From: Candidatus Methanomethylophilaceae archaeon
GTDB lineage: Archaea > Thermoplasmatota > Thermoplasmata > Methanomassiliicoccales > Methanomethylophilaceae
Assembly (NCBI GenBank): GCA_944320495.1
Contig: CALUHR010000013.1
Coordinates: 290,687 to 354,686, forward strand
Length of the DNA stretch: 64,000 bases
Reading direction: 5' to 3'
Shown here: one piece after another, positions 1 through 64,000 of the stretch
Position numbering within the stretch: the first letter of the stretch is position 1
How the letters are laid out: each line of letters starts with the position of its first letter
Position numbers and translations under genes: made by a program
The notes under the pieces: model-generated
Database searches by the model: none
Told to the model about the DNA's origin: nothing
Seen by the model: only the letters and a program-made list of their open reading frames with translations

Positions 1-2
1 TC

Positions 3-2045
3 TCCCGCGACAAGTACCGCATCATGATCTCCTGCATCGCGGACAACTACCCGCAGAAGAAGAGCGTCAGGGTCGATTACGCGGACATCAACGCCGTGAG
101 CGTGGACTTCGCGATGTTCCTGCTCGACGAGCCCGACCGCTGCATCGAGATCGCCCGCAAGACCGTGATGTCCCTGGTCCCGAACATCAACCGCCCGGGC
201 GACATGATCAATGTCAGAATCTACAACCTGCCCAGGGACGCGAAGGTCGACATCCGCAACCTCCGCGCCGACCACCTCCGCAGACTGGTCGCGGTGGAGG
301 GTCTGGCGAGGAAGGTCACCACCGTCAGGCCGAGGATGACACACGCGCTGTTCAGATGCGCCAGGTGCGGCGCCGAGATCTGGGTCGAGCAGCCCGGCAT
401 GATGCTCAGAGAGCCCATGATGTGCACCAACCCGGACGGCGGATGCAACAAGCAGTCCACCCGCTTCATCATCGACGAGAAGGAATCTGTGTACATCGAC
501 ACCCAGAAGATCGAGATACAGGAGAGCCCCGAGGGTCTGCGCGGGGGAGCGCAGCCGGAGAGGATCACCGGGTATGTGGAGGATGACATCGCGGGCGAGG
601 TCACCGCCGGTAACAGGGTCACCCTGAACGGGATCCTGCGCTCCGCGGAGAAGTCCGAGAGGGACAAGTCCACGGTGTTCGACATCTACCTCGACGTGAT
701 CTCGGTGGAGTTCGAGCAGCACGAGTACGACGAGATCGTGATCACCGACGAGGACGAGAAGAAGATCCGGGAGATGTCCAGGGATCCCGACCTCTACGAC
801 AACATCGTCCGCTCCATCTCGCCGTCCATCTACGGTCTGGACTCGGTCAAGAAAGCCATCGCCCTGCAGCTCTTCGGAGGATGCCACAAGGAGATGGACG
901 ACGGGACCGTGATGAGAGGGGACATGCACATCCTGCTCATCGGGGACCCCGGAGTCGCGAAGTCGCAGCTGCTGAGGTACATGAGCTCACTCGCTCCGCG
1001 CGGAATCTACGCGTCGGGAAAGTCCGCGTCCGCGGCCGGTCTGACCGCCGCGGCGGTGAGGGACGACTTCGGCGACGGCAGGTGGACCCTCGAGGCAGGA
1101 GCGCTGGTCCTGGCGGACAAGGGCCTGGCATGCATCGACGAGCTGGACAAGATGACCGATCAGGACCGCTCCTCGCTGCACGAGGCCATGGAGTCCCAGA
1201 GGATCTCCGTGGCGAAGGCGGGGATCACCGCCACGCTGCAGTGCAGGTGCTCCATGCTGGCGGCGGCGAACCCCAAGTACGGGAGGTTCGAGGAGGACAC
1301 GCCCATCGCCGACCAGATCGACCTGCCCCCGGCGCTGATGTCCCGTTTCGATCTGATATTCGTACTCACCGACAAGCCGGACAAGAAGAAGGACACGGCC
1401 ATCACGGAGCACATCCTGAACGCCCACCAGCGCGGGCAGGTCAGGATGATGCACGAGGGGGAGTCCGTCCCCGGCATCAACGCGAAGAAGGTCCTGGAGG
1501 AGACCGACGCCATCCGTCCGGTGTACGAGCAGGAGATGCTCAGGAAGTACGTCGCCTACTCCAAGAGGATCACGCCCATCATGACTGAGGAGGCCAAGAA
1601 CATCATCGAGTCGAGCTTCCTAAGGATAAGGGGCATGGGCAGCGGCGGGAACTCGGTCCCGATCACCGCCAGGCAGCTGGAGGCCTTCGTCCGCCTGTCA
1701 GAGGCGTCGGCCAAGATGAGGCTCAGCCGTGTGGTGTCCGACGTGGACGCCAACCGCGCGGTGGACCTGGTGGAGGAGTACCTCAGGAGGATCGCGGGCA
1801 ACGACGAGGGCGGCTTCGACATCGACAAGATCGCATCCGGTATCAGCTCCAAGGACCGCAGCAAGATCGACGTGGTCCGCTCCATCTTCAGGGAGTTCGG
1901 TGCGGACGGCCTGAACATGGACGAGGCGATCCAGCACGGCCTGTCCAAGGGACTGCAGGAGACCGACGTCTCTAGGGCGGTCAAGCAGCTGCACGACGCG
2001 GGGGAGATTTTCAAGAGCCCGAACGGCACTTACAAGCTGGCGTGA
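3..2045 (+). CDS. mcm: MCM replicative helicase (5' end outside window)
   Basis: Zn finger CARC...CTNPDGGC, Walker A GDPGVAKSQ, CIDELDKM, SRFDLIF arginine finger; frame is open to the window edge. Confidence 0.97.
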   Translation, partial: SRDKYRIMISCIADNYPQKKSVRVDYADINAVSVDFAMFLLDEPDRCIEIARKTVMSLVPNINRPGDMINVRIYNLPRDAKVDIRNLRADHLRRLVAVEGLARKVTTVRPRMTHALFRCARCGAEIWVEQPGMMLREPMMCTNPDGGCNKQSTRFIIDEKESVYIDTQKIEIQESPEGLRGGAQPERITGYVEDDIAGEVTAGNRVTLNGILRSAEKSERDKSTVFDIYLDVISVEFEQHEYDEIVITDEDEKKIREMSRDPDLYDNIVRSISPSIYGLDSVKKAIALQLFGGCHKEMDDGTVMRGDMHILLIGDPGVAKSQLLRYMSSLAPRGIYASGKSASAAGLTAAAVRDDFGDGRWTLEAGALVLADKGLACIDELDKMTDQDRSSLHEAMESQRISVAKAGITATLQCRCSMLAAANPKYGRFEEDTPIADQIDLPPALMSRFDLIFVLTDKPDKKKDTAITEHILNAHQRGQVRMMHEGESVPGINAKKVLEETDAIRPVYEQEMLRKYVAYSKRITPIMTEEAKNIIESSFLRIRGMGSGGNSVPITARQLEAFVRLSEASAKMRLSRVVSDVDANRAVDLVEEYLRRIAGNDEGGFDIDKIASGISSKDRSKIDVVRSIFREFGADGLNMDEAIQHGLSKGLQETDVSRAVKQLHDAGEIFKSPNGTYKLA

Positions 2046-2338
2046 ACATGTTCGTTAGAGTCCACACACACGGAGAGGAGAGGATCGTCGCCGCATGCGA
2101 CGAGGACATCGTCGGCATGACGTTCGCCGGCGGGGGAGCGAAGATCACGGTCCACGAGGACTTCTACGTGGGCGAGTCGCTCCTGGAGGAGGCCTTCGTC
2201 GAGAGGCTCAGGATAGCCACGATCATCAACCTCACCGGCAACGGCGTCGTCGACATCGCCGTCCGCGAGGGGTTCGTCAGCCCCGAGGCGGTCATGGAGA
2301 TCGGCGGGGTCAAGCATGCACAGGCGGTGCTGATGTGA
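2042..2338 (+). CDS. DUF424 family protein
   Basis: IVAACDEDIVG and ATIINLTG motifs; GTGA overlap with the mcm stop. Confidence 0.8.
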   Translation: MNMFVRVHTHGEERIVAACDEDIVGMTFAGGGAKITVHEDFYVGESLLEEAFVERLRIATIINLTGNGVVDIAVREGFVSPEAVMEIGGVKHAQAVLM

Positions 2339-3363
2339 ACTTCTGCGTCAAGTGCGGCGAGGAGTGCGAGGAGTCCATCGACGGGCTCTGCATATCATGC
2401 TGGCTGGACGGCAGGAGGCTGGTCGACCTGCCGCACCACGTGGACCTCCACGTGTGCGCCAACTGCGGTGAGTACGACTTCGGCGGCAGGTGGGTCAGGA
2501 GGGACCCCATGGTCGCCATACAGGACGCGGCAGCCGATGCGGTCATGATCGTCAAGGGCGCCGACGTCACGTCCATATCGACGTCGGTCGAGGAGCAGGA
2601 CCCGCGCACCTTCGTGGTGACCGTCCACGCCGGCTGCGACGTCATGGGCTACCCGGCCGACGGCGAGGCGTCCACCATAGTCAGGGTCAAGAACACGGTG
2701 TGCAGGCGCTGCTCCAGACAGCTCGGTAGCTACTACGAGGCCATCCTGCAGATCCGCTCCGCCTCCGGGAAGCTGGAGGATGCCATGCGCGAGGAGGCGC
2801 TGGCCATGACCGAGAACTCCGTCGCCCGCCAGGCGGCCACCAACAGGCAGCTGTTCATCACCAAGATGGAGCTGGTCCCGGGCGGTGTGGACGTGTACCT
2901 CTCGTCGATATCCCTCGGGAAGGCCATAACCAAGGAGCTCGGCGACGCGTTCTGCGCCGAGACGAAGGAGTCCCCCAAGCTGGTCGGCCAGACCACCGAC
3001 GGCCAGGACATGTACCGCCTGACGTACCTCGTCCGCCTGCCCGACTTCAAGGTCGGCGACGTCGTCACCTTCCAGGGCGGATACTACCTCCTGTCGAGGC
3101 TCAACGGCACCGGCGGGAAGATCGTGAACCTCGCCGACTTCAGGGAGCGCTCGGTCCGCAGGTCGGACATGACGTCCGTCAAGCTCTACGAGAGGTCCGA
3201 GGACCTCCGCGAGGCGACCGTGGTGAGCACGTCCGGATCGGAGATCCAGGTGCTGGACCCGTCGAACTACTCGACCGTGGACCTCAGGGTTCCCGAGGGC
3301 GTCGAGATAGGCGATTCCGTCCGTGTCGTGAGCATCGACGACGTCCTCTACATGGTCCCCTGA
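2335..3363 (+). CDS. NMD3-family ribosome maturation protein
   Basis: GTG start overlaps the upstream TGA; CVKCG, CISC, CANCG, CRRC zinc knuckles; YYEAILQIR motif. Confidence 0.9.
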   Translation: MNFCVKCGEECEESIDGLCISCWLDGRRLVDLPHHVDLHVCANCGEYDFGGRWVRRDPMVAIQDAAADAVMIVKGADVTSISTSVEEQDPRTFVVTVHAGCDVMGYPADGEASTIVRVKNTVCRRCSRQLGSYYEAILQIRSASGKLEDAMREEALAMTENSVARQAATNRQLFITKMELVPGGVDVYLSSISLGKAITKELGDAFCAETKESPKLVGQTTDGQDMYRLTYLVRLPDFKVGDVVTFQGGYYLLSRLNGTGGKIVNLADFRERSVRRSDMTSVKLYERSEDLREATVVSTSGSEIQVLDPSNYSTVDLRVPEGVEIGDSVRVVSIDDVLYMVP

Positions 3364-3402
3364 ATCGACTGTTCCAAATACGGTCGGGCCGTTAGCCCGG
3401 CC

Positions 3403-4272
3403 ATGATAAAGCTTCCCGAGCCGGTGGACCAGGTCGTAGTCAACCTTCTCCGTCTGGCCAACACCAAGATCCCTGAGGACATCGGCTGGGCGCTGGAGGC
3501 GGCCGGCATGTGGGAGAACAACCCCGTCGCCTACACCCAGATCGGCGCCATCATGGACAACCTGAAGAAGGCCGAGCACATGGGAAGGCCGATGTGCCAG
3601 GACACCGGCATACCCGTCTTCTACGTCTGCGGGAGGTTCGACTCCTCCATCGCGGCCCAGATCGCCAAGGGCGTCGAGCGCGCCACCGCGGAGATCCCGC
3701 TCAGGCCGAACACCGTCGACCCCCTCACGAGGGAGAACCACGGCTCCAACCTGGGTCCAGGCATGCCGATCATCCACTACATCCCCGAGGAGGGGGACTT
3801 CACGGAGATCACCGTCCTGCCCAAGGGCGCCGGCTCCGAGAACATGACCCGCCTGGGCATGCTGAACCCCTCCGACGGCGTTCAGGGCGTGGAGGACTTC
3901 ATAGTCGACGCCGTCCTGGACGCGGGCGGACGCCCCTGCCCCCCGACCGTAATCGGCGTGGGCATCGGCGGCATGTCCGACACCTGCGCCGAGATGGCGA
4001 AGATGGCGCTGGCCTGCCCGCTCGACGTGGAGAACCCCGACAAGACCCTCCGCGAGATGGAGGAGCGCATATTCGTGAGGCTCAACAAGTCCGGCCTCGG
4101 GCCCATGGGGCTCGGGGGCGCGACAACCTGCCTCGGCGTGAGGATCAAGAAGGCGGCCTGCCACACGGCCAGCCTCCCCGTGGCCGTCAGCATCGGATGC
4201 TGGGCCACCAGGCGCGCGTCCGCAAGGATAACGGATCACGGAGTGGAGTATGCCCAGGGGGCGGTCCTGTGA
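3403..4272 (+). CDS. Fe-S hydro-lyase (fumarate hydratase/tartrate dehydratase) alpha subunit
   Basis: PMCQDTG, PKGAGSEN, GGRPCPP and VSIGCWATR motifs. Confidence 0.92.
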   Translation: MIKLPEPVDQVVVNLLRLANTKIPEDIGWALEAAGMWENNPVAYTQIGAIMDNLKKAEHMGRPMCQDTGIPVFYVCGRFDSSIAAQIAKGVERATAEIPLRPNTVDPLTRENHGSNLGPGMPIIHYIPEEGDFTEITVLPKGAGSENMTRLGMLNPSDGVQGVEDFIVDAVLDAGGRPCPPTVIGVGIGGMSDTCAEMAKMALACPLDVENPDKTLREMEERIFVRLNKSGLGPMGLGGATTCLGVRIKKAACHTASLPVAVSIGCWATRRASARITDHGVEYAQGAVL

Positions 4273-4835
4273 CCAACCTCGTCACGCCGCTCACCGAGGA
4301 GACCGTCAGGTCCCTCAGGCTCGGGGACACCGTGTTCGTGAACGGGCCCATCGTCACCGGCAGGGACGAGGCGCACATCAGGGCGCTGGGGCTGAGGGCC
4401 GAGGGGAAGGAGACCCCTCCGCAGCTGGACGGATGCGTCCTCTACCACTGCGGGCCGATCATGAGGCAGACCGAGGACGGATGGCAGGTCGTGGCGGCCG
4501 GGCCCACCACCTCCGCCAGGATGAACCGCCTCGAGCCCGAGATGATCCGCGAGTTCGGCATCAGGGCGATCATCGGGAAGGGCGGCATGTCGGCAGAGGT
4601 CGCGGAGGCCATGCGCGAGTGCGGGTGCGTCTATCTCGCGGCCACCGGCGGTGCCGCGGTGTCCCTCGCCGAGGGTCTGGGCGCCTGCACGGGCGTGGAA
4701 TGGCTGGATCTCGGGATGGCCGAGGCACTCTGGAGCTTCCGCGCGGACCGTCTCGGGCCTCTGATCGTCGCGATGGACGCCGAGGGCAACAGCCTCTACG
4801 AGCAGGTCCGCGGCTCCCTGGTCAGGGACGCTCGA
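4269..4835 (+). CDS. Fe-S hydro-lyase (fumarate hydratase) beta subunit
   Basis: TGRDEAH, YHCGPI, GPTTSARM, IGKGGM motifs; first in-frame CGA at 4833-4835 (standard-code end 4862). Confidence 0.9.
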
Positions 4836-5751
4836 TCTCGTCCTCTTCCTCGTACTGGCTGATGTCGTCCACGACCACGATGCCCGAGTCGGGCATCCTG
4901 GACTTGCGGATCAGGAGCAGCACGGCGAGCAGGACGGCCCCGGTGAGGACCATGCCCAGCGCCAGCATGGCGTGGGGCATGTCCAGCCCTCCGAGGAAGT
5001 CTATGCCGAAGTCGTTGGGGGAGATCTCGAGCCTCACCGGTGTCCCATCGGACGTGCTGGCGGTAATCTCCTCCGATGACGAGAACCCGTTGCAGGATGC
5101 CGTGAGGACGTAGCTGCCGTAGGGGAGTTTAATCTCGAAGTACCCCTCCGCGTCCGTCGTGGCGGTGTACTGCCTGCCCTCGGGGGTATGCGCGATGACG
5201 GTGGCCCCCTCGATGCCCCTGCCGGTCTCCGAGGACCTGACGGTGCCGTAGACGGTGCCCTCGGTCAGGGCCATCGCGACGGGGTTGGCCGAGGACCCGT
5301 CCCCGGTCAGGGCGTACTTGCCCTCTTCGTCGGGATTGACGCCAGAGATGTCGAAGGACACGATGTTCTTGTCCGAACTGCCTTCCACGGTGGCCATCGT
5401 CCCGGGCAGCGTCCTGACCATGTATCCAGTGAGTTCGAAGTGGATGTACGCCGCGCCCGAATCGGCGGCGTAGGTGAACTCGAACCTCCCGGAGTCGTCG
5501 GTGTGGGTGGAGGCGAGGACCCCCATGTCGGCGTCCAGGAGCTCGACCAGCACATCGGCCAGGGGCACGTTCTTCTCCTGGCCCGAGATGTTCGAGACGT
5601 AGCCGTAGATGGTGTACTCGGTCGGGGGCTCCGGTCCGGGGTCCTCCCCGCCCTCGTCGGCGCCTATGTCCGATCCAGCGGCGGACACCGGCTGGACCAG
5701 CAGGGCGATTGCCAGAATCGCGGCGATCACCAGAATGACATCGCGCCTCAT
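4822..5751 (-). CDS. Membrane-anchored surface protein with two carboxypeptidase-regulatory-like (prealbumin-fold) domains
   Basis: N-terminal signal peptide, two T(T)D..G.F repeats, C-terminal TM helix and acidic tail. Confidence 0.7.
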   Translation of the reverse strand: MRRDVILVIAAILAIALLVQPVSAAGSDIGADEGGEDPGPEPPTEYTIYGYVSNISGQEKNVPLADVLVELLDADMGVLASTHTDDSGRFEFTYAADSGAAYIHFELTGYMVRTLPGTMATVEGSSDKNIVSFDISGVNPDEEGKYALTGDGSSANPVAMALTEGTVYGTVRSSETGRGIEGATVIAHTPEGRQYTATTDAEGYFEIKLPYGSYVLTASCNGFSSSEEITASTSDGTPVRLEISPNDFGIDFLGGLDMPHAMLALGMVLTGAVLLAVLLLIRKSRMPDSGIVVVDDISQYEEEDEIERP

Positions 5752-5871
5752 GGACCTTGAACCGTCGGCCTTCTTTTTAATCTATCCCGTTGCCGGCGCG
5801 GCATCCGCGGGTGCTCGGAACACCGTTTGCAAAGACTTTTTACCAGGGGACTGTTGGGGTTTCCGATTCAG

Positions 5872-8800
5872 ATGATCGAGCGGGTGGACAGGACATACAC
5901 CAAGGAAGAGGTAATGTCGCTCATGGAGCCACTCATCTCCACGTGGTTCGATGAGAGGTTCGGGGATCTCACCATCCCCCAGGCGAAGGCCATCCCCGTC
6001 ATCCACCAGAGGCGCAGCGTGCTCGTATCCTCCCCGACGGGATCGGGCAAGACCCTCACCGCGTTCACCAGCATCATCAATGAGCTCACCCGCTACGCGA
6101 GGGAGGGCACCCTCGAGGAGAGGGTCTACTGCATCTACGTCTCGCCGCTCAAGGCCCTGGCCAACGACGTCAACCGCAACCTGAACGAGCCTCTCGCACA
6201 GATGCGCGAGCTCGCCGCCGAGCGCGGGATGAACGTCCCGGACATACGCGTCGCCGTCCGTTCAGGGGACACGCCCCAGAACGAGAGGCAGAGGATGGTC
6301 CGCCATCCGCCGCACATCCTCATCACCACCCCGGAGAGCCTGGCGCTGATCCTCTCCGCGCCCAAGTTCAGCGAGGCGTTCAAGAGCGTCGAGTGGGTGA
6401 TCCTCGACGAGATCCACGACATCTGCGACTCCAAGAGGGGGGCCTTTCTGTCCCTCACGCTGGAGAGGCTGAGGGAGCACTGCGACAGGGACTTCGTGAG
6501 GATCGGGCTCTCCGCGACCCTGGCCCCCATAGAGTCGATAGCGGCGTACCTGGTCGGGTGCAACCCCGACGGCACGCCCCGCGACGTCGCCCTCATCGAG
6601 TCCGGCTCGAAGAAGCAGCTCGATCTGAAGGTGATCTGCCCCGCGGCAGACATGACCGCGCTGCCCTCGGACATCGTCAACTCGATGATGTACGACATGC
6701 TGAAGGAGCTGATCGACGAGCACGACACGACGCTCGTCTTCACCAACACCCGCTCCGGGGCGGAGAGCGTCGTCTACAAGCTCAAGGAGCGCGGCCTGGA
6801 GAGCGTCGAGGTGCACCACAGCTCCCTCGGCAAGGAGATCAGGCTCGACGTGGAGGAGAGGCTCAAGCACGGTCAGATCAAGTGCGTGGTGTCCTCCACG
6901 TCGCTGGAGCTGGGCATAGACATCGGGTCCGTGGACCTGGTGTGCCAGATCGGCTCCCCGAAGTCGGTCGCCAAAGGGCTCCAGAGGATAGGCAGGAGCG
7001 GGCACAGCTTCGGCAAGGTGGCCAAGGGCCGCCTGCTGGTGTTCGACCCGGACGACCTCGTGGAGTGCGCGGTCATGTGCCGCGCCGCCCACCGCGGGGA
7101 CATAGACCGCGTGGGGATCCCGGAGAACTGCCTGGACGTCCTCTCCCAGACGCTGGTGGGCATGAGCCTGGACCGCAAGTGGGACGTCCGCGAGGCGTAC
7201 GACCTCGTGAGGGGGTCCTACTGCTACCGCACGCTCACCGAGCAGAGCTTCACCGAGGTGCTCCGCTACCTGGGCAGCAAGGACGACTTCGAGGGCGTCT
7301 ACTCCAAGATATGGTACGACCCGGAGGACGGCCAGTTCGGCAAGAAGAAGGGCTCCAGGATGATCTACTTCATGAACCTGGGCACGATCCCCGAGGAGGC
7401 CAACTACCGGGTGGTGACCAACCACGGCTCCACCGTCGGCGAGCTCTCCGAGAAGTTCGTGGAGAGGCTCTCGCCGAGGGACGTATTCGTCCTCGGGGGG
7501 CGCTCGTTCGAGTTCGTCCGCTCCAAGGGCATGACCGCCTACGTCAAGGAGGCCAGCGGGAGGAAGCCCACCGTGCCCTCCTGGGCCGGCGAGATGCTTC
7601 CCCGCAGCTTCGACCTGTCCATGGACATAGCCAGGTTCCGCGGGGAGATGGAGTCCGTCATCGGCATGGACGACCGCGAGGCGGTCGCCGGCATCTCCAG
7701 GGACTTCGACGTGGACGAGGGCTCCGCCAGGAGCATCCTCTCGTACTTCAGGGAGCAGCAGGCCGTCGCGGGCTTCATCCCGGACGCATCCAGGCTCGCC
7801 GTGGAGGAGTACATCGACCCGTCCGGCAACCAGAAGCTGGTGTTCCACTTCCCGTTCGGGCGCAGGGTCAACGATGCCCTGTCCCGCGCCTACGCCTACA
7901 GGCTGACCACGGCCATCGGGGCGAACGTCTCCGTGACGATCTCGGACGACAGCTTCATGCTGGGTCTCCCGAGGAAGGTGGACCCGGCCACCGTCCCCGG
8001 CATGATACGCTCCGCGGAGCTGGAGCCCGTGCTGAGGAAGGCCATCCGCGACTCCGAGCTCTTCAAGCTCAGGTTCAGGCACACCGCCTCCCGGAGCTTC
8101 ATGGTCCTGCGGAACTACATGGGCCGCCCGATATCGGTCAACAGGCAGCAGGTCCGCTCTTCCTATCTGCTGGAGGCGATGGGCGACATGGAGAACGTGC
8201 CCGTTATCGAGGAGACCTACCGCGAGGTACTGGAGGACGACATGGACATCAAGAGCGCCCGCCAGGTGCTGGAGATGATCGAGTCCGGGGAGATGTCCGT
8301 GTCCACGATCAGATACACAGGCACCCCGTCCCCGTTCGCCCACTCCGCGATCCTGTCCGGGTTCTCGGACATCGTCCTCATGGAGGACCGCTCCGCACTG
8401 CTCAGGGAGCTCCACCGGAAGGTCCTGTACCGTGCGCTGGGCGACACCGTGGGCGAGTTCGAGTTCACAGAGGACCAGATAGTCCCGTATTTCGCGCAGA
8501 AGCCCCCGAGGGCCGCGTGCAGGGAGGACATCCCGAAGCTGCTGGCCGTCACCGGTCCGCTGCAGGCCCTGAGGCAGAGGGGCAGGAACGTGTACGCATA
8601 CACGGACGCCGACAAGGCGACGGTGGACGGCTGGATACGCGACCTCATCAACGACGGCACCCTCGGGACCGTGTACCTCGACGAGACCCACGTCATGCTG
8701 GCGTCGGAGATCCCGTACTACGCGGCGGCCACGAGGAAGGACAGGACCCTGAACGAGACGGACAGGGACGTGCTGTCCCGCATCGGGGACCGCACCCCGC

Positions 8801-11250
8801 TCTCCGAGGTCGCGTCCGAGCTGGAGATCAGCGATGACAAGGCCTACCGCTCGTCCAGGAAGCTCGAGTCCATGTACCTGGTCGCCAGGACCGAGATAAC
8901 CGGGAACAACCGCTGGCTCTACTCCCGTGCCGAGTATCCGGAGACGGACCGCTCCGCGGCGATAGACCGCATAGTGCTCCGCTACCTGGAGTGCTTCGCC
9001 CCCGCCACCGTGCAGGAGGTCGCCTACGCGCTCTCGCTGGAGGATTCGGAGGCGAGGAGCTCCCTCGAGTCGCTGTGCGCCGAGGAGGAGGTCGTCAAGG
9101 GACGCTTCCTGATCTCCGAGAGCGACCAGTACATGCTGAAGATAGACCACATGCGCCTGAGGGCCGGCAAGGACAACGTGTTCGACTACGAGTCCGTGGA
9201 GCGCCACCGCCTGACCAAGGGCGAGAGGTTCGGGTCCATCCGCGAGTACTTCGAGTTCTACGGCTCCGCCGGCAGCGAGCTGGACGTGTACCAGAGGGTG
9301 GACGGATTCAGCCTCGCAGAGTGGCAGGGCATGCGCAGGTCCGGGGAGATCCTCCTCGGCAGGTTCGTCAGGGGCAGGGTCAGATTCGTCCTCCGCGAGG
9401 ACGCGGACAGGTTCGCGGCGTTCCGCCACGACGAGACCCAGCCCGGGGACGAGAGGGTGACCGAGGCGATAGGGAGGCTCGGACGTGCGACGTTCAGACA
9501 GCTCATCGCGGCCACCGGCATGGAGAAGGACGCCCTCAAGGAGGCGGTGCTCAGGGTGGACCGCTCGCTCAAGGTCATCCGCGACTTCGACGACAGGGAG
9601 GACTGGGGTACCGAGAACACCTACGCCCTGTACGAGCCCGGGGTTCCGGAGGGGGACCCGGCGCTGGACCTGACCGAGAGGGCGATACGCGCCTACGGCC
9701 CGGTGCCGTCCGGGTCCATGAGGTTCATAACGGGGCTGTCCGCGGAGGAGACCGAGGCGGCCGCCGCCAGGATAGGCGCGGAGACCATCCTGGTGGGCGA
9801 GGGCCAGAGTCCGATGCTCGTGATGCATGACGAGGTCCAGCTCCTGGAGCGCGTGCCCGAGCAGGAGTTCCCGGTCAGGGTGCTGTCGCTCTCCGATCCC
9901 GACATCGGGTCCAAATGGGCCGAGATAACGTCCCGCTACGGGGACAGGCTGGTCTACCCTCTGGCCAGGGGCGACACCGTCGTCGGCGCCCTGGAGATGT
10001 GGGAGATGGCGGGGGTCATAGACATCCGCGGCATGGACATGGACTCGCCGGGGATGCTCCCGGAGGTCCTCGAGGCGGTGGACGTCATCATGGGGTTCTA
10101 CAGGCAGAAGGGCATGGAGATCGTGCGCATCCGCGAGGTCCTCGGCAAGGACGCCGCCGATCTCGACGAGGGGACGGTCGCCGTCCTCGTCTCCCACGGA
10201 TACCACGAGGTCAACGGATTCTACGCCAAGGGAAGGTTCTCCCCGTGGACCGTGCCCGGGGAGCTCCTCACGGCCCTGGCCATCAGGAGGCAGGGCGTCC
10301 CGCGCATGGACCGCCTTCCCGATGCGGCCGCGCTCCTCGAGGCTCGCGGGTACATCCGCGGGGACCAGGAGCTGCCGATCCGCGTGAGGGACCAGTCCAG
10401 CCTGAAGAAGCAGCTAGAGGGCACGGGGGCGGTGAAGACCGCGCTCCTCCCGTCGTACATGGGCTACGCCAGCCCCGCGGAGGCGTCGCTCTACCGCGCG
10501 GCCAAGTCGATCAAGCTCAGCGAGCCGGCGAAGACCGTGCTCGGCATCATACGCAAGTCCGGGGCGGCGTCGAAGAAGAGGCTTGTCATGGACTCCCCCT
10601 ACTCGGACGACCTGACCTCCGACGCCATATCGGAGCTGGTCCGCGGGACCGTCATCGGCCAGGGCGCCGATTCAATGTACGTCGAGATACCGGATTCCGG
10701 CATGGGCCGCCACGAGGCCCTCATGGAAGTAGCCCGCAGGCACTTCGCCGGTTTCGGTTCGTTCTCCGCGGACATCATTTCCGGGTTCCTCGAGTGCAGG
10801 ATGCCCGAGACGCGCGCGGTGCTCGCAGACCTCGAGGACGAGGGGTTCCTCCAGAAGGGGTTCTTCGCCGAGGGCGACCCGACCCTCAGGTGGATGAGGT
10901 CCGAGGACGTCGGCAGGGAGCCCCGCGGGTTCGCCGAGGCTTTTGTCCTTAACACCCAGGACAACCTGAGCCTTTACCTCCGCGAGATGATCAAGGGCCA
11001 CTGCGAGTCGGCCAGGTCCGTGGTGATGCAGGGTCCGGCCATCATCGGCTCGTTCAAGGGCAAGATTTGCCCCTCCGGCGCGAAGGTGGAGGAGTTCGAG
11101 GGCAACGACCGCGCATCCAGGGTGATCAAGGAGACAGCCCAGGCCTGCGGCGTCAGGCTGGAGACCCAGAGGCAGCGCGAGGACGACGACTGGGACGTGT
11201 CGGAGTTCTACACGAAGCTGAACCTGGGGTCGAGGCTGGACCGCCACCGA
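5872..11250 (+). CDS. lhr: Long-form Lhr-family SF2 helicase (about 1790 aa)
   Basis: SSPTGSGKT, DEIH, GLSAT, HHSSL, QRIGRSGH motifs plus a long C-terminal extension; the only CGA is at 11248-11250 (standard-code end 11262). Confidence 0.9.
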
Positions 11251-11302
11251 GGGCGCAGTTAACGGCCTTAACTCTTTATAGGCCGACGGGGATTATCCGC
11301 CG

Positions 11303-11686
11303 ATGAAGATACCGTGCGAGATCGTCGTCTGGCAGGTCCTGCCGCTCATCCGCAGGGAGCTCGCCAAGGAGCTGGTCCAGGTCCACAGGCTCTCCCAGGC
11401 CGAGGTCGCCAGGAGGTTCGGCGTGACCGATGCGGCCGTCTCGCAGTATCTGACCAAGAAGCGCGGCGGCGAGTACTCGGACAGTCCCAGCTATCCCGAC
11501 TTCATCAAGGCGGTCTCCGATTCCGCGGCCGCGATCGCCAACGGCGCCGAGGTCTCCGAGGAGGTCTGCAGACTGTGCATCGTCGTCAAGCGCTGCGGCC
11601 TGCTGTCGGAGATCTACCACGAGCAGACCGGCGCGTATCCCCCGAAGTGCGCGGGCGCGTACGTCAGGGAGTCCGTCGACTCGCGA
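11303..11686 (+). CDS. HTH transcriptional regulator with Cys-containing C-terminus
   Basis: PCE..V..VLPLIRRELA, SQAEVARRFGVTDAAVSQY HTH; ends CGA-TGA (standard-code end 11689). Confidence 0.8.
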
Positions 11687-12476
11687 TGAACTTGCTGTGA
11701 TAGAGGAACTCCTGAGCGTATCCAGCATAGCGTCCGAACCTCTCGCGTCCGAAGGCGGACACCTTCGCATAGGAGCCGGACACGCCGTACATCTCCTCCA
11801 CAACCTTCTGGATCCTCACGTCGACGGGGAACGCCTCCAGATGCCCGTACCCGAATATGGCTACACAGTCCGCCACCTTGGGGCCCACGCCCTTAATCCC
11901 GATGAGCTCGCGGACGCATCCCTCGTAGTCCAGTTCCGAGATGGCCACGGGGTCGATCTCGCCGTCCTCGACGCGCCGTGCCAGCTCTATGAACCTGCCC
12001 TCCCTGAACCCGAGCCTGCAGGACGGTATCCGCTCCGCGTTGTCCAGGATGTCCTTCGGCGAGGGGAAGGCGTGCCTTCCGCCGAGGTCCCTGCCGCATG
12101 CGTCACAGACCGATTCCACCATCTTGCCGATCCTCGCGACGTTGGCGTTCGTCGCCAGCAGGTACGTGGCGAGACACTCCCACTCGTCCTGCTTCAGGAT
12201 GCGGAGCCCAGGGCAGTGCTCCGACAGGGATGCCACGTATGGGTCCCTCTCGGAGATCTCGCGGACGATGGCGTCTAGGTCGTCCTCGGAGCGGAAGTAG
12301 CGCATCAGGCGCCCCATGTCGGAGCATCCCTCGACCTCCGCTCCGTAGTCGGTCTGCCTCATGCGGACGATGTCGTTGTCGATCACACCCTCCCACCATT
12401 CGCCGGTCCTCCTCCAGCGGTGGGCCTGACCGCATCCGAGGGTCGGGTCCAGCGAGACGTCCATCTCCATCCTCAT
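11676..12476 (-). CDS. ogg: 8-oxoguanine DNA glycosylase (Ogg1/AlkA HhH-GPD family)
   Basis: TLGCGQAHRW, IKGVGPKVADC, FPVDV, YAGYAQEFLY; CGA at 11676-11678 (standard-code end 11664). Confidence 0.9.
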
Positions 12477-12526
12477 GTCCCGGGCATCGGCGATTCCACA
12501 TATAATGCGTCGACCATCCGGGTGCC

Positions 12527-13342
12527 ATGAGATTCGGACCGGCAGGTTACCCCTCGGCGGGCAAGACCCCCGAGAAGGCGCTGGAGTACACCCGGGGCCT
12601 GGGCCTGGACGCCCTGGAGGTTGAGTTCGTCCGCGGGGCCCGCATCAAGCCCGAGAGGGCGGACGAGATCGGCGCCAAGGCGAGGGAGCTGGACATAAGG
12701 CTCAGCTGCCATGCGCCCTACTTCATCAGCTTCAACTCCGAGAGCCAGGAGACCAGGGACAAGAGCATCGACTGGGTCATGGGCACCGTGCGCGCGGCCC
12801 ACCACCTTGGCGCTTACATCATCGTGATCCACGCCGCGTCGTACGGGAAGTCCCCGGACACCGCGCTGCAGTCTGTCGTCGACGGTCTCTCCAGGTGCAG
12901 GGACCTGATGGACGACGAGGGCATCCACGACGTCATACTGGGCGTGGAGACCATGGGCAAGACCGGCCAGTTCGGCACTCTCGACGAGATCGGCAAGGTC
13001 ATGGAGCAGGTGGACGGGGTCCGCCCGGTGCTCGACGTGGCGCACGTCCACGCCCGCGGCAGGGGCTGCCTCAGGACCGAGGACGACATGAGGTCGCTGG
13101 TCGACCAGTTCTTCGGCCTCTGCGGGGACATAGCGCACTTCCACATCAGCTGCATCAAGTACGGCGACAAGGGGGAGATATCACACCTGCCCCTGGAGAC
13201 CAAGGAGCCGGACCTGCAGATCCTGGCGGACATCCTGGAGGATTCGAGGCAGGACTGCACGTTCATCTGCGAGTCCCCGCTCATCGAGAAGGACGCGGTC
13301 GTGTTCAGGGACATGTTCCCGAGGTACAGGGTGAGCCCATGA
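12527..13342 (+). CDS. Endonuclease IV-like TIM-barrel AP endonuclease
   Basis: SCHAPYFI, ETMGK..QFG, LDVAHVHAR, HFHIS, ICESP motifs. Confidence 0.85.
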   Translation: MRFGPAGYPSAGKTPEKALEYTRGLGLDALEVEFVRGARIKPERADEIGAKARELDIRLSCHAPYFISFNSESQETRDKSIDWVMGTVRAAHHLGAYIIVIHAASYGKSPDTALQSVVDGLSRCRDLMDDEGIHDVILGVETMGKTGQFGTLDEIGKVMEQVDGVRPVLDVAHVHARGRGCLRTEDDMRSLVDQFFGLCGDIAHFHISCIKYGDKGEISHLPLETKEPDLQILADILEDSRQDCTFICESPLIEKDAVVFRDMFPRYRVSP

Positions 13343-14310
13343 AGGCGGGGAACGCATCGATCATGGCAGTGGCCGCCGTCGTTGCGGCGGCCTGCCTCCT
13401 GTTCTCTTGGGCGTATCTCGACGATTCCGTATCAGACGACGATGCTGAGCGGGGGACCTTCGACGGCACGTGGTATCCCGTGTACGAGAGCAGCGTCGGG
13501 GACGATGTCGTGATCTCGGAGCCCGAGATGCTCTTCGCGACCGACAACGGCCATGTCGTCACCCTCACGGACGGCGAGTCGACCCTGGAGTACGTCAAGA
13601 TATCCGACCGCGAGGCCGTGGGCTCCAGCTACGCATCACAGCTGTATCTGGAGGACGGTGTGCTGTACATGGTCTACATCTCCGCGGACCCCGACATTCC
13701 GGGCATGCTCTACATCGCGATGAGCCAGGACCCGGATGCGGATGTGGGTCTCGCGGAACCGGACCTTATAGGCCTCTCGTGGGACGTCGAGGTCCGCAGC
13801 ACCAATGGGGACGATGTCCGCGATGCGAGGGCCGGCAATATCGAGATCACGGACCACACGGACAGGATCGCCAGCGGCACCGTCTCGGTCGAGGACTCCG
13901 GCAGCAAGCAGTTCTCCGCCTTCGTCAAAGAGGGGGCCGACAGGACGGTCCTGGTCGGGTACATGGGGGACTCCGCGGACTGCAGGCTGTTCAGTTGCGT
14001 CATCGAGGGCGGGGAGGTCATGCTCTCCACCATAGGGGACGACCCCATGACCGGCATCGCCAGCTTCGCCTCGTCCTCCGTATTCCCGGAGACACCCTCC
14101 GGGCACATGGCCGTCGAGACGTCCGAAGGCGTCCTCGATGTGGCCGTCGCCGGCGACCGCGGGCTGTTCACGATGGACCTGGGGGCCTTCGGCGTGCCCG
14201 GCGTCCTGACATGGTCCCTCGAGGGGGAGTACGTCCTGTCCGGATCCGGATCGCTGGCACTCTGGAACGGCGACGGATACTCGCTGGTCGTCAACAACAT
14301 GGTCCGCTGA
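13339..14310 (+). CDS. Hypothetical secreted or membrane-anchored acidic beta-rich protein
   Basis: ATGA overlap with the upstream gene, hydrophobic N-terminus, host-like codon usage. Confidence 0.65.
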   Translation: MKAGNASIMAVAAVVAAACLLFSWAYLDDSVSDDDAERGTFDGTWYPVYESSVGDDVVISEPEMLFATDNGHVVTLTDGESTLEYVKISDREAVGSSYASQLYLEDGVLYMVYISADPDIPGMLYIAMSQDPDADVGLAEPDLIGLSWDVEVRSTNGDDVRDARAGNIEITDHTDRIASGTVSVEDSGSKQFSAFVKEGADRTVLVGYMGDSADCRLFSCVIEGGEVMLSTIGDDPMTGIASFASSSVFPETPSGHMAVETSEGVLDVAVAGDRGLFTMDLGAFGVPGVLTWSLEGEYVLSGSGSLALWNGDGYSLVVNNMVR

Positions 14311-14346
14311 CCGCCCGGCGGGCCATCCGCCCGTCCGGGTCAACCA

Positions 14347-14354
14347 TTTTTATA
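14347..14354 (+). promoter_or_regulatory. TATA box of tRNA-Thr
   Basis: TTTTTATA about 26 nt upstream of the tRNA. Confidence 0.55.
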
Positions 14355-14379
14355 GGGGGATTCTTTCCCCACATCCATT

Positions 14380-14454
14380 GCCACTGTGGCTCAGCGGTAG
14401 AGCGGCGGTTTCGTAAACCGTAGGCCGGGGGTTCGATCCCCTCCAGTGGCTCCA
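14380..14454 (+). tRNA. tRNA-Thr(CGT), CCA encoded
   Basis: Acceptor GCCACTG/CAGTGGC, anticodon arm GCGGT-TTCGTAA-ACCGT, GGTTCGATCCC T-loop. Confidence 0.95.
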
Positions 14455-14566
14455 TCCATCTTCTGATTCATCGGTCATAGGTTCGCTCGGCACTCCCGTC
14501 ATCCGATGCGCCGATCCGGAGCCCATCGCTGCGAACCTTAAATCCGGTCCCGCGGTGTGACGCGGT

Positions 14567-15022
14567 ATGAAGCTCGCAGAGGCATTGAAGCTCAGAGCCG
14601 ACCTCAACACGCGTCTCAGCAGGTTGAAGGTCAGGCTGGTCGCCAATTCTAAGGTGCAGGAGGGGGACTCGCCGAGCGAGGACCCGGGGGAGCTCCTCAC
14701 CGAGCTCGACGAGGTCACCGGACAGCTGGAGGAGCTCATCTGGAGGATCAACACCACCAACAGCAGGACCGTCGACGCCGAGGGGAGGACGCTGACGCAG
14801 CTCATCGCGAGACGCGACGTCCTCATGCTGAAGGAGGGCGCCCTGAGGGACCTCCTCAACAGTGCCAGCAACAGGATAGACAGATACTCCCGCAACGAGA
14901 TCGCGATCCACAGCACCGTGGACGTCCGCGAGCTCAGGCGCAGGGCCGACGCCCTGTCGGCGGAGATCAGGAGGACCGACAACACGATCCAGGAGCTCAA
15001 CTGGACGACGGAACTCGAGTGA
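14567..15022 (+). CDS. DIP1984-family (septicolysin-like) coiled-coil protein
   Basis: MKLAEALKLRADL, QEGDSPSEDP, IQELNWTTEL signature. Confidence 0.88.
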   Translation: MKLAEALKLRADLNTRLSRLKVRLVANSKVQEGDSPSEDPGELLTELDEVTGQLEELIWRINTTNSRTVDAEGRTLTQLIARRDVLMLKEGALRDLLNSASNRIDRYSRNEIAIHSTVDVRELRRRADALSAEIRRTDNTIQELNWTTELE

Positions 15023-15217
15023 TGCGGGCAGGTAGTCCACGGGGCGGACGCAGAACCGCCGCGGGTTGAAGCGGACGTGATGCTATGTCACAGGTGGTGC
15101 CGAGGGATGGCAGTCTCAACCGTTGTTCCCGGATCGTCACAAGCGCACGGCTCACCGTTATCGTTACCACCATGCGTCGACCGTAGGACGAGGGCGGGTG
15201 AGGGGAACCCGCATCAC
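15019..15217 (+). ncRNA. Candidate structured RNA directly 3' of the DIP1984 gene
   Basis: 10-bp closing stem GTGATGCGGG/CCCGCATCAC enclosing several nested stems; folded by hand only. Confidence 0.45.
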
Positions 15218-15226
15218 ATCACGATC

Positions 15227-16528
15227 TCAGCAGTCCTCGCGCTTCCCGTCGTCGTCCTTCCTCATGTAGGTGTTGACGATCTTGATGGCGCAGACGTCGC
15301 CGCACATGGAGCAGCCCTCGCTCTCCTCGGTGCAGCCCCTGCAGCGGTACCTGCGGGCCTTCTCCTCGTCGATGCAGGTGTCGAACATGGTGTTCCAGTC
15401 CAGCGCCTTCCTCGCACGGGCCATCCTCGTGTCCCTCTCGCGGCCGATGCCCCTGCAGAGGTCCCCGACATGGGCGGCGATCTTCGATGCGATGACGCCC
15501 TCCCTGACGTCGTCGACGTCGGGGAGTGAAAGGTGCTCCGCAGGCGTGAGGTAGCAGAGGAAGTCGGCGCCGTTCTGGGCCGCCACGGCCCCGCCGATGG
15601 CGCCCACGATGTGGTCGTATCCGGGCGCGATGTCGGTCACAAGCGGCCCTAGGACGTAGAACGGGGCGCCGTGGCACATGCGCTTCTCCAGCTGCATGTT
15701 CATGGCCACCTGGTCCAGGGGCACGTGCCCGGGCCCCTCGACCATGGTCTGGACGCCCGCCTCGCGGGCCCTCTCGACGAGGTGCCCAAGGGTCATGAGC
15801 TCGCTGATCTGCGCCTGGTCGGATGCGTCGTCTATGCACCCGGGCCTGAACCCGTCGCCGAGCGAGAGGGTGAACTCGTACTTCCTGGCCATCTCCAGGA
15901 GGTAGTCGTAGTTCCTGTAGAGGGGGTTCTCCTCGTCGTTGTGGAGGATCCACGCGGTGAGGAAGGACCCGCCCCTGGAGACGACGTCGGTGATCCTGGG
16001 GGATTTGCTGAGCCACTTGACGGTCTCCCTGGTGATGCCGCAGTGGACGGTCATGAAGTCCATACCGTCCTTGGCGTGCCTCTCGATGCCGTTGAAGATG
16101 TCGTCCTCGGTCATCTCGACGACCGCGTTCCTCCTCGCCGCTGTCAGACCGGTCTGGTAGATAGGGACGGAGCCCATCATCACGGGGCACTCCCCCAGGA
16201 GCCTGGCCCTGATGGCGTCGACGTCCCCACCGGTGCTGAGGTCCATCACGGCGTCCGCGCCGTACTTCAGCGCGACCTGCAGCTTCTGGAGCTCCGCGTC
16301 CAGGTCGACGATGTCCCTGGATGTGCCGAGGTTCACGTTGATCTTGACGGACAGCCCCTCGCCTATCGCGGCCGGTTCGGGGTCGTGGACGGGGTTGTGG
16401 GGCGCGCAGATGCGTCCGGAGGCGATGCCCCTGCAGATGAACTCGGGGCTGACACCCTCCCTCTCGGCAATGCTCCTCATCAGAGGGGTGATCTCCCCTC
16501 TGCGGGCGGTCTCCATGATGGTGCTCAT
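15227..16528 (-). CDS. thiC: Phosphomethylpyrimidine synthase ThiC (a Bza paralog cannot be excluded)
   Basis: KINVNLGTS, MDLSTGGD, SRGGS, SLGDGFRPG, EGPGH, C-terminal CSMCGDVC. Confidence 0.9.
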   Translation of the reverse strand: MSTIMETARRGEITPLMRSIAEREGVSPEFICRGIASGRICAPHNPVHDPEPAAIGEGLSVKINVNLGTSRDIVDLDAELQKLQVALKYGADAVMDLSTGGDVDAIRARLLGECPVMMGSVPIYQTGLTAARRNAVVEMTEDDIFNGIERHAKDGMDFMTVHCGITRETVKWLSKSPRITDVVSRGGSFLTAWILHNDEENPLYRNYDYLLEMARKYEFTLSLGDGFRPGCIDDASDQAQISELMTLGHLVERAREAGVQTMVEGPGHVPLDQVAMNMQLEKRMCHGAPFYVLGPLVTDIAPGYDHIVGAIGGAVAAQNGADFLCYLTPAEHLSLPDVDDVREGVIASKIAAHVGDLCRGIGRERDTRMARARKALDWNTMFDTCIDEEKARRYRCRGCTEESEGCSMCGDVCAIKIVNTYMRKDDDGKREDC

Positions 16529-16609
16529 TTGGAATCGGCCCTCCGCATCGTTCCATCAGCGTTAATAGTCACCGTATCGTAGGGCGTCGTCACGTTCGAT
16601 CCGACGTTC

Positions 16610-16996
16610 ATGTTTTGCCTGATATGTTGTGTTCCGCCGTCACTCAGGCGTATATGGTGGGTGCTGGTGTCTCTGGACCAGCTTTATCACGGCTCGAACT
16701 GGGCGATGATGTACGGCAACATCGGCATACTGAACCAGATGTTCCTGGAATTCCTCGTCGCCACGGTGTACTCCGAGATCCAGAGGGTCCTGGCGGAGAA
16801 CGGGATCGATATGAGCGCCCGGGATGCGATCTATGCGGCATCCCAGGTGGAACTCGTCATGACGCTCGCCGGAAACCTCAGGAGCGGTGTGGACAGGAGT
16901 GCGGACAGGATAATGCGGGCGTTTGGTATAGACGTCTTCGCGATTCTCTCATCCGAGCTCGTCAGGAAGGTCGACACGTACAGATCCGCATCGTGA
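16610..16996 (+). pseudogene. Possible C-terminal remnant of an IS1634/IS4-like transposase
   Basis: FLEFLVATVYSEIQRVL...S..DAI resembles the tail of DDE transposases; no DDE core or terminal repeats seen; judged by eye. Confidence 0.35.
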
Positions 16997-17043
16997 ACCA
17001 TCCTTTCAATCCGTCCGAGGTCCATGACTGATGTCGCATAATA

Positions 17044-17072
17044 ACGCGCACGCGCACGCGCGTATTATATAG
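17044..17072 (+). promoter_or_regulatory. gyrBA promoter: 22-nt alternating purine-pyrimidine tract abutting a TATA box
   Basis: ACGCGCACGCGCACGCGCGTAT followed by TATATAG; ATG at 17094. Confidence 0.6.
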
Positions 17073-21504
<4,432 letters not shown>

Positions 21505-21511
21505 CCCCTTC

Positions 21512-21536
21512 GGGCCCGGGCAGGACGCCCGGGCCC
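21512..21536 (+). terminator. GC hairpin after gyrA
   Basis: GGGCCCGGGC/GCCCGGGCCC 10-bp stem, 5-nt loop; no U-tract. Confidence 0.45.
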
Positions 21537-21577
21537 ACAAAAGTCTTATATCCAGGTTGTCGCTAAGGGCGAATCAC

Positions 21578-21653
21578 GCCGTGGTAACTCAGTTGGGAGA
21601 GTGCAAGACTGAAGATCTTGAAGTCGCTGGTTCGAGCCCGGCTCACGGCACCA
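21578..21653 (+). tRNA. tRNA-Phe(GAA), CCA encoded
   Basis: Acceptor GCCGTGG/TCACGGC, anticodon arm CAAGA-CTGAAGA-TCTTG; TTATATC at 21546-21552 upstream. Confidence 0.95.
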
Positions 21654-21689
21654 TGACTTTTCTTCCACCCCATCTCAGGAGGTCCCCCT

Positions 21690-21848
21690 ATGGAGCCAGA
21701 CAGGATCTTCATCGACATCAAGACGTGCGACATGACCCTCTCGCAGGTCATGCTCGAGATCGCGCGCCTTCAGTCGGAGAATCCGGAGTACGAGATCTTC
21801 ATGGACGGGGACCGCTACGCCATCGTGGGGCGCAGGAGGATCGGACGA
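21690..21848 (+). CDS. Small hypothetical protein (52 aa)
   Basis: GGAGG upstream; ends in CGA overlapping the next ATG (CGATG); standard-code end is TAG at 21872. Confidence 0.6.
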
Positions 21849-22390
21849 TGGGACGCGGAAGGATCACGATAGGACTCTACAACTCGTACGACCAGAACTT
21901 CAGGGAGCCCCACAGGCGCGTCATAGCCCGCGCGGGGGACCTCGCGAGGGCGTATGACATGGGCCTCGCACTCTTCGGCTTCCCGATCCCGGAGGATGCC
22001 CGCACGCCCATGCAGATCGCGGAATGGGTGGCAGGGACCACCAGCATCGGCGGCCACGGGAAGAACTTCCTGGAGATGGCGGAGTCCGGCAGGTTCAACT
22101 GCTTCCCATATCCAGGGAAGGGCTTCCCTCCCCAGCTGGGGGAGGTGGTCCTCACCACCTGCAGACCGGACCCGAAGAGGCAACTCTCGCTCGGGCAGGT
22201 GGCCGAGATGGTCGAGGGCGGCCAGAGCATCACGCTCCTGTTCGGCATAGGCCCTCACGGCGTCCCCAAGGACGTCATGAGGATCCCCCGCTACAACCTC
22301 GACATCACCCCCGGGGGCTTCTCGCTGGAGACCGCCACCGCGCTGGGGGCGGTCACCGGAGCGCTGGCATCGAGGCTCGGGATGATCTGA
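21848..22390 (+). CDS. DUF531-family (SPOUT-like) protein
   Basis: TIGLYNSYD..F.EPHRRVIARA, FGIGPHG, SLETATALG. Confidence 0.8.
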   Translation: MGRGRITIGLYNSYDQNFREPHRRVIARAGDLARAYDMGLALFGFPIPEDARTPMQIAEWVAGTTSIGGHGKNFLEMAESGRFNCFPYPGKGFPPQLGEVVLTTCRPDPKRQLSLGQVAEMVEGGQSITLLFGIGPHGVPKDVMRIPRYNLDITPGGFSLETATALGAVTGALASRLGMI

Positions 22391-23272
22391 GGACTCGAGT
22401 CTTTCCAACGAGTAGTCCAGGATCTTCTCCTTGCGGGCTGAGAGGATGGTCATGTAGAACTCCTTCTGGAGGTCCCCTATCTCCTCGCAGCTGTCAATTG
22501 TCCCATAGATGACATCCATGTCGATTCTGGGCAGGATGCGGATCAACGCTTCGTTGCATTCGGGATTCGACAGCGATGAGATGTATTCGAAGTAATTGAT
22601 CTTCTTATTGCCCATCTGGATTGCGGAATTGGGCCAAACGAACACTCTGTTGTCGATTTCACGCGGATCGTCGAGGACCTTCCTGTAGTCCGAGACTCTC
22701 AGCTGCGGGAACAGGCACGATCCGCAGTCGAATATCGGAGCAATCGTCGCAGTCTGTCTGTCATCATCGATGAGGAATCCCCAGTTTCCGTTGTGCCTGT
22801 CGAAGTTGCCGAGGAACGCATCGCAGATGAACATGTCCCAGAAGAACGATTTCAGCACGCTGTGGTCTATCCAATGCTGTTCCATGATGGCCGCATCGAT
22901 ATCATCGAGCTCGGTCCCGTATCCGCTCTCGCTCGTCTGGATGCATGTGTTCTTCAGCGAACCGAAATCCGCGAATCTCAATCCGCCCTCGGTGAAATCC
23001 CTGCAGGCGACGACAGTCTTCGACACCCCGCGATCATCGACGAATCTGCCTAGCAGGGTCTCCTGGGCGTTCACGCCCATCCCGCGAAGGACCTGGCAGC
23101 AGATATGCTCGGATATGCAGCTGTTGGCGTACTCTCCCTCGCCCCTCGATTTGGCCCTGGGAGGGAATTTCAGCATGTACTGGTGACCATCGTATCTGAC
23201 CGAGATCTTTTGGCCGTTCGCGCCGTTGAACGTCTTGAACGGATTGCGCGGGCAATCGGTGAAATCAATCAT
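22370..23272 (-). CDS. HipA-like/CtkA-family Ser/Thr kinase, copy 1 (300 aa)
   Basis: GANGQK, YMLKFPP, NFDRHNGNWG, FDCGSCLFPQ; CGA at 22370-22372 (standard code runs on to 21815). Confidence 0.85.
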
Positions 23273-23714
23273 CTCCGTCACCGATCCCGAGATACTTGGC
23301 ACGCAGGTATGCGGCCTGTCCTTCGCTGATTCTCCCGCAGTGGAGGTTCCAGTTGATGGATCCGTACAGTTCATCGAGGAAGCAATCCAGGTGCAGGCAG
23401 CCGTCTTCACATTCCACCAGGTCTCTGATGGCGGTCTCCAGGTCGGGAGGGAGGTTGACCTCCAGATATGATTGGTCCCTCGGAGTTCCGTTGTTGCGGG
23501 TGATGACGCCGGTCTCCAGGTCCATCACCTCCTCTACGGGCATGTCCAACGCATCGGCCAGGCGACTGACCGTCCTGGCGGAGCAGTTCTGCAGAGATGT
23601 CTTCCCCGTGCATATGTTGGAAAGCGTGGACCACGGTATCCCACTCGTCTTGGCCAACCTGTATCTCGTCAGGCCCTTCTCGGCCATGACGTCCGACAGC
23701 GTCCTCCCGCTCAT
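23265..23714 (-). CDS. XRE-HTH protein with a conserved helical C-domain; putative antitoxin
   Basis: GLTRYRLAKTSGIPWSTLSNI HTH; LPPD..ELYG.IN..LR.KYL domain; ATGATTGA overlap with kinase 1. Confidence 0.8.
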   Translation of the reverse strand: MSGRTLSDVMAEKGLTRYRLAKTSGIPWSTLSNICTGKTSLQNCSARTVSRLADALDMPVEEVMDLETGVITRNNGTPRDQSYLEVNLPPDLETAIRDLVECEDGCLHLDCFLDELYGSINWNLHCGRISEGQAAYLRAKYLGIGDGDD

Positions 23715-23755
23715 GGTGATGTATCATATCACCGATATATCAGTGTGCCGACACA

Positions 23756-24664
23756 TCGTCCCTTGTGCTCGAGCAGGTCCATGGCCCTGTCGATGATGCC
23801 GGTCTTGCGGGCGTAGATCATCGTGTAGTAGAACTGGCGCTGGACCTCGGACAGGCCCGGAGTCTCCGCGATGATCCTGCCAATCTTATCCATGTTGATG
23901 CGGCCACTCATGTAGGCGAGGGCGGCGTCGCACTCCGCATTGTCGATGGAGGTGATGTAATCGTAGTAGTTGATCCTGGCGCGGTTGATCATGAGGGTGG
24001 ACTTGGGGAACAGGCGTACCCTGTCGTCGATCTCGTAGGGTCTGTTCAGCACCTTCTCCATCCTGTCCTCCGTGACCTGCGGGAACAGGCACGAGCCGCA
24101 GTCGTAGACCGGGGCGATGTCCGCGTGCTTGTTGACCTCGTCCACCAGGATCCCCCAGTTGCCGTTGTGGCGGTCGAAGTTGGCCAGGAGGGCGTCCCCG
24201 ATGAACTGCCTCCAGAAGAAGGACCTCAATCTGTCCGGGACGATCAGGCGCTGCTCGTCGATGGCGTTCATGATCGAGTTCAGGTCGGTGTTGTAGCCGT
24301 TGAGGTCGTCGTCGAGGCAGGTGTTCTTCAGATGCGCGAACTCGATGAGGGTCTTCCCGATATCGGCGGCGAAGTCCCTGCAGGCGACCACGTTGCTGGT
24401 GTTTCCGCTCTGGTCGGTGTAGGTGCCCAGCAGGGTCTCCTGGGCGTCCATGCCCATGGACTGGAAGACGTGGCACGCCAGGTACTCGGTGATGTGCGAG
24501 TTGACGTAGCTCAGGTCGGCAATCTTCCCGGGCTTCGGGGGGAACTTGAGCATGTAGCCGTGTCCCTGGTAGAATATGCTAATCTTGTTCCCGTTGGCTC
24601 CGCCGTATGCGCGGTAGTCGTTCCTCTCGCAGTCGCTGAAATCGATCAGGTCCATAGTCGTCAT
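23756..24664 (-). CDS. HipA-like/CtkA-family kinase, copy 2 (302 aa)
   Basis: GANGNK, YMLKFPP, NFDRHNGNWG, YDCGSCLFPQ; CGA at 23756-23758 (standard-code end 23729). Confidence 0.85.
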
Positions 24665-24890
24665 CTTCGTTGAAGAGATACTTCCGCCGGAGTCTGGCCG
24701 CGGCCTCGGGGGACAGGGCTCCGCCCCATTGGTTGGCGTTTATCGCGCCGTACAGCTCCCCCCAGAGGCAGTCCAGGAGGGGCGATCCGCTCTTCAGGCC
24801 CTCGACGTACTCCTTGATGGCGAGGGCCACATCCGGGGGCAGGTCCCGTTCGGGACCCGGGGGCTCATCCCCGCGCTCAGTAGTGGTCAT
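24642..24890 (-). CDS. HTH-less homolog of the putative antitoxin C-domain (82 aa)
   Basis: LPPDVALAI..LLDCLWGELYGAIN..LRRKYL aligns with 23265-23714; CGA at 24642-24644 (standard-code end 24579). Confidence 0.7.
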
Positions 24891-25893
24891 ACAGCACGTT
24901 CTCTGTCTCCAGAAGGACGCCTTCGCCCTTCTCCACGCGTCCGACGATCTTGGCGTTGCGGTTCTCCGCGGCGATGGCCTCGGCCTCGTCGGCCGGGGCG
25001 ATGATTGTGAATCCCATGCTCATGTTGAGGGTCTGGTAGATCTCCTCGGTCGTGATGTCGCCCAGCTCCTGCAGGGCGGTGAACACGGGTGCGGGTTCGA
25101 TGGGGTCGTCGATGACGTATCTCAGTCCCTTCCTCATCCTGAGGATGTTCCTGAGTCCTCCGCCGGTGATGTCCACCAGTCCGTGGACCTCGTGCGAGCG
25201 GGTGATGCCGAGGACCTGCCTGACGTAGATCTCGGTGGGGGTGAGGAGCTCCTCGCCGATCGTCTTGGAAAGACCCTTGACGTGGTCCGTGAGGGCGATG
25301 CCGTTGGCCTCGACGACCTTGCGGGCGAGCGTGAGCCCGTTCGAGTGGATGCCCGAGGATTCCAGTCCGATGATGAGGTCGCCCTCGGCGCAGGTCTCGC
25401 CTGTGATGATCCTGTCCTTCTCCACGTATCCCATGCAGGTGCCGGACAGGTCCACGCCGTTGATGATCTCCGGGAGGACGGCGATCTCCCCGCCGACGAT
25501 CTCCATGTCGGAGAGCTCCGCGCCCTTCTGCAGGCCCTTGCCGATCTCCTCGGTGATCTCCGGCTTGGGCTCGTCGATCGCGATGTAGTCCACGAAGGAG
25601 GTGGGCTCCGCATTGACGCAGATGGTGTCGTTGACGTTCATGGCGATGCAGTCGATGCCGACGGTGTCCCATTTGTTCAGGGCCTCGGCGATGAGGAGCT
25701 TGGATCCCACGCCGTCCGTGGCCATCGTGATGTACCTGTCACCGAAGTCCACGAGGCTCGCGAAGAGTCCCGGCAGGCGGACCGCCTGTCCGATGCCTGA
25801 CCTCTTGTAGCTGACCTCGTCCACGAGGGCTCTGATCGCCTCGGATTTCTGGTCGATGTTCACTCCGGATTTGGCGTAGGTCCATCCGCTCAT
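24877..25893 (-). CDS. purM: Phosphoribosylformylglycinamidine cyclo-ligase
   Basis: TYAKSGV, TDGVGSK, SSGIHSNG, DITGGG, LNMSMG. Confidence 0.95.
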   Translation of the reverse strand: MSGWTYAKSGVNIDQKSEAIRALVDEVSYKRSGIGQAVRLPGLFASLVDFGDRYITMATDGVGSKLLIAEALNKWDTVGIDCIAMNVNDTICVNAEPTSFVDYIAIDEPKPEITEEIGKGLQKGAELSDMEIVGGEIAVLPEIINGVDLSGTCMGYVEKDRIITGETCAEGDLIIGLESSGIHSNGLTLARKVVEANGIALTDHVKGLSKTIGEELLTPTEIYVRQVLGITRSHEVHGLVDITGGGLRNILRMRKGLRYVIDDPIEPAPVFTALQELGDITTEEIYQTLNMSMGFTIIAPADEAEAIAAENRNAKIVGRVEKGEGVLLETENVLYDHY

Positions 25894-25944
25894 CTGGCTA
25901 TCCTCGGCCTTAAGAACGGAACACATGGTTAATTAGGGTTGTTC

Positions 25945-27333
25945 TCGGAGGGCCTCGCCGCCGTGCCTCATGAGCTCGAACATGCCGATCCCCGTGACCT
26001 TCCTGAACTCCCTGGTGGCGAGCCACATCATTAGGCCCCCTCCGAAGACCTCCGCCACGAGCAGGCTGTAGAATATTGCGTCCATGGACACGGTGCACGA
26101 GACCATCAGGAACGCCACGATGACCAGATTCCTGATGAGCGACGACACCATGGAGAGCTGGGCGAGGCGCAGCGACTCCAGGATAGACGATCCGATGTCG
26201 ATGAGGCCCATGAACGGTATGAGCACGGCGTATATCCTCAGGACATGGGCGAACTGGGGGCGGAGCTCCGCCATGGACTCGGACTGCGTGAGCGGCACCA
26301 TGGCCCAGTCGGCGAACACGAACAGGACCGCCGCGATGCCCACCATGGCGACCATCGTTATCCTCAGAGAGTAGGCGCAGGCGTCGGCCGCCCTCCTGTG
26401 GTCGTCCTGACCCATCGCGGCCGAGACTATGGGGATGATCGACGACCCGGTGGCCTGGGAGACCACCTCGGCCAGGGACACGAACCTCCAGGGGATGTTG
26501 TAGAGGGCGGCCCCCACGGAACCTCCGCAGATGATGACGAAGATTCTCTGGACCATGGACATGAAGCTTATGAGAGTGGTCTCGACGGTCTTGGGCACCC
26601 CCACGAACATCACGTCCCTGATCATGGCGAGGTCGAACCTGAACCCCCTGAACGACATCCTCAGGTACACCGATCCGCGGGCGAACCACCACAGTCCCAC
26701 GAGCATCGACGCGACGGTGGATATCGAAGTGGCCCAGCCGGCCCCCGCGATGCCCATGTCCAGGACGAACATGAACAGCGGGTCCAGGACGACGTTCATC
26801 ACAGCGGCGACCAGGAGCATGACCGTGCTGCGCCTGGCCGCGCCCTCGGCCCTGAGTATGCCCGCTATCACGCCGTCCAGCACCAGGGGCAGGGTGCAGA
26901 CCACGATGGGCACGATGTAGTCGAGGCACAGGTCCCGGATGTCATCCGCCCCCATCATCGAGATGGACGGGCCCAGCAGGAGGTACATGACCGGCGTGAG
27001 CGCGACCGCCACGACCGCGCTGACGGCCATGGTCTGCGACACGAGGGCGTCGGCCCTCGCCTTGTCGCCCCTGCCGAGGCATCTGGCAATCGACGTCGAC
27101 GCCCCCACGCCTATGCCGGTCCCGATGCCAGACACTATCCAGTACACCGGGGATATGGTGGAGGCCGCGGAGCTCGGGTCCACCCCGAGGAGGGAGCACC
27201 ACGCGGTGTCCGCGAAGCTGTTGATCTGCACCACGAGGAACGACACTATGAGCGGACCGGACATGGCGAGGACGGCCCTCCGGGGGTCGCCGAGCATGAC
27301 CTTCAGGTCCCTCGTGACCTCTGCCTCGCTCAT
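25945..27333 (-). CDS. MATE-family efflux transporter
   Basis: About 12 TM segments, MNVVLDPLFM..MGIAGAGWAT; CGA at 25945-25947 (standard-code end 25933). Confidence 0.9.
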
Positions 27334-28663
27334 GCGACCTCTTCCCGTACTTCCCGATGCGCTCCAGCCACAGCCTCATGCCGCGCTCGTAGCCGTTGTC
27401 CGAGGGCTCGTAGAACCTCCTGTCCACGAGCTCGTCGGGCAGGTACTGCTGGTCGGTGTAGTGGTTGGGGAAGTCGTGGGGATAGAGGTACCCGACCCCG
27501 TGGCCCAGGTCCTTGGCGTTGCCGTAGTGCGCGTCCTTCAGATGGGCGGGGACGCCGCTGGTGGGCTCGGTCCTCACGGACTCCATCGCGGACGTTATGG
27601 CGTTGATCGCCGAGTTGCTCTTGGGGGCGCACGCCACGTACGCCGCCGCCTGGGAGAGTATGATCTGGGACTCCGGCATCCCGATGCGCTCCACGGCCTC
27701 GGATGCCGACACGGCGAGGACCAGCGCCTGCGGGTCGGCGTTGCCGACGTCCTCCGCGGCGCAGATCATGATCCTGCGGGCGATGAACCGGACGTCCTCG
27801 CCGGCGTACAGCATCCTCGCCAGATAGTACACCGCCGCGTCCGGGTCCGATCCGCGCATGCTCTTGATGAACGCGGATATCGTGTCGTAGTGGTTGTCCC
27901 CGTCGCGGTCGTAGTTGAGGATCCTGCGCTGGATGCACTCGGAGGCGACCTCCGCGGTTATGTGGACCCTGCCGTCCTCCCCCGGGAGGGTGGTCAGGGC
28001 CCCCAGCTCCAGCGCGTTCAGCGCGGCGCGGGCGTCCCCGTTGGCCATGTCGGCAAGGAACGAGACGGCGTCGTCGTCCGCGTCGACGTTCAGCCTGCCC
28101 AGCCCCCTGTCGGGGTCGGACAGCGCCCTCCTAAGAAGCTTCTCGAGGTCCTTCTGGCACAGCGGTTTCAGCTCGAATATGCGGGAGCGGGAGACCAGCG
28201 CGCGGTTGACCTCGAAGTAGGGGTTCTCCGTGGTGGCGCCGATGAGGGTCACGGTGCCGTCCTCCACGAACGGGAGCAGATAGTCCTGCTGCGCCTTGTT
28301 GAAGCGATGGATCTCGTCCACGAAGAGGATGGTCCTGCGCTCCTCCATGCCGAGGGCGTCCCTCGCCTTCTGCACGGCGTCCTCCATGTCCTTCTTGCCC
28401 GCGGTGGTGGCGTTAATCTGGACGAACCTGGAGTGGGTGGTGTTGGCGATGACCTGCGCGATCGTCGTCTTCCCGGTGCCCGGCGGGCCGTACAGGATGA
28501 GCGAGCCGATCCTGTCGGCGCGGATGGCCCTGGACAGAAGCCTGTCGGGGCCTATGATGTGCTCCTGTCCGACCACCTCGTCGAGCGTGCGCGGCCTCAT
28601 GCGGCTGGCGAGCGGGGCCTCCCGCTCCAGGACGCCCCTGCGGTTGTATTCGAACAGGTCCAT
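27326..28663 (-). CDS. rarA: Replication-associated recombination protein A (445 aa)
   Basis: PLASRMRP, GPPGTGKTT, VDEIHRFNK, SAFIKSMRGSDPDAA; CGA at 27326-27328 (standard code runs to 26942). Confidence 0.93.
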
Positions 28664-28705
28664 GTACGGTCATCGCCGATGGGTCGATATATCTGTGATG
28701 GGCGG

Positions 28706-29704
28706 TCGCTCCCAGCCGTCGCAGGGGGACCTTCTGCCCTCCAGCTCCCCGCCCGCCCTCAGGACGACCTGGCGCACCTCGTCGAGGGTCCCGCAGCGCA
28801 TCGTGACCGCCCTGCGGTACTCGCGGCTGTATCTGAACCCGGACAGGAACTTCGCCGCCACGCCGCGCATCTTCGCGAGGGCGACCTCCTCCCCGAACTC
28901 GGCCTCAGTCATGTCGATGAGGCGGACGCACCATTCGGCCTGCTGCGCGGGAGTCGGGTCCGGCGGAACCTCCCCTCCGGCGAGGGCCTCGGCGACCTGG
29001 GTCACGAGGAAGGGATTCCCCACGCCTCCGCGGGAGACCATGACTGCTCCTGCTCCCGTGATGCGCATCGCCTCCACGGCGTCCTCCGCCGTGCGGATGT
29101 CCCCGGAGACGATCAGCGGCACCGGGAGCTCCTCCCCGTAGCCCGCCATGTCCCCGTGCCTGGCGCATCCCGCGTAGCGCTGGTCCGCGGTGCGCGTGTG
29201 CACGGTGACGGCGTCCGCCCCCGCCCTCACGCACTCATCGACCACCCTGCGGAAGTTCACGGTGTGCGCGTCCAGGCCGAGGCGGGTCTTGGCGGTCACC
29301 GGCACGCCGACTGAGTCGACCACCCTGCGCACGATCCTCCCGCACAGCTCCGGATCGGACATCAGCGACGATCCCGCGCCGGTCCTCATGACCTTGCCAG
29401 CGGGGCACCCCATGTTCACGTCCACGAACGCGAGGTCCGGCTCCAGTTCGAGCGCGACCGCCGCTCCCTCGGCGACGGTGTCCGGGTCGGAGCCGAACAC
29501 CTGCACGCCGGTGACCTGCCCCGGTACTGCCCTCACGTAGCCGGTCGACTCCTCGGGATTGTGGACCAGCCCGGGGGCGGAGACCATCTCCGTCACCGCC
29601 ACGCGGGCTCCGAACCCGAGCATGAACTCCCTGTAGCTCCTGGAGGTGTATCCGGACATGGGGCCGAGAACGATCCCCCTTCCCGCATCGAGCCAATCCG
29701 ACAT
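28706..29704 (-). CDS. dus: tRNA-dihydrouridine synthase family protein
   Basis: GPMSG, DVNMGCP, GAGSSL, TVHTRT, SGDI, VMVSRG; CGA at 28706-28708 (standard-code end 28670); start uncertain. Confidence 0.88.
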
Positions 29705-29783
29705 CGGAAGGCCGATGCGGGGCCCGTCTAAATCGTTTCCCGCGGGCGACATCCATATATGGTCCGACACCTAACCTCGGCTC

Positions 29784-30470
29784 ATGGCCGATCTGCACGA
29801 CCGCTGGGTCGCCGAGAGGAGGAACGAGCACTACTACAAGCTCGCCAAGAAGCTGAACTACCGCTCCAGGGCATCCTTCAAGCTCATCCAGATCGACAAC
29901 AGGTTCGGCATCTTCCACGAGGGGGACCGCGTAGTGGACCTGGGGGCATGCCCTGGCGGATGGCTCCAGGTCGCGCAGGAGCGCACCTGGCCCAACGGCA
30001 AGGTCATCGGCGTGGACCTGAGGTACATCAAGCCGATCGAGGGCGTCGAGACGATCCTGGGCGACATCACCGAGGACTCGACCATGATCGAGCTGATGGA
30101 CAGGTTCGGGGGGAAGGCGGACGTCGTCCTCTCTGACATGGCACCGAACATCGCCGGCCACTACTCCATGGATCACGCCCGCTCGATCAACCTCTGCATG
30201 TACGCGGTGGACGTCTGCGACCGCATCCTGAAGAAGGAGGGGAAGCTGGTCATGAAGGTCTTCATGGGGGACATGTTCGACACCCTCATGACCGAGCTGA
30301 GGGGCCGCTTCCAGTCGGTGAAGGTCCATTCCCCCGATGCCTCCAGGGACACCTCGTCCGAGGTGTACGTCATCTGCCAGGGGTTCTACGCCAAGTCCGG
30401 GAAGACCCTGAAGAAGCCCGAGGTCGAGGAGAAGAAGCCGGAGTTCACCGCCAAGGGCGGCTTCATCTGA
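29784..30470 (+). CDS. rlmE: 23S rRNA 2'-O-methyltransferase RlmE/FtsJ
   Basis: YRSRASFKL, DLGACPGGW, SDMAPN, K-D-K-E tetrad (SSEVY). Confidence 0.95.
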   Translation: MADLHDRWVAERRNEHYYKLAKKLNYRSRASFKLIQIDNRFGIFHEGDRVVDLGACPGGWLQVAQERTWPNGKVIGVDLRYIKPIEGVETILGDITEDSTMIELMDRFGGKADVVLSDMAPNIAGHYSMDHARSINLCMYAVDVCDRILKKEGKLVMKVFMGDMFDTLMTELRGRFQSVKVHSPDASRDTSSEVYVICQGFYAKSGKTLKKPEVEEKKPEFTAKGGFI

Positions 30471-30617
30471 CCCTCGGGTCCCGCACGTCACGGCCGATGC
30501 CGGCATGGATGCCCATATGGGGACGGGTCCCGCATCTAGCGGAGACCGAAAGGGGGTACCGGGCCGCTCGGAGACGGCCGAGCCCCGAAGAACAAGAAGG
30601 TTCTGGCAGGGGAGGAC

Positions 30618-31151
30618 TCACATCCAGCCCCTGTCGTATCTGGGGAAGCAGTCCAGGCAGTACGGCCTCCCCTTCTGCAGGCGGACCATGTCCTCGCGGA
30701 CCGATTCGCCGCACTTGCAGCAGACGACGTTGTCGAACAGCCTCGCCTTCTCCGGCACCTCGAACCCCGGCTCCTTGATCTCGAACAGCTCGCCGTAGGG
30801 CTTGGCGAGGATCTCCGCTATGACCTCCTCCTTGGGGCGGTCCCTGTCGAACGGCCTGAGCACGAGCCTGACGCCCTTCCCCGTCCTCCTGTCGAAGAAC
30901 GAGAACGCGGTCTTGCCCCTGGGGCGTAAGATCAGGTTGCCCTTTCCCACGGTGCACGCCAGCATCCACTGGATGCAGTCGAGGCCGCACATGTCGGACT
31001 CGGCGACGCAGACGAGCTCCTCGTCCTCGGCCCTCTCCAGGTCGAACCCGAGCAGCTCCGCCGCGGTCTCGGCGGCTCTGAACCCTATCGCGAGCCCGCC
31101 GCAGGCGTGCCCGTGGAACTCCTGGCATTCCTTCCAAAGTCTGTCGTTCAT
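30618..31151 (-). CDS. FmdE-family protein with C-terminal Zn finger
   Basis: FHGHACGGLAIGFR, CGLDCIQ, CCKCGE...CLDC. Confidence 0.88.
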   Translation of the reverse strand: MNDRLWKECQEFHGHACGGLAIGFRAAETAAELLGFDLERAEDEELVCVAESDMCGLDCIQWMLACTVGKGNLILRPRGKTAFSFFDRRTGKGVRLVLRPFDRDRPKEEVIAEILAKPYGELFEIKEPGFEVPEKARLFDNVVCCKCGESVREDMVRLQKGRPYCLDCFPRYDRGWM

Positions 31152-31166
31152 TTTCTCACCAGATTG

Positions 31167-31982
31167 TCAGTGGATGTGGTCGTTTACGTCGTGGGGGTGG
31201 TGGTGGCTGGCGAGGTGCAAGTACTTCGCCGAGTGGCTGGGCACGACGAACGGCACGCCGCGATGGTCGATGATCTCCGCGTCCATGCCGTAGACCTCGT
31301 GGATGAGGTCCTCGGTGATGACCTCCAGCCCGCCGTAGGCCGCGACGCGCCCGTCCTTCATGAAGAGGAACCTGTCCGAGTAGTGGACGGCCAGGTTGAT
31401 GTCGTGCATGGTCATGACCGTGGTCATGCCGCGTTGCCTAACGGCATCGAGGATCATGTGCATGGTCCTGTGCTGGTTCGAGATGTCGAGGTTGTTCGTG
31501 GGCTCGTCCAGCACGAGGACGGACGGCTCCTGGACGAGGGCGCGTGCGATCTGCGCCTTCTGGAACTCCCCTCCGCTGATCCTGTCGCAGCCCTTCAGCG
31601 CGATGTGCTCCATGCCGAGGGCCCCGATGACCTCCTCGACCTTCTCCAGGTCCTCCGAGGTGGCGGACCAGTCGATGTACGGCCTCCTCCCGATGAGGAC
31701 GGCGTCGAAGACGCTGGTGCGGGGGACCGGGACGGACTGGGGGACGAAGCCTATGGTCTTGGCGAGCTCCCTGCCCTTAAGCTCGGATATCTCCTTGCCG
31801 TCCACCGTTATCGTTCCCGACGTCTGCCTGTGCAGCCCGCACATGCATCTCAGGAGGGTGGTCTTCCCGGTCCCGTTCGGACCGAGGATGGACAGGACGG
31901 AGTTGTCCTCGACGTCGAAGTCGATCCCCCTCAAGATCTCCTGGCTGCCGTACGAGAAGCTGAGGTCCCTGATCTCCATCAT
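31167..31982 (-). CDS. ABC transporter ATP-binding subunit (FepC/BtuD-like) with a His-rich tail
   Basis: GPNGTGKTT, ISGGEFQ, LDEPT. Confidence 0.92.
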   Translation of the reverse strand: MMEIRDLSFSYGSQEILRGIDFDVEDNSVLSILGPNGTGKTTLLRCMCGLHRQTSGTITVDGKEISELKGRELAKTIGFVPQSVPVPRTSVFDAVLIGRRPYIDWSATSEDLEKVEEVIGALGMEHIALKGCDRISGGEFQKAQIARALVQEPSVLVLDEPTNNLDISNQHRTMHMILDAVRQRGMTTVMTMHDINLAVHYSDRFLFMKDGRVAAYGGLEVITEDLIHEVYGMDAEIIDHRGVPFVVPSHSAKYLHLASHHHPHDVNDHIH

Positions 31983-33070
31983 GCCGGTGACCTCCTGATC
32001 CTCCCGTGGAGGAGGATGGCGATGAACAGCGGCCCTCCGATGGCGGAGGTTATGATCCCCACCGGTATGACTGTGTAGAACGCGTACTGCCCTACGAGGT
32101 ACGAGACGAGCAGGACCAGGGCGCCCATGATCATCGATCCGACAATCACGTACCTGTTGTCCTCGCCGATGAGGCGCTTGACGATGTGGGGCCCCATGAG
32201 GCCGATGAACCCGATGACGCCGGTGAAGGACACGACGATGGCCGTGAGCACGGCGGACAGGACGAGGGTCAGGACGCGGGTCCTGCGGACGTTGACCCCC
32301 AGGCCCCTGGCGACGTCCTCGCCCGCCTCCATGGCGTTCAGGTCCCAGCGCTTGTATATCAGGTAGGCGGCGACGAGCACGAGCGCGATGCCCATGAGCC
32401 AGAGCTGGTCCCATGTGACCTTGCCGAGGCTCCCGAACTGCCAGTAGACTATGGACGACAGCGCGGTATCGCTGGCTATGTACTGGAAGAATGACAGCCC
32501 CGCGGAGAAGATGGCGCTGATTGCCATCCCGGCGAGGACTATCATCTCCGGGGTGCAGTCGGTGACCTTGACCATGAGGAGCATGATCCCGGTGGCGATC
32601 ATCGCGAACACGAACGCCAGCACGGTGGTGAGGGCGGTGCCCGAAACGCCGAGGCTGGAGGACGTCACGCCGGCGATCGTCCCCGCATCGATCATGATTA
32701 TCCCTATGGACGCGCCGAACGCGGCGGCGTTGGACAGACCGAGGGTGAAGGGGGACGCCAGCTGGTTGCGGAGGATGCACTGCATCACCGCTCCCGCCAG
32801 TCCGAGGGCGGCCCCGGCGCAGACTGCCGCGAGGATGAGCCTCAGGCCGAGGTCCCATACGATGGCGCTGTCCCAGCTGCCGTCCGGGTGGAATATGTAG
32901 TGTATGATCTCCGAGAGGGACAGGTCGTTGCCGATCCCCAGGGAGAGCAGGGCGACGACCGCCAGGAGGACGGCGCATGCGGCGAGGAAGCCCACCTTCC
33001 TGCGGGAGTAGGCGATGTACCCCTCCCTCGTCCCCCTGTCCTCGAGGCCGCGCCCCGCGTCGAGCATCAT
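31979..33070 (-). CDS. FecCD/BtuC-family ABC permease
   Basis: RNQLASPFTLG, GEDVARGLGVN, GVIGFIGLMGPH. Confidence 0.92.
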   Translation of the reverse strand: MMLDAGRGLEDRGTREGYIAYSRRKVGFLAACAVLLAVVALLSLGIGNDLSLSEIIHYIFHPDGSWDSAIVWDLGLRLILAAVCAGAALGLAGAVMQCILRNQLASPFTLGLSNAAAFGASIGIIMIDAGTIAGVTSSSLGVSGTALTTVLAFVFAMIATGIMLLMVKVTDCTPEMIVLAGMAISAIFSAGLSFFQYIASDTALSSIVYWQFGSLGKVTWDQLWLMGIALVLVAAYLIYKRWDLNAMEAGEDVARGLGVNVRRTRVLTLVLSAVLTAIVVSFTGVIGFIGLMGPHIVKRLIGEDNRYVIVGSMIMGALVLLVSYLVGQYAFYTVIPVGIITSAIGGPLFIAILLHGRIRRSPA

Positions 33071-34296
33071 GCGGTGCCCTCTGCGACGAAGCGGTAGGTG
33101 CCGTTCGAATAGACGACCTCGACGGAGTCGAAGGGCTGGAAGTCCTGTCCGAACTGGGCGATGCGGTCGTCGTACGCGGAGACCATGGCGTCCAGGACGC
33201 CCTCGCCCGCGTCTCCGTAGAAGACCGTGTACACGGACTCCATCCTCTCGTACAGGTCCTCCCACGCGATGCCGCCGTACACGCAGTACGCGATGTAGTA
33301 CGAGCAGACGAGGACGCTGTCGAAGTTGGTGCCGAACCCCATCACGGGGAATCCGCAGCGGACCTCGATGTCGTTGCCCGGGTCGGAGTCGTTGTTGACC
33401 GTGTGGATGTACGCCATCACGGCCTGGCTGGTGGGGTCCGAGTACTTCTCCGCGGTCGACGGGTCCAGGAACACGATGTCGATGTCCAAGCTCCCGATCT
33501 GGGCGGCGGGGATCTCGATCTTGCCGGTCTCGTTCCCCTTGTACGAGTTGTTGATGCCCGTGATCTCGAACGGCATGTAGTGTGCCAGCGTGGTGTTCAG
33601 CGTGTTGGTTCCGTTGTAGTTGGACCCGGCGAGGAACGCCTGCAGGTCGGATTCGCCGACGAGGCTGCGGATGTCCTTGACGATGGAGTCGATCCCGTCG
33701 ACGAGCTCGTCGGCCCTGTCCTCCTGTCCGAGGAGCGTGCCGAGCGTGGTGATGGCCTCGGTCATCTCGTCCGAGATCCCGTCGAGGGACTCGTCCCAGA
33801 TGTCCAGGTCCACATTTATGACGTAGGTGGGGTAGTACTGGGCCAGGAGCTCCACGTTGGCGGAGTAGGAGGCGTACACCTTGTCGGAGACGATGATGAG
33901 GCTGGGGTCGGACTCCCCGATGGACTGCACGGTCGAGCTCTCCAGGACGTTGCTGGCGTGGTACTTCATGTTCGTGAAGTCGTACGCGAACGCGTATCCG
34001 CGGCCGTTCAGGGGGTTGTTCACCTCGTTCTGGTCGACCTCGATGATGAGATCGTAGGTGTCGAACATCGAGAGCATCCTGAGGGGGCTCTGCGACGAGC
34101 CGATGACAACGATGCCGTTGTCCAGCGAGTCGGGTATCTGCACGGTCCTTCCGGCGCTGTCTGTCACGGTCTCGGCCCCGGTACCTTCGTCGTCATCGGT
34201 CCCCGAACCGCCGTTCCATCCCGAGATGGCATACGCCGCCACCGCGACCACGATGATCGCGATAACGGCCACAGCCGCTGCCGTCTTCCAGTTCAT
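33067..34296 (-). CDS. ABC substrate-binding protein (FecB/BtuF-like)
   Basis: N-terminal membrane anchor, TVTDSAGRTVQIP; first gene of the transporter operon. Confidence 0.85.
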   Translation of the reverse strand: MNWKTAAAVAVIAIIVVAVAAYAISGWNGGSGTDDDEGTGAETVTDSAGRTVQIPDSLDNGIVVIGSSQSPLRMLSMFDTYDLIIEVDQNEVNNPLNGRGYAFAYDFTNMKYHASNVLESSTVQSIGESDPSLIIVSDKVYASYSANVELLAQYYPTYVINVDLDIWDESLDGISDEMTEAITTLGTLLGQEDRADELVDGIDSIVKDIRSLVGESDLQAFLAGSNYNGTNTLNTTLAHYMPFEITGINNSYKGNETGKIEIPAAQIGSLDIDIVFLDPSTAEKYSDPTSQAVMAYIHTVNNDSDPGNDIEVRCGFPVMGFGTNFDSVLVCSYYIAYCVYGGIAWEDLYERMESVYTVFYGDAGEGVLDAMVSAYDDRIAQFGQDFQPFDSVEVVYSNGTYRFVAEGTA

Positions 34297-34324
34297 GGGG
34301 GTGGAACAGCGGGTCGATATAAGA

Positions 34325-34351
34325 GTGTTACGAATTTTGAATTAGTATTAC
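34325..34351. promoter_or_regulatory. Candidate metalloregulator (NikR-type) operator
   Basis: GTGTTAC-N13-GTATTAC immediately upstream of the minus-strand TATA (34316-34322). Confidence 0.4.
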
Positions 34352-34436
34352 TTTGATGGCGCACCTCACGGATTCGTATGCGTTGGTATCCGTTCCGTCC
34401 GCAATCCGTTTCATCCATGTCATGGGTTCGGAGGTT

Positions 34437-35066
34437 ATGTCCCCTTCGAAGATCGTCTGCATAGGCTGGAACTACCGCTCCCATGTGAGGGAGCTGGAAT
34501 CGGAGCTTCCGAAGGAACCGACCGTGTTCCTGAAGCCGCCCAGCTGTCTCATAGGAGATGGGGAGGGGATCGTCATACCCGCGGGCGTCACGAACGTGCA
34601 GCACGAGGTGGAGCTGGCCCTGATCTTCGGGAGGAGATGCAAGAACGTCTCCGAAGAGGATGCACTCCTGTGCATCTCCGAGGTGGCGGTGTTCAACGAT
34701 GTGTCGGCTAGGGACATGCAGACCGCCGCCCGGAAGGCGGGTAACACATGGGACCTGAGCAAGGGCATGGACACCTTCGGCCCCATGTCGGACCCAGTGC
34801 CCGTGGGGTCCGTCGGTGACCTGCAGGACCTGGAACTGACCCTAACCGTCAACGGGGAGGTCAGGCAGCGCGGGAACACCTGCGACATGATATTCACGGT
34901 CCCGGAGCTCATCTCATACGTGACAAGTTTCATGACGATGGAGCCCGGCGATATCCTCATCACCGGGACCCCGGAGGGGGTGTCGGAGATCAGGCCCGGC
35001 GACGTCGTGCGCGCCGAGATCGAGGGTGTGGGCGTCGTCACCAACCCCGTGGTTTCGGGCGCCCGA
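34437..35066 (+). CDS. Fumarylacetoacetate hydrolase family protein (209 aa)
   Basis: KIVCIGWNY, HEVELA, NDVSARD, GDILITGTP; CGA at 35064-35066 (standard code fuses it to purS). Confidence 0.9.
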
Positions 35067-35129
35067 CCCTGTCGACGGCATGCCGTCCAGGCGCACCCTT
35101 ATTATGCGCGCGCGTCATGGAAGGTCATC

Positions 35130-35369
35130 ATGACAGTCGTCGAGATCAGAATCGAGCTCAAAAAAGGGGTCGCCGACCCGGAAGGCAAGAACACCAGGAA
35201 GACGCTGGAGTCACTGGGTTTCGAGGGCATAACCGACGTCAGGACCGTCAAGCTGTTCGAGGTCGAGTCGGAGCTCCCCGCGGACGAGGCCAAGGCCCAG
35301 GCCGAGGAGATGTGCAGGAAGCTGCTCGCGAACCCCGTCATCCAGAACTTCAGGGTATCGGTGAGATGA
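35130..35369 (+). CDS. purS: FGAM synthase subunit PurS
   Basis: LKKGVADPEG, MCRKLLANPVIQ. Confidence 0.93.
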   Translation: MTVVEIRIELKKGVADPEGKNTRKTLESLGFEGITDVRTVKLFEVESELPADEAKAQAEEMCRKLLANPVIQNFRVSVR

Positions 35370-35370
35370 G

Positions 35371-37694
<2,324 letters not shown>

Positions 37695-37698
<4 letters not shown>

Positions 37699-38513
37699 GG
37701 CCCGAGGATGTCAGGGTGTGCGTCATGCGCATCGAGGGAACCAACTGCGAGGACGAGATGGCCAGGGCGTTCAACGCCGTCGGCGCGGACGCCGAGAAGG
37801 TCCATCTCAAGCAGCTCATCGGCCAGGCGCCCTCCGGGCTCCGCAGGAGCCTCGAGGACTACGACGTGCTGGCCTTCCCCGGCGGATTCTCCGCGGGGGA
37901 CTACGTCCGTGCGGGTGCCCTGTTCGCCGCGAGGATCAAGGCCTCCCTCGGACCGCAGATCAAGGCCTTCGTCGAGGCCGAGAAGCCCGTGATCGGGATC
38001 TGCAACGGATTCCAGATCCTCGTCGAGCTGGGGCTGCTCCCCGCCTTCGAGGGCACGATGACAGACTGCCCCACCGCCGCGCTGTACACCAACGACTCGG
38101 GAAGGTTCGAGTGCAGGCCGACGGTCCTGAGGAACGACAACAACGGCAAGTGCCTCTTCACCTCCGAGATCCCGAAGAGGAAGACGCTCACGATTCCGTC
38201 CGCTCACGCGGAGGGGAAGCTCATGAGCAGCGACCCCGACTTCGTCCAGAGGCTGGAGGACAACGACCAGGTCGTCTTCAGGTACGTCCGCCCCGACGGG
38301 TCCGACGCCGACTATCCGTGGAACCCCAACGGGTCCCCTTCGGACATCGCCGGCATCTGCAACCCGGCAGGCAACGTCCTGGGCATGATGCCCCATCCGG
38401 AGCGTGTGATCGACAGGTTCACGCACGCCGATTGGACCAGGGGCTACGTGACCGAGGAAGGTGACGGGAAGTGCATCTTCCAGTCGGTCATGAAGCATCT
38501 CGAGAGGATGTGA
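37695..38513 (+). CDS. purQ: FGAM synthase subunit PurQ
   Basis: EGTNCE, GGFSAGD, GICNGFQ, MPHPER. Confidence 0.96.
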
Positions 38514-38517
38514 GAAC

Positions 38518-38572
38518 GGGCGGGGCACCACCCCGCCCACAACGCCCCATGCGGATCCCGGAGCGGGTCCGC
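38518..38572. terminator. Two GC hairpins between convergent purQ and ribK
   Basis: GGGCGGGG/CCCCGCCC (38518-38538) and GCGGATCC/GGGTCCGC (38551-38572). Confidence 0.5.
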
Positions 38573-38615
38573 GGGGTCTTCTATGATGTTCGGACTTCAG
38601 AACGGTCCTTCGCGA

Positions 38616-39272
38616 TCGGACGTTGACCTTCACGTCCACCCTGTCGCCGTCCTCGAGGCTGAGGGTCCTGCGGAGGTGGTACTGGCAGATGATCTCGATG
38701 ATGTCCGCGTAGTGGGACCTCTCGGGGACCACGATGGCGCAGTCGATGTTGCGTATCCTCGCCTTGTAGGCGACGACGTTGCCGAAGCTGCGGCCGTTGT
38801 CCGTGAATCCGTTAATCGGCACCCCGGCCACGCTCTTGATGACGTCGAGCTTCCCGACGTCGTCCGGGTCCACATGGATGTTCAGGGTGCCCTCGAAGGG
38901 CTCGAACCCGAGTTTGGACTTGAACTGATCCAGATAGCCGGGCTGGCAGATGTAGTAGCCGCCCTCGCCCATCCCCGACTGCACCGCGCCGTGGATGGTG
39001 ATGTGGTCCGTGAGCTCGAAGATCCTGCGGTACTCGTTGTACTCCTTGCGCAGGTCGTCTATCCCCTTCTGGGTCAGCTTGATGCGCTGCCTGCGGGCGC
39101 CCAGGTCCCTGACGATGTACTTCTCCTCCAGGAGCTCCAGAATCCTCTTGGAGGCAGATTGCTGGCTCATCTCGAGCGCTTCGCCGAGCTCCCTCGAGGA
39201 GATGGCGATGTAATCGTCCATGGCTCCAAGCAGGGCGAGCTTCCTGAGTGCGAAGGAGTACTTCTCGTCCAT
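38616..39272 (-). CDS. ribK: CTP-dependent riboflavin kinase with N-terminal wHTH (218 aa)
   Basis: SQQSASKR HTH, SGMGEGGYY, PFEGTLN, PERSHY, LEDGDRV; CGA at 38616-38618 (standard code runs to 37488). Confidence 0.92.
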
Positions 39273-39341
39273 GAGCGGACGGATGCCATGATACGATAAA
39301 AACAATGGGGGAGGGGCTCGTCGCCCCTCGTTGGAACGGTT

Positions 39342-39713
39342 TCAGATGACCCTGTTGGAGTCGACCCACTTGGAGACGTGGGGGCAGGCGGCGATGGCCA
39401 CGAGGACGACCGCGATGACCAGCAGGATGATGCTGATCCAGAGCTCGGTCGCTCCGTAGATGGCCGCGATGATGGTCACGGCTCCGGCGAGACCGGAGAG
39501 GACCACGACGGTGTTGCCGCAGACGGGGCTGTACTTGGTGAAGGTTCCCGCTGCCGCGAAGAACATGACGGCGACGAGCATGTTGATCCCGACGAGGTAC
39601 ATGCTGTCGATGTCGGCTTTCCAAGAGGCCGCCATGGCGGCGAGGGCGATGACGCCTCCGACGAATCCCAGGGCGGTCCCGATCTTCATGTTGTTGGGTA
39701 CGGTGTTTGCCAT
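39342..39713 (-). CDS. Hypothetical 4-TM membrane protein
   Basis: Hydrophobic helices, host-like codon usage. Confidence 0.7.
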   Translation of the reverse strand: MANTVPNNMKIGTALGFVGGVIALAAMAASWKADIDSMYLVGINMLVAVMFFAAAGTFTKYSPVCGNTVVVLSGLAGAVTIIAAIYGATELWISIILLVIAVVLVAIAACPHVSKWVDSNRVI

Positions 39714-39725
39714 TTTCGAGCCTCC

Positions 39726-40328
39726 TCAGGCGGTCTCCGGGTTGGAACCGGCGGCCTTGACGTCCACCGCCATCTTGGCGCCCTCGGAGAACAGCCAGAG
39801 GACGAAGCAGGCGATGGAGGCGATCTCGATGTATCCGACGGGCTTGCCGACGGCGACTCCGATGATCACGACGATGAGCACGGATGCGATTACGGCGTTG
39901 ATCCTCTTGCCCTCGGCCCAGTCGCCGAAGACGGACAGGATGACCGCGAGCGCCATGAAGATGAAGAACAGCCAGGTGACGGTCTCATTGACGTTGCCGT
40001 TACCCAGGTCGGCGGTGTAGTAGCCGATGAGGATGAGGAAGATGCCGGTGAGGACGGCCATGATGCCGCTGGCACGGCTGCACCCGTCCTCGACGTAGGC
40101 CTTTCCGATGCCGAAGACGAAGACGAGGATTCCTGCGATGATGGACCCGTACATGAACAGGTCGGCTGTGAACTTCACGCCGGACACGCCAAGATCGGCC
40201 AGGGTCGACTCTCCGAGGACCCAGGAGGGGTCGTTCTCGGCAGCGACGAGGATCACCAGGGCGAGAAGGAGCCCGGTGAAGATGCCGATCACCGCGTAGG
40301 GCGCGGGACTGCGTTTGGTCGCATTCAT
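39726..40328 (-). CDS. DUF998-like membrane protein
   Basis: About 6 TM; W.LGESTLADLG and .F.ILIGYY pattern. Confidence 0.65.
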   Translation of the reverse strand: MNATKRSPAPYAVIGIFTGLLLALVILVAAENDPSWVLGESTLADLGVSGVKFTADLFMYGSIIAGILVFVFGIGKAYVEDGCSRASGIMAVLTGIFLILIGYYTADLGNGNVNETVTWLFFIFMALAVILSVFGDWAEGKRINAVIASVLIVVIIGVAVGKPVGYIEIASIACFVLWLFSEGAKMAVDVKAAGSNPETA

Positions 40329-40403
40329 GCGGTCGGGAAGGACGTGCGCGATTTAATATTGATTGCGCCCGTACAGGGGAGCCAGAGCATCAGGGGGAAG
40401 CGC

Positions 40404-41168
40404 ATGAAGTACATTTTCTTCGTCGGGACCGCGGGCAGCGGGAAGAGCACGCTGGTGGGAGCCTACAAGCAGTGGCTGGACGACCACGGGGTCGATACCA
40501 TAGTCATCAACATGGACCCCGGGGCGGACGCGCTCCCCTACGAGCCCGACGTGGACATCCGCGAGTGGATCTCCCTGGACGATGTGATGCAGGAGTACGG
40601 TCTCGGCCCCAACGGCGCCCAGATCGTCGCGGCCGACCTCATGGCCGCCAGCATCTCGAAGATGACCGCCGTGGTCGACACCTACGGGTCGGACTACGCC
40701 CTCATCGACACCCCCGGCCAGCTGGAGCTGTTCGCCTTCAGGGAGTCCTCCCAGCTGTTCGTCAGGGCCTTCGGGAGGGACAGTTCCATGGTCGTCTATC
40801 TGTCGGACCCGTCCCTGTGCAGGACCCCCAACGGATTCATCTCCGCCATGGTCCTCGGTGCGCTGGTGGAGTTCAGGCTGCAGCTCCCGACGCTGAACCT
40901 GCTCTCCAAGTGCGACACGCTGTCCGACGACGACGAGCAGAGGATGCTGGACTGGTTCCAGGTGTCCGATGCGCTGTACGGCGATCTTCTGGACTCCGAC
41001 TCGGAGCCGGAGACCGTCATCGGCATGGAGCTGTTCAAGGCGATCGAGAACACGGGCGTGTTCGGCGAGATCCGCGCAGTCTCCGCGCAGGAGGGCATAG
41101 GCCTGGAGGAGATATACGCCGCGGCCCAGCTCAACTTCTTCGGCGGGGACGACCTGGGCGAGGAGTGA
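40404..41168 (+). CDS. GPN-loop GTPase
   Basis: GTAGSGKST, LGPNGA, DTPGQLELF. Confidence 0.92.
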   Translation: MKYIFFVGTAGSGKSTLVGAYKQWLDDHGVDTIVINMDPGADALPYEPDVDIREWISLDDVMQEYGLGPNGAQIVAADLMAASISKMTAVVDTYGSDYALIDTPGQLELFAFRESSQLFVRAFGRDSSMVVYLSDPSLCRTPNGFISAMVLGALVEFRLQLPTLNLLSKCDTLSDDDEQRMLDWFQVSDALYGDLLDSDSEPETVIGMELFKAIENTGVFGEIRAVSAQEGIGLEEIYAAAQLNFFGGDDLGEE

Positions 41169-41256
41169 TCCCACCCTCCGGTCCCGGTTCAGAGGTCCGA
41201 TGCGACGTCGGTCGCGGAAAAACGATGCCGGGGTCTCCCCCGGCGTGAAAGTGATT

Positions 41257-42462
41257 TCAGCCGAACATGTAGGCCGGAGCGGGCTTGACCTTGTTCCTTC
41301 CCGCCTCGGTCACCTTCTCCTTCGCCCTGACGAAGTCGTCCTGGGTGATGGTGTCCCTGTTGTCACGGATGGCCAGCATACCGGCCTCGGTGCAGATGTT
41401 CTTTATCTCCGCTCCGGAGAAGCCGTCGGTCATCTCGGCGAGTCCGTTGGAGGACACGTCGTCGGCGATGCTCATGTGCCTGAGGTTGATCTCGAAGATC
41501 TGCCTCCTGCCGTCGATGTCGGGCAGTCCGACGTCGATGATCCTGTCGAACCTGCCAGGCCTGAGCAGGGCGTCGTCGAGGATGTCGGGTCTGTTGGTGG
41601 CGCCGATGATCTTGACGTCGCTGGTGGGGGTGAACCCGTCCAGCTCGGAGAGGAGCTGCATGAGGGTCCTCTGGACCTCGCGGTCGCCGGAGGTGGCGAC
41701 GTCGAGACGCTTCGCGCCCACGGAGTCAAGCTCGTCGATGAAGATGATGCTGGGCGCCTTGTCCTTGGCGAGCTGGAACAGCTCGCGGACGAGCCTGGCA
41801 CCCTCTCCGATGTACTTCTGCACGAGCTCGGATCCGACCAGTCTGATGAAGGTGGCCTGGGTGGCGTTGGCGACGGCCTTGGCCATGAGGGTCTTTCCGG
41901 TTCCCGGGGGTCCGACCAGCAGCACGCCCTTCGGGGGCTCGATCCCGACCTTCTTGTAGAGCTCGGGCCTGAGGAGCGGATCCTCCACGGCCTCCCTGAG
42001 CTCGAGCATCTGCTGCTTGAGTCCGCCGATGTCGTCGTAGGTGACCTCGGGCTTGTCGATGATCTCCGCACCGGACACGACGGGGTCCACGGGCGACGGG
42101 AGCACCTCCATCAGGGAGAGCGTCTGCTTGTTCAGCGACACCCTGGACCCGGGTATGAGGTCCTCCTGGGGCACGTACTCGGACACGGTGACGACGAAAT
42201 CGGGTCCGGTGGAGCTCTTGACGACCACGCGGTTGTTGGGGAGGACGTCCCTGAGGGAAGCGATGATGAGCGGGGGGCTCTTCAGCCTCTCGAGCTCGTT
42301 CCTGAGCCTGGAGAGGTCCTTCTGCAGCCTGAAGAGCTCGCTCTCGGAATAGCGCTTCTCGGTCTCGGCGTTCTGGAGGTCCTCCATCAGTCTGACGTTC
42401 CTCTCCTCGAGGGTGACAATCTTGGCCTTCAGCTCCGCCATGTCGTCGTTCTCGCCCGTCAT
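41257..42462 (-). CDS. pan: Proteasome-activating nucleotidase
   Basis: N-terminal coiled coil, GPPGTGKT, REVQRTLMQLL, RPGRFDR, C-terminal YMFG. Confidence 0.95.
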   Translation of the reverse strand: MTGENDDMAELKAKIVTLEERNVRLMEDLQNAETEKRYSESELFRLQKDLSRLRNELERLKSPPLIIASLRDVLPNNRVVVKSSTGPDFVVTVSEYVPQEDLIPGSRVSLNKQTLSLMEVLPSPVDPVVSGAEIIDKPEVTYDDIGGLKQQMLELREAVEDPLLRPELYKKVGIEPPKGVLLVGPPGTGKTLMAKAVANATQATFIRLVGSELVQKYIGEGARLVRELFQLAKDKAPSIIFIDELDSVGAKRLDVATSGDREVQRTLMQLLSELDGFTPTSDVKIIGATNRPDILDDALLRPGRFDRIIDVGLPDIDGRRQIFEINLRHMSIADDVSSNGLAEMTDGFSGAEIKNICTEAGMLAIRDNRDTITQDDFVRAKEKVTEAGRNKVKPAPAYMFG

Positions 42463-42585
42463 ATGCTCTCCCGGAGGTCACGGAAGAGGTTCGTTATAAC
42501 CGTTGCCCATTTTAAGTAAGGTTAAGAGCGCCCGTGCGCGGCTCTTCCGCGAAGTAATATATCGCTCTCCGTTGTTGGAGTGCGC

Positions 42586-43077
42586 ATGATATGCGAGATG
42601 TGCGGAAAGACCGTCCCTCAGACCCGCGAGGTCATCGTGGGGGGCGCCAGACTGAACGTCTGCCTCAACTGCGCCAAATTCGGCGAGGCCACCGGCGCGT
42701 CCGCGTCCAGGCCCGGGGCTCCCGTGACCCAGGCCGTCATCGACCAGAGGCTGGAGAGGCGCGAGAGGCGCATGCAGTCCAAGGACATCTACGTCGGCAC
42801 CACGACCATCGAGATCGTCGAGGACTACGGAGGCGTCATCAGGAGGGCCCGCGAGGCCAAGGGCATGGACCTCAAGACGTTCGCCAACGAGATCCAGGAG
42901 AAGCAGGGCCTGCTCGCCAAGGTAGAGGCCAACAACCAGGTCCCCGACGACAAGCTCATCAAGAAGATCGAGAAGGCCCTCGACATCAAGCTGACCGAGG
43001 CCGTCCAGTCCGGAGGGACCATGGGCGGAGGCCGCTCGGACGGCATGACCCTGGGCAACTTCATCAAGAGGGAGTGA
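42586..43077 (+). CDS. Multiprotein bridging factor aMBF1
   Basis: CEMCG...CLNC Zn ribbon plus Cro-like HTH, TLGNFIK C-terminus. Confidence 0.88.
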   Translation: MICEMCGKTVPQTREVIVGGARLNVCLNCAKFGEATGASASRPGAPVTQAVIDQRLERRERRMQSKDIYVGTTTIEIVEDYGGVIRRAREAKGMDLKTFANEIQEKQGLLAKVEANNQVPDDKLIKKIEKALDIKLTEAVQSGGTMGGGRSDGMTLGNFIKRE

Positions 43078-43561
43078 TCCCGGATCCGCGGATCCAGGAG
43101 CGCACCCTATCCACATGGGGCGCGATGTCGACCCCCGCGTCGCGGAGCGCGATGAGCGCAGCGGCGGAGATGTCGATGCCGAGGTCCCTGTGGATGCGGT
43201 TGCTCTCCTGGATGAACTCCCTGCGCTGGACCCCCGCCTCTGCGGCCGCGGACACCAGCGAGGGGAACGGGTCCCCTCCCTCATCCTTCTGTGTCTGGCA
43301 CTTCGTCTCGAGGATGTCCCTCGGCGGGCGGTACCCGAGGGGGATCTCCGTCCCCGACAGGTCCCCGGACGGGCGCACGTATCCGTCCCTGACATCGACC
43401 GTTCCGCATCTCCTGAGCACCTCCAGCAGGGTCTTCGCCTCTGAAGGCGAGAACCACTTCTGCCCCAGCGATACCTCCATGACGAACTCGTCCACCGTGG
43501 CGACGTCCTTGCCCAGTATGCGGAAAAGCGCGGCGGCGCAGAGCCGGATCTCCTCTGTCAT
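43064..43561 (-). CDS. DUF2240 family protein
   Basis: VSLGQKWFSPSEAK, PLGYRP motifs. Confidence 0.75.
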   Translation of the reverse strand: MTEEIRLCAAALFRILGKDVATVDEFVMEVSLGQKWFSPSEAKTLLEVLRRCGTVDVRDGYVRPSGDLSGTEIPLGYRPPRDILETKCQTQKDEGGDPFPSLVSAAAEAGVQRREFIQESNRIHRDLGIDISAAALIALRDAGVDIAPHVDRVRSWIRGSGITPS

Positions 43562-43704
43562 GCCCCGCGTCACCCCGTCCCCCGTCATAACCGTTGCGCT
43601 CATCTTCTATATACGCGCGCACGTTGTTTGTTATTGACACTAACTGGGGCGGAAACGCTTATATCCAACATGGGGATTGGGGCGCATCCCACTTGGTGAT
43701 AAAC

Positions 43705-43875
43705 ATGAACTACACCAGATTCGAGAAGGCCAGGATCATCGGCGCCAGGTCACTGCAGATCTCCTACGGCGCCCCCGTCCTCGTGGACTATCCCGAGACC
43801 ATGCTCGATCCCATCGACATCGCGATGCTGGAGTTCAAGCAGGACATGATCCCTATCACCGTCGTGAAGAACTGA
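43705..43875 (+). CDS. rpoK: RNA polymerase subunit Rpo6 (K)
   Basis: [21 protein letters not shown]. Confidence 0.95.
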
Positions 43876-43889
43876 AAGAGGTTATCACA

Positions 43890-44522
43890 ATGGCAGACGA
43901 CGACATTCAGCCGATAGACAGCAACGACCTTCTGGTGCCCGAGGAGACCTACCTCACCTCCGGTGTCCACATCGGAACCCAGCAGAAGTCCGCCGACATG
44001 AAGGACTTCATCTACAAGGTCAGGACCGACGGACTCTACGTCCTCGACATCAAGAAGACCGACGACAGGATCAGGGCCGCCGCCTCGTTCCTCGCCCGCT
44101 TCAACCCCAACAGGGTCCTCGTCGTCTGCGCCAGGCAGTACGGTCAGAAGCCCGCCAGGGAGTTCTCCAAGGCCATCGGCGCCCCCGCCTTCGCCGGAAG
44201 GTTCGTCCCCGGAACCCTGACCAACCCCGCCAACCCCAACTTCATCGAGCCCGAGGTCCTGGTCATCACCGACCCGTCCGCGGACAAGCAGGCCCTCAAC
44301 GAGGCCCTGAACCTCGGCATCCCCATCGTCGCCCTGTGCGACGCCAACAACGAGACCCGCAACGTCGACCTCGTCATTCCCACCAACAACAAGGGAAGGC
44401 GCGCCCTGGCCTGCATCTACTGGCTGCTCTCCAGGCAGGTCCTCGTCGACAGGGGCGACCTCAAGGACCCCGAGGACTTCCGCATGGAGATCGAGGACTT
44501 CGAGGCCAAGCTGGTCATGTGA
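43890..44522 (+). CDS. rps2: 30S ribosomal protein S2
   Basis: [26 protein letters not shown]. Confidence 0.97.
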
Positions 44523-44578
44523 GGTCCCCTCGGGACCCTCCAAACAAACTTCTTAACAAACCCCCTTACCCCTTCTCC

Positions 44579-45397
44579 ATGAGACAACCTGCAGTGGCGG
44601 GACGCTTCTACCCCGCCGGACGCGAAGCCCTCGTCGAGGCCATCGAGACATGCTTCACCCATCCGCTCGGACCCGGCATGCCCGGTCCGTCCACGGGCGA
44701 GAGGAGGGTCCGCGGCATCATGGTCCCGCACGCAGGATACATGATCTCCGGCCCCAACGCGGCCCATGCGTTCCGCAGGCTGGCGGAGGACGGGAGGCCC
44801 GACGCCTACGTCGTGATAGGACCGGACCACCACGGCACGTGCCGCGGCAGAAACGTCCTGTGCTCGGACCCCTACCTCACGCCGCTGGGGGAGTGCCCCG
44901 TGCACGAGGACATCTGCAGGAGGCTGGCCATGTCCATCCCCGACGAGCCGGAGTGCCACGTCTTCGAGCACTCCGTGGAGGTGGAGGTCCCGTTCATCCA
45001 GTACATCGACCCGGATGCCAGAGTCGTCCCGATCATCATGGGGGACCAGTCCCCGCAGGGCGCGATGGCCCTGGCACATGCCCTCCGCGAGGCCTGCGAG
45101 GGGTACGACGTAGTCTTCGTTGCGTCCACGGATATGTCCCACTACATCCCCAAGGACGAGGCCGAGAGGCTGGACTCCATGGTCCTGGACAGGGTCCGCG
45201 CCATGGACTGGGAGGGGGTGTACCGCACCGTGGCGGCCAACGACATCTCCATGTGCGGGTACGGTCCGACCGCGACGGTCATGATGCTCTGCGAGGGATG
45301 CGCCCCCGAGGGAGTACTACATACGGACTCGTACGACGCTCTGGGCCTCGACAGAGGTTCAGTGGTCGGATACGGATCCGCGACCTTCGTCTCCTGA
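44579..45397 (+). CDS. MEMO1 / AmmeMemoRadiSam protein B
   Basis: MRQPAVAGRFYP, PHAGY..SG, EHSVEV, STDMSHY, MCGYGP. Confidence 0.92.
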   Translation: MRQPAVAGRFYPAGREALVEAIETCFTHPLGPGMPGPSTGERRVRGIMVPHAGYMISGPNAAHAFRRLAEDGRPDAYVVIGPDHHGTCRGRNVLCSDPYLTPLGECPVHEDICRRLAMSIPDEPECHVFEHSVEVEVPFIQYIDPDARVVPIIMGDQSPQGAMALAHALREACEGYDVVFVASTDMSHYIPKDEAERLDSMVLDRVRAMDWEGVYRTVAANDISMCGYGPTATVMMLCEGCAPEGVLHTDSYDALGLDRGSVVGYGSATFVS

Positions 45398-45434
45398 CCG
45401 CCTGGTTTAAGTCTGGCGCTGTCGATTTCAGCTC

Positions 45435-46004
45435 ATGGAAGCAGACAATCAGAACTTCTGCACCCGCTGCGGGCACATGCTGTCCGAATCGGCCAGGTTC
45501 TGCCCCGAATGCGGCGCCAGGGTCCCCGGGAGGAACCCGGAGCAGGTGGAGGAGGAGAAGCAGGCCATACGTTCCGCCATGGACCGCCAGCTCAGATGGG
45601 CGGCGATCCTGATGATCATCTACTCGGTCCCCTTCCTGGTGATCGGCGTCTACACAGCGTTCAGTGTGGAGTCCATGGCGGACCTCGTGGTCAACGATCC
45701 CAACTTCTCGTCCTACGCGGACGCGTACGGCCTGACCTACGACGAGGTCTGCGAATACTTCGAGTACGCCGGCTACGCGTTCATCCTCTCGTCCGTCCTC
45801 GGACTGATCTCGGCCCTATGCTGCTGGAAGAGGTCCCACTTCTGGGTGGCGCTCGTGTTCTGCATCCTCTCGGTCTTCACCGGAGCGGCAGGATTCGTGG
45901 CCATGTTCATGGGCCTCATCGCCCTCTGGATGATAATCGCCGCCAGGGGCAGGTTCGTGGAGTACGAGAAGAACTTCGAGGAGATCCTCTCGAAGATCGA
46001 GTGA
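45435..46004 (+). CDS. Zinc-ribbon membrane protein
   Basis: FCTRCG..ARFCPECG followed by TM helices. Confidence 0.75.
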   Translation: MEADNQNFCTRCGHMLSESARFCPECGARVPGRNPEQVEEEKQAIRSAMDRQLRWAAILMIIYSVPFLVIGVYTAFSVESMADLVVNDPNFSSYADAYGLTYDEVCEYFEYAGYAFILSSVLGLISALCCWKRSHFWVALVFCILSVFTGAAGFVAMFMGLIALWMIIAARGRFVEYEKNFEEILSKIE

Positions 46005-46030
46005 CCCCGCCCGTGTAAAGAAATGATTTT

Positions 46031-46056
46031 GCCGGACCCCTCAACGGGGGTCCGGC
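46031..46056. terminator. GC hairpin between convergent genes
   Basis: GCCGGACCCC/GGGGTCCGGC 10-bp stem. Confidence 0.5.
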
Positions 46057-46064
46057 GTTCCCCC

Positions 46065-46991
46065 TCAGATGAGTTTCAGATATCTGAGGTTGGGCTCGTA
46101 GACGAGCCCCTTGTCCATGAGGATGTTGGAGATCTCCTCGAGCTCGATGGCCGATATCCCCTCGGCCTCAGCGCGCCTCTCCAGCTCGTCGCGTGGTGCG
46201 CCCTTGCCGTCGGTGTCCAGCTCCTCCAGCAGGGAGAGCACGATGTCCTCCATCTGGCCGTGGTTCACGGCACCGCCGGACTCGTCGCCGTCGATGTCGA
46301 TCTCGTCCGGCATGTCCTGCATGCCCTCGGGGAACCCGAAGTCGACGTCCTTCTCGGGCAGGAGTCTGCGGAGGGCGTTCTGGATGGTCTTCAGGTACAC
46401 GGACGAGTCGGGCATCTCCCCGTAATTGTCGAGCGCGTAGAGCATGCCCTCGGCCTGCACCGGGCTCATGCCCATCTTGATGAGGTCCGGGACCTTGGCA
46501 TCGGGGAGCGACACGACCTGCTTCATCCACTTGAGCCTGGCCCATGCGGACTGGGCGGTGTCCAGGAGCCACTCGTTGAGGGTGGACTCGTCGATCCTTA
46601 TGATGCGCTCCGGACGGACGGACACGAAGGTCCTTCCGTCGTCGGTGGTGTATGTGCGGACCCTTCCCACCGCGGCGACGAAGCACGGGGGCTCCAGGTC
46701 GGCCATGGCGGCCATGGCGTCGGGCTGGTACCTTCCTACGTTGAGGAAGAACTGCCCGTTGACGTCCTGGATCCTGCCCCTCCAGAGGGGCTCCTCGGGG
46801 GTGCCGCTGTTGGCCTTCTCGGTGAGGGTGCCGGCCACCAGGACCCTGTTGATCTTCGCTCCCAGGGGCGAGACGACGTAGGACGGCATCTTCTCCTCGG
46901 TGGCCTTGATCTCGAGGGTGGACGTGTTGAGTTCGTTGGCGAAAACCCTCCATGCGGTCTCCCGCGGGTTCGCCTTCCCGTTCCCGTTCAT
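46065..46991 (-). CDS. RPA32-like OB-fold protein with C-terminal wHTH
   Basis: RETAWRVFA.E, SPLGAKINRV, VSVRPE; ATGA overlap with the upstream RPA gene. Confidence 0.82.
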   Translation of the reverse strand: MNGNGKANPRETAWRVFANELNTSTLEIKATEEKMPSYVVSPLGAKINRVLVAGTLTEKANSGTPEEPLWRGRIQDVNGQFFLNVGRYQPDAMAAMADLEPPCFVAAVGRVRTYTTDDGRTFVSVRPERIIRIDESTLNEWLLDTAQSAWARLKWMKQVVSLPDAKVPDLIKMGMSPVQAEGMLYALDNYGEMPDSSVYLKTIQNALRRLLPEKDVDFGFPEGMQDMPDEIDIDGDESGGAVNHGQMEDIVLSLLEELDTDGKGAPRDELERRAEAEGISAIELEEISNILMDKGLVYEPNLRYLKLI

Positions 46992-48307
46992 ATCGCCGCC
47001 TCCACCTCTGCGAGGAGCTTCTCCGCTTCCGCCTGGACGTCGACCTCGACGGGCTCGGCGGACCTGACGATCATGCTGGGTCCGAAGTCGTCGCTCATGA
47101 CGTTGCCGGTGATGCGGACCTTGTGGAGCAGGATCCTCCCCATGAGCTCCCTGGCGACCACGCCCTCGCCCCTGGCGGAGGCGAGGCCCATGGCGGCGTT
47201 CATCGACACGCCGGTGAGCTTCTCGGTGTCCGTGCGGTTGACGATGGCCCCGATCGCGCCGGTGCCGTCGTCCACCACGAGCTTCATCCTGAGGTCGGAG
47301 ATGCCCTCGACCTCTCCGTGGACGGTGCAGACGCCGCCCGCCATGAGGGAGCGGTTGCACTGGGGGCACCTCTTGATGAGGCCGCTCCCGTTCTTCATGT
47401 CCACGACCACGCCCTCGACGGTGATGTCGAGGCCGCCGCCGATCCTGTTGATCTCGGCGATGGTCTTCTGGGAGTCGGCCGCCTCCACCTCGATGGTCTG
47501 GTTGACGCGCTCCACGTCGGCGCGGTCGCCGATGTTCAGCTGGGGTATGCCCTTCCAGGAGCGGATGTAGCAGTTCTTGGCGCAGACCGTGAGCCCCTCC
47601 CTGAGGTCGAAGTCGTGCCATGCGGAGTACTGGATCTTCCCCGTCTCGTCGGCGATGATTCCGGAGTAGACGATCTTCTCCTCTCCGCGGCTGTTGATCC
47701 TCCTGGCCTCGACGGAGAGGATCTTTCCTGTGACGGTGACGTTTCCCATGCCCTCGCGGATGTCCCCGATCTTGACCTCGGTGGACGAGAGGGACGCGGT
47801 GCTGTTCGGCACGTCGATCTCGACACCGGGCGCGGCCTCGATCCTCCCGCGGTTGCCTATGTTGATCTGGACCCTCTCGTTCCAGAGCTTGCAGTAGCAG
47901 TTCCTGAAGTTGTAGACGGATCCCTTGTCCAGCTGGACGGATCCGGGCTCCCATACGGTGAACGACGCCGTGCCGGAGTCATCCCCCAGGATGCCTGACA
48001 CGATGACCTTGCTGAGCCCCTTGACGGTGATGTTCTTCGTCTCCACGTAGACGATCTTCGCGAGGACGTCGACGTTCTGCTCCGTCCCGTTGAGGTCTGC
48101 GATCTTCTTGGTCGCGTTGGCAGCGGTGGCGGTCCCGGCGGTATCGGCGCCGTACTTCCTGATTATGCCGCGCTTGGCCGACACGATGTCGACGTGGTAC
48201 TCGTTGAGGTACTTGTTCAGCTCCGCCTCCAGCGTCTCGTCGTCGATTCTGTCTCCGAGCACCCGTTTTATCTCTTCCATGTGGGGTGTTAGTTCTATCC
48301 TTTCCAT
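46988..48307 (-). CDS. Replication protein A (multi-OB ssDNA-binding protein with Zn finger)
   Basis: Repeated D.TG/SG..TVW OB folds, CPQCNR...CTVHG, DDGTG. Confidence 0.88.
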   Translation of the reverse strand: MERIELTPHMEEIKRVLGDRIDDETLEAELNKYLNEYHVDIVSAKRGIIRKYGADTAGTATAANATKKIADLNGTEQNVDVLAKIVYVETKNITVKGLSKVIVSGILGDDSGTASFTVWEPGSVQLDKGSVYNFRNCYCKLWNERVQINIGNRGRIEAAPGVEIDVPNSTASLSSTEVKIGDIREGMGNVTVTGKILSVEARRINSRGEEKIVYSGIIADETGKIQYSAWHDFDLREGLTVCAKNCYIRSWKGIPQLNIGDRADVERVNQTIEVEAADSQKTIAEINRIGGGLDITVEGVVVDMKNGSGLIKRCPQCNRSLMAGGVCTVHGEVEGISDLRMKLVVDDGTGAIGAIVNRTDTEKLTGVSMNAAMGLASARGEGVVARELMGRILLHKVRITGNVMSDDFGPSMIVRSAEPVEVDVQAEAEKLLAEVEAAI

Positions 48308-48424
48308 AGGATCGACTCCTTGCGGACGAAGGGCAACTCGGTATTTAGGTTGTTTCAGAACTCTCGGGCAATGCGTTTTCGACGGGGACCGATTGGAGGA
48401 TCGGCCCCTCGTCGAGGGTCTCTG

Positions 48425-48715
48425 TCACTCGTTCCTGGATCTGCGGATTCTGTCTACGATGCCTTTAGTGAACCCGTACCATATGATTCCGACGAACCCT
48501 ATGATGGCCAGCACCGTCAGTATCATCCCTATGAACATCACCATTTCGCCGTGGAAAGTCGGATAGTAGATGCTCTCGTACACGATGTACAGTATCCAAT
48601 GGAGGTATGCTATCACAATCAGGGACGCGCAGGTCAGGATCTTCGACGTGTTGTTCTCTGAGATGTCACCAACTCCTGTGGAGAGTGTCGTTTTGATACT
48701 GTTATATATAATCAT
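48425..48715 (-). CDS. Hypothetical small membrane protein in an AT-rich patch
   Basis: Two hydrophobic helices and a basic tail; no family recognised. Confidence 0.4.
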   Translation of the reverse strand: MIIYNSIKTTLSTGVGDISENNTSKILTCASLIVIAYLHWILYIVYESIYYPTFHGEMVMFIGMILTVLAIIGFVGIIWYGFTKGIVDRIRRSRNE

Positions 48716-48894
48716 CCATATGATGTATCAAATTATTCAAATAAAATGTAGCTCAAATTAATTGGCTGTCCAGGTCGATGCGGTTCAATGAATGATCTGG
48801 TAGCCAACCCCTGCGCGTCGTCGGATCCAGATCCGTTCCGATTCATCCGTGATCTGGATACACGGATTTATATCGCTGAGCGCAATCCTCCCAT

Positions 48895-49968
48895 ATGGTC
48901 CCCAAGAGCAAGATCGATGAGATTCTGGACGGGTACGATATGAGCGACATCACCATTGCGACTCTGTGCTCCCACTCGTCACTCCAGATCTTCCACGGCG
49001 CGAGGAAGATGGGCTTCAAGACTCTCGGGCTGACCGTGACGCACAGCACGAAGTACTACGACGCGTTCCCGCTGGCCAAGCCGGACGAGATCATCAAGTA
49101 CTCCGACTTCGACGAGTTCGAGGAGCGCATAGGCGAGCTCCACGACAGGAACGTCATCATCATCCCCCATGGCTCGTTCGTGGAGTATTTCGGCCCCCGC
49201 AGGTTCGCCGAGCTCGAGGTCCCCTCCTACGGGAACCGTGCCGTCCTCGGATGGGAGTCGGACAGGGACAAGCAGAGGGAGTGGATCACGTCCGCCGGCG
49301 TGCCCATGCCCAAGCTGATCACCGATGCCAGGGAGATCAACGAGCCCGTCATGGTGAAGTACCATGGCGCAAAGGGCGGAAGGGGATACTTCATCGCCAT
49401 GGACTATCCCGACTTCAAGATGTCAATCGACCCCAGCCAGCCGTACACCATCCAGGAGTACTGCCTGGGAACCAGGTACTACCTGCACTTCTTCTACGAT
49501 CCGTACAAGACCGACGGGTACAGGTGCGAGCAGGGAGGGTCCCTGGAGCTACTGTCCATCGACCGTCGTGACGAGTCCAACATCGACGAGATGTACAAGC
49601 TCGGGTCCATCGAGGAGTCCAAGAGGCACGGGCTCTACCCGTCCTTCGTCGTCACCGGCAACACGCCCGTCGTCCTGAGGGAGTCCCTCCTGCCGAGGGC
49701 CTTCGAGATGGGGGAGGCCGTCGTGAACAAGTCCTATGAGCTGTTCGGCGGCATGTGGGGCCCGTTCTGCCTTGAGACCGTCGTCAACGACAAGCTCCAG
49801 TTCAAGGTCTTCGAGATCTCCACGAGGATCGTCGCGGGAACAAACCCGTTCATCTCCGGGTCCCCGTACGCCGACCTCATCTATCCCGGTCTGAGCACAG
49901 GTGCCAGGCTGGCCATGGAGATCAGGGACTCCATCCCGCAGGGTCACCTCAAGGACATCATGTCCTGA
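48895..49968 (+). CDS. purP: Formate--AICAR ligase (ATP-grasp)
   Basis: ATLCSHSSLQ, PHGSFVEY, GAKGGRGYF, GPFCLE, FEISTRIVAGTN. Confidence 0.93.
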   Translation: MVPKSKIDEILDGYDMSDITIATLCSHSSLQIFHGARKMGFKTLGLTVTHSTKYYDAFPLAKPDEIIKYSDFDEFEERIGELHDRNVIIIPHGSFVEYFGPRRFAELEVPSYGNRAVLGWESDRDKQREWITSAGVPMPKLITDAREINEPVMVKYHGAKGGRGYFIAMDYPDFKMSIDPSQPYTIQEYCLGTRYYLHFFYDPYKTDGYRCEQGGSLELLSIDRRDESNIDEMYKLGSIEESKRHGLYPSFVVTGNTPVVLRESLLPRAFEMGEAVVNKSYELFGGMWGPFCLETVVNDKLQFKVFEISTRIVAGTNPFISGSPYADLIYPGLSTGARLAMEIRDSIPQGHLKDIMS

Positions 49969-50290
49969 TCGCGGACCCGTGAGCGGGGACCTCCGGGTCG
50001 GGAGGCCGAATGGGCAACTCCCTTCCCCGAGGATCGGAACCAGGGGGTTGTACGCCCCTGCTCCCGGGAGGTGTCCATGTCATGAGGTACTAGGACACCT
50101 TGTGCATGTCGCACCCGATCCTGGAGGGCAGGCGACGCGGCATCATCGCCTCCGACGTTCCAGAACATCCTGAGCATATCGCTGAGGCCTGTCTCCAGGC
50201 TCTTCCTGAGTCCCATCCTCTTTGCATCGGAGCAGATTCGAATAAGGTTCTTGATGATGTCTTCGTCATCCTGGACGAGTCCTATGCTGA

Positions 50291-50764
50291 TCGGTCCGTT
50301 ATTGGTGTTGAGCACTCTGTCGTGACGTTCAGGTCGAACACGATGCGCGGATCCAGGCGATTCTGGATGATGTCATCTATGAGATCGAACATGCCGTTGT
50401 AATCGTCCGCCGACTCGTCGGTGACGCCCCAGTCGCACTTCTCCATGCAGAACATCAGGAAATCCAGGAAGTCATAGGCCGCCTCGTCTCCGCCCAGTTT
50501 GATGAAGCTCTCCAGATCCCGGCAGAACTTCTCGGCCATGCGTTTGCGGAACATATCTCTCTCGCATCCGCAAAGGCACTGGTTGATGCGGATGCGGGTC
50601 TCCTCCCTGTCCAGCAGGGACCCCTCCTTCGCGAGCTTCTCCAGTGTCTCCATCACGGTGTCGTAGCCCAGCTTCTCGGCGAGGCAGATTACGATCCTCT
50701 TGAACATGCAGTGGTTCATTGTGTTCGTGATATCCTCAATAACAAGTGCATCACAGTAATCCAT
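50291..50764 (-). CDS. Hypothetical Cys-rich protein (157 aa)
   Basis: Clean ORF with an AT-rich upstream region; CGA at 50291-50293 (standard-code TAG at 50282). Confidence 0.55.
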
Positions 50765-50941
50765 ATTTGATGAATCATGAATGCGGATTTAATTCTGTTT
50801 TTCTAAACAACAATAAAACGTTTGCAGACAATCGTTTGGATTGTCAGACGCAATTTGACAATCGTGGACCCGCCCGGGATTTCCCTGGCGGGTCCGGAAG
50901 AATGGAATGTGCCGGACGTCCCCGTCCGGCGTTCGATGAAC

Positions 50942-51393
50942 TCAGGATGCCTCTTCGGACATCCGGGCGCGCCTCTGCTCGTTCAGCACCTTCAGGCCCT
51001 CCGCCATCAGGAACACAGCCAGCACGAACAGTAGGGCGGATATCACGAGCTGGGCCGCCGCGACCCCGTCGAATCCCATCGAGAGGTCCCCTATCTTCGA
51101 CCACATCGTGAGCACAAGCGATGAGAGGGTGGCCGCTAGCATGAACATCATCGGGATGTAGATCATCCTGTTGTTCTTGCCGATGTTTCCAAGCCAGGCG
51201 CATACGGCGAGCAGGGCGAGGACTGCCAGAAGCTGGTTGACGCCCCTGACGAGCAGGTACTTCTCGCCGCGGGAGTGGAACTCCGCCCTGGCGACCAGAT
51301 CCCCTCGTCGCAGGGGCTCACGTCGTAATACCCGGAGTAAGATCTCATCAGACGGTCGACCGCGGCTCCGACATCCCGTTCCATGGTCCGCAC
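50942..51393 (-). pseudogene. Chimera: frameshifted 5' end of a hypothetical gene joined to the 3' end of a CstA-family transporter gene
   Basis: ..AEFHSRGEKYLLVRG runs into VNQLLAVLALLAV..WL..IPMMFML (CstA C-terminus); frame break in GGGG near 51300. Confidence 0.6.
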
Positions 51394-51398
51394 CGTTC

Positions 51399-54146
51399 TC
51401 AGTCCCAGAACCTCTTGTTCTTGGCGTAGAGGATCTCGGCGTTCATTATGTCGCGGTAGAAGTCGTCCTCATCCACATGCATGCTGCGGAGTATCTTCGA
51501 CGCGGTGTCCGGGCCGACGCCCCTGCCCGCCATGACGATGACGGCGCGGCTGCCGTGCTCGTTCACGAGGTTGGCGTTCCTCAGGAGGCGGAGCCTGTCC
51601 TTCTTCTCCTGCTCGGTGAGCTCCTGATGCTTCACGACCTGGATCATCTCGCGCTCGTATCCCTTGAGGACGGCGACCATGTTTCCTCCGCAGTGGGGGC
51701 ATCTGAACCTCTTCGGCGCCTCCCCGACGCGGAACCTCCATTGGGACCCGCAGTTCAGGCACGACGCGAACAGGACCTCGTCCTCCAGCCTCTTCTTCAG
51801 GGCCATGAGGATGGAGTGGTCCGCGCGGACGGGCTGCATCAGCTCCTTGGAGCGGGTGATCCCCTCCAGCCCGATGGTCGATATCCCTCCGGGCACCACC
51901 TCGATCTCTCCCGACGACATCATCGACACGACCCTCTCGGCGTTCGGGATGTCCAGGTCCTCCCACAGGACCTTGTTCACAGCCTCGCGGTAGGCGGGCG
52001 TGTCCCGATGGAGGTCGAACAGCCTCTGGAAGTTCATGAAGCGGTGGTCGGCGGTCTTCTCGATGATGCCGAACTTCTTCGCCACGAACACGAACCTCCA
52101 TCTGAGGAACGACGAGTTGACCATGGTCATCCTGGACAGGGCCTCGACCGTCCCGGGCTTCACGGACTGCACTGTCTCCAGGATGACGTCGCGCTTCAGG
52201 TTGCGGGGCAGCTCCAGGATGATCCTGTACGGGTCGGCGGTCATGCCCACGCTCTCGCCCAGCCTGGCGGAGAGGAGGGCGGAGTAGATCTTCCCGAGGG
52301 TCTCGTTGACGCGGCTCCCGAAGCAGCAGTTGACGATGGCCAGCCTGTCGCCGACCTCCACGGTCACGGTCCTGTCGGTGGGCATCGCGAACCTCTCGTC
52401 CTGCTCGTCGAGGTACTTGGACACAACGGCGACGCATCCGTCGTCCCCGGGGTAGTCCCCGAAGTTCCTCAGGCGGCGCATGCGGCCCACCTCCATGGCG
52501 ACCTCGTACGGTACCGGGATGTCGGAACCCACCCAGTTTGGCACGGACCCGACCTCGCGGGCCTCCTCCACGAGGATCTCGTCCTCGCGCATCTCGACTA
52601 TGCGCCAGGTCCTGCCCTTGGCTATGAACATGGCGTACTCCTCGGCGAAGGAGGCCACGAAGCTCTCGTCGAGCGTTCCGATGATCGCCCTGGTGCCGAT
52701 GTCCCTGATGAGGTACGAGCGCTCGTCGGGGATCATCGAGATGTTGTCGTAGAAGTAGGCCATGCCCTTACGGGACCTGCGGAAGGAGCCGTCGTCATCG
52801 ACGAAGACCATCTTGATCGACAGCAGCTGGTCCAGGACGTCCTGGATGTCCTGCCTGGCGATGTCCCTGAAGGGCCACGCGCCGGAGAACACCTTGAACG
52901 CGGTGTCCATGTCGGCCTGTCCGGACATGGTCATGGCTATGAGCTGGTTGGCCACCACCGAGAGCGGGCACGGCCTGCCGGTCCAGGACTCCAGCTCCTT
53001 GGAGTCGCATCTGCGGGCGATGACCATGGCCTCCGCCACCTCGTCCGGGGCGGTGGCGAGCACCCTGGCGCGAATCTTCTCCCCGACACGGTGTCCGGCC
53101 CTGCCTGCCCTCTGGATCATGCGGGAGACCTGCCTGGGCGAGTTGTACTGGATGACCATGTCGGTGGTCCCCACGTCTATGCCGAGCTCGAGGGACGAAG
53201 TGCACACGAGCGCTTTGACATCCCCCGATTTGAAGCGGTCCTCCATCTCCATCCTGGTCTCCTTGGAGAGGGACCCGTGATGGACCTCTATGGGGAACGT
53301 CTCATCCCACAGGTGGTAGCGGGCCGCGAGCCATTCGGCCGTCTCCCTGGTGTTGACGAAGAACAGCGTGGACCTGCCGGATTCGACGATCTCCCTGGCG
53401 CGGGCCATGACCCCGATGATGTCCGGGTCCCCCTGCAGCCTGTCGATGAGCTTCGCGTCCTCCGTGGGCCTCGGGCTCTCGACGCGGATGTCGAAGTCGC
53501 GGTGGGTGTCGTGCTTGCGGACGTCCACCTTCCTGCGGGGTCCGACGAGGAAGTCGGCCACCGCCTGTGGGTCCCCCACGGTGGCCGAGAGCCCTATCCT
53601 CTGGAACTCTCCCGCCACCAGCGCCAGCCTCTCCAGGGCGACGCTGAGCTGCGCCCCGCGCTCGGTGTCCGCCAGCTCGTGGATCTCGTCGATGACCACC
53701 CACTCCACCGCCTTGAGGTGCTGGATGAGCCTCTTGCCGGTGAACAGCACCTGCAGGGTCTCGGGGGTGGTGATGAGTATCTCCGGGGGCGCCCTCGACT
53801 GGGCCTGCCTCTCGGCCTGGGAGGTGTCGCCGTGCCTCACGCCGACGGTGACCCCGAGGGCCTTCCCGTAGTCCTCCATGCGCCTCAGCATGTCCCTGTT
53901 CAGGGCGCGGAGTGGCGTGATGTAGATGCATCTGAACCCGGTGCGCTTCCCCTTGGTGGCGTGTATGGCGTCGAGAATGGGTATCATCGCCGCCTCGGTC
54001 TTCCCGATCCCGGTGGGCGCCACGAGGAGTATGTGACCTCCGGCGCGGATCCTCGGGATGACGTCAGCCTGCGGGGGCGTGGGTTCCGTTATCCCCCTCT
54101 CCGCCAGGGCCGATGCGAGTTCGGGGCAGATGTCGGGGAAAGGCAT
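51399..54146 (-). CDS. Lhr-like DEAD/DEAH helicase with C-terminal Zn finger
   Basis: APTGIGKT, DEIH, GLSAT, HHGSLS, QRAGRAGH, CLNC...CPHC. Confidence 0.92.
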   Translation of the reverse strand: MPFPDICPELASALAERGITEPTPPQADVIPRIRAGGHILLVAPTGIGKTEAAMIPILDAIHATKGKRTGFRCIYITPLRALNRDMLRRMEDYGKALGVTVGVRHGDTSQAERQAQSRAPPEILITTPETLQVLFTGKRLIQHLKAVEWVVIDEIHELADTERGAQLSVALERLALVAGEFQRIGLSATVGDPQAVADFLVGPRRKVDVRKHDTHRDFDIRVESPRPTEDAKLIDRLQGDPDIIGVMARAREIVESGRSTLFFVNTRETAEWLAARYHLWDETFPIEVHHGSLSKETRMEMEDRFKSGDVKALVCTSSLELGIDVGTTDMVIQYNSPRQVSRMIQRAGRAGHRVGEKIRARVLATAPDEVAEAMVIARRCDSKELESWTGRPCPLSVVANQLIAMTMSGQADMDTAFKVFSGAWPFRDIARQDIQDVLDQLLSIKMVFVDDDGSFRRSRKGMAYFYDNISMIPDERSYLIRDIGTRAIIGTLDESFVASFAEEYAMFIAKGRTWRIVEMREDEILVEEAREVGSVPNWVGSDIPVPYEVAMEVGRMRRLRNFGDYPGDDGCVAVVSKYLDEQDERFAMPTDRTVTVEVGDRLAIVNCCFGSRVNETLGKIYSALLSARLGESVGMTADPYRIILELPRNLKRDVILETVQSVKPGTVEALSRMTMVNSSFLRWRFVFVAKKFGIIEKTADHRFMNFQRLFDLHRDTPAYREAVNKVLWEDLDIPNAERVVSMMSSGEIEVVPGGISTIGLEGITRSKELMQPVRADHSILMALKKRLEDEVLFASCLNCGSQWRFRVGEAPKRFRCPHCGGNMVAVLKGYEREMIQVVKHQELTEQEKKDRLRLLRNANLVNEHGSRAVIVMAGRGVGPDTASKILRSMHVDEDDFYRDIMNAEILYAKNKRFWD

Positions 54147-54160
54147 GAGAACGTAAGGGT

Positions 54161-54180
54161 GCCGGGGCGTCCGCCCCGGC
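54161..54180 (-). terminator. GC hairpin after the Fe-S protein gene
   Basis: GCCGGGGCG/CGCCCCGGC inverted repeat. Confidence 0.4.
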
Positions 54181-54189
54181 TTGGGGGTT

Positions 54190-55413
54190 TCACTCGGAAG
54201 CCGGCTCCTCCTTCTTGGGAGCGGTGACCTCGAGCAGGACCTGGGACAGGTCCATGACCTTGATGCTGGACCCGCACTTCTTGGCCCCCTGGGTCAGGTT
54301 GAGCACGCAGAAGGGGCAGCAGGTGATCAGGACGTCGGCGCCGGTGGCCTCCGCATCGTGGATCCTCTCCACCGCGACGGCGGTGGCGAAGTCGTTGAAC
54401 TGGGACTTGTATCCTCCTCCGGCACCGCAGCATCTGGAGTTCTCCCTGGACCTCTCCATCTCGACGAACTCAACGCCCTTGATCTTCTTGATGACGTTCC
54501 TGGGGGCGTCGTAGACGCCGGAGTGCCTTCCGAGGTGGCACGGGTCGTGGTAGGTGACCTTGTGCTTGAACTCGTTGTTCAGCGGGAGCTTCCTGTCGTT
54601 GATGAGCCTCTCGACGTACTGGGAGAAGTGGTAGACGTTCTGTCCGACCTTGGCGTAGTACTTGCCGAAGTCGGTGCTGACGGTCTTGTAGCATCCGGAG
54701 CAGGTCATGACCATGTCCTTGGCTCCCATGCCGTCCGCCTTCTCGACGACGGTCTCGGAGCATCCGAGGGACTCGGTGGTGGTTCCGGTCCTCAGCAGGG
54801 GCGAGGAGCAGCACCACTCCTTGTCGCCGAGGCAGTTCAGCTTGACCCCGGCGCGGGAGAGCACGATGACTCCGGCCTGCGCGACGTTCTGCATCCTGTA
54901 GGATCCGGTGCATCCGGCGAAGAAGATCGCGTCCGGAGGGGTGCAGCGCGGGACCTCGGCGGGCCACCAGGCATCCCTCTTGGACGGGGGCTCTCCGTAG
55001 GGGTTGTGGCACTCGCGGACCTTCTCGGCCATTCCCTTGTGGGCGGACAGGGGTCCGGCGCCGTTGGCGACGATCCAGGCCCTCATCTCCTCCCAGAAGT
55101 CCACCAGGTGGATCTGGGCGTGGCAGACGACCTCGCAGTTCCCGCAGCCGGTGCACTTGTACATGGCGTCGACGAACTCGGGGCTGAGGGTGGCCTCCCT
55201 TCCGAGGAGACCGTCCAGGGCGCCGGTTCCGGCCTTGTCCAGCTGGTTGACGTAGTAGATCTTTCCCCTCGGGGTGACGGACTCCCAGGGGGTCTGGTTG
55301 TGGGCCTCGCATACGTCGATGCAGTATCCGCACTGCAGGCATGCGGTCAGGACCTTCTGTACGCGGGGGAGTTTAAGGAACTCCGGGACGGGTACTTTGA
55401 CTGATACTTCCAC
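54190..55413 (-). CDS. HdrD/GlcF-like (Fe-S)-binding protein
   Basis: Two CxxCxxCxxxC clusters and two CCG-type domains (WCCSSP; YHDPCHLGR...CCGAGGG). Confidence 0.88.
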   Translation of the reverse strand: MEVSVKVPVPEFLKLPRVQKVLTACLQCGYCIDVCEAHNQTPWESVTPRGKIYYVNQLDKAGTGALDGLLGREATLSPEFVDAMYKCTGCGNCEVVCHAQIHLVDFWEEMRAWIVANGAGPLSAHKGMAEKVRECHNPYGEPPSKRDAWWPAEVPRCTPPDAIFFAGCTGSYRMQNVAQAGVIVLSRAGVKLNCLGDKEWCCSSPLLRTGTTTESLGCSETVVEKADGMGAKDMVMTCSGCYKTVSTDFGKYYAKVGQNVYHFSQYVERLINDRKLPLNNEFKHKVTYHDPCHLGRHSGVYDAPRNVIKKIKGVEFVEMERSRENSRCCGAGGGYKSQFNDFATAVAVERIHDAEATGADVLITCCPFCVLNLTQGAKKCGSSIKVMDLSQVLLEVTAPKKEEPASE

Positions 55414-55576
55414 GAGACAATCCTCCGTGTTCCGGGCGGCTCCGACGGCCGCCGCTTTGGGACTTCGAGACCCAGTCCGTATTTAACGCTTCACGGCCCG
55501 AATGCCCGGAACAGGCGGTTTGTGGCCTTGGAAAATGAGACGGAATGAGATTATATCCGAAGGCCGATGCGGTGTC

Positions 55577-56773
55577 ATGGATTCCCCCGGGCTGTACGAC
55601 GACTGGACCGGCAACATCGTGAAGGACGCCGACGTGAGGTCCCTGGACCCAGGTGCCGTGCGCGCCGCCAGGGCGTCCTACCGCGAGAGGTTCCCCGACC
55701 GCGCCGAGGAGAGCGACGGCTGGGACGACGAGACCTTCCTCGCCCGCGCAGGGGTGTTCAAGAGAGGGAGGCCCACGGTCGCGTCGCTGATCCTCCTGGG
55801 GAAGCAGGACGCCGGGATACTCCCGTCCACAGTCTGCATACGCTGGAGGCTCCTGGACCCGGACGGGACCGTCGTCGACTCCAGGACCTTCCAGGGTCCG
55901 ATGCTGCTCGCATCGTCCCAGGCGGTGTCGATGGTCCGCAACTGGACCTGCACGATCGGGCCGGCGGACGCTGCAAGGAAGGTCAGCGCGTACCGCAACT
56001 CCACGCTGCTCGAGGCGGTCCGCAACGCGCTGGCACATCAGGATTTCTCGTACGGCGGGACGGTGGACGTCGTGGAGCGCGAGTCGGAGTCCGTGACGAT
56101 CGTGAGCAGGGGGTCGTTCCCGCAGAGGTCCCCCGAGTCGTTCATCGCCGGGCCGCCCGTGCAGTCCCCTCCGCGCAACAGGTTCCTGATCTCGGCCATG
56201 GCGGGCATAGGGGCCGTGCCCGCATCGGGGACCGGGATCCGCTCCATGTACCTGGGTCAGGCCTCCCGCAGGTTCCCGATGCCCGACTTCGACATCCAGG
56301 ACGACCGCGTCTCCGTGCGCTTCTCCGGCATCAGGGCCGGTGCGTACGCCAGGGTCCTGGACCTCCGCGAGGACCTAGATTTGAGGACGATGATGGACCT
56401 GGACCGTCTCGCCAAGCTCCGCTATCTCCCGGATCGCAGGGTTAAGGCGCTGGCGAGGAGGGGTCTCGTCGAGGTGCTAGACGGCGTCCCGTGCATCGCG
56501 TCGGGCGCCGGACAGGACATGCTGTCCGCGTTCGTCATCGGCACGGAGGAGGAGGCCGTGCTGGCGCTCATCGACAGGAACGGCTCGGTCACCAGGTCCG
56601 ACGTCTCGGACATCCTCGCGGCCCGCGACAGGAAGGAGCTGACGCCCGACCAGGTCCGTGTGAAGGCCACGAACCTCCTGCAGTCCATGAGGCGCAGGGG
56701 TCTGGTCGAGAAGGCGGACGGCAGCACCCGGTCGGCCAGGTACGTCCGCTCGTCCGGGCCCGCGCAAGAATAA
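55577..56773 (+). CDS. RecG-C/HATPase_c_4-like ATP-binding protein with wHTH, lacking an N-terminal AlbA/Schlafen domain
   Basis: EAVRNALAHQD, RNRFL..AMAGIG...GTGI pattern; an in-frame CGA upstream supports the ATG at 55577. Confidence 0.65.
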   Translation: MDSPGLYDDWTGNIVKDADVRSLDPGAVRAARASYRERFPDRAEESDGWDDETFLARAGVFKRGRPTVASLILLGKQDAGILPSTVCIRWRLLDPDGTVVDSRTFQGPMLLASSQAVSMVRNWTCTIGPADAARKVSAYRNSTLLEAVRNALAHQDFSYGGTVDVVERESESVTIVSRGSFPQRSPESFIAGPPVQSPPRNRFLISAMAGIGAVPASGTGIRSMYLGQASRRFPMPDFDIQDDRVSVRFSGIRAGAYARVLDLREDLDLRTMMDLDRLAKLRYLPDRRVKALARRGLVEVLDGVPCIASGAGQDMLSAFVIGTEEEAVLALIDRNGSVTRSDVSDILAARDRKELTPDQVRVKATNLLQSMRRRGLVEKADGSTRSARYVRSSGPAQE

Positions 56774-56799
56774 AACGGCGTCCGCGCGATGACCTCCGC

Positions 56800-57810
56800 A
56801 TGAACACGAAGCAGGAGATCGTCGACGCGTTCGATGGTCGGAGCACGGGCGAACTGCCCCCGCCGGCCGTATTCACGCAGACCGGCACTGTGGGGCAGAT
56901 GCGTGCCTGCGGGGCAGGATGGCCGGAGGCCCACTACGACCCCGAGAAGATGGCCACGCTGGCACTGCAGTTCTCGAAGATGTTCGGGTTCGCCACGGCG
57001 AGGGTCCCGTACTGCCTCACGGTGGAGATCGAGCGTCTAGGGGCCACCATAAAGGATGGGTCCGGGGACACCCAGCCCAGCGTGGTGGGCACCCCATACT
57101 CCTCGGGCGACGTGTCCGAGCCGCCGTCGGGAGGGCTGATGAACCCGGACGAGTTCGCATCGGGAGGCCGCTGTGCCATGGTCGCCGAGGTCGCCGAGAG
57201 GATGTCCAGGGAGCACGAGGACCTCTTCATCACCGCTGGCTTACAGGACCCCATGGCGCTGACGTCCCAGCTGCTTGGCGCTGAGAACATGCTCATGGCC
57301 GGGTTCATGGAGCCCGGCAGGATCTCGAAGTGGATCGATGCGGTGACCCCTCTGACCTGCGCCTACGCAGAGAGGCTCTCGGAGGCGGCGGACAACGTCC
57401 TGGTGATCGCCGGCGGCTCCACCGACATGTACTCCCCGGAGATGCTCGAGGAGTTCTCCGTCCCGTTCACCCCTAGGACGATCTCCAGCATCAGGTCCTC
57501 CTTCAGCACCATCCACTCCTGCGGCGACACGCTGGCGTTCGCGGACCGCCTGGCCGGATACGGCGCCGACGCGCTCAGCCTCGAGACGTTCCAGTGCCCC
57601 GAGGAGTACATGCGCATCGTGAACGGCCGCTGCAGGATGTTCGGGTCCATCGATCCCGTCGGGACGCTCCTGATGAAGCAGCCGGAGGACGTCGTGGCTA
57701 GCGCCAGGAGGGGTGCGGAGCTGGGCTTCGACATCATAACCCCGGAGTGCGGCGTGCCGCCGCTGACGCCGGACGCCAACCTGATGGCGCTGTCGCACTA
57801 CCGCGACTGA
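56800..57810 (+). CDS. MtaA/CmuA-family methylcobamide:CoM methyltransferase (URO-D fold)
   Basis: FTQTGTVGQM, VPYCLTVE, IHSCG, PECGVPP. Confidence 0.85.
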   Translation: MNTKQEIVDAFDGRSTGELPPPAVFTQTGTVGQMRACGAGWPEAHYDPEKMATLALQFSKMFGFATARVPYCLTVEIERLGATIKDGSGDTQPSVVGTPYSSGDVSEPPSGGLMNPDEFASGGRCAMVAEVAERMSREHEDLFITAGLQDPMALTSQLLGAENMLMAGFMEPGRISKWIDAVTPLTCAYAERLSEAADNVLVIAGGSTDMYSPEMLEEFSVPFTPRTISSIRSSFSTIHSCGDTLAFADRLAGYGADALSLETFQCPEEYMRIVNGRCRMFGSIDPVGTLLMKQPEDVVASARRGAELGFDIITPECGVPPLTPDANLMALSHYRD

Positions 57811-57868
57811 TCCTAAACCCCTCCTCCGGTAGCGGGGGAGGGTCATTTACGATATTATCGAGAACGGG

Positions 57869-57945
57869 TGGTGGGCCCTGCCGGATTTGAACCGACGGCC
57901 ATCTGGTTATGAGCCAGACGCTCTACCTAGCTAAGCTAAGAGCCC
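57869..57945 (-). tRNA. tRNA with CAT anticodon, probably tRNA-Ile2
   Basis: Anticodon arm TCTGG-CTCATAA-CCAGA; GGGCTC/GGGCCC acceptor is Ile-like rather than initiator-like (AGCGGG); CCA encoded. Confidence 0.88.
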
Positions 57946-58031
57946 GTTGAGGCACCCATATCGGGATTTCATTAAAAACATGTCGGACGAGACATGACGC
58001 GAAGCGGTGAAGGATGATGAAAAAGGGAGAA

Positions 58032-58107
58032 TGGCGCCGCCACACGGATTTGAACCGAGGACCTTGTGATTAACAGTCACACGCTCTACCTGCTGAGCTA
58101 CGGCGGC
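58032..58107 (-). tRNA. tRNA-Asn(GTT), CCA encoded
   Basis: GCCGCCG acceptor strand, anticodon arm TGTGA-CTGTTAA-TCACA. Confidence 0.95.
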
Positions 58108-58160
58108 TTGTAGGATTGCGTGAATGAAGGGCTTGTATTTATAATTAACTGTATAGAATT

Positions 58161-58181
58161 GGGCCGGCCGTACGCCGGCCC
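58161..58181 (-). terminator. GC hairpin after the wHTH gene
   Basis: GGGCCGGC/GCCGGCCC. Confidence 0.4.
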
Positions 58182-58189
58182 GTGGAAAA

Positions 58190-58576
58190 TCAGTTCTTGG
58201 CGCGCTTCTTGGCCTTCTTTTCCTTGGTCTCGACGACCTCTCCGTCCTCGAAGTCCATCCGGCCGTAGAAGATCTCGCGGCTCTCGAACATGCGCTTCCC
58301 GATGGCCCTCCCCTTGGGGGTCAGCTCGTAGATCTTCATCAGGCGCCTTCCGGCCTCGAGGTGCATCTCTAGGAGTCCGAGCTCGACAAGCTGGTCGGCG
58401 GTCTTGATGACGGTCTTGTAATTCTTGGCGATGCGGAGCATGTCGGTCGCCATGATCTTGTCGTTCTCATAGATGAGGGAAATGATATCGACGGCGTACC
58501 TGCTGGAGAGCGGGGACTGGTAATCCGTTATCATGCTGGAAATGAGCGATTGCCGATTATAAATGATTTCGTCCAT
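58190..58576 (-). CDS. Winged-helix (MarR-like) DNA-binding protein
   Basis: LVELGLL...YELTPKGRAIG; start set downstream of in-frame CGAs. Confidence 0.7.
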   Translation of the reverse strand: MDEIIYNRQSLISSMITDYQSPLSSRYAVDIISLIYENDKIMATDMLRIAKNYKTVIKTADQLVELGLLEMHLEAGRRLMKIYELTPKGRAIGKRMFESREIFYGRMDFEDGEVVETKEKKAKKRAKN

Positions 58577-58703
58577 GTACTCATAGCCAGTTCGCACATT
58601 CATCCGCGTCGTCGGTCGCGCTATGGGAATCGATTCCCGGCAGCGCCCGTCCGCCCCTCCACTATAATAAAATAAGGAACGGGGCATCAAGACCGCGATT
58701 CAA

Positions 58704-59945
58704 ATGAAGGTCGACGTTAAGTACGGCAAGGACGGGGTCCAGGAGACGGAGATCCCCGACTCCGCCTACATAGGCACGTTCTATCCCAAGGACGTCGAGT
58801 GCGGGGACCCCGACAAGGTCATCGGAGACTCCATCGACAACCCGCTGGGCATCGGCTCGATGGCCGAGTTCCTGGAGGGCGGCGAGGACATAGTGTTCAT
58901 CGTCAACGACGGCACCCGCCCCACTCCCACGGCCAAGGTCCTGGACGCGCTCTCCAAGAGGATGGACCTCAGGTCCGCCAGGTACCTCATAGCCACCGGC
59001 GCCCACAGGGACATGACCCCCGAGGAGTACGACATGGTCTTCGGCTCCCACTACGAGGAGCTCAAGGACAGGATCATCTGCCACGATGCGAAGAAATCCG
59101 AGTGCGTCAACCTCGGCACCTCGAAGAACGGCACCCCCATGGAGGTCAACAAGGTCGCGGTCGACGCCGACCGCCTGGTGATCATCACCTCCGTGGAGCC
59201 CCACTACTTCGCCGGATACACCGGCGGAAGGAAGTCCTTCCTCCCCGGCGTCGCTTCCTATCGTACGATCGAGGCCAACCACAAACTGGCCATGAGCAAG
59301 GCCGCCCAGTCCCTCGCCCTGGAGGGCAACCCCGTGCACGAGGACATGATGGACGCGCTCGAGGGCGTCAAGGGCAAGAGGATCTTCTCCATCCAGATGG
59401 TCCTCGACAGGCACCAGAACATCTACAAGGTGGCGTCCGGAGACCTCCACGAGGCCTTCCACAAGGCGATCGGATGGGCCAACGAGGTCTTCTCCGTGCC
59501 GATCCCGGAGAAGGCGGACGTCGTCATCTCCGTCGCCCCGTACCCCATGGACGTCGACCTGTACCAGTCCCAGAAGGCCCTGGACAATGGGAAGTGGGCG
59601 CTCAAGGACGGCGGGAAGATCGTAATGGTCTCGAAGTGCAGGGAGGGCACCGGGAGCGACACGTTCCTGAAGCAGCTCTCCACCTCCAGCGACCCGCACC
59701 AGGTGCTGGAGAACCTTAAGGCCGAGTACAAGCTCGGATACCACAAGGCGGCCAAGATGGCCGAGATCGCGACCTGGGCGAGCATCTGGGCGGTCACAGA
59801 CCTGGACCCAGAGCTCCTCAGGGGTGCGAACATAACGCCCTTCCCCACGGTCCAGGCGGCCGTGGACGAGGCGCTCAGGGAGAACCCGTCCGCGAGGATC
59901 ATGGTCCTCATGGACGGAAGCGTCACCATCCCCAGGCTGGAGTGA
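58704..59945 (+). CDS. larA: Nickel-pincer lactate racemase family protein
   Basis: VNDGTRPTP, ATGAHR, EPHYFAGYTGGRKS.LPG, DLYQSQKA. Confidence 0.88.
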   Translation: MKVDVKYGKDGVQETEIPDSAYIGTFYPKDVECGDPDKVIGDSIDNPLGIGSMAEFLEGGEDIVFIVNDGTRPTPTAKVLDALSKRMDLRSARYLIATGAHRDMTPEEYDMVFGSHYEELKDRIICHDAKKSECVNLGTSKNGTPMEVNKVAVDADRLVIITSVEPHYFAGYTGGRKSFLPGVASYRTIEANHKLAMSKAAQSLALEGNPVHEDMMDALEGVKGKRIFSIQMVLDRHQNIYKVASGDLHEAFHKAIGWANEVFSVPIPEKADVVISVAPYPMDVDLYQSQKALDNGKWALKDGGKIVMVSKCREGTGSDTFLKQLSTSSDPHQVLENLKAEYKLGYHKAAKMAEIATWASIWAVTDLDPELLRGANITPFPTVQAAVDEALRENPSARIMVLMDGSVTIPRLE

Positions 59946-59952
59946 GGTTCAC

Positions 59953-61059
59953 ATGTCGGAAAGCAAGGAGTTCAAGGCGGACAGCCTTGAGAAGGTAAGG
60001 CAGGCGGTCAACGTCTGCACCATGTGCGGATTCTGCAAGAGCGTCTGCCCGTCGTTCAAATCGATCGGGTGGGATTCCGCGCTGTCCCGCGGGCGCATAG
60101 TGCTGACGTACGGTCTGCTGACCGGCGACCTCCAGCCGGACGAGTCGCTCGTCAGGAACATGTACACGTGCACCACCTGCGCGGACTGCGTCCGCAGGTG
60201 CCCGTCCAAGGTCGAGATCGTGGACATCATCGAGCTCTGCCGCGCGGACCTCGTGAAGGCGGGATGCATCCTGCCCAAGCACAAGTTGATGTGCGACAAC
60301 ATCATGTCCACCGGCAACCCCTTCGGCGAGAAGGCCACCAGGGAGGAGGCGTTGGGCAGGAAGCCGCACGCGGCAAAGGTCGGATACTTCGCCGGATGCA
60401 CCGCCACGTACCGCTCCAAGGAGACTGCCAGGGCGACGATGTCCATCTTCGACAAGCTCGGCGTCGACTTCACCACCCTCGACGAGACCTGCTGCGGATC
60501 CGTCATGCAGAGGGTCGGATGGCCCCAGGGCGACGTCACGGAGCTGATGAGGAAGAACGTCGAGGCGATCAAGGCCCTCGGCGTCGAGACCCTCGTCCTC
60601 TCCTGCGCCGGATGCTACAGGATGTTCAAGCTGGAGTACCCCAAGTACGTGGACGTGCCCTTCGAAGTCCTCCACATCACGGAGTTCCTGGCCAGGCAGG
60701 ACCTGAAGCTAAAGCCGATGGACGGCGTGAAGGCCACGTACCACGACCCCTGCCACCTGGGCAGGCACTGCGGTGTGTACGAGCCCCCGCGCGAGGTCAT
60801 CGCGAAGATCCCCGGCCTCGAGTTCAAGGAGATGAAGTACAACAGGAAGACCAGCCACTGCTGCGGAGGCGGCGGAGGAGTCAGGTCCGCCTACCCGGAG
60901 GAGGCAATGGACATCGCCTCCACCAGGCTCGACGAGGCCGGGTCGGCCGACCTCATGATCACGTGCTGCCCGTTCTGCGTCAACAACCTGTCCGCCGCCA
61001 AGGGCGACAGGAAGATCGAGGTCCGCGACCTCGTGGAGCTCATCGACGAGCTGATGTGA
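59953..61059 (+). CDS. HdrD/GlcF-like (Fe-S)-binding protein, second paralog
   Basis: CTMCGFCKSVCP, CTTCADCVRRCP, two CCG domains. Confidence 0.88.
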   Translation: MSESKEFKADSLEKVRQAVNVCTMCGFCKSVCPSFKSIGWDSALSRGRIVLTYGLLTGDLQPDESLVRNMYTCTTCADCVRRCPSKVEIVDIIELCRADLVKAGCILPKHKLMCDNIMSTGNPFGEKATREEALGRKPHAAKVGYFAGCTATYRSKETARATMSIFDKLGVDFTTLDETCCGSVMQRVGWPQGDVTELMRKNVEAIKALGVETLVLSCAGCYRMFKLEYPKYVDVPFEVLHITEFLARQDLKLKPMDGVKATYHDPCHLGRHCGVYEPPREVIAKIPGLEFKEMKYNRKTSHCCGGGGGVRSAYPEEAMDIASTRLDEAGSADLMITCCPFCVNNLSAAKGDRKIEVRDLVELIDELM

Positions 61060-61060
61060 T

Positions 61061-61855
61061 TTGTCATCCAAACCCTGGAGGGCCCTTCGGGGCCCTCCCA
61101 CCATAATGGGGATCCTGAACGTGACCCCCGACTCGTTCTCCGACGGCGGCCTCTGGACCGATCCGACGGCGGCCGTCCGCCACGCGTTCGACATGGTCGA
61201 CCAGGGGGCCGGCGTGATAGACATCGGTGCGGAGTCCACACGCCCCAACGCCTCCCCGGTGACCGCCCAGGAGGAACTGGCCAGGCTGGAGCCGGTCCTG
61301 AAGGAGCTGGCCCCGTCCGTGGACGTCCCCATATCGGTGGACACCATGAAGGCAGAGGTGGCCGAGCGCTGCATAGCCCTCGGCGCCACGATCGTCAACG
61401 ACGTCCTCGGTCTCCGCGGACCGGGTATGACGGAGGTCTGCGCGTCGACCGGGGTCGACGTCGTCATCATGCATATGAATGGTATGCCCGAGTCCATGCC
61501 GGCGGCCATGGGCGACGGATTCATGGACGAGATCAGGGGGTTCCTGGAGGCCCGCGCATCGTACGCCCTGGACGCCGGCATCCGCAGGGAATCCATCATC
61601 CTGGATCCGGGGATAGGGTTCGGCAAGGATCCTGTCCAGAACTCCGAGATACTGGAGAACAGCTCGTATTTCTCATGCGGAGGGTATCCGGTTCTCTCCG
61701 CATCGTCACGCAAGCGGTTCCTGGCAACCCGCTATCCCGGCATGGACAGGGACGACGCATCCGCGGAGGCGGCGCTGGTCGCGGTCCGCTCCGGTGCCGC
61801 GATGGTCCGCGTCCACGACGTGGCCCGCACCGCCGAGCTTCTGGGGGTCCGCTGA
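61061..61855 (+). CDS. folP: Dihydropteroate synthase
   Basis: MGILNVTPDSFSDGG, DIGAESTRP, DPGIGFGK, SRKRF, VRVHDV; start uncertain. Confidence 0.92.
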   Translation: MSSKPWRALRGPPTIMGILNVTPDSFSDGGLWTDPTAAVRHAFDMVDQGAGVIDIGAESTRPNASPVTAQEELARLEPVLKELAPSVDVPISVDTMKAEVAERCIALGATIVNDVLGLRGPGMTEVCASTGVDVVIMHMNGMPESMPAAMGDGFMDEIRGFLEARASYALDAGIRRESIILDPGIGFGKDPVQNSEILENSSYFSCGGYPVLSASSRKRFLATRYPGMDRDDASAEAALVAVRSGAAMVRVHDVARTAELLGVR

Positions 61856-61859
61856 GGTC

Positions 61860-62087
61860 TCAGAGGTACTTCAGGGCGGTGCCGACGGCCATCACGATGA
61901 CGCATACGATGGCCGCGGAGCCCCAGAACAGGTACTCCTTCCTCTTCTCCGCCTTCTCGCGGGCGATCTCGGCCGCCCTGCATTCCTCGTCGCAGAACTC
62001 CTGACCGAACGGGACGGGGTCCCCGCAGAACTTGCAGTGGGAATGCTCGGGAAGTCTGAGGCCGCCTACCATGCCGAGCCCTATCAT
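61860..62087 (-). CDS. DUF2116-family Zn-ribbon membrane protein
   Basis: PEHSHCKFCG.PVP..QEFCDEEC plus a TM helix. Confidence 0.8.
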   Translation of the reverse strand: MIGLGMVGGLRLPEHSHCKFCGDPVPFGQEFCDEECRAAEIAREKAEKRKEYLFWGSAAIVCVIVMAVGTALKYL

Positions 62088-62170
62088 TCGCTATTAGATA
62101 AAATGTGACTGGTTAGATTATAAGCGGGCGCGGTCCATCCGTCGATGCCGCTCGGCGGCAGGAGATGCGA

Positions 62171-62404
62171 ATGAGGTTCACACTGCTGAACAGGAAGAGC
62201 AACGCGGCCATCAGGATGGACATGGATCCGTCCGATAGGGTCGGGGAGATAATGGAGACCGTATCCGAGGCATGGGGCTGCGGCAACATCGTCCTGAGGG
62301 ACGGCTATTCGCTCCTGGAACCCGACAGTCTCACCGGCAGCTGCATCTCGGAGGGGGATCTCGTGGAGGTGCTCCCGGATCCGTTCCAGCAGCAGACGGT
62401 TTGA
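62171..62404 (+). CDS. Ubiquitin-like (YukD/EsaB-type beta-grasp) small protein
   Basis: Pattern V.EI...V...W....VLR.G...L.P......I.EGD.VEVLPDP; GGAG spacing favours the ATG at 62171; family judged by eye. Confidence 0.55.
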   Translation: MRFTLLNRKSNAAIRMDMDPSDRVGEIMETVSEAWGCGNIVLRDGYSLLEPDSLTGSCISEGDLVEVLPDPFQQQTV

Positions 62405-62432
62405 AATAGGGGGTGGCTCTGGCCGGCGTCGG

Positions 62433-62786
62433 ATGACAGACAGCAGAGGAAGGATGGGCACGAGGGCGGAGGTCCTGTTCGGGGCCAACGCCATGATCTC
62501 GATCGCCGAGGCCGCGGAGCGGTCCCAGGCGCATGGCGGACTAAGAGGCGGATGGGAGTCAGATGCGAACGGTAGGTTCGCCAGGGTCGAAGGGGCCGGT
62601 GTGCCGGAGGTGGGGATGTACTTCCCGTCCGAGGGCACCGAGCCCGACGATTCCATGTGCGACATCCTGCGCTCGGCCATCGGGGAGGGAGTGCTGGTCG
62701 TCATCGATCCGTACGCCGGGGAGTTGGCCGTGTACATCGTCGATGGTGACGGGTGCAGGACGGCCTCGGCGCTGGTCTCAGAATGA
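62433..62786 (+). CDS. Degenerate JAB/MPN-like protein
   Basis: VGMYFPSEG..SMCD and VLVVIDPY resemble VGWYHSHP..S..D and ..ViDP; the Zn-binding His residues are absent. Confidence 0.45.
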   Translation: MTDSRGRMGTRAEVLFGANAMISIAEAAERSQAHGGLRGGWESDANGRFARVEGAGVPEVGMYFPSEGTEPDDSMCDILRSAIGEGVLVVIDPYAGELAVYIVDGDGCRTASALVSE

Positions 62787-62788
62787 GA

Positions 62789-63334
62789 TCGGACCCAGAT
62801 CGCGTGGCGGCGGCGCATGTCGTCCTCGGAGATCTCCTCGCGGGACATTATCTCGCTGACGATGCCGTCGAACAGCAGCAGCGCGGAGTCCTCGAAGACG
62901 GTCCCCAGGGGGGCCACCCTGTGCAGTCCCTCGCCCTCGGGAACGCTCATGACCAGGGACACGTCGGAGACGCGGGTCAGCGGGCTTCCGCTGGTGCCCG
63001 TTATGCAGAATATCTCGGACCCTATGCGACGGGCGATTTCCGCTGTCTGCACAACCGACGACGTCCTGCCGGTGTAGGATATGAGGAGGGTGAGGTCCTC
63101 CTTCCCGATTATGGGGGTGGTCATCTCGCCCACGAAATGCACGTCGAGCCCGAGCTGGACGAGACGCACCGCGAACATCTGGCCCACCAGCCCGGAGCGG
63201 CCGGACCCGTAGACGAAGACCTTGCGATGGCTCAGGATCCCGGAGACTAGCTCCTCCCTGGCGTCGGCGTCGACCGAGCGGACTGCGGTCCTGCAGGTGT
63301 CCAGCAGGGTGTCCAGGTCGTCCAACTCACTCAC
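62789..63334 (-). CDS. hxlB: 6-phospho-3-hexuloisomerase-like SIS protein (181 aa)
   Basis: VYGSGRSGLV, VGEMTTP, PLGTVFE, MRRRHAIWV then CGA at 62789-62791 (standard code runs to 62084). Confidence 0.88.
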
Positions 63335-64000
63335 CGGCGGCAGCGGCCGCCGCTTCTGACTTGCGACGCTCCTTGAGCTCCTTCGCGGCCCTCTTGGTGA
63401 GGATCCTCTCCTGGATGATCCTCATGTACATCGCGTCGTGCTCCAGCAGCGGGGACATCGAGATGACGGTGCAGTCCGGCCTCATCTCGGCCATGGCCTC
63501 GGCGAGGGGCTCGAACTTCAGGTCGCCCTTCTTGATGGGCGTGAGCCTCTTCTCTCCCGCGTCGCCGTACTCCACGCCGGAGAACTCGGTGTGGAGGCCT
63601 CCCTTGGCATAGGGCTCGACGGTCTCGATGAGGTTGATGAAGTCGTCGGGCTCGATGAGCGTCCCGCCCGTGCGGGAGTGGTAGTGGGCGAAGTTGATGA
63701 CCGGCACCGGTCCGCCGACGGCCTCGCAGATGTCGAGGACCTGCTCGAGGGAGCCGAAGACGTCCTGCTGACCGGTGATCTCGATGCCGAGCCTGCACTT
63801 AAGGCCGACGCCGTTCCACCAGTCCATGAGGGCCCCGAGGTTCTCGTAGATGTGTTCGTCCACGTAGTCCTCGGTGCGCTTGCCGTCGTAGATGCCCAGG
63901 TTCGTGACCACGATGTCCCCGTCCAGGGCGTCCAGGATGATGCCGGCGTGCCTTATGCTGTCGATGCAGCTGAAGGCGAGCTCGTTCTCGTCGCCCAGGT
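63327..64000 (-). CDS. Endonuclease IV-like TIM-barrel protein (5' end outside window)
   Basis: EITGQQDVFGS, NFAHYHSR, GEKRLTP, SPLLEHDA. Confidence 0.8.
   Translation of the reverse strand, partial: LGDENELAFSCIDSIRHAGIILDALDGDIVVTNLGIYDGKRTEDYVDEHIYENLGALMDWWNGVGLKCRLGIEITGQQDVFGSLEQVLDICEAVGGPVPVINFAHYHSRTGGTLIEPDDFINLIETVEPYAKGGLHTEFSGVEYGDAGEKRLTPIKKGDLKFEPLAEAMAEMRPDCTVISMSPLLEHDAMYMRIIQERILTKRAAKELKERRKSEAAAAAAGE

Follow-up and report, generated by a model that had tools for sequence, protein, structure and literature searches.

The genome of a gut methanogen of the order Methanomassiliicoccales very probably uses a doubly altered genetic code, in which UAG is a sense codon for pyrrolysine and CGA is a terminator, though probably a leaky one. 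CGA behaves throughout the genome as a terminator and is almost missing from gene interiors. The original prediction, according to which UAG is used only as a sense codon while CGA was gained as a stop, is supported at the sequence level; pylB, four TAG codons and the impurity of CGA as a stop qualify it.

Genome and terminal codons

The source organism belongs to the family Methanomethylophilaceae and is represented by a MAG of 1.77 Mb (assembly completeness 90.6%), labelled G000. Genes were called with a home-made codon-log-odds caller trained on 378 long ORFs of high GC3. When CGA was accepted as a stop, the window (the whole analysed stretch of 64,000 nucleotides) was touched by 65 genes, which ended in TGA (49), CGA (15), TAA (1) and TAG (0), in agreement with an earlier hand count of about 49, 15, 1 and 0; for the genes lying wholly within the window the figures were 47, 15, 1 and 0. 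Extended to the whole genome, as had been proposed, the count was TGA 1196, CGA 410, TAA 54 and TAG 19, i.e. CGA ended 410 of 1679 genes (approximately 24%). The terminal CGA was verified directly in the sequence for 15/15 window genes, which are given below with the sole TAA-ended gene of the window.

4269..4835, plus strand: fumarate hydratase beta subunit (Fumerase_C), 188 aa; CGA end at 4833-4835, next standard stop 8 codons further on
5872..11250, plus strand: Lhr-type helicase, 1792 aa; CGA end at 11248-11250, TAA 3 codons further on
11303..11686, plus strand: HTH protein, 127 aa; CGA end at 11684-11686, TGA immediately after
11676..12476, minus strand: OGG-like DNA glycosylase, 266 aa; CGA end at 11676-11678, TGA there in one genus orthologue
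21690..21848, plus strand: ORF of 52 aa; CGA end at 21846-21848, standard-code end a TAG at 21872
22370..23281, minus strand: HipA-like kinase, 303 aa; CGA end at 22370-22372, standard-code reading 184 codons longer and ending at a TAG
23756..24655, minus strand: paralogue of the HipA-like kinase, 299 aa; CGA end at 23756-23758, TGA there in one orthologue
24642..24830, minus strand: partner ORF, 62 aa; CGA end at 24642-24644
25945..27333, minus strand: MATE efflux protein, 462 aa; CGA end at 25945-25947, TAA 3 codons further on
27326..28663, minus strand: RarA/MgsA AAA+ ATPase, 445 aa; CGA end at 27326-27328, extended by 127 junk codons under the standard code
28706..29659, minus strand: dihydrouridine synthase, 317 aa; CGA end at 28706-28708
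34437..35066, plus strand: FAA-hydrolase family protein, 209 aa; CGA end at 35064-35066
38616..39272, minus strand: CTP-dependent riboflavin kinase with wHTH, 218 aa; CGA end at 38616-38618
50291..50719, minus strand: ORF of 142 aa; CGA end at 50291-50293, standard-code TAG 2 codons further on
62789..63325, minus strand: SIS-domain (HxlB-like) protein, 178 aa; CGA end at 62789-62791, TGA there in the orthologues
55577..56773, plus strand: the TAA-ended gene, 398 aa

Two window genes had been named as the only ones to end in TAG under the standard code, both with a CGA a few codons earlier. The earlier CGAs are present, at codons 52 and 59 of 60 in the ORF at 21690-21872 (plus strand) and at codon 142 of 145 in the ORF at 50282-50719/50764 (minus strand). 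The two are not alone, however: three more ORFs, all on the minus strand (22370-23281, 24642-24830 and 38616-39272), also reach a TAG under the standard code, and in each of them CGA comes first.

Coding signal around CGA

Genome-wide, in-frame CGA was enriched 17-fold among the final 15 codons of standard-code ORFs; the runner-up, TTA, reached 6.8-fold with small counts. From the first CGA onward the mean codon log-odds fell from +0.44 to -0.56 and GC3 from 0.87 to 0.57, and the density of CGA climbed to the non-coding level of approximately 40 per 1000 codons. In genes without CGA the coding signal persisted through the final 10 codons. Only 8 of 483 in-frame CGAs were flanked by coding signal on both sides, and several of these eight mark the junction of two genes in one frame or precede the true start. 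Off-frame CGA is very frequent (approximately 35 per 1000 off-frame triplets).

When each of the 61 sense codons was tested as an extra stop, CGA raised the total coding score by 10,052 and the next best codon by 2,181; CGA alone combined a strong gain in score with added coding bases (+35 kb). With CGA as an extra stop, the number of genes rose from 1528 to 1679, the coding fraction from 0.825 to 0.867 and the total score from 259.9k to 279.9k. The tail enrichment, the scarcity of flanked CGAs and the fact that only CGA passes the extra-stop test place this pattern far above chance. The next in-frame standard stop lay at about equal distances past CGA stops (median 24.5 codons) and TGA stops (29 codons), and back-up stops were barely overrepresented after CGA. 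In 50 of 404 cases the CGA stop overlapped the ATG of the next gene as CGATG; one such overlap in the window joins the CGA at 21846-21848 to the gene starting at 21848. CGA stops became rarer with rising codon bias: they ended 37% of the genes in the lowest quartile and 7% of those in the top one.

Orthologues and domains

Genus orthologues of the CGA-ended genes were compared in 203 pairs from 65 genes. At the position aligned to the terminal CGA, the relatives had TGA (47%), TAA (2%), CGA (8%) or an arginine codon (3%); in other genera and families the same position held TGA in 38% and arginine in 2%. A point against the stop reading is that 23 of the 65 genes had no stop of any kind at the aligned position in their genus orthologues. 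Pfam models stop 3-10 residues short of CGA, and the read-through tails are without domains.

The window genes illustrate this. In the fumarate hydratase beta subunit (4269..4835) the Fumerase_C model was matched to position 204 of 205, stopping at aa 179, and the genus orthologues have TGA at the aligned position. The MgsA_C model was matched over positions 1-166 of 167, to aa 436, in the RarA/MgsA protein (27326..28663), and its standard-code extension carries no domain. For the riboflavin kinase (38616..39272) the RFKase model was matched in full (1-121/121), to aa 216; the standard code would add 375 codons running antisense through purQ and purL, and the genus orthologues have TGA (n=23) or TAA (n=1) at the CGA position. 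The SIS-domain protein (62789..63325) would likewise be extended by 234 codons, antisense over two genes. Downstream of the FAA-hydrolase gene, purS (35130-35369) shares its frame and is separated from it by no standard stop, so that the read-through ORF from 34437 contains both FAA_hydrolase (1-214/214, to aa 206) and PurS (2-76/77, at aa 235-308).

A Codetta-like check against other families yielded 4 aligned sites for CGA and 1171 for AGG. CGG aligned at 26 sites, with arginine at 11, lysine at 5 and tryptophan at none, and a tRNA(CCG) is present.

Distribution in the Methanomassiliicoccales

The trait is found throughout the genus of the study genome, which includes Ca. Methanoprimaticola sp. 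MG2, and extends to at least one further genus. Nine genus genomes had 0-15 in-frame CGAs per approximately 29,000 codons, mainly in ORF tails, and CGA ended 1%-10% of their genes. In a second genus, represented by the genome COG_1, CGA ended 28 of 108 genes (26%), and the score changed by +902 with CGA as a stop. Other families of the order were sampled by five genomes, which had 32-118 in-frame CGAs flanked on either side by coding signal, and treating CGA as a stop lowered their score; by this measure CGA is an ordinary sense codon in those families.

Pyrrolysine genes and in-frame TAG

The pyl genes, named in the original prediction as pylTSBCD, were located with one exception. pylS (260.8 bits), pylC (302 bits) and pylD (181.7 bits) exceed the NCBIfam cut-offs and form one cluster at C9:65898-68522, with pylT (anticodon CUA) upstream of it at approximately C9:68684-68755; pylB was not found in the 90.6%-complete assembly, where the best match scored 66 bits and the cut-off is 348. 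In 19 of the 1679 genes the first stop is a TAG, and approximately 14-15 of these genes retain the full coding signal past it; the remaining four TAGs lie 0-20 codons ahead of a CGA or TGA and could be terminators. In all, 37 in-frame TAGs occur in 28 genes. The check for read-through of TAG in conserved genes came out positive: a TatD_DNase domain (aa 9-276) spans a TAG at residue 148, and the AAA_11 domain of an SF1 helicase (aa 145-446) spans one at residue 326. UAG thus appears to stand for pyrrolysine and to be never, or almost never, a gene end.

tRNA(UCG), aRF1 and conserved in-frame CGA

A tRNA(UCG) is retained in the study genome and in every closely examined genus genome. It keeps A20, C35 and G36, shows compensatory changes in the pairs 27-30 with 40-43, and in the genus invariably has a 31-39 mismatch or C33 in the anticodon arm. 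COG_1 combines CGA stops with a tRNA(UCG) whose 5-bp anticodon stem looks normal, so the aberrant arm is not required for the trait. As full reassignment would be expected to lose the cognate tRNA, its retention counts against full reassignment.

Codon 78 of aRF1 is CGA in 44 of 46 distinct genus genes, as compared with 2 of 987 at the other arginine codons of genus aRF1, and aligns with arginine in Halobacterium aRF1 and human eRF1. At the gmhA-gmhB junction, 30 genomes had CGA (24), TAG (3), AGA (2) or AAG (1), and in two relatives CGA encodes the conserved arginine of the GmhB DRDD motif. The leaky-stop model is based on the kept tRNA(UCG) together with these in-frame CGAs conserved at basic-residue positions, which suggest that CGA is not a pure stop and that its leakiness is used for regulation.

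The release and rescue genes found were a single aRF1 and one Pelota-like gene. The NIKS and YxCxxxF motifs of aRF1 showed no change from the classical motifs. Near the GTS-type loop the sole change is G28S, which only G000 and G018 carry, whereas the trait is genus-wide; no aRF1 change therefore accounts for recognition of C at the first codon position, which is a point against the reading of CGA as a terminator.

Proposed mechanism

The probable route is codon capture. CGA is very rare in Methanomethylophilaceae and would have been nearly lost in the genus first; it would then have spread as a stop through TGA-to-CGA transitions and through new CGAs in C-terminal tails, and would have gone furthest in GC-rich genomes and among genes of weak expression. 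The factor that terminates translation at CGA is probably the single aRF1. The tRNA-Arg(UCG) looks chargeable and is under purifying selection, with its abnormal anticodon arm throughout the genus. The working model that seems most likely is that of a leaky stop: aRF1 and the weakened tRNA would compete at CGA, ordinary genes terminating there and a few sites making use of low-level arginine read-through. Read-through of CGA-78 in aRF1 could provide autogenous control of aRF1, much like the in-frame UGA of bacterial prfB, and read-through at gmhA-gmhB could give two products.

A more far-reaching proposal, which we advance tentatively and with somewhat less than even confidence, is that CGA has a regulated dual meaning, being by default a stop read by aRF1 but open to reading as arginine by a tRNA-Arg(UCG) weakened for this purpose: aRF1 would limit itself at CGA-78, gmhA-gmhB would give short and fused products, with CGA and TAG as interchangeable leaky stops there, and CGA stops would have originated at least twice within Methanomethylophilaceae. 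With TAG as pyrrolysine, the code would then have two unambiguous stops (UGA and UAA) and two context-dependent ones.

Alternative explanations

The unchanged stop-recognition motifs of aRF1 and the abnormal anticodon arm of the genus tRNA(UCG) would also be compatible with an unassigned codon at which a weak or scarce tRNA halts the ribosome and the peptide is freed by rescue, via Pelota/ABCE1 and peptidyl-tRNA hydrolase or via unspecific action of aRF1, with no specific codon recognition. The single aRF1 and single Pelota-like gene and the avoidance of CGA stops by genes of high codon bias (7% vs 37% in the lowest quartile) fit such stalling. We nevertheless regard it as unlikely: a quarter of the genes, including rarA, dus, ribK and the Lhr helicase, need CGA, and rescue would be costly; the 50 CGATG overlaps resemble ordinary termination-reinitiation coupling; back-up stops past CGA are hardly in excess; and the tRNA(UCG) stem of COG_1 is normal, yet 26% of its genes are CGA-ended.

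That CGA is still plain arginine, a very rare and slow codon tolerated in translated C-terminal tails free of constraint, is highly improbable. The presence and conservation of tRNA(UCG), the alignment of CGA with arginine at aRF1 codon 78 and the CGA-encoded arginine of the DRDD motif in two relatives speak for it, but the tails would run for up to 100-375 codons, antisense through neighbours and without domains, and the signal right after CGA is at the non-coding level. Moreover, orthologues have TGA or TAA at the exact position in 49% of pairs and an arginine codon in 3%, CGA is the sole separator between two full Pfam models (FAA hydrolase and PurS) in one frame, and the 17-fold enrichment in ORF tails goes beyond what rarity explains. 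Least probable of all is that the mRNA is edited from CGA to UGA by a C-to-U change, or that TGA was systematically missequenced or misassembled. CGA and TGA do differ by one transition and occur at the same orthologue positions; editing would, however, have to be frame-specific, given that off-frame CGA is common (approximately 35 per 1000), and it is already in the DNA that gene interiors are nearly free of in-frame CGA. Unrelated studies have furthermore yielded dozens of MAGs and isolate assemblies with the same pattern, and arginine positions of aRF1 hold conserved CGA codons.

Comparison with known systems

Sense codons have become stops in organelles, e.g. AGA/AGG in vertebrate mitochondria, in tiny genomes without the cognate tRNA; pedinophyte organelles are reportedly another case. 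As in vertebrate mitochondria, an arginine codon ends genes here and is purged from their interiors; unlike in the organelles, the genome is that of a free-living cell (1.8 Mb), the cognate tRNA is kept and there are a few conserved in-frame uses. In bacteria, prfB (RF2) is autoregulated by an in-frame UGA that is bypassed by a +1 frameshift. The aRF1 gene resembles prfB in holding the factor's own target codon in frame and early (CGA-78, 44/46) and differs in the proposed bypass, which would be in-frame arginine read-through via tRNA(UCG).

A tRNA-Trp(CCA) with a 4-bp anticodon stem is reported to read UGA in Blastocrithidia and Condylostoma (PMC13092985). The likeness is that a shortened anticodon stem accompanies a changed codon meaning; the short stem strengthens the reading of a stop, whereas the 31-39 mismatch or C33 of the genus tRNA(UCG) would be expected to weaken the reading of a former sense codon, and COG_1 lacks the short-stem feature so compared.

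In two hydrothermal-vent archaea CGG encodes tryptophan and CGA may be a stop, which the preprint raises as a possibility only (Melnykov, bioRxiv 10.64898/2026.04.02.715157). These are likewise archaeal, with conserved domains free of CGA and CGA as the proposed stop, but belong to an unrelated lineage of approximately 50% GC that has no tRNA(UCG); in the study genome CGG still aligns with arginine, tRNA(UCG) is present and TAG is recoded too. The vent-archaeon code (CGG = Trp) was ruled out, since CGG never aligned with tryptophan at the 26 sites. CGA also differs from an unassigned codon such as CGG in Mycoplasma capricolum, which is unused, ends no genes and has no tRNA: CGA terminates 410 genes, and its tRNA is kept.

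Genetic Code 34, in which all TAG are read as pyrrolysine, has been described for Methanomethylophilus, Methanogranum and Methanoplasma (Kivenson et al., bioRxiv 10.1101/2024.09.30.615893; Science 2025). The study genome agrees with it in family, in TAG within non-methylamine genes, in the near absence of TAG terminators and in pylT, pylS, pylC and pylD, and differs in the CGA terminator, which comes on top as a second change. CGA is nowhere mentioned in that preprint (bioRxiv 10.1101/2024.09.30.615893), and the study genus (including Ca. Methanoprimaticola) is missing from the genera it names (Kivenson et al.).

Implications

The host group comprises methanogens common in the gut of humans, primates and ruminants, and cultures or enrichments exist for some of them. 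A literature search found no paper reporting a CGA stop in these methanogens. To our knowledge, sense-to-stop reassignment has so far been accepted in organelles only and is established in no cellular genome; if confirmed, the present case would be the first. Across species, CGA ends from 1% to 26% of genes, a natural series for codon-capture theory to which tRNA variants differing by lineage are added, and the CGA in aRF1 may be an archaeal counterpart to release-factor autoregulation. The altered code also bears on genetic-code engineering with PylRS/tRNA-Pyl pairs from Methanomethylophilaceae. Translation table 11 mis-annotates approximately a quarter of the genes, which become over-extended, fused or missed, and the same error would reach every public genome of the genus, the protein databases and metabolic reconstructions. 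The study genome gains 151 genes and 4% in coding sequence once CGA is treated as a stop.

Genome, relatives and gene calling

The assembly under study (GCA_944320495.1; G000 in coordinates) consists of 1.77 Mb in 14 contigs, with a GC content of 62% and a completeness of 90.6%; the window is G000:C13:290687-354686. The neighbourhood of its archaeal release factor (aRF1) gene, compared with those of named genomes, assigns it to the family Methanomethylophilaceae in the order Methanomassiliicoccales. The aRF1 is identical to that of the MAG 'SI.A92.metabat-bins.58' and shares 91% identity with that of 'Candidatus Methanoprimaticola sp. MG2', a member of the same genus, for which more than 60 species-level genomes exist. 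Genes were called with a purpose-built caller based on codon log-odds, for which 378 long, high-GC3 ORFs formed the training set; outgroup genomes and a scan over all codons served as controls, and the entire evidence is computational. Relatives were represented by samples of 80-100 kb each, and the caller was retrained genome by genome. When it was trained on GC-pooled loci instead, the 0.64 bin learned wrong frames (CGA at 12.5 per 1000), and the pooled-training results for the relatives' loci L035, L045, L080, L089 and L105 were dropped in favor of per-genome retraining.

Stop-codon usage

Under the standard code 1528 genes were called (TGA 1343, TAA 116, TAG 69); with CGA permitted as a stop the number rose to 1679 (TGA 1196, CGA 410, TAA 54, TAG 19). 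The genes wholly within the window then ended in TGA (47), CGA (15), TAA (1) and TAG (0); with the two genes crossing the window ends added, the caller returned 49/15/1/0, exactly the inventory that the original prediction had reached by a hand count (about 49 TGA, 15 CGA, 1 TAA and no TAG). All 15 terminal CGA codons were confirmed against the sequence, as was the presence of a CGA a few codons before the TAG in the two window genes singled out as ending in TAG under the standard code. Nearly all in-frame CGAs of the window genes, taken as standard-code ORFs, lie a few codons from the ORF end.

CGA as a probable terminator

Genome-wide, the last 15 codons of standard-code ORFs are 17 times richer in in-frame CGA than gene bodies are, an enrichment that no other codon approaches. 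Past the first in-frame CGA, codon log-odds (+0.44 before it) are about -0.56, GC3 drops from 0.87 to 0.57 and the density of CGA climbs to the non-coding level, whereas in CGA-free genes the coding signal is undiminished through the last 10 codons. Coding signal on both sides of an in-frame CGA was seen in only 8 of 483 cases. All 61 sense codons were tested one by one as an additional stop on 865 kb; CGA was the sole codon with a large gain (score +10,052, 76 more genes, 35 kb more coding bases), while the other rare codons merely fragmented the genes. Ordinary rare-codon usage, a sequencing artefact and mRNA editing were rejected as explanations of the CGA stops.

The next in-frame standard stop comes about as soon after CGA stops (median 24.5 codons) as after TGA stops (median 29), and immediate tandem stops are only slightly in excess (6.3% after CGA vs 3.2% after TGA). 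The stop overlaps the ATG of the next gene as CGATG in 50 of 404 cases, which is a coupling geometry. The CGA-ended share of genes is 37% in the lowest codon-bias quartile and 7% in the highest.

The last 60 residues of the proteins were aligned to the DNA of relatives and the codon opposite the stop was read, aRF1 being left out of the tally for CGA-ended genes. Within the genus (203 pairs, 65 genes) the CGA stops were opposite TGA in 47%, TAA in 2%, CGA in 8% and an Arg codon in 3%; in control genes, TGA stops were opposite TGA in 68% and Arg in 2%. In other genera and families the values for CGA stops were 38% TGA and 2% Arg. A first tally had placed Arg opposite CGA in 37% of out-of-genus pairs; this was discarded as an artefact, because it stemmed from aRF1 codon 78 alone, the out-of-genus loci being mostly aRF1 neighbourhoods. 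For the riboflavin kinase gene of the window, the codon opposite CGA was TGA in 23 relatives and TAA in one.

Pfam models run on the read-through ORFs ended just short of CGA: MgsA_C was matched to 166/167 positions and ended at aa 436 (CGA at 446), RFKase to 121/121, ending at aa 216 (CGA at 219), and FAA_hydrolase to 214/214, ending at aa 206 (CGA at 210). The last of these is followed, in the same frame, by a complete match to PurS. No domain was found by Pfam in the long read-through tails past CGA. The arrangement of the FAA-hydrolase/purS pair is as follows; annotation under table 11 would give a fusion protein.

Window 34437-35369, (+) strand: FAA-hydrolase gene and purS in one frame, with only CGA (35064-35066) and 21 codons between them

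Spread among relatives

In nine genomes of the genus, 0-15 in-frame CGAs were counted per ~29,000 codons, chiefly in ORF tails, and 1%-10% of genes were CGA-ended; the genome under study is the extreme, with ~26%. As a negative control, the method was applied to five genomes belonging to other families of the order: they contain 32-118 in-frame CGAs, most with coding signal on both sides, and their score goes down if CGA counts as a stop. The CGA-stop signal was also absent from OY781044, which belongs to another genus of the family (42% GC). In Methanomassiliicoccaceae archaeon COG_1 (G140, loci L318-L322), a member of the same family but a different genus with an aRF1 71% identical, 28 of 108 genes (~26%) were CGA-ended and the score changed by +902; COG_1 has CGC as aRF1 codon 78 and a tRNA(UCG) with a normal stem. 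It follows that the trait either predates the genus or has arisen twice. CGA is rare throughout Methanomethylophilaceae, consistent with codon capture and a later role as a stop.

TAG as a probable pyrrolysine codon

Of the pylTSBCD set, on which the idea of a doubly altered code partly leaned, all but one gene could be located. The genes pylS, pylC and pylD form one cluster with scores above the curated cut-offs, and pylT (anticodon CUA) lies upstream; pylB had no match above the cut-off anywhere in the assembly, which is 90.6% complete.

G000:C9:65898-68755, (-) strand: Pyl cluster pylT-pylS-pylC-pylD, with no pylB between pylS and pylC

TAG is the first stop in 19 genes, and in about 15 of them coding signal extends past it by tens to over 1000 codons; these include mtmB- and mtbB-like genes as well as unrelated ones. 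Read-through of in-frame TAG in conserved genes, as originally predicted, is supported at the sequence level by two genes, for a TatD hydrolase and an SF1 helicase, in which TAG falls inside a single Pfam domain, and probably occurs. Four TAGs located 0-20 codons ahead of CGA or TGA are of ambiguous status. The pattern agrees with Code 34, the genome-wide use of TAG for pyrrolysine published for other genera of the family (Kivenson et al., bioRxiv 10.1101/2024.09.30.615893), a preprint in which CGA is nowhere mentioned.

Arginine tRNAs and CGG

All five Arg tRNAs were found by aragorn, tRNA(UCG) among them.

G000:C13:413317-413390, (+) strand: tRNA-Arg(UCG), outside the window, with an A31.A39 mismatch that shortens the anticodon stem to 4 bp, and with U32 in the loop

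The anticodon UCG and A20 are kept genus-wide, and compensatory changes occur in the remaining anticodon stem (pairs 27-30 with 40-43); tRNA(UCG) is therefore under selection. Among the loci compared (L205-L250), every homologue in the genus nevertheless has an abnormal anticodon arm: either positions 31 and 39 are mismatched (A.A, C.A or U.C; more than 24 distinct sequences) or, in the group of genus genomes G007/G008/G015, C33 replaces the near-universal U. The 31-39 pair and U33 are kept in all three other genera of the family examined, the stem being 5 bp and fully paired in two of them (L209-L211) and carrying a 27-43 mismatch in the third (L206-L208). The apparent loss of tRNA(UCG) from several complete genus genomes in a plain DNA search was dismissed, as a covariance model found a diverged C33 copy in each.

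An April 2026 preprint (bioRxiv 10.64898/2026.04.02.715157) raised a CGA stop as a possibility for two vent archaea of an unrelated lineage, in which CGG is read as Trp and tRNA(UCG) is lacking. Here, in contrast, tRNA(UCG) is present and CGG aligns with Arg, by which a reassignment of CGG as in the vent archaea was ruled out. The Arg-codon changes reported by the Codetta study were all bacterial, and no published reports were found on CGA stops in Methanomassiliicoccales or Methanoprimaticola, nor under sense-to-stop reassignment.

In-frame CGA in aRF1, gmhA-gmhB and a flavodoxin-like gene

In-frame CGA also lies at the following loci outside the window.

G000:C2:85933-87165, (-) strand: aRF1 gene, with in-frame CGA as codon 78, the Arg of ..DSIAA-R-LKTYK after NIKS
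G000:C13:193618-194700, (-) strand: gmhA-gmhB, one frame with a single joining codon
G000:C8:55331-55840, (+) strand: flavodoxin-like gene, with CGA as codon 118 within the conserved GKTI-x-PFCT region

Halobacterium aRF1 and human eRF1 share the Arg at aRF1 codon 78. In the genus, 44 of 46 distinct aRF1 genes have CGA at this position, with variable synonymous sites on either side, while CGA accounts for 2 of the 987 remaining Arg codons of these genes; outside the genus codon 78 varies freely. Judged from this conservation, CGA-78 could be an autoregulatory site like that of prfB. At codon 186 (the Arg after GGQ, ..SSV-R-FERL) all 46 genus genes have CGT, although CGT is a minor codon.

No genus-shared substitution that would explain CGA recognition was found in NIKS, YxCxxxF or the GTS-type loop of aRF1. 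The loop, which corresponds to the eukaryotic GTS loop, reads GRSTE here, against GRGTE in each of the 90 other aRF1 sequences in the comparison. This substitution, G28S, is confined to this genome and genome G018, the lineage in which CGA stops are used most.

The gmhA-gmhB joining codon is CGA in 24, TAG in 3, AGA in 2 and AAG in 1 of 30 genus genomes (L276-L305), and there is no start codon 3' of the junction. CGA therefore alternates there with a second ambiguous stop and with codons for basic residues, and the junction looks like a programmed read-through site yielding two products. Two relatives (L297 and L302) also use CGA for the conserved Arg in the DRDD motif of GmhB. Together with the retained but abnormal tRNA(UCG) and the codon-bias gradient of CGA stops, the in-frame sites suggest that CGA is a leaky rather than a pure stop. 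At CGA, aRF1 would compete with a weakened tRNA-Arg(UCG), and this competition could provide autogenous control of aRF1 and two products from gmhAB. In the flavodoxin-like gene, relatives have L, H or V opposite CGA, and the gene could be a pseudogene or contain a read-through site.

Other features of the window

Four tRNA genes were identified by Rfam and aragorn.

14380-14451, (+) strand: tRNA Thr-CGU
21578-21650, (+) strand: tRNA Phe-GAA
57872-57945, (-) strand: tRNA Met-CAU
58035-58107, (-) strand: tRNA Asn-GUU

Two HipA-like kinase genes lie in tandem at 22370-24830 on the (-) strand, with a small partner ORF upstream of each; CGA ends both kinases and one partner ORF.

What the first reader, a model, noticed from the sequence alone, without database searches (positions are those of the whole stretch)
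4833..62791. CGA behaves as a stop codon: candidate non-standard archaeal genetic code
Seen: in 15 genes the first in-frame CGA lies at or within a few codons of the expected C-terminus. Positions: 4833, 11248, 11684, 11676(-), 21846, 22370(-), 23756(-), 24642(-), 25945(-), 27326(-), 28706(-), 35064, 38616(-), 50291(-), 62789(-). I read the Arg codons of gyrA, gyrB, purL, purP, rarA, the 1790-aa Lhr, both kinases and many other genes by hand and found AGG, CGC, CGT, AGA and CGG but no internal CGA. The standard code instead gives antisense or overlapping run-ons of hundreds of nt (ribK, hxlB, kinase 1, rarA) and an FAH-PurS fusion. Flanking bases vary, which argues against a motif-specific base-calling error. 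Established: known archaeal code variants involve UAG (Pyl) and UGA (Sec); I know of no CGA-as-stop. Inference: either aRF1 tolerates C at position 1 and tRNA-Arg(UCG) is lost while tRNA-Arg(CCG) keeps CGG, or C-to-U mRNA editing makes UGA, or ribosomes stall at an unassigned codon and are released by rescue factors.
Basis: partly seen in the sequence, partly recalled or inferred. Interest (0 to 1): 0.97.

Follow-up and report, generated by a model that had tools for sequence, protein, structure and literature searches.

The report
CGA used as a stop codon
In this gut methanogen and its whole genus the arginine codon CGA no longer appears inside genes but ends about a quarter of them exactly where relatives have TGA, which would be the first sense-to-stop change of the genetic code outside organelles.

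Summary
All 15 sites are in-frame CGAs at gene ends. Of about 1,440 coding frames, 70% end in TGA and 24% in CGA. CGA is the only sense codon after which the coding signal collapses as it does after TGA or TAA.

Orthologues in relatives end at the same residue with TGA or TAA. In the G013 comparison no other single sense codon aligned to a stop more than twice. TGA and CGA interchange at about the synonymous rate between two assemblies that differ at 13% of four-fold sites. This argues against an artefact.

The organism is a Methanomethylophilaceae archaeon of the genus that holds 'Ca. Methanoprimaticola'. Outgroups still read CGA as arginine.

Only two in-frame CGAs have coding sequence on both sides. 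One is at a conserved Arg of the single release factor aRF1, and 52 of 53 genus genomes have CGA there. The other is the GmhA-GmhB linker, where CGA alternates with TAG, TAA and AGA.

tRNA-Arg(UCG) is retained, but its anticodon arm is abnormal in every genus member read.

Best reading: CGA is a leaky terminator, with RF2-like autoregulation of aRF1.

The scan had no earlier report of this on other DNA.

The parts
4833..4835 (+). In-frame CGA ending the ORF 4250-4835
   Evidence: The coding signal ends here. The run-on to the next standard stop is 8 codons. The G018 orthologue ends with CGA at the same residue, and the G008 orthologue ends with TAA within 1-2 residues.
11248..11250 (+). In-frame CGA ending the ~1,800-aa Lhr-like helicase gene (5827-11250)
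   Evidence: There is no CGA anywhere in the ~1,800 preceding codons. G018 has CGA at the same end. G008 has TGA and G024 has TAA within 5 residues.
11684..11686 (+). In-frame CGA ending the ORF 11303-11686, followed immediately by TGA
   Evidence: G018 has CGA at the same end. This is a CGA-TGA tandem. An immediate standard backup stop follows 6.7% of CGA ends against 3.0% of TGA ends.
11676..11678 (-). In-frame CGA ending the OGG-like glycosylase gene (12476 down to 11676)
   Evidence: Pfam OGG_N matches the N-terminus. G018 has CGA at the same end, and G008 has TGA one residue away.
21846..21848 (+). In-frame CGA ending a small ORF, in a CGATG stop/start overlap
   Evidence: Genome-wide, 87 of 388 CGA ends lie in CGATG, and 50 of those ATGs open a coding frame.
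22370..22372 (-). In-frame CGA ending HipA-like kinase 1
   Evidence: This is the first CGA, at codon 347 of the standard ORF. GC3 is 0.74 before it and 0.63 after. Three more CGAs lie in the run-on. Pfam HipA_C lies upstream of it.
23756..23758 (-). In-frame CGA ending HipA-like kinase 2
   Evidence: This is the only CGA in the frame, at codon 303, and 8 run-on codons follow.
24642..24644 (-). In-frame CGA ending the 82-aa partner ORF
   Evidence: GC3 is 0.78 before it and 0.48 after. Further CGAs lie at codons 86, 88 and 91 of the run-on.
25945..25947 (-). In-frame CGA ending the ORF 27333 down to 25945
   Evidence: The coding-signature frame ends here, with 3 run-on codons.
27326..27328 (-). 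In-frame CGA ending rarA/mgsA
   Evidence: Pfam MgsA_C positions 1-166 of 167 end 9 residues before it. The run-on is 127 codons. Relatives 97% identical are 444-446 aa and stop here, while the public record of this genome carries the 573-aa run-on.
28706..28708 (-). In-frame CGA ending the ORF 29770 down to 28706
   Evidence: The coding-signature frame ends here, with 11 run-on codons.
35064..35066 (+). In-frame CGA ending the FAH-family gene; purS follows in the same frame
   Evidence: Pfam FAA_hydrolase positions 1-214 of 214 end 3 residues before it. PurS positions 2-76 of 77 are a separate domain 25 codons later. A second CGA lies at 35073. The G008 orthologue ends in TGA.
38616..38618 (-). 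In-frame CGA ending ribK (CTP-dependent riboflavin kinase)
   Evidence: Pfam positions 1-121 of 121 end 2 residues before it. The run-on is 375 codons, antisense to purQ. In 28 relatives a TGA, TAA or TAG lies at or within 4 codons of this position, in most at the same aligned residue. Only G000 and G018 have CGA.
50291..50293 (-). In-frame CGA ending the ORF 50764 down to 50291
   Evidence: The coding-signature frame ends here, with 2 run-on codons.
62789..62791 (-). In-frame CGA ending the SIS-domain (HxlB-like) gene
   Evidence: The SIS domain lies upstream. The 234-codon run-on is low-complexity sequence. G018 has CGA at the same end.

Best explanation
In this genus of Methanomethylophilaceae, the one that includes 'Ca. 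Methanoprimaticola', CGA has left the arginine codon set and works as a fourth signal for ending translation, interchangeable with TGA.

Shown: in-frame CGA is absent from gene interiors. It sits at the exact position of orthologous stop codons, takes part in stop/start overlaps, and turns over with TGA at the synonymous rate.

Inferred mechanism: the single aRF1 terminates at CGA in competition with a retained but structurally abnormal tRNA-Arg(UCG). CGA is therefore a leaky stop that is mostly read as 'end' and occasionally as Arg.

The leak is used at two conserved sites. One is a CGA at the conserved Arg78 of aRF1 itself (human R81). This would give negative feedback like the in-frame UGA of bacterial RF2: plenty of aRF1 means termination at codon 78, and scarce aRF1 means read-through and a full-length factor. 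The other is a CGA in the GmhA-GmhB linker, which could yield GmhA alone or the fusion.

Likely history: CGA became very rare in the family. In M. alvus it is almost absent. It was then captured as a stop in this genus, and its use rose with G+C pressure on TGA, from about 2-3% of ends in a 54% G+C member to 24% here.
For: 1. Genome-wide signal. CGA per decile of coding ORFs is 713, 349, 89, 39, 6, 6, 14, 45, 89, 306. With CGA counted as a stop, coding frames end in TGA 1008, CGA 350, TAA 43, TAG 37. GC3 falls from 0.87 to 0.58 across CGA and from 0.89 to 0.58 across TGA.

2. Uniqueness. Of 61 sense codons only CGA is followed by loss of coding signal: 0.55 against at least 0.72 for all others. 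The same holds in G018 and G013. Run-ons have GC3 of 0.53-0.62 at every length and 3-5 further CGAs per 100 codons.

3. Orthologue ends. RibK has CGA only in G000 and G018, against TGA, TAA or TAG in 28 relatives. Genome-wide ends coincide. The G000 codon aligned to a relative's stop is TGA 79, CGA 16, TAA 3, TAG 2, and any other codon at most 2. Four other genomes give similar counts.

4. Not an artefact. G000 and G018 differ at 13.4% of four-fold sites yet share 21 CGA ends. TGA/CGA switches occur at 6.3% of ends against 4.3% for C/T at synonymous pyrimidine sites. The pattern is also present in a 229x SPAdes assembly of strain MG2. Out-of-frame CGA is not avoided.

5. Operon geometry. CGATG occurs at 22% of CGA ends, and 50 of those ATGs open a coding frame. 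The +4 base is T in 54% of CGA ends against 29% of TGA ends.

6. The aRF1 site. CGA sits at Arg78 in 52 of 53 genus genomes, 14 of 99 in the rest of the family and 4 of 82 in other families. Flanking synonymous sites vary, and Arg99 uses AGG, CGC, AGA or CGT but never CGA.

7. The GmhA-GmhB linker. It is CGA in 11 of 15 genus genomes, TAG in 1, TAA in 1, AGA in 2, and Lys in outgroups.

8. The tRNA. A 31.39 mismatch is present in all 43 genus genomes matched by the pattern (G013, read separately, has U.C) against none of 88 other family genomes. The G008 subclade has C33 instead of U33. Outgroups are canonical.

9. Outgroups. CGA is a sense codon inside conserved alignments in G128 and G024.
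Against: There is no direct evidence.

A structurally plausible tRNA-Arg(UCG) gene is present and under selection, with covarying stems. The direction of the effect of its 31.39 mismatch is unknown. In other systems a 4-bp anticodon stem increases near-cognate reading.

aRF1 shows no genus-specific substitution in NIKS, YxCxxxF or the GTS loop compared with family members that do not use CGA this way. Recognition of C at the first position by aRF1 is therefore not explained. It would also have to spare CAA and CAG.

The feedback loop is an inference from conservation alone.
Confidence: 0.7

Rival explanations
1. CGA is an unassigned 'hungry' codon. No factor recognises it. Ribosomes stall with an empty A site, are split by the archaeal rescue system (Pelota with aEF1-alpha and ABCE1), and the peptide is freed by peptidyl-tRNA hydrolase. 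Under this view CGA ends proteins without being a true stop codon.
For: aRF1 has no genus-specific change in its decoding motifs. The cognate tRNA is abnormal in every genus member, which fits poor decoding. Pelota is present as the second, weak match. All positional evidence fits this model as well as a true stop.
Against: A quarter of all genes would depend on a slow rescue path.

CGA takes part in stop/start overlaps typical of termination-reinitiation. It also shares and sharpens the +4 T preference of TGA, as expected if the same factor reads both.

The strictly conserved CGA inside the release-factor gene has an obvious logic only if aRF1 acts on CGA.
Confidence: 0.15
2. The DNA encodes CGA, but the mRNA is edited from C to U at these sites, so the ribosome sees an ordinary UGA.
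For: CGA-to-UGA editing that creates stops is known in plant organelles (own knowledge). The neutral TGA/CGA interchange would also fit this model.
Against: No common motif surrounds the ~350 sites beyond a +4 T bias.

Thousands of out-of-frame CGAs inside genes are not avoided: NCG|A codon pairs have observed/expected ratios of 0.87-0.93. Editing would therefore have to be frame-aware or specific to each site.

The conserved CGAs in aRF1 and GmhA-GmhB would have to escape editing.

The model does not explain why sense CGA was purged or why tRNA-Arg(UCG) is remodelled.

No mRNA editing is known in archaea (own knowledge).
Confidence: 0.04
3. This is a sequencing, assembly or polishing artefact, or a DNA modification read as C, that turns TGA into CGA. 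The organism uses the standard code.
For: The G000 reads could not be inspected.
Against: The same pattern appears in independent assemblies from different projects: G018 from ENA, G013 from a RefSeq culture assembly, G065 and G055.

G000 and G018 differ at 13.4% of synonymous sites yet share the CGA ends.

The effect is strictly frame-specific.

It co-occurs with fixed changes in a tRNA gene and with a fixed CGA in aRF1.
Confidence: 0.01
4. The code is standard, and stop-loss mutations are simply tolerated. CGA is read as Arg, and the proteins carry long, meaningless C-terminal tails.
For: Public annotation already models such tails, for example the 573-aa RarA.
Against: If stop loss were tolerated, other one-step changes of TGA (TGG, GGA, AGA, TCA and so on) should also align to orthologous stops. 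Each does so at most 3 times, against 7-16 for CGA.

The tails would run antisense through neighbouring genes for hundreds of codons.

Sense CGA is absent from gene interiors.
Confidence: 0.01

Closest known systems
Sense-to-stop reassignments in mitochondria (NCBI tables 2, 22, 23: AGA/AGG in vertebrates, UCA in Scenedesmus, UUA in Thraustochytrium; further cases in green algae, PMC6821328, PMC6551751)
   Same: A sense codon disappears from coding positions and reappears at the ends of genes. It is inferred from the positions of homologous termini.
   Different: Those cases are tiny organellar genomes with a handful of genes and bacterial-type release factors. This is a free-living cellular genome with about 350 affected genes and a single aRF1. 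The cognate tRNA is kept, and the codon keeps a residual sense reading at two conserved sites.
Autoregulation of bacterial RF2 (prfB) through an in-frame UGA near the start of its own gene
   Same: A codon that the factor would terminate on sits early in the factor's own reading frame (codon 78 of 410) and is conserved across the clade. Factor abundance could therefore set its own synthesis.
   Different: RF2 uses a +1 frameshift with a Shine-Dalgarno-like stimulator and a slippery site. Here the frame continues, so the escape would be plain decoding by tRNA-Arg(UCG). The only conserved context is a T just before the CGA. The feedback itself is not demonstrated.
Arginine-codon reassignments and unassigned codons in bacteria (CGG unassigned in Mycoplasma capricolum; CGA/CGG to Trp in Absconditabacteria, AGG to Met, CGG to Gln/Trp: Codetta, PMC8629427)
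   Same: A rare arginine codon of the CGN box is involved, with the signature of loss followed by capture and with changes in the cognate tRNA.
   Different: Those codons become another amino acid or stay unused. Here the codon is used heavily, but as an end signal, and in a G+C-rich rather than A+T-rich genome.
Suggestion that CGA may be a stop in two hydrothermal-vent archaeal MAGs (KACI preprint, bioRxiv 10.64898/2026.04.02.715157)
   Same: The case is archaeal, CGA is absent from recognisable domains, and the author raises 'stop' as a possibility.
   Different: That is a different lineage, with about 50% G+C, CGG reassigned to Trp and no tRNA-Arg(UCG). The paper says its method cannot infer stops and leaves the question open. 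Here the stop positions, the orthologue ends and the aRF1 site were examined.
Dual-meaning stop codons (UAG as Pyl/stop in Methanomassiliicoccales; UGA as Sec; ambiguous stops in Condylostoma and Blastocrithidia with 4-bp anticodon-stem tRNA-Trp, cited in PMC13092985)
   Same: One codon is read either as 'end' or as an amino acid, depending on competition between the release factor and a special tRNA. The tRNA has an altered anticodon stem. At the GmhA-GmhB linker CGA alternates with TAG in a sister species.
   Different: In those cases a stop gains a sense reading. Here a sense codon gains a stop reading, and the sense reading is the residual one.

Membership tests
Sense-to-stop codon reassignment | The codon is absent from conserved sense positions of genes | tested here: met
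   There are 6 CGAs per central decile of about 45,000 codons. Only 7 of 526 have coding signal on both sides, and 5 of those are adjacent same-frame genes. No internal CGA lies in orthologue alignments of G018, G008, G013 or G065.
Sense-to-stop codon reassignment | The codon lies where homologues have standard stop codons | tested here: met
   CGA is the only sense codon that recurrently aligns to orthologous stops.
Sense-to-stop codon reassignment | The cognate tRNA is lost or disabled | tested here: inconclusive
   The tRNA-Arg(UCG) gene is present and conserved. Its anticodon arm carries a 31.39 mismatch or C33 in every genus genome read. Its activity is unknown.
Sense-to-stop codon reassignment | The release factor is adapted to the new codon | tested here: inconclusive
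   There is no genus-specific change in NIKS, YxCxxxF or the GTS loop. Only D17 and C142 are genus-specific. G000 and G018 have Ser at the position of human G31.
Sense-to-stop codon reassignment | Protein or ribosome-level proof of termination at the codon | not testable with these tools
Unassigned codon (as CGG in Mycoplasma capricolum) | The codon is essentially unused in reading frames and no tRNA reads it | tested here: not met
   In-frame CGA ends 24% of coding frames, and a tRNA-Arg(UCG) gene exists. The description fits M. alvus better: 0 internal and about 1 terminal CGA in 200 kb.
RF2-type autoregulatory recoding of a release-factor gene | An in-frame terminator early in the factor's own gene, conserved across the clade | tested here: met
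   Codon 78 of 410 is CGA in 52 of 53 genus genomes. Neighbouring synonymous sites vary.
RF2-type autoregulatory recoding of a release-factor gene | The factor itself recognises that codon, and its level controls bypass | not testable with these tools
   This needs an in vitro release assay or reporter experiments.
RF2-type autoregulatory recoding of a release-factor gene | A frameshift with a slippery site and a stimulator | tested here: not met
   The reading frame continues through the CGA. Downstream synonymous sites vary freely, and only the preceding NCT codon is fixed.

The most novel reading that the evidence does not exclude
CGA is a genuine fourth stop codon, read by aRF1, in a whole genus of animal- and human-gut methanogens. 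It would be the first sense-to-stop reassignment in any cellular, non-organellar genome. It comes with a built-in sensor, an in-frame CGA in the release-factor gene, and a deliberately weakened tRNA-Arg(UCG) that is kept to read that sensor. It would also be a natural snapshot of codon capture in progress: nearly unused in M. alvus, 2-3% of ends in low-GC genus members, and 24% here.
Probability: 0.6. Interest if true: 0.97.

Novelty: new variant of a known kind. Interest (0 to 1): 0.94.

Why it matters
No bacterium, archaeon or eukaryotic nucleus is known to have turned a sense codon into a stop. The library searches found only mitochondrial cases and one untested suggestion for other archaea.

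If confirmed, this would do four things.

1. It would add a new code table.
2. It would show that an omnipotent aRF1/eRF1-type factor can come to act on a codon that starts with C.
3. It would give a living series of intermediate stages for the codon-capture model.
4. It would provide a second, independent example of a release factor gauging its own level through its own target codon.

There is also a practical side. Standard-code annotation gives about a quarter of the proteins of these genomes false C-terminal tails or gene fusions. An example is the 573-aa RarA in public records, where the true protein is about 445 aa. This distorts databases for a genus that includes human-gut methanogens.

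The family also supplies the PylRS/tRNA-Pyl pairs used in genetic-code expansion, so its decoding rules are of applied interest.

Tried and rejected

2. Two self-trained codon-usage models were abandoned. In these G+C-rich genomes the antisense shadow frames entered the training sets and inflated the CGA counts. The simpler GC1/GC2/GC3 signature was used instead.

3. The first all-ORF orthologue tables were dominated by conserved shadow frames. They were redone on coding-signature frames only.

4. Apparent 'internal' CGAs in G065 and G013 turned out to be frameshifted fragments of a poor MAG or shadow frames.

5. A first tRNA pattern had the wrong spacing and found nothing. BLAST and two patterns also missed the divergent tRNA-Arg(UCG) of the G008 subclade. 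A covariance model found it.

6. The search for a genus-specific change in the aRF1 decoding motifs found none.

7. A generic stop-loss model was considered and rejected.

8. Frame-blind editing or a frame-blind artefact was considered and rejected.

9. A second release-factor paralogue was looked for. Only aRF1 and Pelota were seen.

10. Avoidance of CGA ends in highly expressed genes was not tested.
Full report
**What the window is.** The window is G000:C13:290687-354686 of a 1.77-Mb, 14-contig, 62% G+C genome. Record titles of the closest loci place it in Methanomassiliicoccales, family Methanomethylophilaceae. Its genus ('g1') contains 'Candidatus Methanoprimaticola sp. MG2' (G013, NZ_JBEQWH01) and UBA71-type gut MAGs. 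The nearest other assembly is G018 (CASFYI01). True reading frames have GC3 near 0.88, GC1 near 0.59 and GC2 near 0.43. This signature marks where coding starts and stops without any need for annotation.

**Check of the observation.**
- All 15 positions carry CGA on the stated strand.
- With CGA treated as a fourth stop, the window holds 63 coding-signature frames: 46 end in TGA, 15 in CGA, 1 in TAA and 1 in TAG.
The two in the A+T-richer HipA-like module (22370-, 24642-) were confirmed by hand. Each is the first in-frame CGA, GC3 falls after it, and further CGAs crowd the run-on.
- Pfam profiles end just before the CGA: RibK positions 1-121 of 121 end 2 residues before it, RarA MgsA_C 1-166 of 167 ends 9 residues before, and FAH 1-214 of 214 ends 3 residues before. 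PurS is a separate domain in the same frame, and no domain lies in any run-on.
- The translated run-ons are low-complexity sequence that runs antisense through neighbouring genes.

**Genome-wide pattern.**
- In stop-to-stop ORFs with coding signature, CGA counts per decile are 713, 349, 89, 39, 6, 6, 14, 45, 89, 306. Other rare codons (CGG, AGA, CGT, CCA and others) rise only 1.5- to 2.7-fold in the last decile.
- Coding frames end in TGA 1008 times, CGA 350, TAA 43 and TAG 37. The TAG set mostly keeps codon periodicity downstream and is largely antisense shadow.
- GC3 drops from 0.87 to 0.58 across CGA, just as it drops from 0.89 to 0.58 across TGA.
- When every codon is tested in turn, CGA is the only sense codon followed by loss of coding signal: 0.55, against TGA 0.57, TAA 0.58 and at least 0.72 for all other codons.
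- The distance from CGA to the next standard stop has a median of 28 codons and exceeds 100 codons in 104 genes.
- Run-ons of every length have GC3 of 0.53-0.62 and 3-5 further CGAs per 100 codons.
- Only 7 of 526 CGAs that follow coding sequence have coding signal on both sides, and five of these are simply the next gene in the same frame.

**Orthologues.**
- RibK ends in TGA, TAA or TAG in 28 relatives, in most at the same aligned residue and in the rest within 4 codons, where G000 and G018 have CGA.
- Across the genome, CGA-ended frames of G000 end at the same aligned residue as orthologues that end in TGA. In G013 the counts are 16 TGA, 5 CGA and 1 TAA. In G008 they are 12 TGA plus 28 within a few residues. 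In G018 they are 22 CGA and 7 TGA.
- The G000 codon aligned to an orthologue's stop is TGA 79, CGA 16, TAA 3 and TAG 2 for G013, and no other codon exceeds 2. The comparisons with G008, G134, G128 and G024 give similar counts. A generic tolerance of stop loss would also produce TGG, GGA, AGA and so on, and it does not.
- RarA proteins 97% identical to that of G000 are 444-446 aa and stop where G000 has CGA. The public collection holds the 573-aa run-on for G000 and for two ENA assemblies.

**Artefact and frame-blind processes.**
- G000 and G018 differ at 13.4% of four-fold sites, so they are independent genomes. They share 21 CGA ends and differ (TGA against CGA) at 9 of 143 shared ends, or 6.3%. 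This is close to the 4.3% C/T difference at synonymous pyrimidine sites. TGA and CGA therefore behave as synonyms.
- The signature is also present in G013 (a 229x SPAdes assembly of a named strain), G065 and G055.
- Out-of-frame CGA is not avoided. NCG|A codon pairs have observed/expected ratios of 0.87-0.93, and C|GA junctions are at 1.02.
- Whatever distinguishes these CGAs therefore acts on the reading frame, that is, in the ribosomal A site. This speaks against base-calling error, DNA modification or global C-to-U editing.

**Signs of real termination.**
- 87 of 388 CGA ends (22%) lie in CGATG, and 50 of these ATGs open a coding frame. For TGA the equivalents are ATGA (24%) and TGATG (8%). 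CGA therefore occupies the classical stop/start overlap of operons.
- The base after the codon is T in 54% of CGA ends against 29% of TGA ends, and A in 7% against 22%. TCG and TCC are among the commonest next codons for both.
- An immediate standard backup stop follows 6.7% of CGA ends and 3.0% of TGA ends. This fits a somewhat weaker signal read by the same machinery.

**Phylogenetic extent.**
- In 200-kb samples, CGA is an ordinary but rare sense codon inside conserved alignments in Methanomassiliicoccus-like G024 (18 internal cases) and in G128 of genus g19 (6 internal cases).
- In M. alvus (G134, 1,666,795 bp) CGA is almost unused: 0 internal cases and about 1 terminal case.
- Within genus g1, CGA is never internal. 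It marks about 2-3% of ends in G008 (54% G+C), about 9-15% in G013 (58%), about 17-20% in G018 and 24% in G000.
- This is the pattern expected from codon capture: disappearance first, then reappearance with a new meaning, driven upward by G+C pressure on TGA.

**The two conserved in-frame CGAs.**
- The first is in the single aRF1 gene (G000:C2, minus strand), 17 codons after NIKS, at Arg78. This residue aligns with R81 of human eRF1 and with the Arg of solved archaeal aRF1s.
- The aRF1 codon is CGA in all 14 genus genomes first read. Outgroup families use CGC, CGT, CGG, AGA or AGG.
- A pattern scan of 261 genomes of the order gives CGA in 52 of 53 genus genomes with the site readable (the exception, G067, has AGA), 14 of 99 in the rest of the family and 4 of 82 in the other families.
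- Neighbouring synonymous sites vary freely. Arg99 of the same gene uses AGG, CGC, AGA or CGT and never CGA. The preceding codon is always NCT.
- Since aRF1 is single-copy apart from Pelota and essential, this CGA must be read as sense at some rate.
- The second site is the linker of a GmhA-GmhB fusion (G000:C13:194143-194145, minus strand). No start codon follows the CGA, and outgroups have Lys at this position in an uninterrupted fusion.
- At this linker, 11 of 15 genus genomes have CGA, one has TAG, one has TAA with a frame change, and two have AGA. CGA exchanging with TAG and TAA on one side and AGA on the other is what a leaky terminator at a domain boundary would look like.

**The tRNA.**
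- ARAGORN finds all five Arg isoacceptors in G000, including UCG at C13:413317-413390.
- Across the genus the tRNA-Arg(UCG) stems covary, so the gene is under selection. However, position 39 is A opposite A or C at position 31 in all 43 genus genomes matched, whereas all 88 other family genomes have a Watson-Crick or G.U pair there. G013 has U.C.
- G000 and G018 additionally have U32 and C38 in place of C32 and A38.
- The G008/G015/G007 subclade has a different gene, with C33 instead of the near-universal U33 and a 27.43 mismatch.
- Outgroup genes are canonical.
- Every genus member read therefore carries a structurally unusual decoder for CGA. Whether this weakens decoding is inference.

**aRF1 itself.**
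- NIKS, YxCxxxF and E55 are intact. The only genus-specific residues in the N-domain are D17 and C142.
- The changes next to the motifs (Q for F56, M for R68 in human numbering) are shared with family members that do not use CGA as a stop.
- G000 and G018 alone have Ser at the position of human G31 in the GTS loop.
- How C at the first position would be accepted, while CAA and CAG are spared, is unexplained.

**Most likely mechanism.**
- Shown: translation frames end at CGA.
- Inferred: aRF1 and the abnormal tRNA-Arg(UCG) compete at CGA, and aRF1 usually wins. The tRNA is kept because aRF1 synthesis (and the GmhA-GmhB fusion) needs it. The in-frame CGA at codon 78 gives aRF1 negative feedback, as the in-frame UGA does for bacterial RF2.
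- Rivals, with my estimates: stall-and-rescue at an unreadable codon (about 0.15), site-specific C-to-U editing (about 0.04), artefact (about 0.01), and tolerated stop loss under the standard code (about 0.01).

**Comparison with what is known.**
- Sense-to-stop changes are on record only for mitochondria (own knowledge of NCBI tables 2, 22 and 23).
- The Codetta screen reports arginine-codon reassignments to amino acids in bacteria and nothing of this kind.
- One 2026 preprint remarks that CGA might be a stop in two unrelated vent archaea, but states that its method cannot test this.
- Searches for CGA together with Methanomassiliicoccales, and for Methanoprimaticola, found no report.
- Earlier notes of this scan on the same window agree with the inventory and the coupling geometry. 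Nothing was found on other DNA.

**Verdict.** I class it as a new variant of a known kind (variant genetic codes, sense-to-stop), but the first in a cellular genome, with an unexpected regulatory twist. Direct molecular proof is still missing.

Noticed in passing
whole window and genome (e.g. TAG set): TAG hardly ever ends a true coding frame. Most 'TAG-ended' frames keep codon periodicity downstream or are antisense shadows. This fits a pyrrolysine-decoding lineage that avoids amber terminators.
   Followed up: partly
outside the window: G000:C13:194026-194235 (-), locus L252: This is a GmhA-GmhB (heptose isomerase-phosphatase) fusion. Its linker codon is CGA in most of the genus, TAG in G017, TAA plus a frame change in G007, AGA in two genomes and Lys in outgroups. 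It may produce two isoforms by leaky termination.
   Followed up: partly
outside the window: aRF1 of G001 (L229) and G012 (L238): Two genus members have NIRS instead of the near-universal NIKS motif in aRF1. G000 and G018 have GRSTELIS instead of GRGTELIS, which is Ser at the position of human G31.
   Followed up: no
window 21815-24890 (-): This is a tandem of HipA-like kinases (Pfam HipA_C), each with a small partner ORF, in a locally A+T-richer stretch. Both kinases and the 82-aa partner end in CGA.
   Followed up: partly
loci L035, L044, L049, L051-L055, L093, L095: Several public contigs that clearly belong to Methanomassiliicoccales (RibK 72-87% identical) carry bacterial organism names such as Prevotella hominis, Bacteroides ovatus or Lachnospiraceae bacterium. 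These are mislabelled bins in the public records.
   Followed up: no
aRF1 site in other genera of the family (g25 4/8, g27 5/14, g19 2/5): Some members of three other genera also have CGA at the aRF1 Arg78 site. Whether they too use CGA as a terminator was not examined.
   Followed up: no
window 26942-28663 (-) and public collection: The public protein collection holds the 573-aa standard-code run-on of RarA for this genome and for two ENA assemblies. Current annotation therefore carries false C-terminal tails.
   Followed up: yes

What the first reader, a model, noticed from the sequence alone, without database searches (positions are those of the whole stretch)
23265..24644. Paralog pair swaps TGA for CGA at the homologous position
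Seen: the HTH partner ends GAT-TGA over kinase 1 codons ATT-GAT (I-D-F). The HTH-less partner has GAT-CGA over kinase 2 codons ATC-GAT (I-D-F). Both kinases end at CGA at nearly equal lengths (300 and 302 aa), and the kinase 2 CGA precedes a TATA-like GATATATC upstream of the next gene. Inference: TGA and CGA are interchangeable, and this probably acquired island has already adapted to the host code.
Basis: partly seen in the sequence, partly recalled or inferred. Interest (0 to 1): 0.62.

Follow-up and report, generated by a model that had tools for sequence, protein, structure and literature searches.

The report
CGA replaces TGA as stop codon
Two tandem copies of a small-protein/kinase gene pair in a chicken-gut methanogen end their genes with either TGA or CGA at the same position, and genome-wide evidence shows that the arginine codon CGA works here as a stop codon, a change not established in any free-living organism.

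Summary
On the minus strand lie two paralogous partner/kinase pairs. The HTH partner ends GAT-TGA (23267-23265) over kinase 1 codons ATT-GAT. The HTH-less partner has GAT-CGA (24644-24642) over kinase 2 codons ATC-GAT. The first in-frame CGA of the kinases is codon 301 and codon 303.

The reading that TGA and CGA are interchangeable stops is supported:
- In 15 orthologous partner genes of the genus, only TGA (7) or CGA (8) occupies this position.
- The nearest relative has TGA exactly where kinase 2 has CGA.
- Bacterial homologues (292-316 aa) show no conservation beyond it.
- In 899 confident ORFs genome-wide, coding periodicity stops exactly at CGA in 150 (17%).
- Outgroup orthologues end at the CGA.
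- CGA is almost absent inside genes but common out of frame.

Conserved in-frame CGAs remain in the only aRF1 gene and at a GmhA-GmhB junction. tRNA-Arg(UCG) is kept with an atypical anticodon arm. Together these suggest a leaky, context-dependent stop.

The mechanism is inferred, not shown. I derived this before consulting earlier notes. This scan had already reached the same reading on other windows of this genome. I found no publication describing it.

The parts
24645..24890 (-). HTH-less partner gene (82 aa if it ends at CGA). It shares the C-terminal partner domain with the HTH partner.
   Evidence: Translation. It is 49% identical to the HTH partner's C-terminal domain and 40% identical to a 68-aa ORF upstream of a HipA-domain gene on a Campylobacter fetus plasmid. 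Under table 11 it would run on 21 codons inside kinase 2.
24642..24644 (-). CGA that ends the HTH-less partner. It overlaps kinase 2 codons ATC-GAT.
   Evidence: Orthologues have TGA (3) or CGA (8) at this codon. With CGA, the table-11 frame runs on 8-306 codons through the kinase gene. An RNA-library contig covering this site shows no C-to-U change.
23759..24664 (-). Kinase 2, a short HipA_C / CtkA-family kinase (302 aa to the CGA). An alternative start is ATG 24655.
   Evidence: Pfam HipA_C 30.2 bits, just under the 30.5 cut-off. PADLOC PDC-M03A E 1e-23. Invariant NFDRHNGNWG motif in the alignment. 2538 homologues found.
23756..23758 (-). CGA that ends kinase 2 (codon 303).
   Evidence: The G018 orthologue has TGA at exactly this codon and the sequence after it diverges as a spacer. 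The table-11 stop TGA lies 9 codons on, at 23729-23731.
23734..23741 (.). Palindromic GATATATC, a TATA-like element 20-27 nt upstream of the HTH partner's ATG.
   Evidence: Read directly. CTGATATATC is conserved between G000 and G018 while the surrounding spacer diverges. Promoter function was not tested.
23268..23714 (-). HTH partner gene (149 aa): an N-terminal Cro/C1-type HTH plus the C-terminal partner domain.
   Evidence: Pfam HTH_26 E 9.8e-11, HTH_31 and HTH_3. Translation.
23265..23267 (-). TGA that ends the HTH partner. It overlaps kinase 1 codons ATT-GAT (ATGATTGA overlap).
   Evidence: All four orthologues of this partner type end in TGA here.
22373..23272 (-). Kinase 1, a short HipA_C / CtkA-family kinase (300 aa to the CGA).
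   Evidence: Pfam HipA_C 33.5 bits, above the cut-off. It is 48% identical to kinase 2. GC3 is 0.76.
22370..22372 (-). CGA that ends kinase 1 (codon 301). It lies 18-21 nt inside the 3' end of the convergent DUF531 gene.
   Evidence: Orthologues in G077 and G157 end in TAA a few residues earlier; G018 and G130 have CGA. The table-11 run-on of 185 codons is the stop-free antisense frame of DUF531.
21848..22390 (+). Convergent DUF531 gene. It marks the end of the inserted module.
   Evidence: Pfam DUF531 E 3.3e-62, full length. It ends in TGA at 22388-22390.
24877..25926 (-). Upstream flanking gene (349 aa). By its sequence it looks like PurM / AIR synthase; this is my reading and was not searched. 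It ends in TGA.
   Evidence: ORF lists. Its TGA at 24877-24879 overlaps the start region of the HTH-less partner.

Best explanation
In this archaeon, CGA ends translation. The organism belongs to Methanomassiliicoccales, family Methanomethylophilaceae, in the genus that holds Candidatus Methanoprimaticola.

The locus holds two tandem bicistronic modules. Each has a small partner protein whose stop codon overlaps the first codons of a short HipA/CtkA-type kinase. At the overlap, the third base of the kinase's Ile codon is the first base of the partner's stop. ATT gives TGA and ATC gives CGA. Under this genome's strong pressure for G/C at third positions, ATT to ATC is favoured in the kinase frame. 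It is tolerated because CGA still stops the partner frame. The two kinases likewise end at CGA.

Shown:
- Coding ends at CGA.
- CGA alternates with canonical stops among orthologues.
- CGA is excluded from gene interiors.

Inferred:
- The single aRF1 recognises CGA, most efficiently when T follows.
- It competes with a weakened tRNA-Arg(UCG).
- CGA is therefore a leaky stop that is read as Arg at a few conserved sites, namely the aRF1 gene itself and the GmhA-GmhB junction.
For: At the locus:
- T and C sit in the same alignment column at the two junctions.
- 15 orthologous partner genes carry only TGA (7) or CGA (8) at this codon. With CGA, the table-11 frame runs 8-306 codons through the kinase gene.
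- Kinase 2 ends in TGA in G018 and CGA in G000 at the same codon. Kinase 1 orthologues end in TAA or CGA.
- Bacterial homologues are 292-316 aa with no conservation beyond ..ILDYS.
- The four genes hold 0 in-frame CGA in 833 codons against 77 out of frame.

Genome-wide (899 ORFs with GC3 of 0.8 or more):
- The relative-position histogram of CGA is 482,146,17,11,2,4,3,19,44,207.
- GC at codon positions 1/2/3 goes from 0.61/0.44/0.89 to 0.59/0.65/0.63 exactly after the CGA. No other rare codon shows this.
- Terminators are TGA 690, CGA 150, TAG 32 and TAA 27.
- Against outgroup orthologues, the tail excess is +19.5 codons measured to the canonical stop but 0 measured to the CGA (n=20). ORFs without CGA give 0 (n=87).

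Leaky-stop model:
- aRF1 keeps CGA at the conserved Arg 78 in 16 of 17 genus genomes. All 80 family aRF1 genes carry at least one CGA, at recurring N-domain sites.
- The GmhA-GmhB junction codon is CGA in 29 of 30 genomes and AGA in one.
- The base after CGA is T in 56% of terminators, but C or G at the readthrough sites.
- tRNA(UCG) is retained, with a 31-39 mismatch or C33.
Against: - No protein-level or ribosome-level data were available.
- A cognate tRNA-Arg(UCG) gene is retained in every genome I examined fully, unlike the classic loss-of-tRNA route.
- aRF1 keeps NIKS, YxCxxxF and GT motifs. I cannot show that any substitution (for example Met at the position of human Arg68) changes codon recognition.
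- A few interior CGAs exist, for example in a flavodoxin-like gene.
- The share of CGA-terminated genes varies widely within the genus, from 0 of 44 to 7 of 19 sampled ORFs.
- The RNA evidence is from assembled contigs of metatranscriptome libraries only. It does not cover kinase 1 or the HTH partner.
Confidence: 0.85

Rival explanations
1. CGA is an ordinary, very rare Arg codon. The TGA-to-CGA changes are stop-loss mutations, and the proteins really carry the C-terminal extensions up to the next canonical stop.
For: tRNA-Arg(UCG) genes are present. At aRF1 residue 78 and at the GmhA-GmhB junction, CGA must be read as a sense codon.
Against: - Only CGA shows the break in coding signal. Other one-step neighbours of stop codons (AGA, GGA, TCA, CAA) do not.
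- 17% of genes would carry unselected tails of up to hundreds of residues, antisense to or out of frame with other genes.
- Outgroup orthologues end at the CGA.
- At orthologous stops only TGA and CGA alternate, with no drift to other codons.
Confidence: 0.04
2. CGA is converted to UGA in the mRNA by C-to-U editing, so the code itself is standard.
For: A single C-to-U change would make a canonical stop. Terminal CGAs have a biased context (T follows in 56%), which an editing enzyme could also use.
Against: - CGA trinucleotides are abundant out of frame, about 30 per 1000 positions. NCG codons are followed by A in 24% of cases. Editing would therefore need to know the reading frame.
- RNA-library contigs from three metatranscriptome runs cover the CGA sites at 11248, 24644 and 28708 and read C. 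This is weak evidence: contigs are consensus sequences and DNA carry-over is possible.
- The conserved in-frame CGAs in aRF1 would have to escape editing.
Confidence: 0.04
3. CGA is effectively unassigned. The ribosome stalls there for lack of an efficient decoder, and the chain is released by a rescue or stalling pathway rather than by aRF1 reading CGA as a stop.
For: - In this genus the tRNA(UCG) anticodon arm is atypical: a 31-39 mismatch in 43 genomes and C33 in G008.
Against: - A codon that ends 17% of genes, including conserved housekeeping genes, needs efficient hydrolytic release.
- From my own knowledge, the Pelota-type rescue factor lacks the GGQ hydrolysis motif. I inferred that the genome's only weak second aRF1-like match is such a factor; I did not verify it.
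- The strong preference for T after terminal CGA resembles a stop-signal context.
- The conserved CGA inside aRF1 makes most sense if aRF1 itself acts on CGA.
Confidence: 0.1

Closest known systems
Sense-to-stop reassignments in organelles (NCBI tables 2, 22 and 23: AGA/AGG in vertebrate mitochondria, TCA in Scenedesmus and TTA in Thraustochytrium mitochondria; from my own knowledge)
   Same: A sense codon disappears from gene interiors and appears at gene ends where relatives have canonical stops.
   Different: - This is the chromosome of a free-living (gut) archaeon of about 1.8 Mb with high GC content.
- The cognate tRNA gene is retained.
- The codon is still read as Arg at a few conserved sites.
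- It is not a listed NCBI table.
Speculated CGA stop in two hydrothermal-vent archaeal MAGs with CGG-to-Trp (Melnykov 2026, bioRxiv 10.64898/2026.04.02.715157)
   Same: CGA is absent from recognisable domains in an archaeon, and the author raises the possibility that it is a stop.
   Different: - Those are different organisms: about 50% GC, no tRNA(UCG), and CGG reassigned.
- The preprint could not test stops.
- Here CGG stays in gene interiors, gene ends at CGA are shown by periodicity and homology, and tRNA(UCG) is present.
Release-factor autoregulation by an in-frame stop (bacterial prfB +1 frameshift at UGA; from my own knowledge)
   Same: The gene for the factor that reads a stop codon carries that codon in frame at a conserved site. 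Low factor activity would therefore raise its own synthesis.
   Different: - Here the event would be readthrough by tRNA-Arg at CGA, not a frameshift.
- The factor is archaeal aRF1.
- Regulation is inferred from codon conservation only.
HipA/CtkA-family kinase modules (HipBA-type toxin-antitoxin pairs; PADLOC candidate defence system PDC-M03)
   Same: - A HipA_C kinase core with the DRHxxN motif.
- An upstream small partner whose stop overlaps the kinase start.
- An HTH on one partner.
- Patchy, plasmid-associated distribution.
   Different: - The kinases are short (about 300 aa) and lack the HipA N-terminal subdomain.
- The partner domain matches no Pfam or NCBIfam model.
- One partner has no HTH.
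- Toxicity or defence activity is untested.
Short anticodon-stem tRNA plus mutant eRF1 in Blastocrithidia (from my own knowledge; 4-bp anticodon stems in bacteria: PMC13092985, title and abstract only)
   Same: A code change is accompanied by a tRNA with a 4-bp anticodon stem and by substitutions in the release-factor N domain.
   Different: - There, a stop becomes sense and the short stem strengthens near-cognate reading.
- Here, a sense codon becomes a stop and the cognate tRNA carries the 31-39 mismatch. I infer that this weakens decoding.

Membership tests
Sense-to-stop codon reassignment | The codon is absent from conserved sense positions inside genes. | tested here: met
   About 4 CGA per tenth of ORF length in mid-ORF bins, against 207 in the last tenth. 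Of 21 apparent interior CGAs, I counted three as true interior: aRF1, a flavodoxin-like gene and the GmhA-GmhB junction. In the same-genus genome G008, 0 CGA in 19,014 homology-confirmed codons.
Sense-to-stop codon reassignment | The codon stands at gene ends where homologues have canonical stops. | tested here: met
   Outgroup orthologues end at the CGA: median offset 0 against +19.5 to the canonical stop. At this locus, TGA/TAA alternate with CGA at the same codon.
Sense-to-stop codon reassignment | The coding signal stops at the codon. | tested here: met
   GC3 is 0.87 at codon -1 and about 0.6 from codon +1 onward, in 150 ORFs. No such break occurs at CGG, CGT, AGA, TCA, CTA, GTA, CAA, ACA, CCA or AAA.
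Sense-to-stop codon reassignment | The cognate tRNA is lost. | tested here: not met
   tRNA-Arg(UCG) is present in G000, G008, G070, G041 and G036. A pattern search found it in 43 of 62 genus genomes. In this genus its anticodon arm is atypical: a 31-39 mismatch or C33.
Sense-to-stop codon reassignment | The release factor recognises the codon. | not testable with these tools
   There is one aRF1 gene. Clade-specific substitutions lie near NIKS, for example Met at the position aligned with human Arg68. Their effect is unknown.
Release-factor autoregulation through its own stop codon | A conserved in-frame copy of the codon lies in the release-factor gene, with synonymous sites constrained. | tested here: met
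   CGA at Arg 78 in 16 of 17 genus genomes, in the context GCT-CGA-CTN-AAA despite GC3 of about 0.95. All 80 family aRF1 genes hold at least one CGA, at sites 11, 25, 27, 50, 78 or 123.
Release-factor autoregulation through its own stop codon | Factor level controls readthrough of the site. | not testable with these tools
   This needs reporter or in vitro assays.
HipA_C / CtkA-family kinase (PF07804) | A profile match and the catalytic DRHxxN motif. | tested here: met
   Kinase 1 scores 33.5 bits (cut-off 30.5). Kinase 2 scores 30.2 bits, just under. D158, R159, H160 and N163 are invariant in the alignment with bacterial homologues that sources name HipA domain-containing or CtkA family proteins.
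HipBA-type toxin-antitoxin system | A full-length HipA with the N-terminal subdomain, plus an HTH antitoxin encoded upstream. | tested here: not met
   The kinases are about 300 aa and give no match to a HipA N-terminal (Couple_hipA) model. Only one of the two partners has an HTH. Against the YjjJ model they score 20-27 bits, with a cut-off of 401.
PADLOC candidate defence system PDC-M03 | A match to the PDC-M03A profile over its whole length. | tested here: met
   E 1.8e-23 and 1.1e-23, covering profile positions 1-275 of 280. The other components of that candidate system were not examined.

The most novel reading that the evidence does not exclude
CGA is a dual-meaning codon across much of the Methanomethylophilaceae. 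By default it is a stop read by aRF1. At a handful of conserved, context-marked sites it is read as Arg by a deliberately weakened tRNA-Arg(UCG). One such site sits in the aRF1 gene itself and would give feedback control of termination. Another sits at the GmhA-GmhB junction and would set the ratio of a single enzyme to a fusion enzyme. This would be the first sense-to-stop code change in a free-living cell. It would be caught at different stages in different genera: CGA merely avoided in the genome that appears to be M. alvus, and used to end 17% or more of genes in this species.
Probability: 0.55. Interest if true: 0.95.

Novelty: categorically new. Interest (0 to 1): 0.9.

Why it matters
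- **Code evolution.** No sense-to-stop reassignment is established outside organelles. No alternative code was considered established for Archaea as late as 2024 (bioRxiv 10.1101/2024.09.30.615893, abstract). A lineage that shows graded stages would let models of code evolution be tested on living gut methanogens. The stages are: the codon avoided; the codon used as a stop; the tRNA kept but altered; and the release-factor gene carrying the codon.
- **Annotation.** Standard annotation mis-extends about one gene in six here. Kinase 1 becomes 485 aa instead of 300 aa, and partner genes run through the kinase gene. This creates false overlaps and false protein tails in public databases; homologues of 414 and 449 aa appear.
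- **This locus.** It is an unusually clean natural experiment. The T/C difference is synonymous in one frame and is the stop codon in the other.

Tried and rejected
- A classifier of real against shadow ORFs based on amino-acid composition was too lenient and gave misleading interior CGA counts. I replaced it with homology-confirmed regions.
- Homology counts among close relatives still include some shadow ORFs, for example 30 CGA in G006. Those numbers are therefore rough.
- BLAST of the 80-nt tRNA(UCG) against five relatives found nothing.
- Two tRNA pattern searches used a wrong anticodon-to-T-loop spacing and even missed the positive control. I discard them.
- The corrected pattern missed the G008 tRNA(UCG), which a full Rfam-plus-ARAGORN inventory then found. 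The 19 genus genomes without a pattern hit are therefore not evidence of loss.
- RNA-library contigs gave no cover over kinase 1 and the HTH partner. Nothing can be said about their expression.
I read the bacterial gene neighbourhood from one plasmid record instead.
- I considered and rejected generic stop loss, assembly error (the same pattern occurs in many independent assemblies) and a DNA-level motif effect (CGA is common out of frame).
- I did not test the TATA-like element functionally. The sigma-70 scanner does not apply to archaea.
Full report
**The locus**

The finding's coordinates run from the last base of a TGA (23265) to the first base of a CGA (24644), both on the minus strand. 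Four genes lie head to tail there:
- an HTH-less partner, starting at 24890;
- kinase 2, starting at 24664;
- an HTH partner, 23714..23268, ending in TGA at 23267-23265;
- kinase 1, starting at 23272.

Both kinases match Pfam HipA_C, and the HTH partner matches Cro/C1-type HTH models. The kinases are 48% identical over 294 residues. The two partners share a C-terminal domain that is 49% identical.

- GAT-TGA lies over ATT-GAT in pair 1.
- GAT-CGA lies over ATC-GAT in pair 2.
- T and C fall in the same column of an ungapped alignment.
- The first in-frame CGA is codon 301 of kinase 1 (22372-22370) and codon 303 of kinase 2 (23758-23756).

Under table 11, kinase 1 would be 485 aa. It would run antisense through the whole convergent DUF531 gene (21848-22390, Pfam E 3e-62). 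That antisense frame has no stop codons because third-position GC is about 0.9.

I searched the kinase in 174 genomes of the family. 23 have it, and some carry the same tandem arrangement. The terminal codons are informative:
- The closest relative, G018, ends kinase 2 with ..LLEHKG-TGA exactly where this genome has CGA.
- After that codon the two sequences diverge as a spacer, except for a conserved CTGATATATC.
- Other kinase 2 orthologues end in TGA or TAA within one or two residues. G004 has CGA followed by a long meaningless tail.
- Kinase 1 orthologues end in TAA (G077, G157) or CGA (G018, G130).

For the partner genes, the codon overlapping the kinase's Ile-Asp is one of two things:
- TGA in seven genes: all four HTH-type partners and three of the HTH-less type.
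- CGA in eight genes, all of the HTH-less type.

With CGA, the table-11 frame would run 8 to 306 codons through the kinase gene in another frame.

Standard-code homologues agree:
- Homologues from Clostridia (55-59% identical, named HipA domain-containing or CtkA family by their sources) are 292-316 aa. They show no conserved column beyond ..ILDYS.
- A 68-aa ORF upstream of a HipA-domain gene on a Campylobacter fetus plasmid is 40% identical to the partner domain. It ends two residues after the shared KYL.

**Genome-wide evidence**

The window lies in a 1.77-Mb assembly of 14 contigs with about 62% GC. I took 899 stop-to-stop ORFs of at least 150 codons with the genome's coding signature (GC3 of 0.8 or more).
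- In-frame CGA is nearly absent from the middle of ORFs and piles up at both ends. Counts by tenths of ORF length are 482,146,17,11,2,4,3,19,44,207. The 5' excess is expected from upstream non-coding sequence; the 3' excess is not.
- In the 150 ORFs with a CGA in their second half, GC at codon positions 1/2/3 changes from 0.61/0.44/0.89 before the CGA to 0.59/0.65/0.63 after it. The change is sharp, from codon -1 to codon +1. Ten other rare codons show no such break.
- Counting CGA as an end gives TGA 690, CGA 150 (17%), TAG 32 and TAA 27.
- Against orthologues from three relatives that use CGA normally, ORFs with a CGA exceed the orthologue's C-terminus by a median 19.5 codons measured to the canonical stop, but by 0 measured to the CGA (n=20). 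ORFs without CGA give 0 (n=87).
- The avoidance is specific to the reading frame. CGA trinucleotides occur about 30 times per 1000 out-of-frame positions. NCG codons are followed by A in 24% of cases. The four genes of this locus hold 0 in-frame and 77 out-of-frame CGAs.

**Exceptions, and what they suggest**

Of 21 CGAs with coding signal on both sides, nearly all are gene ends followed by a same-frame neighbour or an antisense shadow. Three are truly interior.

1. *The only aRF1 gene.*
   - CGA encodes the conserved Arg 78, which aligns with human eRF1 Arg81.
   - The codon is CGA in 16 of 17 genomes of the genus.
   - Its context GCT-CGA-CTN-AAA is conserved at synonymous sites.
   - All 80 aRF1 genes retrieved from the family carry at least one CGA, almost always at one of six N-domain Arg sites.
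2. *The GmhA-GmhB junction.*
   - It is CGA in 29 of 30 genus genomes and AGA (Arg) in one.
   - No start codon precedes the phosphatase's DxD motif.
3. *A flavodoxin-like gene.* I did not follow this up.

Terminal CGAs are followed by T in 56% of cases, against 29% for TGA. The aRF1 site is followed by C and the junction site by G.

tRNA-Arg(UCG) is retained but unusual in this genus:
- The four upper pairs of the anticodon stem covary, which argues that the tRNA is functional.
- Positions 31 and 39 are mismatched (C.A, A.A or U.C) in all 43 copies found by pattern.
- The complete genome G008 instead has C at position 33.
- The copies in G070, G041 and G036 have a normal stem.

My reading is that CGA is a leaky stop read by aRF1 in competition with a weak tRNA. 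The aRF1 site would then give negative feedback, as the prfB frameshift site does in bacteria. This reading is inferred.

**Distribution**

aRF1 loci with record titles place the organism in Methanomassiliicoccales, family Methanomethylophilaceae. The same genus holds Candidatus Methanoprimaticola sp. MG2, and there is a 100% match in an uncultured chicken-gut assembly.

CGA counts in homology-confirmed coding sequence:

| Genome | CGA / codons |
|---|---|
| G008 (same genus) | 0 / 19,014 |
| G070 | 0 / 9,866 |
| three other genera of the family | 3-11 |
| G039 (deeper family member) | 48 / 16,604 |
| G025 (another family) | 35 / 11,842 |

From memory, the 1,666,795-bp contig of G070 equals M. 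alvus Mx1201.

The share of genes ending at CGA varies within the genus: 0 of 44 in G008, 1 of 61 in G004, 2 of 45 in G077, 3 of 29 in MG2 and 7 of 19 in G010. These samples are small and noisy.

The CGA-poor clade shares Met at the aRF1 position that aligns with human Arg68. G039, most other families of the order and two solved archaeal aRF1 sequences have Arg there; one further family has Gln and one family member (G044) Lys. This is a correlation only.

**Rivals**

- *Generic stop loss* is excluded by the specificity for CGA, the number of genes affected, the unselected tails and the strict TGA/CGA alternation.
- *C-to-U editing* would need frame awareness. RNA-library contigs from three chicken-gut metatranscriptomes read C at the three terminal CGAs they cover, including the partner's CGA at 24644. 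This is weak evidence, because contigs are consensus sequences and may include DNA.
- *Stalling at an unassigned codon followed by rescue* remains possible. It fits poorly with a codon that ends one gene in six and with the CGA kept in aRF1.

**Function of the locus**

- The kinases match the PADLOC candidate defence profile PDC-M03A at E 1e-23.
- They carry the invariant DRHxxN motif.
- They are patchy in the family.
- They have relatives on bacterial plasmids next to a small partner ORF and a Fic gene.

I read the locus as two copies of a partner/kinase module of the toxin-antitoxin or defence kind. In pair 1 the partner also carries an autoregulatory HTH. It is not a canonical HipBA system: the kinases lack the HipA N-terminal subdomain. 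Activity is untested.

Pair 2 has host-like codon use (GC3 0.93) and pair 1 less so (0.76). This fits ATC/CGA in pair 2 and ATT/TGA in pair 1.

**Literature and earlier notes**

Within the held library I found no description of CGA as a stop in this lineage.
- One 2026 preprint raises the possibility for two unrelated vent archaea but could not test it.
- A 2024 preprint states that no alternative code had been established for Archaea.

After reaching my reading, I consulted the scan's notes. Follow-up agents on other windows of this same genome reached the same conclusion, including the aRF1 CGA and the gene junction. Those are AI notes, not independent evidence. I tested each point here myself.

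Noticed in passing
G000:C2:85936-87165 (-) = L001:437-1666 (-); outside the window: The only aRF1 gene carries one in-frame CGA at the conserved Arg 78. The codon is conserved as CGA, in a conserved synonymous context, across the genus. All 80 family aRF1 genes hold at least one CGA at recurring N-domain sites.
   Followed up: yes
G000:C13:193639-194700 (-) = L003; outside the window: GmhA (SIS isomerase) and GmhB (HAD phosphatase) are joined in one frame by a single CGA, with no start codon for GmhB. The junction codon is CGA in 29 of 30 genus genomes and AGA in one. In six other genomes the two are separate genes, with TAA ending GmhA.
   Followed up: yes
G000:C8:55277-55840 (+) = L002; outside the window: A flavodoxin-like gene has an interior CGA (..GKTI-CGA-PFCTNEGSG..) with coding signal on both sides. 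It could be a third readthrough site or a broken gene.
   Followed up: no
window 5827-11250 (+), 11303-11686 (+), 11676-12476 (-), 25945-27333 (-), 27326-28663 (-), 28706-29770 (-), 38616-39305 (-), 50291-50764 (-), 62789-63334 (-): These further genes in the window have coding signal that ends at CGA. Their table-11 run-ons range from 1 to 376 codons. Three consecutive minus-strand genes at 25945-29770 all end in CGA.
   Followed up: partly
G000:C13:413317-413390 (+) = L004:218-291: tRNA-Arg(UCG) has an A31.A39 mismatch, which leaves a 4-bp anticodon stem. The mismatch at 31-39 is conserved across the genus while the other four pairs covary. The complete genome G008 instead has C33 in the loop.
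   Followed up: yes
G000:C9:67854-68522 (-) = L264: A PylS C-terminal domain gene scores above the NCBIfam cut-off, so the organism has the pyrrolysine system. TAG ends only about 3.6% of confident ORFs. Whether TAG is a stop at all here was not examined.
   Followed up: no
window 21578-21653 (+): tRNA-Phe(GAA) lies next to the DUF531 gene and about 740 bp from the end of the kinase module. It is a possible integration landmark, but no attachment repeats were looked for.
   Followed up: no
whole genome: Codon use is extreme: GC3 is about 0.95 in gyrA and gyrB, and Arg is encoded almost only by AGG and CGC. As a result, the position-aligned antisense frame of most genes is free of stop codons and gives long shadow ORFs, for example 18994-21540 (-) opposite gyrA.
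   Followed up: partly

Follow-up and report, generated by a model that had tools for sequence, protein, structure and literature searches.

CGA as a probable translation stop at the end of an hxlB-like gene and at about a quarter of gene ends in a Methanomethylophilaceae archaeon

Translation of an hxlB-like gene, whose SIS-type product of 181 residues resembles sugar-phosphate isomerases, appears to end at a CGA codon (62791..62789, minus strand), and CGA appears to act as a stop in this archaeon. Judged on sequence comparisons, we put the probability of this reading at roughly 85%. Positions refer to the window, i.e., the whole 64,000-nucleotide stretch of DNA that was analysed. The host belongs to the Methanomassiliicoccales, family Methanomethylophilaceae, and to the genus of Ca. 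Methanoprimaticola, UBA71 in GTDB. The features concerned are as follows:

62792..63334, minus strand: coding sequence of the hxlB-like SIS protein, 181 codons, GTG start, C-terminus ...RRRHAIWV
62789..62791, minus strand: CGA (flanked as GTC CGA T), the putative hxlB terminator
62084..62788, minus strand: apparent 234-codon extension of hxlB under translation table 11, judged untranslated, ending at TGA 62086..62084
62433..62786, plus strand: convergent 117-aa gene with a TGA stop at 62784-62786
62171..62404, plus strand: 77-aa gene, kept in 27 of 29 relatives
61860..62087, minus strand: small gene of the DUF2116 zinc-ribbon type (Pfam PF09889, 44.7 bits), kept in 27 relatives
63327..63998, minus strand: TIM-barrel (AP_endonuc_2-like) gene upstream of hxlB (Pfam PF01261, 28.8 bits, short of its cut-off at 31.1)

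No standard stop follows the ...RRRHAIWV terminus of hxlB; the minus strand reads ...CAC GCG ATC TGG GTC and then CGA TCT..., and the 181-aa product extends up to V181. Under table 11, the frame continues as a 416-aa ORF (62084..63334) until a TGA at codon 417, the first in-frame standard stop, 234 codons on, and its second in-frame CGA is codon 302, which leaves no backup for hxlB across 120 codons. The ORF listing agrees with an earlier note, in which the standard code gave a 416-aa product running antisense across two genes with no backup stop for more than 200 codons, while CGA gave a 181-aa SIS protein ending just past an RH motif and overlapping nothing; the end of the convergent gene at 62786 was likewise confirmed. 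The apparent extension (62788..62084, minus) is the antisense of two conserved plus-strand genes and a spacer, and the hxlB CGA stands 2 bases from the TGA of the convergent 117-aa gene. The codons of hxlB have a GC3 of 0.895 and include zero internal CGA. Long open frames are ordinary in this genome, which has a GC content of 62%, and 29% of the frames behind true TGA stops stay open for >100 codons. The oddity at hxlB is the lack of a standard stop at a conserved C-terminus together with a CGA exactly in the TGA column of its orthologs, not the open antisense frame.

The 117-aa gene (GC3 0.82) has its best codon score in its own frame, and 25 of 29 relatives conserve it (identity 45-61%, the near-identical genome G018 being left out). 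A Pfam and NCBIfam search of its product returned no match. No family match was obtained for the 77-aa gene either, so that the two ORFs which the earlier note had called 'JAB-like' (117 aa) and 'Ubl' (77 aa) stand as conserved genes, without a match here for those family labels. The listed 'Ubl' ORF opens with ATG-CGA-ATG at 62165 (77-79 aa depending on the start), and its sole CGA is codon 2; if CGA is a stop, the start of this gene must be the ATG at 62171. The start of the DUF2116 gene adjoins the end of the apparent hxlB extension. On the other side, the TGA of the TIM-barrel gene and the GTG of hxlB overlap by 8 nt (GTGAGTGA), which indicates an operon.

In the 181-residue product, Pfam SIS (PF01380) matched residues 35-135 with 55 bits (cut-off 25), and the HxlB profile TIGR03127, the best-scoring family, matched residues 9-178 with its positions 3-175 of 178. 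Its score of 153.7 bits lies below the curated equivalog cut-off of 160, and the protein is accordingly named HxlB-like rather than HxlB, with a putative 6-phospho-3-hexuloisomerase (HxlB/PHI) activity. In the alignment with two solved PHI-type relatives, 1jeo (180 aa) and 1vim (200 aa), these chains stop 3-5 residues past the aligned RH; the earlier note had given HxlB/PHI proteins a length of about 180-190 aa and an end soon after RH. A single domain of about 180-200 aa ending shortly past RH is obtained for hxlB only with termination at CGA (181 aa). A Pfam and NCBIfam search of the 234-codon extension yielded no match. The sliding codon-model margin ranged from +0.33 to +0.83 over hxlB codons 1-180 and was ≤0 beyond, and the best-scoring codon frames in the extension region were those of the opposite strand. 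Between this genome (G000) and G018, synonymous and nonsynonymous differences numbered 29 and 2 before the CGA, and 25 and 24 after it. Purifying selection, the HxlB profile match, and the coding signal all end at the hxlB CGA. The decisive contrast in these substitutions is that of core versus extension only, and frame-specific synonymous sites of the same pair, at 8 vs 5, did not discriminate between the frame of the extension and those of the plus-strand genes.

The codon at this column was then read in sister genomes, as the earlier note had proposed. All 30 same-genus orthologs end in HAIWV; 25 of them then have TGA and five have CGA. The sequence past this column is not conserved among the CGA-bearing orthologs, and the conserved C-terminal extension that would have spoken against CGA termination was not seen. 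A further 12 public proteins, from independent clusters, read 'HAIWVR' and then run into unrelated tails, and 'SIS domain-containing proteins' of 245-413 aa are already deposited in NCBI, ENA, and Logan. An exact-sequence look-up in a sequence collection found neither the 416-aa nor the 181-aa product. It could be argued that the standard code holds, with hxlB encoding a 416-aa protein, being a stop-loss pseudogene, or carrying an assembly or sequencing error at the C of the CGA. The ORF is indeed uninterrupted under table 11, and gene calling has already put long products of this kind into public databases. However, the extension has neither coding signal nor family match, lies antisense over two conserved genes, and shows relaxed selection; the same CGA occurs in at least five genomes and in the 12 independent public clusters, with unrelated tails; and the same pattern recurs at about 370 other genes. 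We give this explanation next to no credence.

Termination at CGA, the reading preferred here, is consistent with the pattern across the genome. The 1,478 gene ends called with confidence comprise 1,054 TGA, about 372 CGA, and 52 TAA, and CGA would end about 25% of the genes in this genome as a fourth stop. At the 378 sites where CGA lies behind 60 strongly coding codons, coding continues at only 8.7%, compared with 11% (TGA) and 14% (TAA) behind the standard stops and 68-80% behind seven sense codons taken as controls; most of the continuing CGA sites are adjacent genes in the same frame, and CGG keeps the pattern of a sense codon in this test. Across 50 genes ending in CGA, orthologs from other genera have their standard stops within 5 codons in 84%, the corresponding figure for TGA-ended genes being 92%. 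The CGA result held under the codon-model test, which is stricter than a filter on GC3 only. A GC3-only filter had also brought up TAG as a sense codon (82 ORFs), an artefact that the codon-model test ruled out and that arises because antisense frames that share their third positions with a gene stop most often at TAG; in the codon-model test, 14 of 39 TAG sites continue coding and are Pyl-like, and PylS is present. Ortholog column, profile, coding potential, selection, and genome-wide tests all agree with the proposal of the earlier note that CGA ends hxlB.

Within 331,915 gene codons, in-frame internal CGA is near zero, and out-of-frame CGA occurs 29,578 times, which shows that the avoidance is frame specific. 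This bears on a further explanation, in which C-to-U editing of the mRNA at CGA ends would let the ribosome meet UGA. A single C/U difference separates CGA from UGA, and CGA-to-UGA editing exists in plant organelles. Yet in-frame CGA is avoided in the same genes that tolerate the out-of-frame occurrences, so that selection discriminates by reading frame, to which an editor guided by sequence is blind. We know of no mRNA C-to-U editing system in archaea, and we regard editing as very improbable.

For CGA read directly as a stop, the context of the codon is also informative. A T follows CGA at 55% of the 372 CGA gene ends, against a background of 19%, and hxlB has this +4 T as well. The nearest stop of any kind lies at a median of 7-8 codons behind CGA ends and of 14-17 codons behind TGA ends; these nearer backup stops hint at a leakier termination at CGA. 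The Pelota gene lies within an 858-aa open frame and is itself CGA-ended.

The use of CGA is very low across the whole family. Since self-trained codon models failed on the GC-richest samples (the G000 subsample; weak in G031), the model trained on G000 itself was used instead, together with homology. In sampled DNA of the genus members G031 and G008, stop-like CGA occurs at positions matching stops of G000; TGA and CGA interchange at gene ends between genus members, and CGA is used as a sense codon in the outgroup G062. We found no published report of CGA as a stop in this lineage.

This genome does contain a tRNA-Arg(UCG) gene, whose Arg-type features are intact. The 31-39 pair of this tRNA is a mismatch (C.A, A.A, or U.C) in all 33 genus genomes where the gene was found, with pairs 27-43 to 30-40 intact, whereas 31-39 is Watson-Crick in all 27 outgroup genomes, from 15 other genera, with C-G/U-A covariation. 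The gene was not found in one clade of the genus (G008, G015, G007, and G019). The release-factor genes comprise one aRF1 and one Pelota, and a search for a second release factor returned nothing beyond these two. A search of aRF1 for substitutions specific to the genus turned up only A27D, S152C, K161S, F260V, and T280I, none of them within the codon-reading motifs (NIKS, the GTS-loop region, and YxCxxxF). The aRF1 carries a Y-R-C motif, with the Arg aligned to yeast eRF1 L123; standard-code outgroups also have Y-R-C, which makes it at most a pre-adaptation.

A CGA that is unassigned, or 'hungry', would be another way to end these genes, by ribosome stalling and release through Pelota/ABCE1-type rescue or by a frameshift to an out-of-frame stop. 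Such a codon would suit the family-wide rarity of CGA, the altered or, in one clade, undetected tRNA-Arg(UCG), the unchanged motifs of aRF1, and the enrichment of backup stops behind CGA ends. To our knowledge, however, Pelota-type rescue does not hydrolyse peptidyl-tRNA, and stalling followed by rescue would be costly for a quarter of all genes, that of Pelota itself included. The strong +4 U preference also resembles a release-factor context effect, and eukaryotic eRF1 measurably releases at CGA (PMC7379694). We consider the hungry-codon explanation unlikely.

More probably, the single aRF1 outcompetes a weakened tRNA-Arg(UCG) at CGA. In yeast, eRF1 competes with tRNA-Arg for CGA and terminates there, more so in the UGA-biased variants L123R/F/Y (PMC7379694). 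At least one e/aRF1-family release factor is able to treat CGA as UGA; with yeast eRF1/eRF3, though, CGA is misread or rescued at a low level, in reporters (Wada and Ito 2018, PMC7379694), whereas here CGA would be an evolved terminator of hundreds of genes. The process may have started in a family in which CGA was already very rare and in which an Arg at the L123-equivalent position of aRF1 would have predisposed to CGA termination. In the ancestor of the genus, loss of the 31-39 pair of tRNA-Arg(UCG) presumably weakened decoding, so that aRF1 would win at this codon. T-to-C mutations in TGA stops could then have been tolerated, spreading most in a GC-rich subclade that includes this genome. 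CGA followed by U, as at hxlB, would be favoured for termination, and a few CGA-C sites apparently would still be read as Arg.

In-frame CGA lies within the conserved domains of a few genes, namely at R88 of aRF1, in Rpp29 (10 codons ahead of the TGA), in the middle of the Flavodoxin_4 domain, and at the gmhA-gmhB junction, indicating that CGA is not an absolute stop. The efficiency of termination is probably context dependent, since a handful of genes (aRF1, Rpp29, and flavodoxin) seem to need Arg. A C follows at +4 in four of the five sense-like CGAs, and a rule that +4 C means read-through is unproven, as backup stops are no nearer behind CGA-C than behind CGA-T ends. In aRF1, codon 88 is CGA in 45 of 47 distinct genes of the genus, with an invariant preceding U, against one CGA in about 850 codons of 18 other conserved Arg columns; outgroups use AGG, CGC, CGT, AGA, or CGA at position 88. 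The alignment runs through this CGA in the same frame, and e/aRF1 proteins conserve an Arg at this site (R81 in human). This conserved in-frame CGA suggests autoregulation, in which CGA88 read as Arg would close a self-regulating loop. In the clade of G008, G015, G007, and G019, codon 88 is still CGA though tRNA-Arg(UCG) was not found, and the tRNA-competition model leaves this CGA unaccounted for.

Sense-to-stop reassignments are found in organelles, namely AGA/AGG in vertebrate mitochondria (table 2), TCA in Scenedesmus mitochondria (table 22), and TTA in Thraustochytrium mitochondria (table 23). There as here, a former sense codon stands at gene ends and is avoided internally. However, the organelle codes serve tiny genomes of a few dozen genes or fewer, whereas this is a free-living archaeon with about 1,500 genes, about 25% CGA ends, a retained though altered cognate tRNA gene, and a single aRF1. 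A partial parallel to the proposed loop is bacterial prfB (RF2), which is autoregulated via an in-frame UGA and requires a +1 frameshift. The aRF1 gene similarly carries, at a conserved site, the codon on which its product would terminate, but the frame runs straight through CGA (zero-frame, Arg88) with no +1 frameshift, and the regulation is putative.

Other unusual codes differ in more respects. Two archaeal assemblies from hydrothermal vents show CGG-to-Trp reassignment and no CGA in conserved domains, and CGA as a stop was raised there as a possibility only, without gene-end evidence (Melnykov 2026, bioRxiv 10.64898/2026.04.02.715157). Those archaea, of another lineage and habitat, lack tRNA-UCG and have CGG reassigned, whereas in the present genome CGG is sense, tRNA-UCG is kept with a broken 31-39 pair, and the gene-end and ortholog evidence is direct. 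Methanogens also have an ambiguous UAG, read as pyrrolysine or stop through competition between tRNA and aRF1 (PMC12626013). In the same archaeal order, one codon would again have two meanings by such competition; UAG, however, is a stop partly read as an amino acid, while CGA would be an amino-acid codon mostly read as a stop. The tRNAs with 4-bp anticodon stems, i.e., tRNA-Trp of Blastocrithidia and ciliates and those of a bacterial survey (PMC13092985), have lost 27-43 and gained near-cognate reading. They too combine a lost anticodon-stem pair with a changed code, but membership of this class was rejected for tRNA-Arg(UCG), in which 27-43 is paired and the loop-proximal 31-39 is lost, with weaker cognate reading as the suggested effect.

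For the genus as a whole, we lean, with little more than even confidence, towards a four-stop code throughout UBA71, which would be the first sense-to-stop change outside organelles and would combine a weakened tRNA-Arg(UCG), a UGA-biased aRF1, and feedback through CGA88. If this is true, sense codons can also turn into stops in the genome of a cell rather than of an organelle, by a route documented so far only in mitochondria. The genus would also offer a natural competition between tRNA and release factor at one codon, with genetic correlates in the 31-39 mismatch of the tRNA and the in-frame CGA of aRF1. Gene calling with table 11 would give about a quarter of the proteins in these gut methanogens a false C-terminal extension or fusion, and code-inference tools that consider amino acids only could not detect CGA as a stop. 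As the genus is frequent in human and livestock guts and relevant to trimethylamine removal (PMC8727293), correct proteomes would matter for metabolic and metaproteomic work.

The hxlB-like SIS gene of this archaeal genome (G000; 1.77 Mb, 62% GC) is arranged with its neighbors as follows, with positions counted within the window, which spans G000:C13:290687-354686:

63334..62084, minus strand, 416-aa open reading frame under table 11
62791..62789, minus strand, CGA read as the hxlB terminus, then TCT CAT...
62784-62786, plus strand, TGA of a convergent 117-aa gene, two bases from the hxlB CGA
62171-62404, plus strand, small gene of 77 aa
61860-62087, minus strand, DUF2116 gene

Codons 1-181 encode VSELDD...EDDMRRRHAIWV, and an upstream TIM-barrel gene shares 8 nt with hxlB where its stop overlaps the GTG start. 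The earlier note proposed that hxlB stops at the CGA, clear of the convergent gene, instead of running through 416 aa under the standard code with no backup stop for more than 200 codons. The sequence confirms this layout: the CGA directly follows the 181st codon, and the first standard stop in frame lies 234 codons on. A 79-aa plus-strand frame opens ATG-CGA-ATG at 62165-62173; if CGA is a stop, the second ATG (62171) must be the true start of the 77-aa gene.

In these sequence comparisons, the end of hxlB at the CGA is marked by five independent signals. The Pfam SIS match spans residues 35-135, and positions 3-175 of NCBIfam TIGR03127 (HxlB, 178 positions) align to residues 9-178, identically for the 181-aa and 416-aa versions, while the 234-aa tail had no match in Pfam or NCBIfam profile searches. 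Because the TIGR03127 score (153.7 bits) falls just below the curated cut-off of 160, the gene is named HxlB-like. The solved relatives MJ1247 (1jeo, 180 aa) and AF1796 (1vim, 200 aa) terminate 3-5 residues past the aligned RH, in line with the family length that had been expected. GC3 is 0.895 in the core vs 0.68 in the tail, and a codon-usage model trained on G000 and scanned in 30-codon windows gave a positive margin in the hxlB frame in all windows to codon 180, beyond which the margin is zero or negative and the best-scoring frames lie on the opposite strand. Compared with the near-identical genome G018, the core carries 29 synonymous and 2 nonsynonymous changes and the tail 25 and 24, respectively. 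Both convergent genes (117 aa and 77 aa) are kept in 25-27 of 29 relatives.

An ortholog search across 60 relatives yielded 30 same-genus loci, in all of which the protein ends in ...HAIWV. Directly after this ending, 25 loci have TGA and five have CGA (G000, G018, G025, G010, and G009), and the DNA beyond this column is unlike in every genome, so that the proposed reading of the ortholog codon revealed no conserved extension. In the HxlB + aRF1 tree, all CGA forms fall inside one supported subclade (98/94) that also holds three TGA forms, indicating one or two TGA/CGA changes. Querying databases with the 416-aa frame retrieved 12 more clusters of public proteins, 245-413 aa long and derived from related MAGs (P0002-P0013), one being the NCBI entry 'SIS domain-containing protein [Thermoplasmata archaeon]', each with ...RHAIWVR followed by an unrelated tail. 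Gene callers thus appear to have mis-extended hxlB repeatedly, and these SIS proteins would exemplify a systematic mis-annotation in which hxlB is read through its CGA.

Judged by comparison of DNA sequences with gene models built in-house, the source of all the evidence, hxlB is a single instance of a genome-wide CGA rule. Among 378 CGA sites preceded by 60 strongly coding codons, coding goes on in frame at 8.7%, compared with 11% for TGA, 14% for TAA, and 68-80% for seven sense codons. The 1,478 confident gene ends comprise 1,054 TGA, 372 CGA, and 52 TAA, and the distances to the next standard stop are distributed similarly behind CGA and TGA ends. T follows 55% of CGA ends (19% background), and the hxlB context is CGA-T. 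The automatic list recovers 12 of the 15 CGA ends recognized in the window by the sequence-only reading and adds one, at 57961. When 50 CGA-ended genes were compared with their orthologs from other genera, the standard stop of the ortholog fell no more than two codons away in 60% and no more than five away in 84% (83% and 92% for TGA-ended genes), and the outliers examined were spurious antisense ORFs. The standard code, under which the locus would encode a 416-aa protein or reflect a pseudogene or assembly error, is contradicted by the hxlB end signals, the ortholog stops, and the genome-wide CGA pattern. Out-of-frame CGA trinucleotides are abundant (29,578 in 331,915 gene codons), showing that CGA is avoided specifically in the reading frame. 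This rules out artefacts at the DNA level and speaks against frame-blind RNA editing at CGA ends, which is unlikely.

Elsewhere in the genome, a Pelota-like gene (eRF1_3 domain; contig C1, 21949-22227, plus strand) has CGA as its terminal codon and lies within an 858-aa open frame under table 11. A PylS gene is located on contig C9 (67854-68522, minus strand). TAG follows strongly coding sequence at only 39 sites, and coding persists past 14 of them (methyltransferase-like Pyl contexts), so TAG is a rare codon that seems to have two uses.

The next stop of any kind lies a median of 7-8 codons behind CGA ends vs 14-17 behind TGA, which hints at leakier, backed-up termination; hxlB is exceptional, with no stop of any kind until an in-frame CGA 120 codons on. 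In the gene for the RNase P subunit Rpp29 (C4:26948-27346, plus strand), a CGA CCA at about 27317-27319 lies inside the Pfam domain, 10 codons ahead of the TGA, and the tail RPEDRIKKVR is the same in G008; this CGA seems from the alignment to be read as Arg. A Flavodoxin_4 gene has a mid-domain CGA CCC (C8:55685-55687, plus strand), and gmhA (SIS) and gmhB (HAD) are fused in frame via a single CGA (C13:194143-194145, minus strand) after which there is no start codon, with further in-frame CGAs nearby (C13:191935-193671). These latter CGAs also look translated and could represent read-through, pseudogenes, or recently acquired DNA. Given such sites, CGA would be mostly, not exclusively, a stop, and its reading is probably context-dependent; a search for a simple context rule separating stop-like from sense-like CGA established none.

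The aRF1-based loci place the relatives in Methanomassiliicoccales/Methanomethylophilaceae, including Ca. Methanoprimaticola sp. MG2 with 91% aRF1 identity; the genus (GTDB UBA71) comprises methanogens of human and animal guts. In 200-kb samples of two complete genus genomes, stop-like CGA is less frequent than in G000 (11 CGA vs 125 TGA sites in G031, 9 vs 129 in G008), and the CGA sites matchable to G000 genes coincide with G000 stops. In the outgroup G062, CGA is an ordinary rare sense codon, with 17 of 27 sites still coding, and CGA in other genera aligns to Arg.

To our knowledge, sense-to-stop changes are otherwise known in mitochondria only. The literature searched contained no description of CGA serving as a stop codon in Methanomassiliicoccales; the nearest work, a 2026 preprint on two unrelated vent archaea, goes no further than naming this as a possibility (bioRxiv 10.64898/2026.04.02.715157). 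Codetta-type tools are unable to infer stop codons.

One aRF1 and one Pelota were found in G000, with no further release factor, and comparison of the aRF1 NIKS, GTS region, and YxCxxxF with outgroups revealed no genus-specific change. The Y-R-C common to the whole family's aRF1 has its Arg aligned with L123 of yeast eRF1. Yeast eRF1 can compete with tRNA-Arg for CGA and end translation there, and the UGA-biased variants L123R/F/Y raise CGA termination (PMC7379694). The G000 tRNA-Arg anticodons are GCG, CCG, UCU, CCU, and UCG. Its tRNA-Arg(UCG) gene, outside the window (C13:413317-413390; locus L143:1501-1574), bears a mismatch, A31.A39, in the lowest pair of the anticodon stem. The 31-39 pair is mismatched in all 33 genus genomes in which the gene was found (C.A 18, A.A 14, U.C 1), with the remaining four stem pairs co-varying, and Watson-Crick in 27 of 27 genomes from 15 other genera of the family (C-G 20, U-A 7). 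In the basal clade of G008, G015 (both complete), G007, and G019, tRNA-Arg(UCG) was not found by BLAST and two patterns, though aRF1 there keeps CGA at codon 88. Ribosome stalling and rescue at CGA as an unassigned codon is considered improbable. We propose that a UGA-biased aRF1 with a latent ability to read CGA, the great rarity of CGA as a codon, and a weakened tRNA-Arg(UCG) may together have allowed CGA to be captured as a stop.

The only aRF1 gene itself carries an in-frame CGA:

L031:1084-2346, minus strand, aRF1 gene, with CGA codon 88 at G000:C2:86932-86934 (minus strand)

Codon 88 lies within IDSIAA-R-LKTYK at a conserved Arg (human eRF1 R81). Of 47 distinct aRF1 genes in the genus, 45 have CGA here, in every case with a U in front of it (GCU/UCU) and with CUN and then mostly AAA behind it, while the adjacent Ala codons vary freely. 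At 18 other conserved aRF1 Arg columns, there is one CGA in about 850 codons, and outgroup genes have AGG, CGC, CGT, AGA, CGG, or CGA at position 88. If CGA acts as a stop, read-through is required here to make full-length aRF1, and from this conservation pattern it looks like a programmed event autoregulating the release factor. Such read-through would mean negative feedback, analogous to that of bacterial prfB but without a frameshift.
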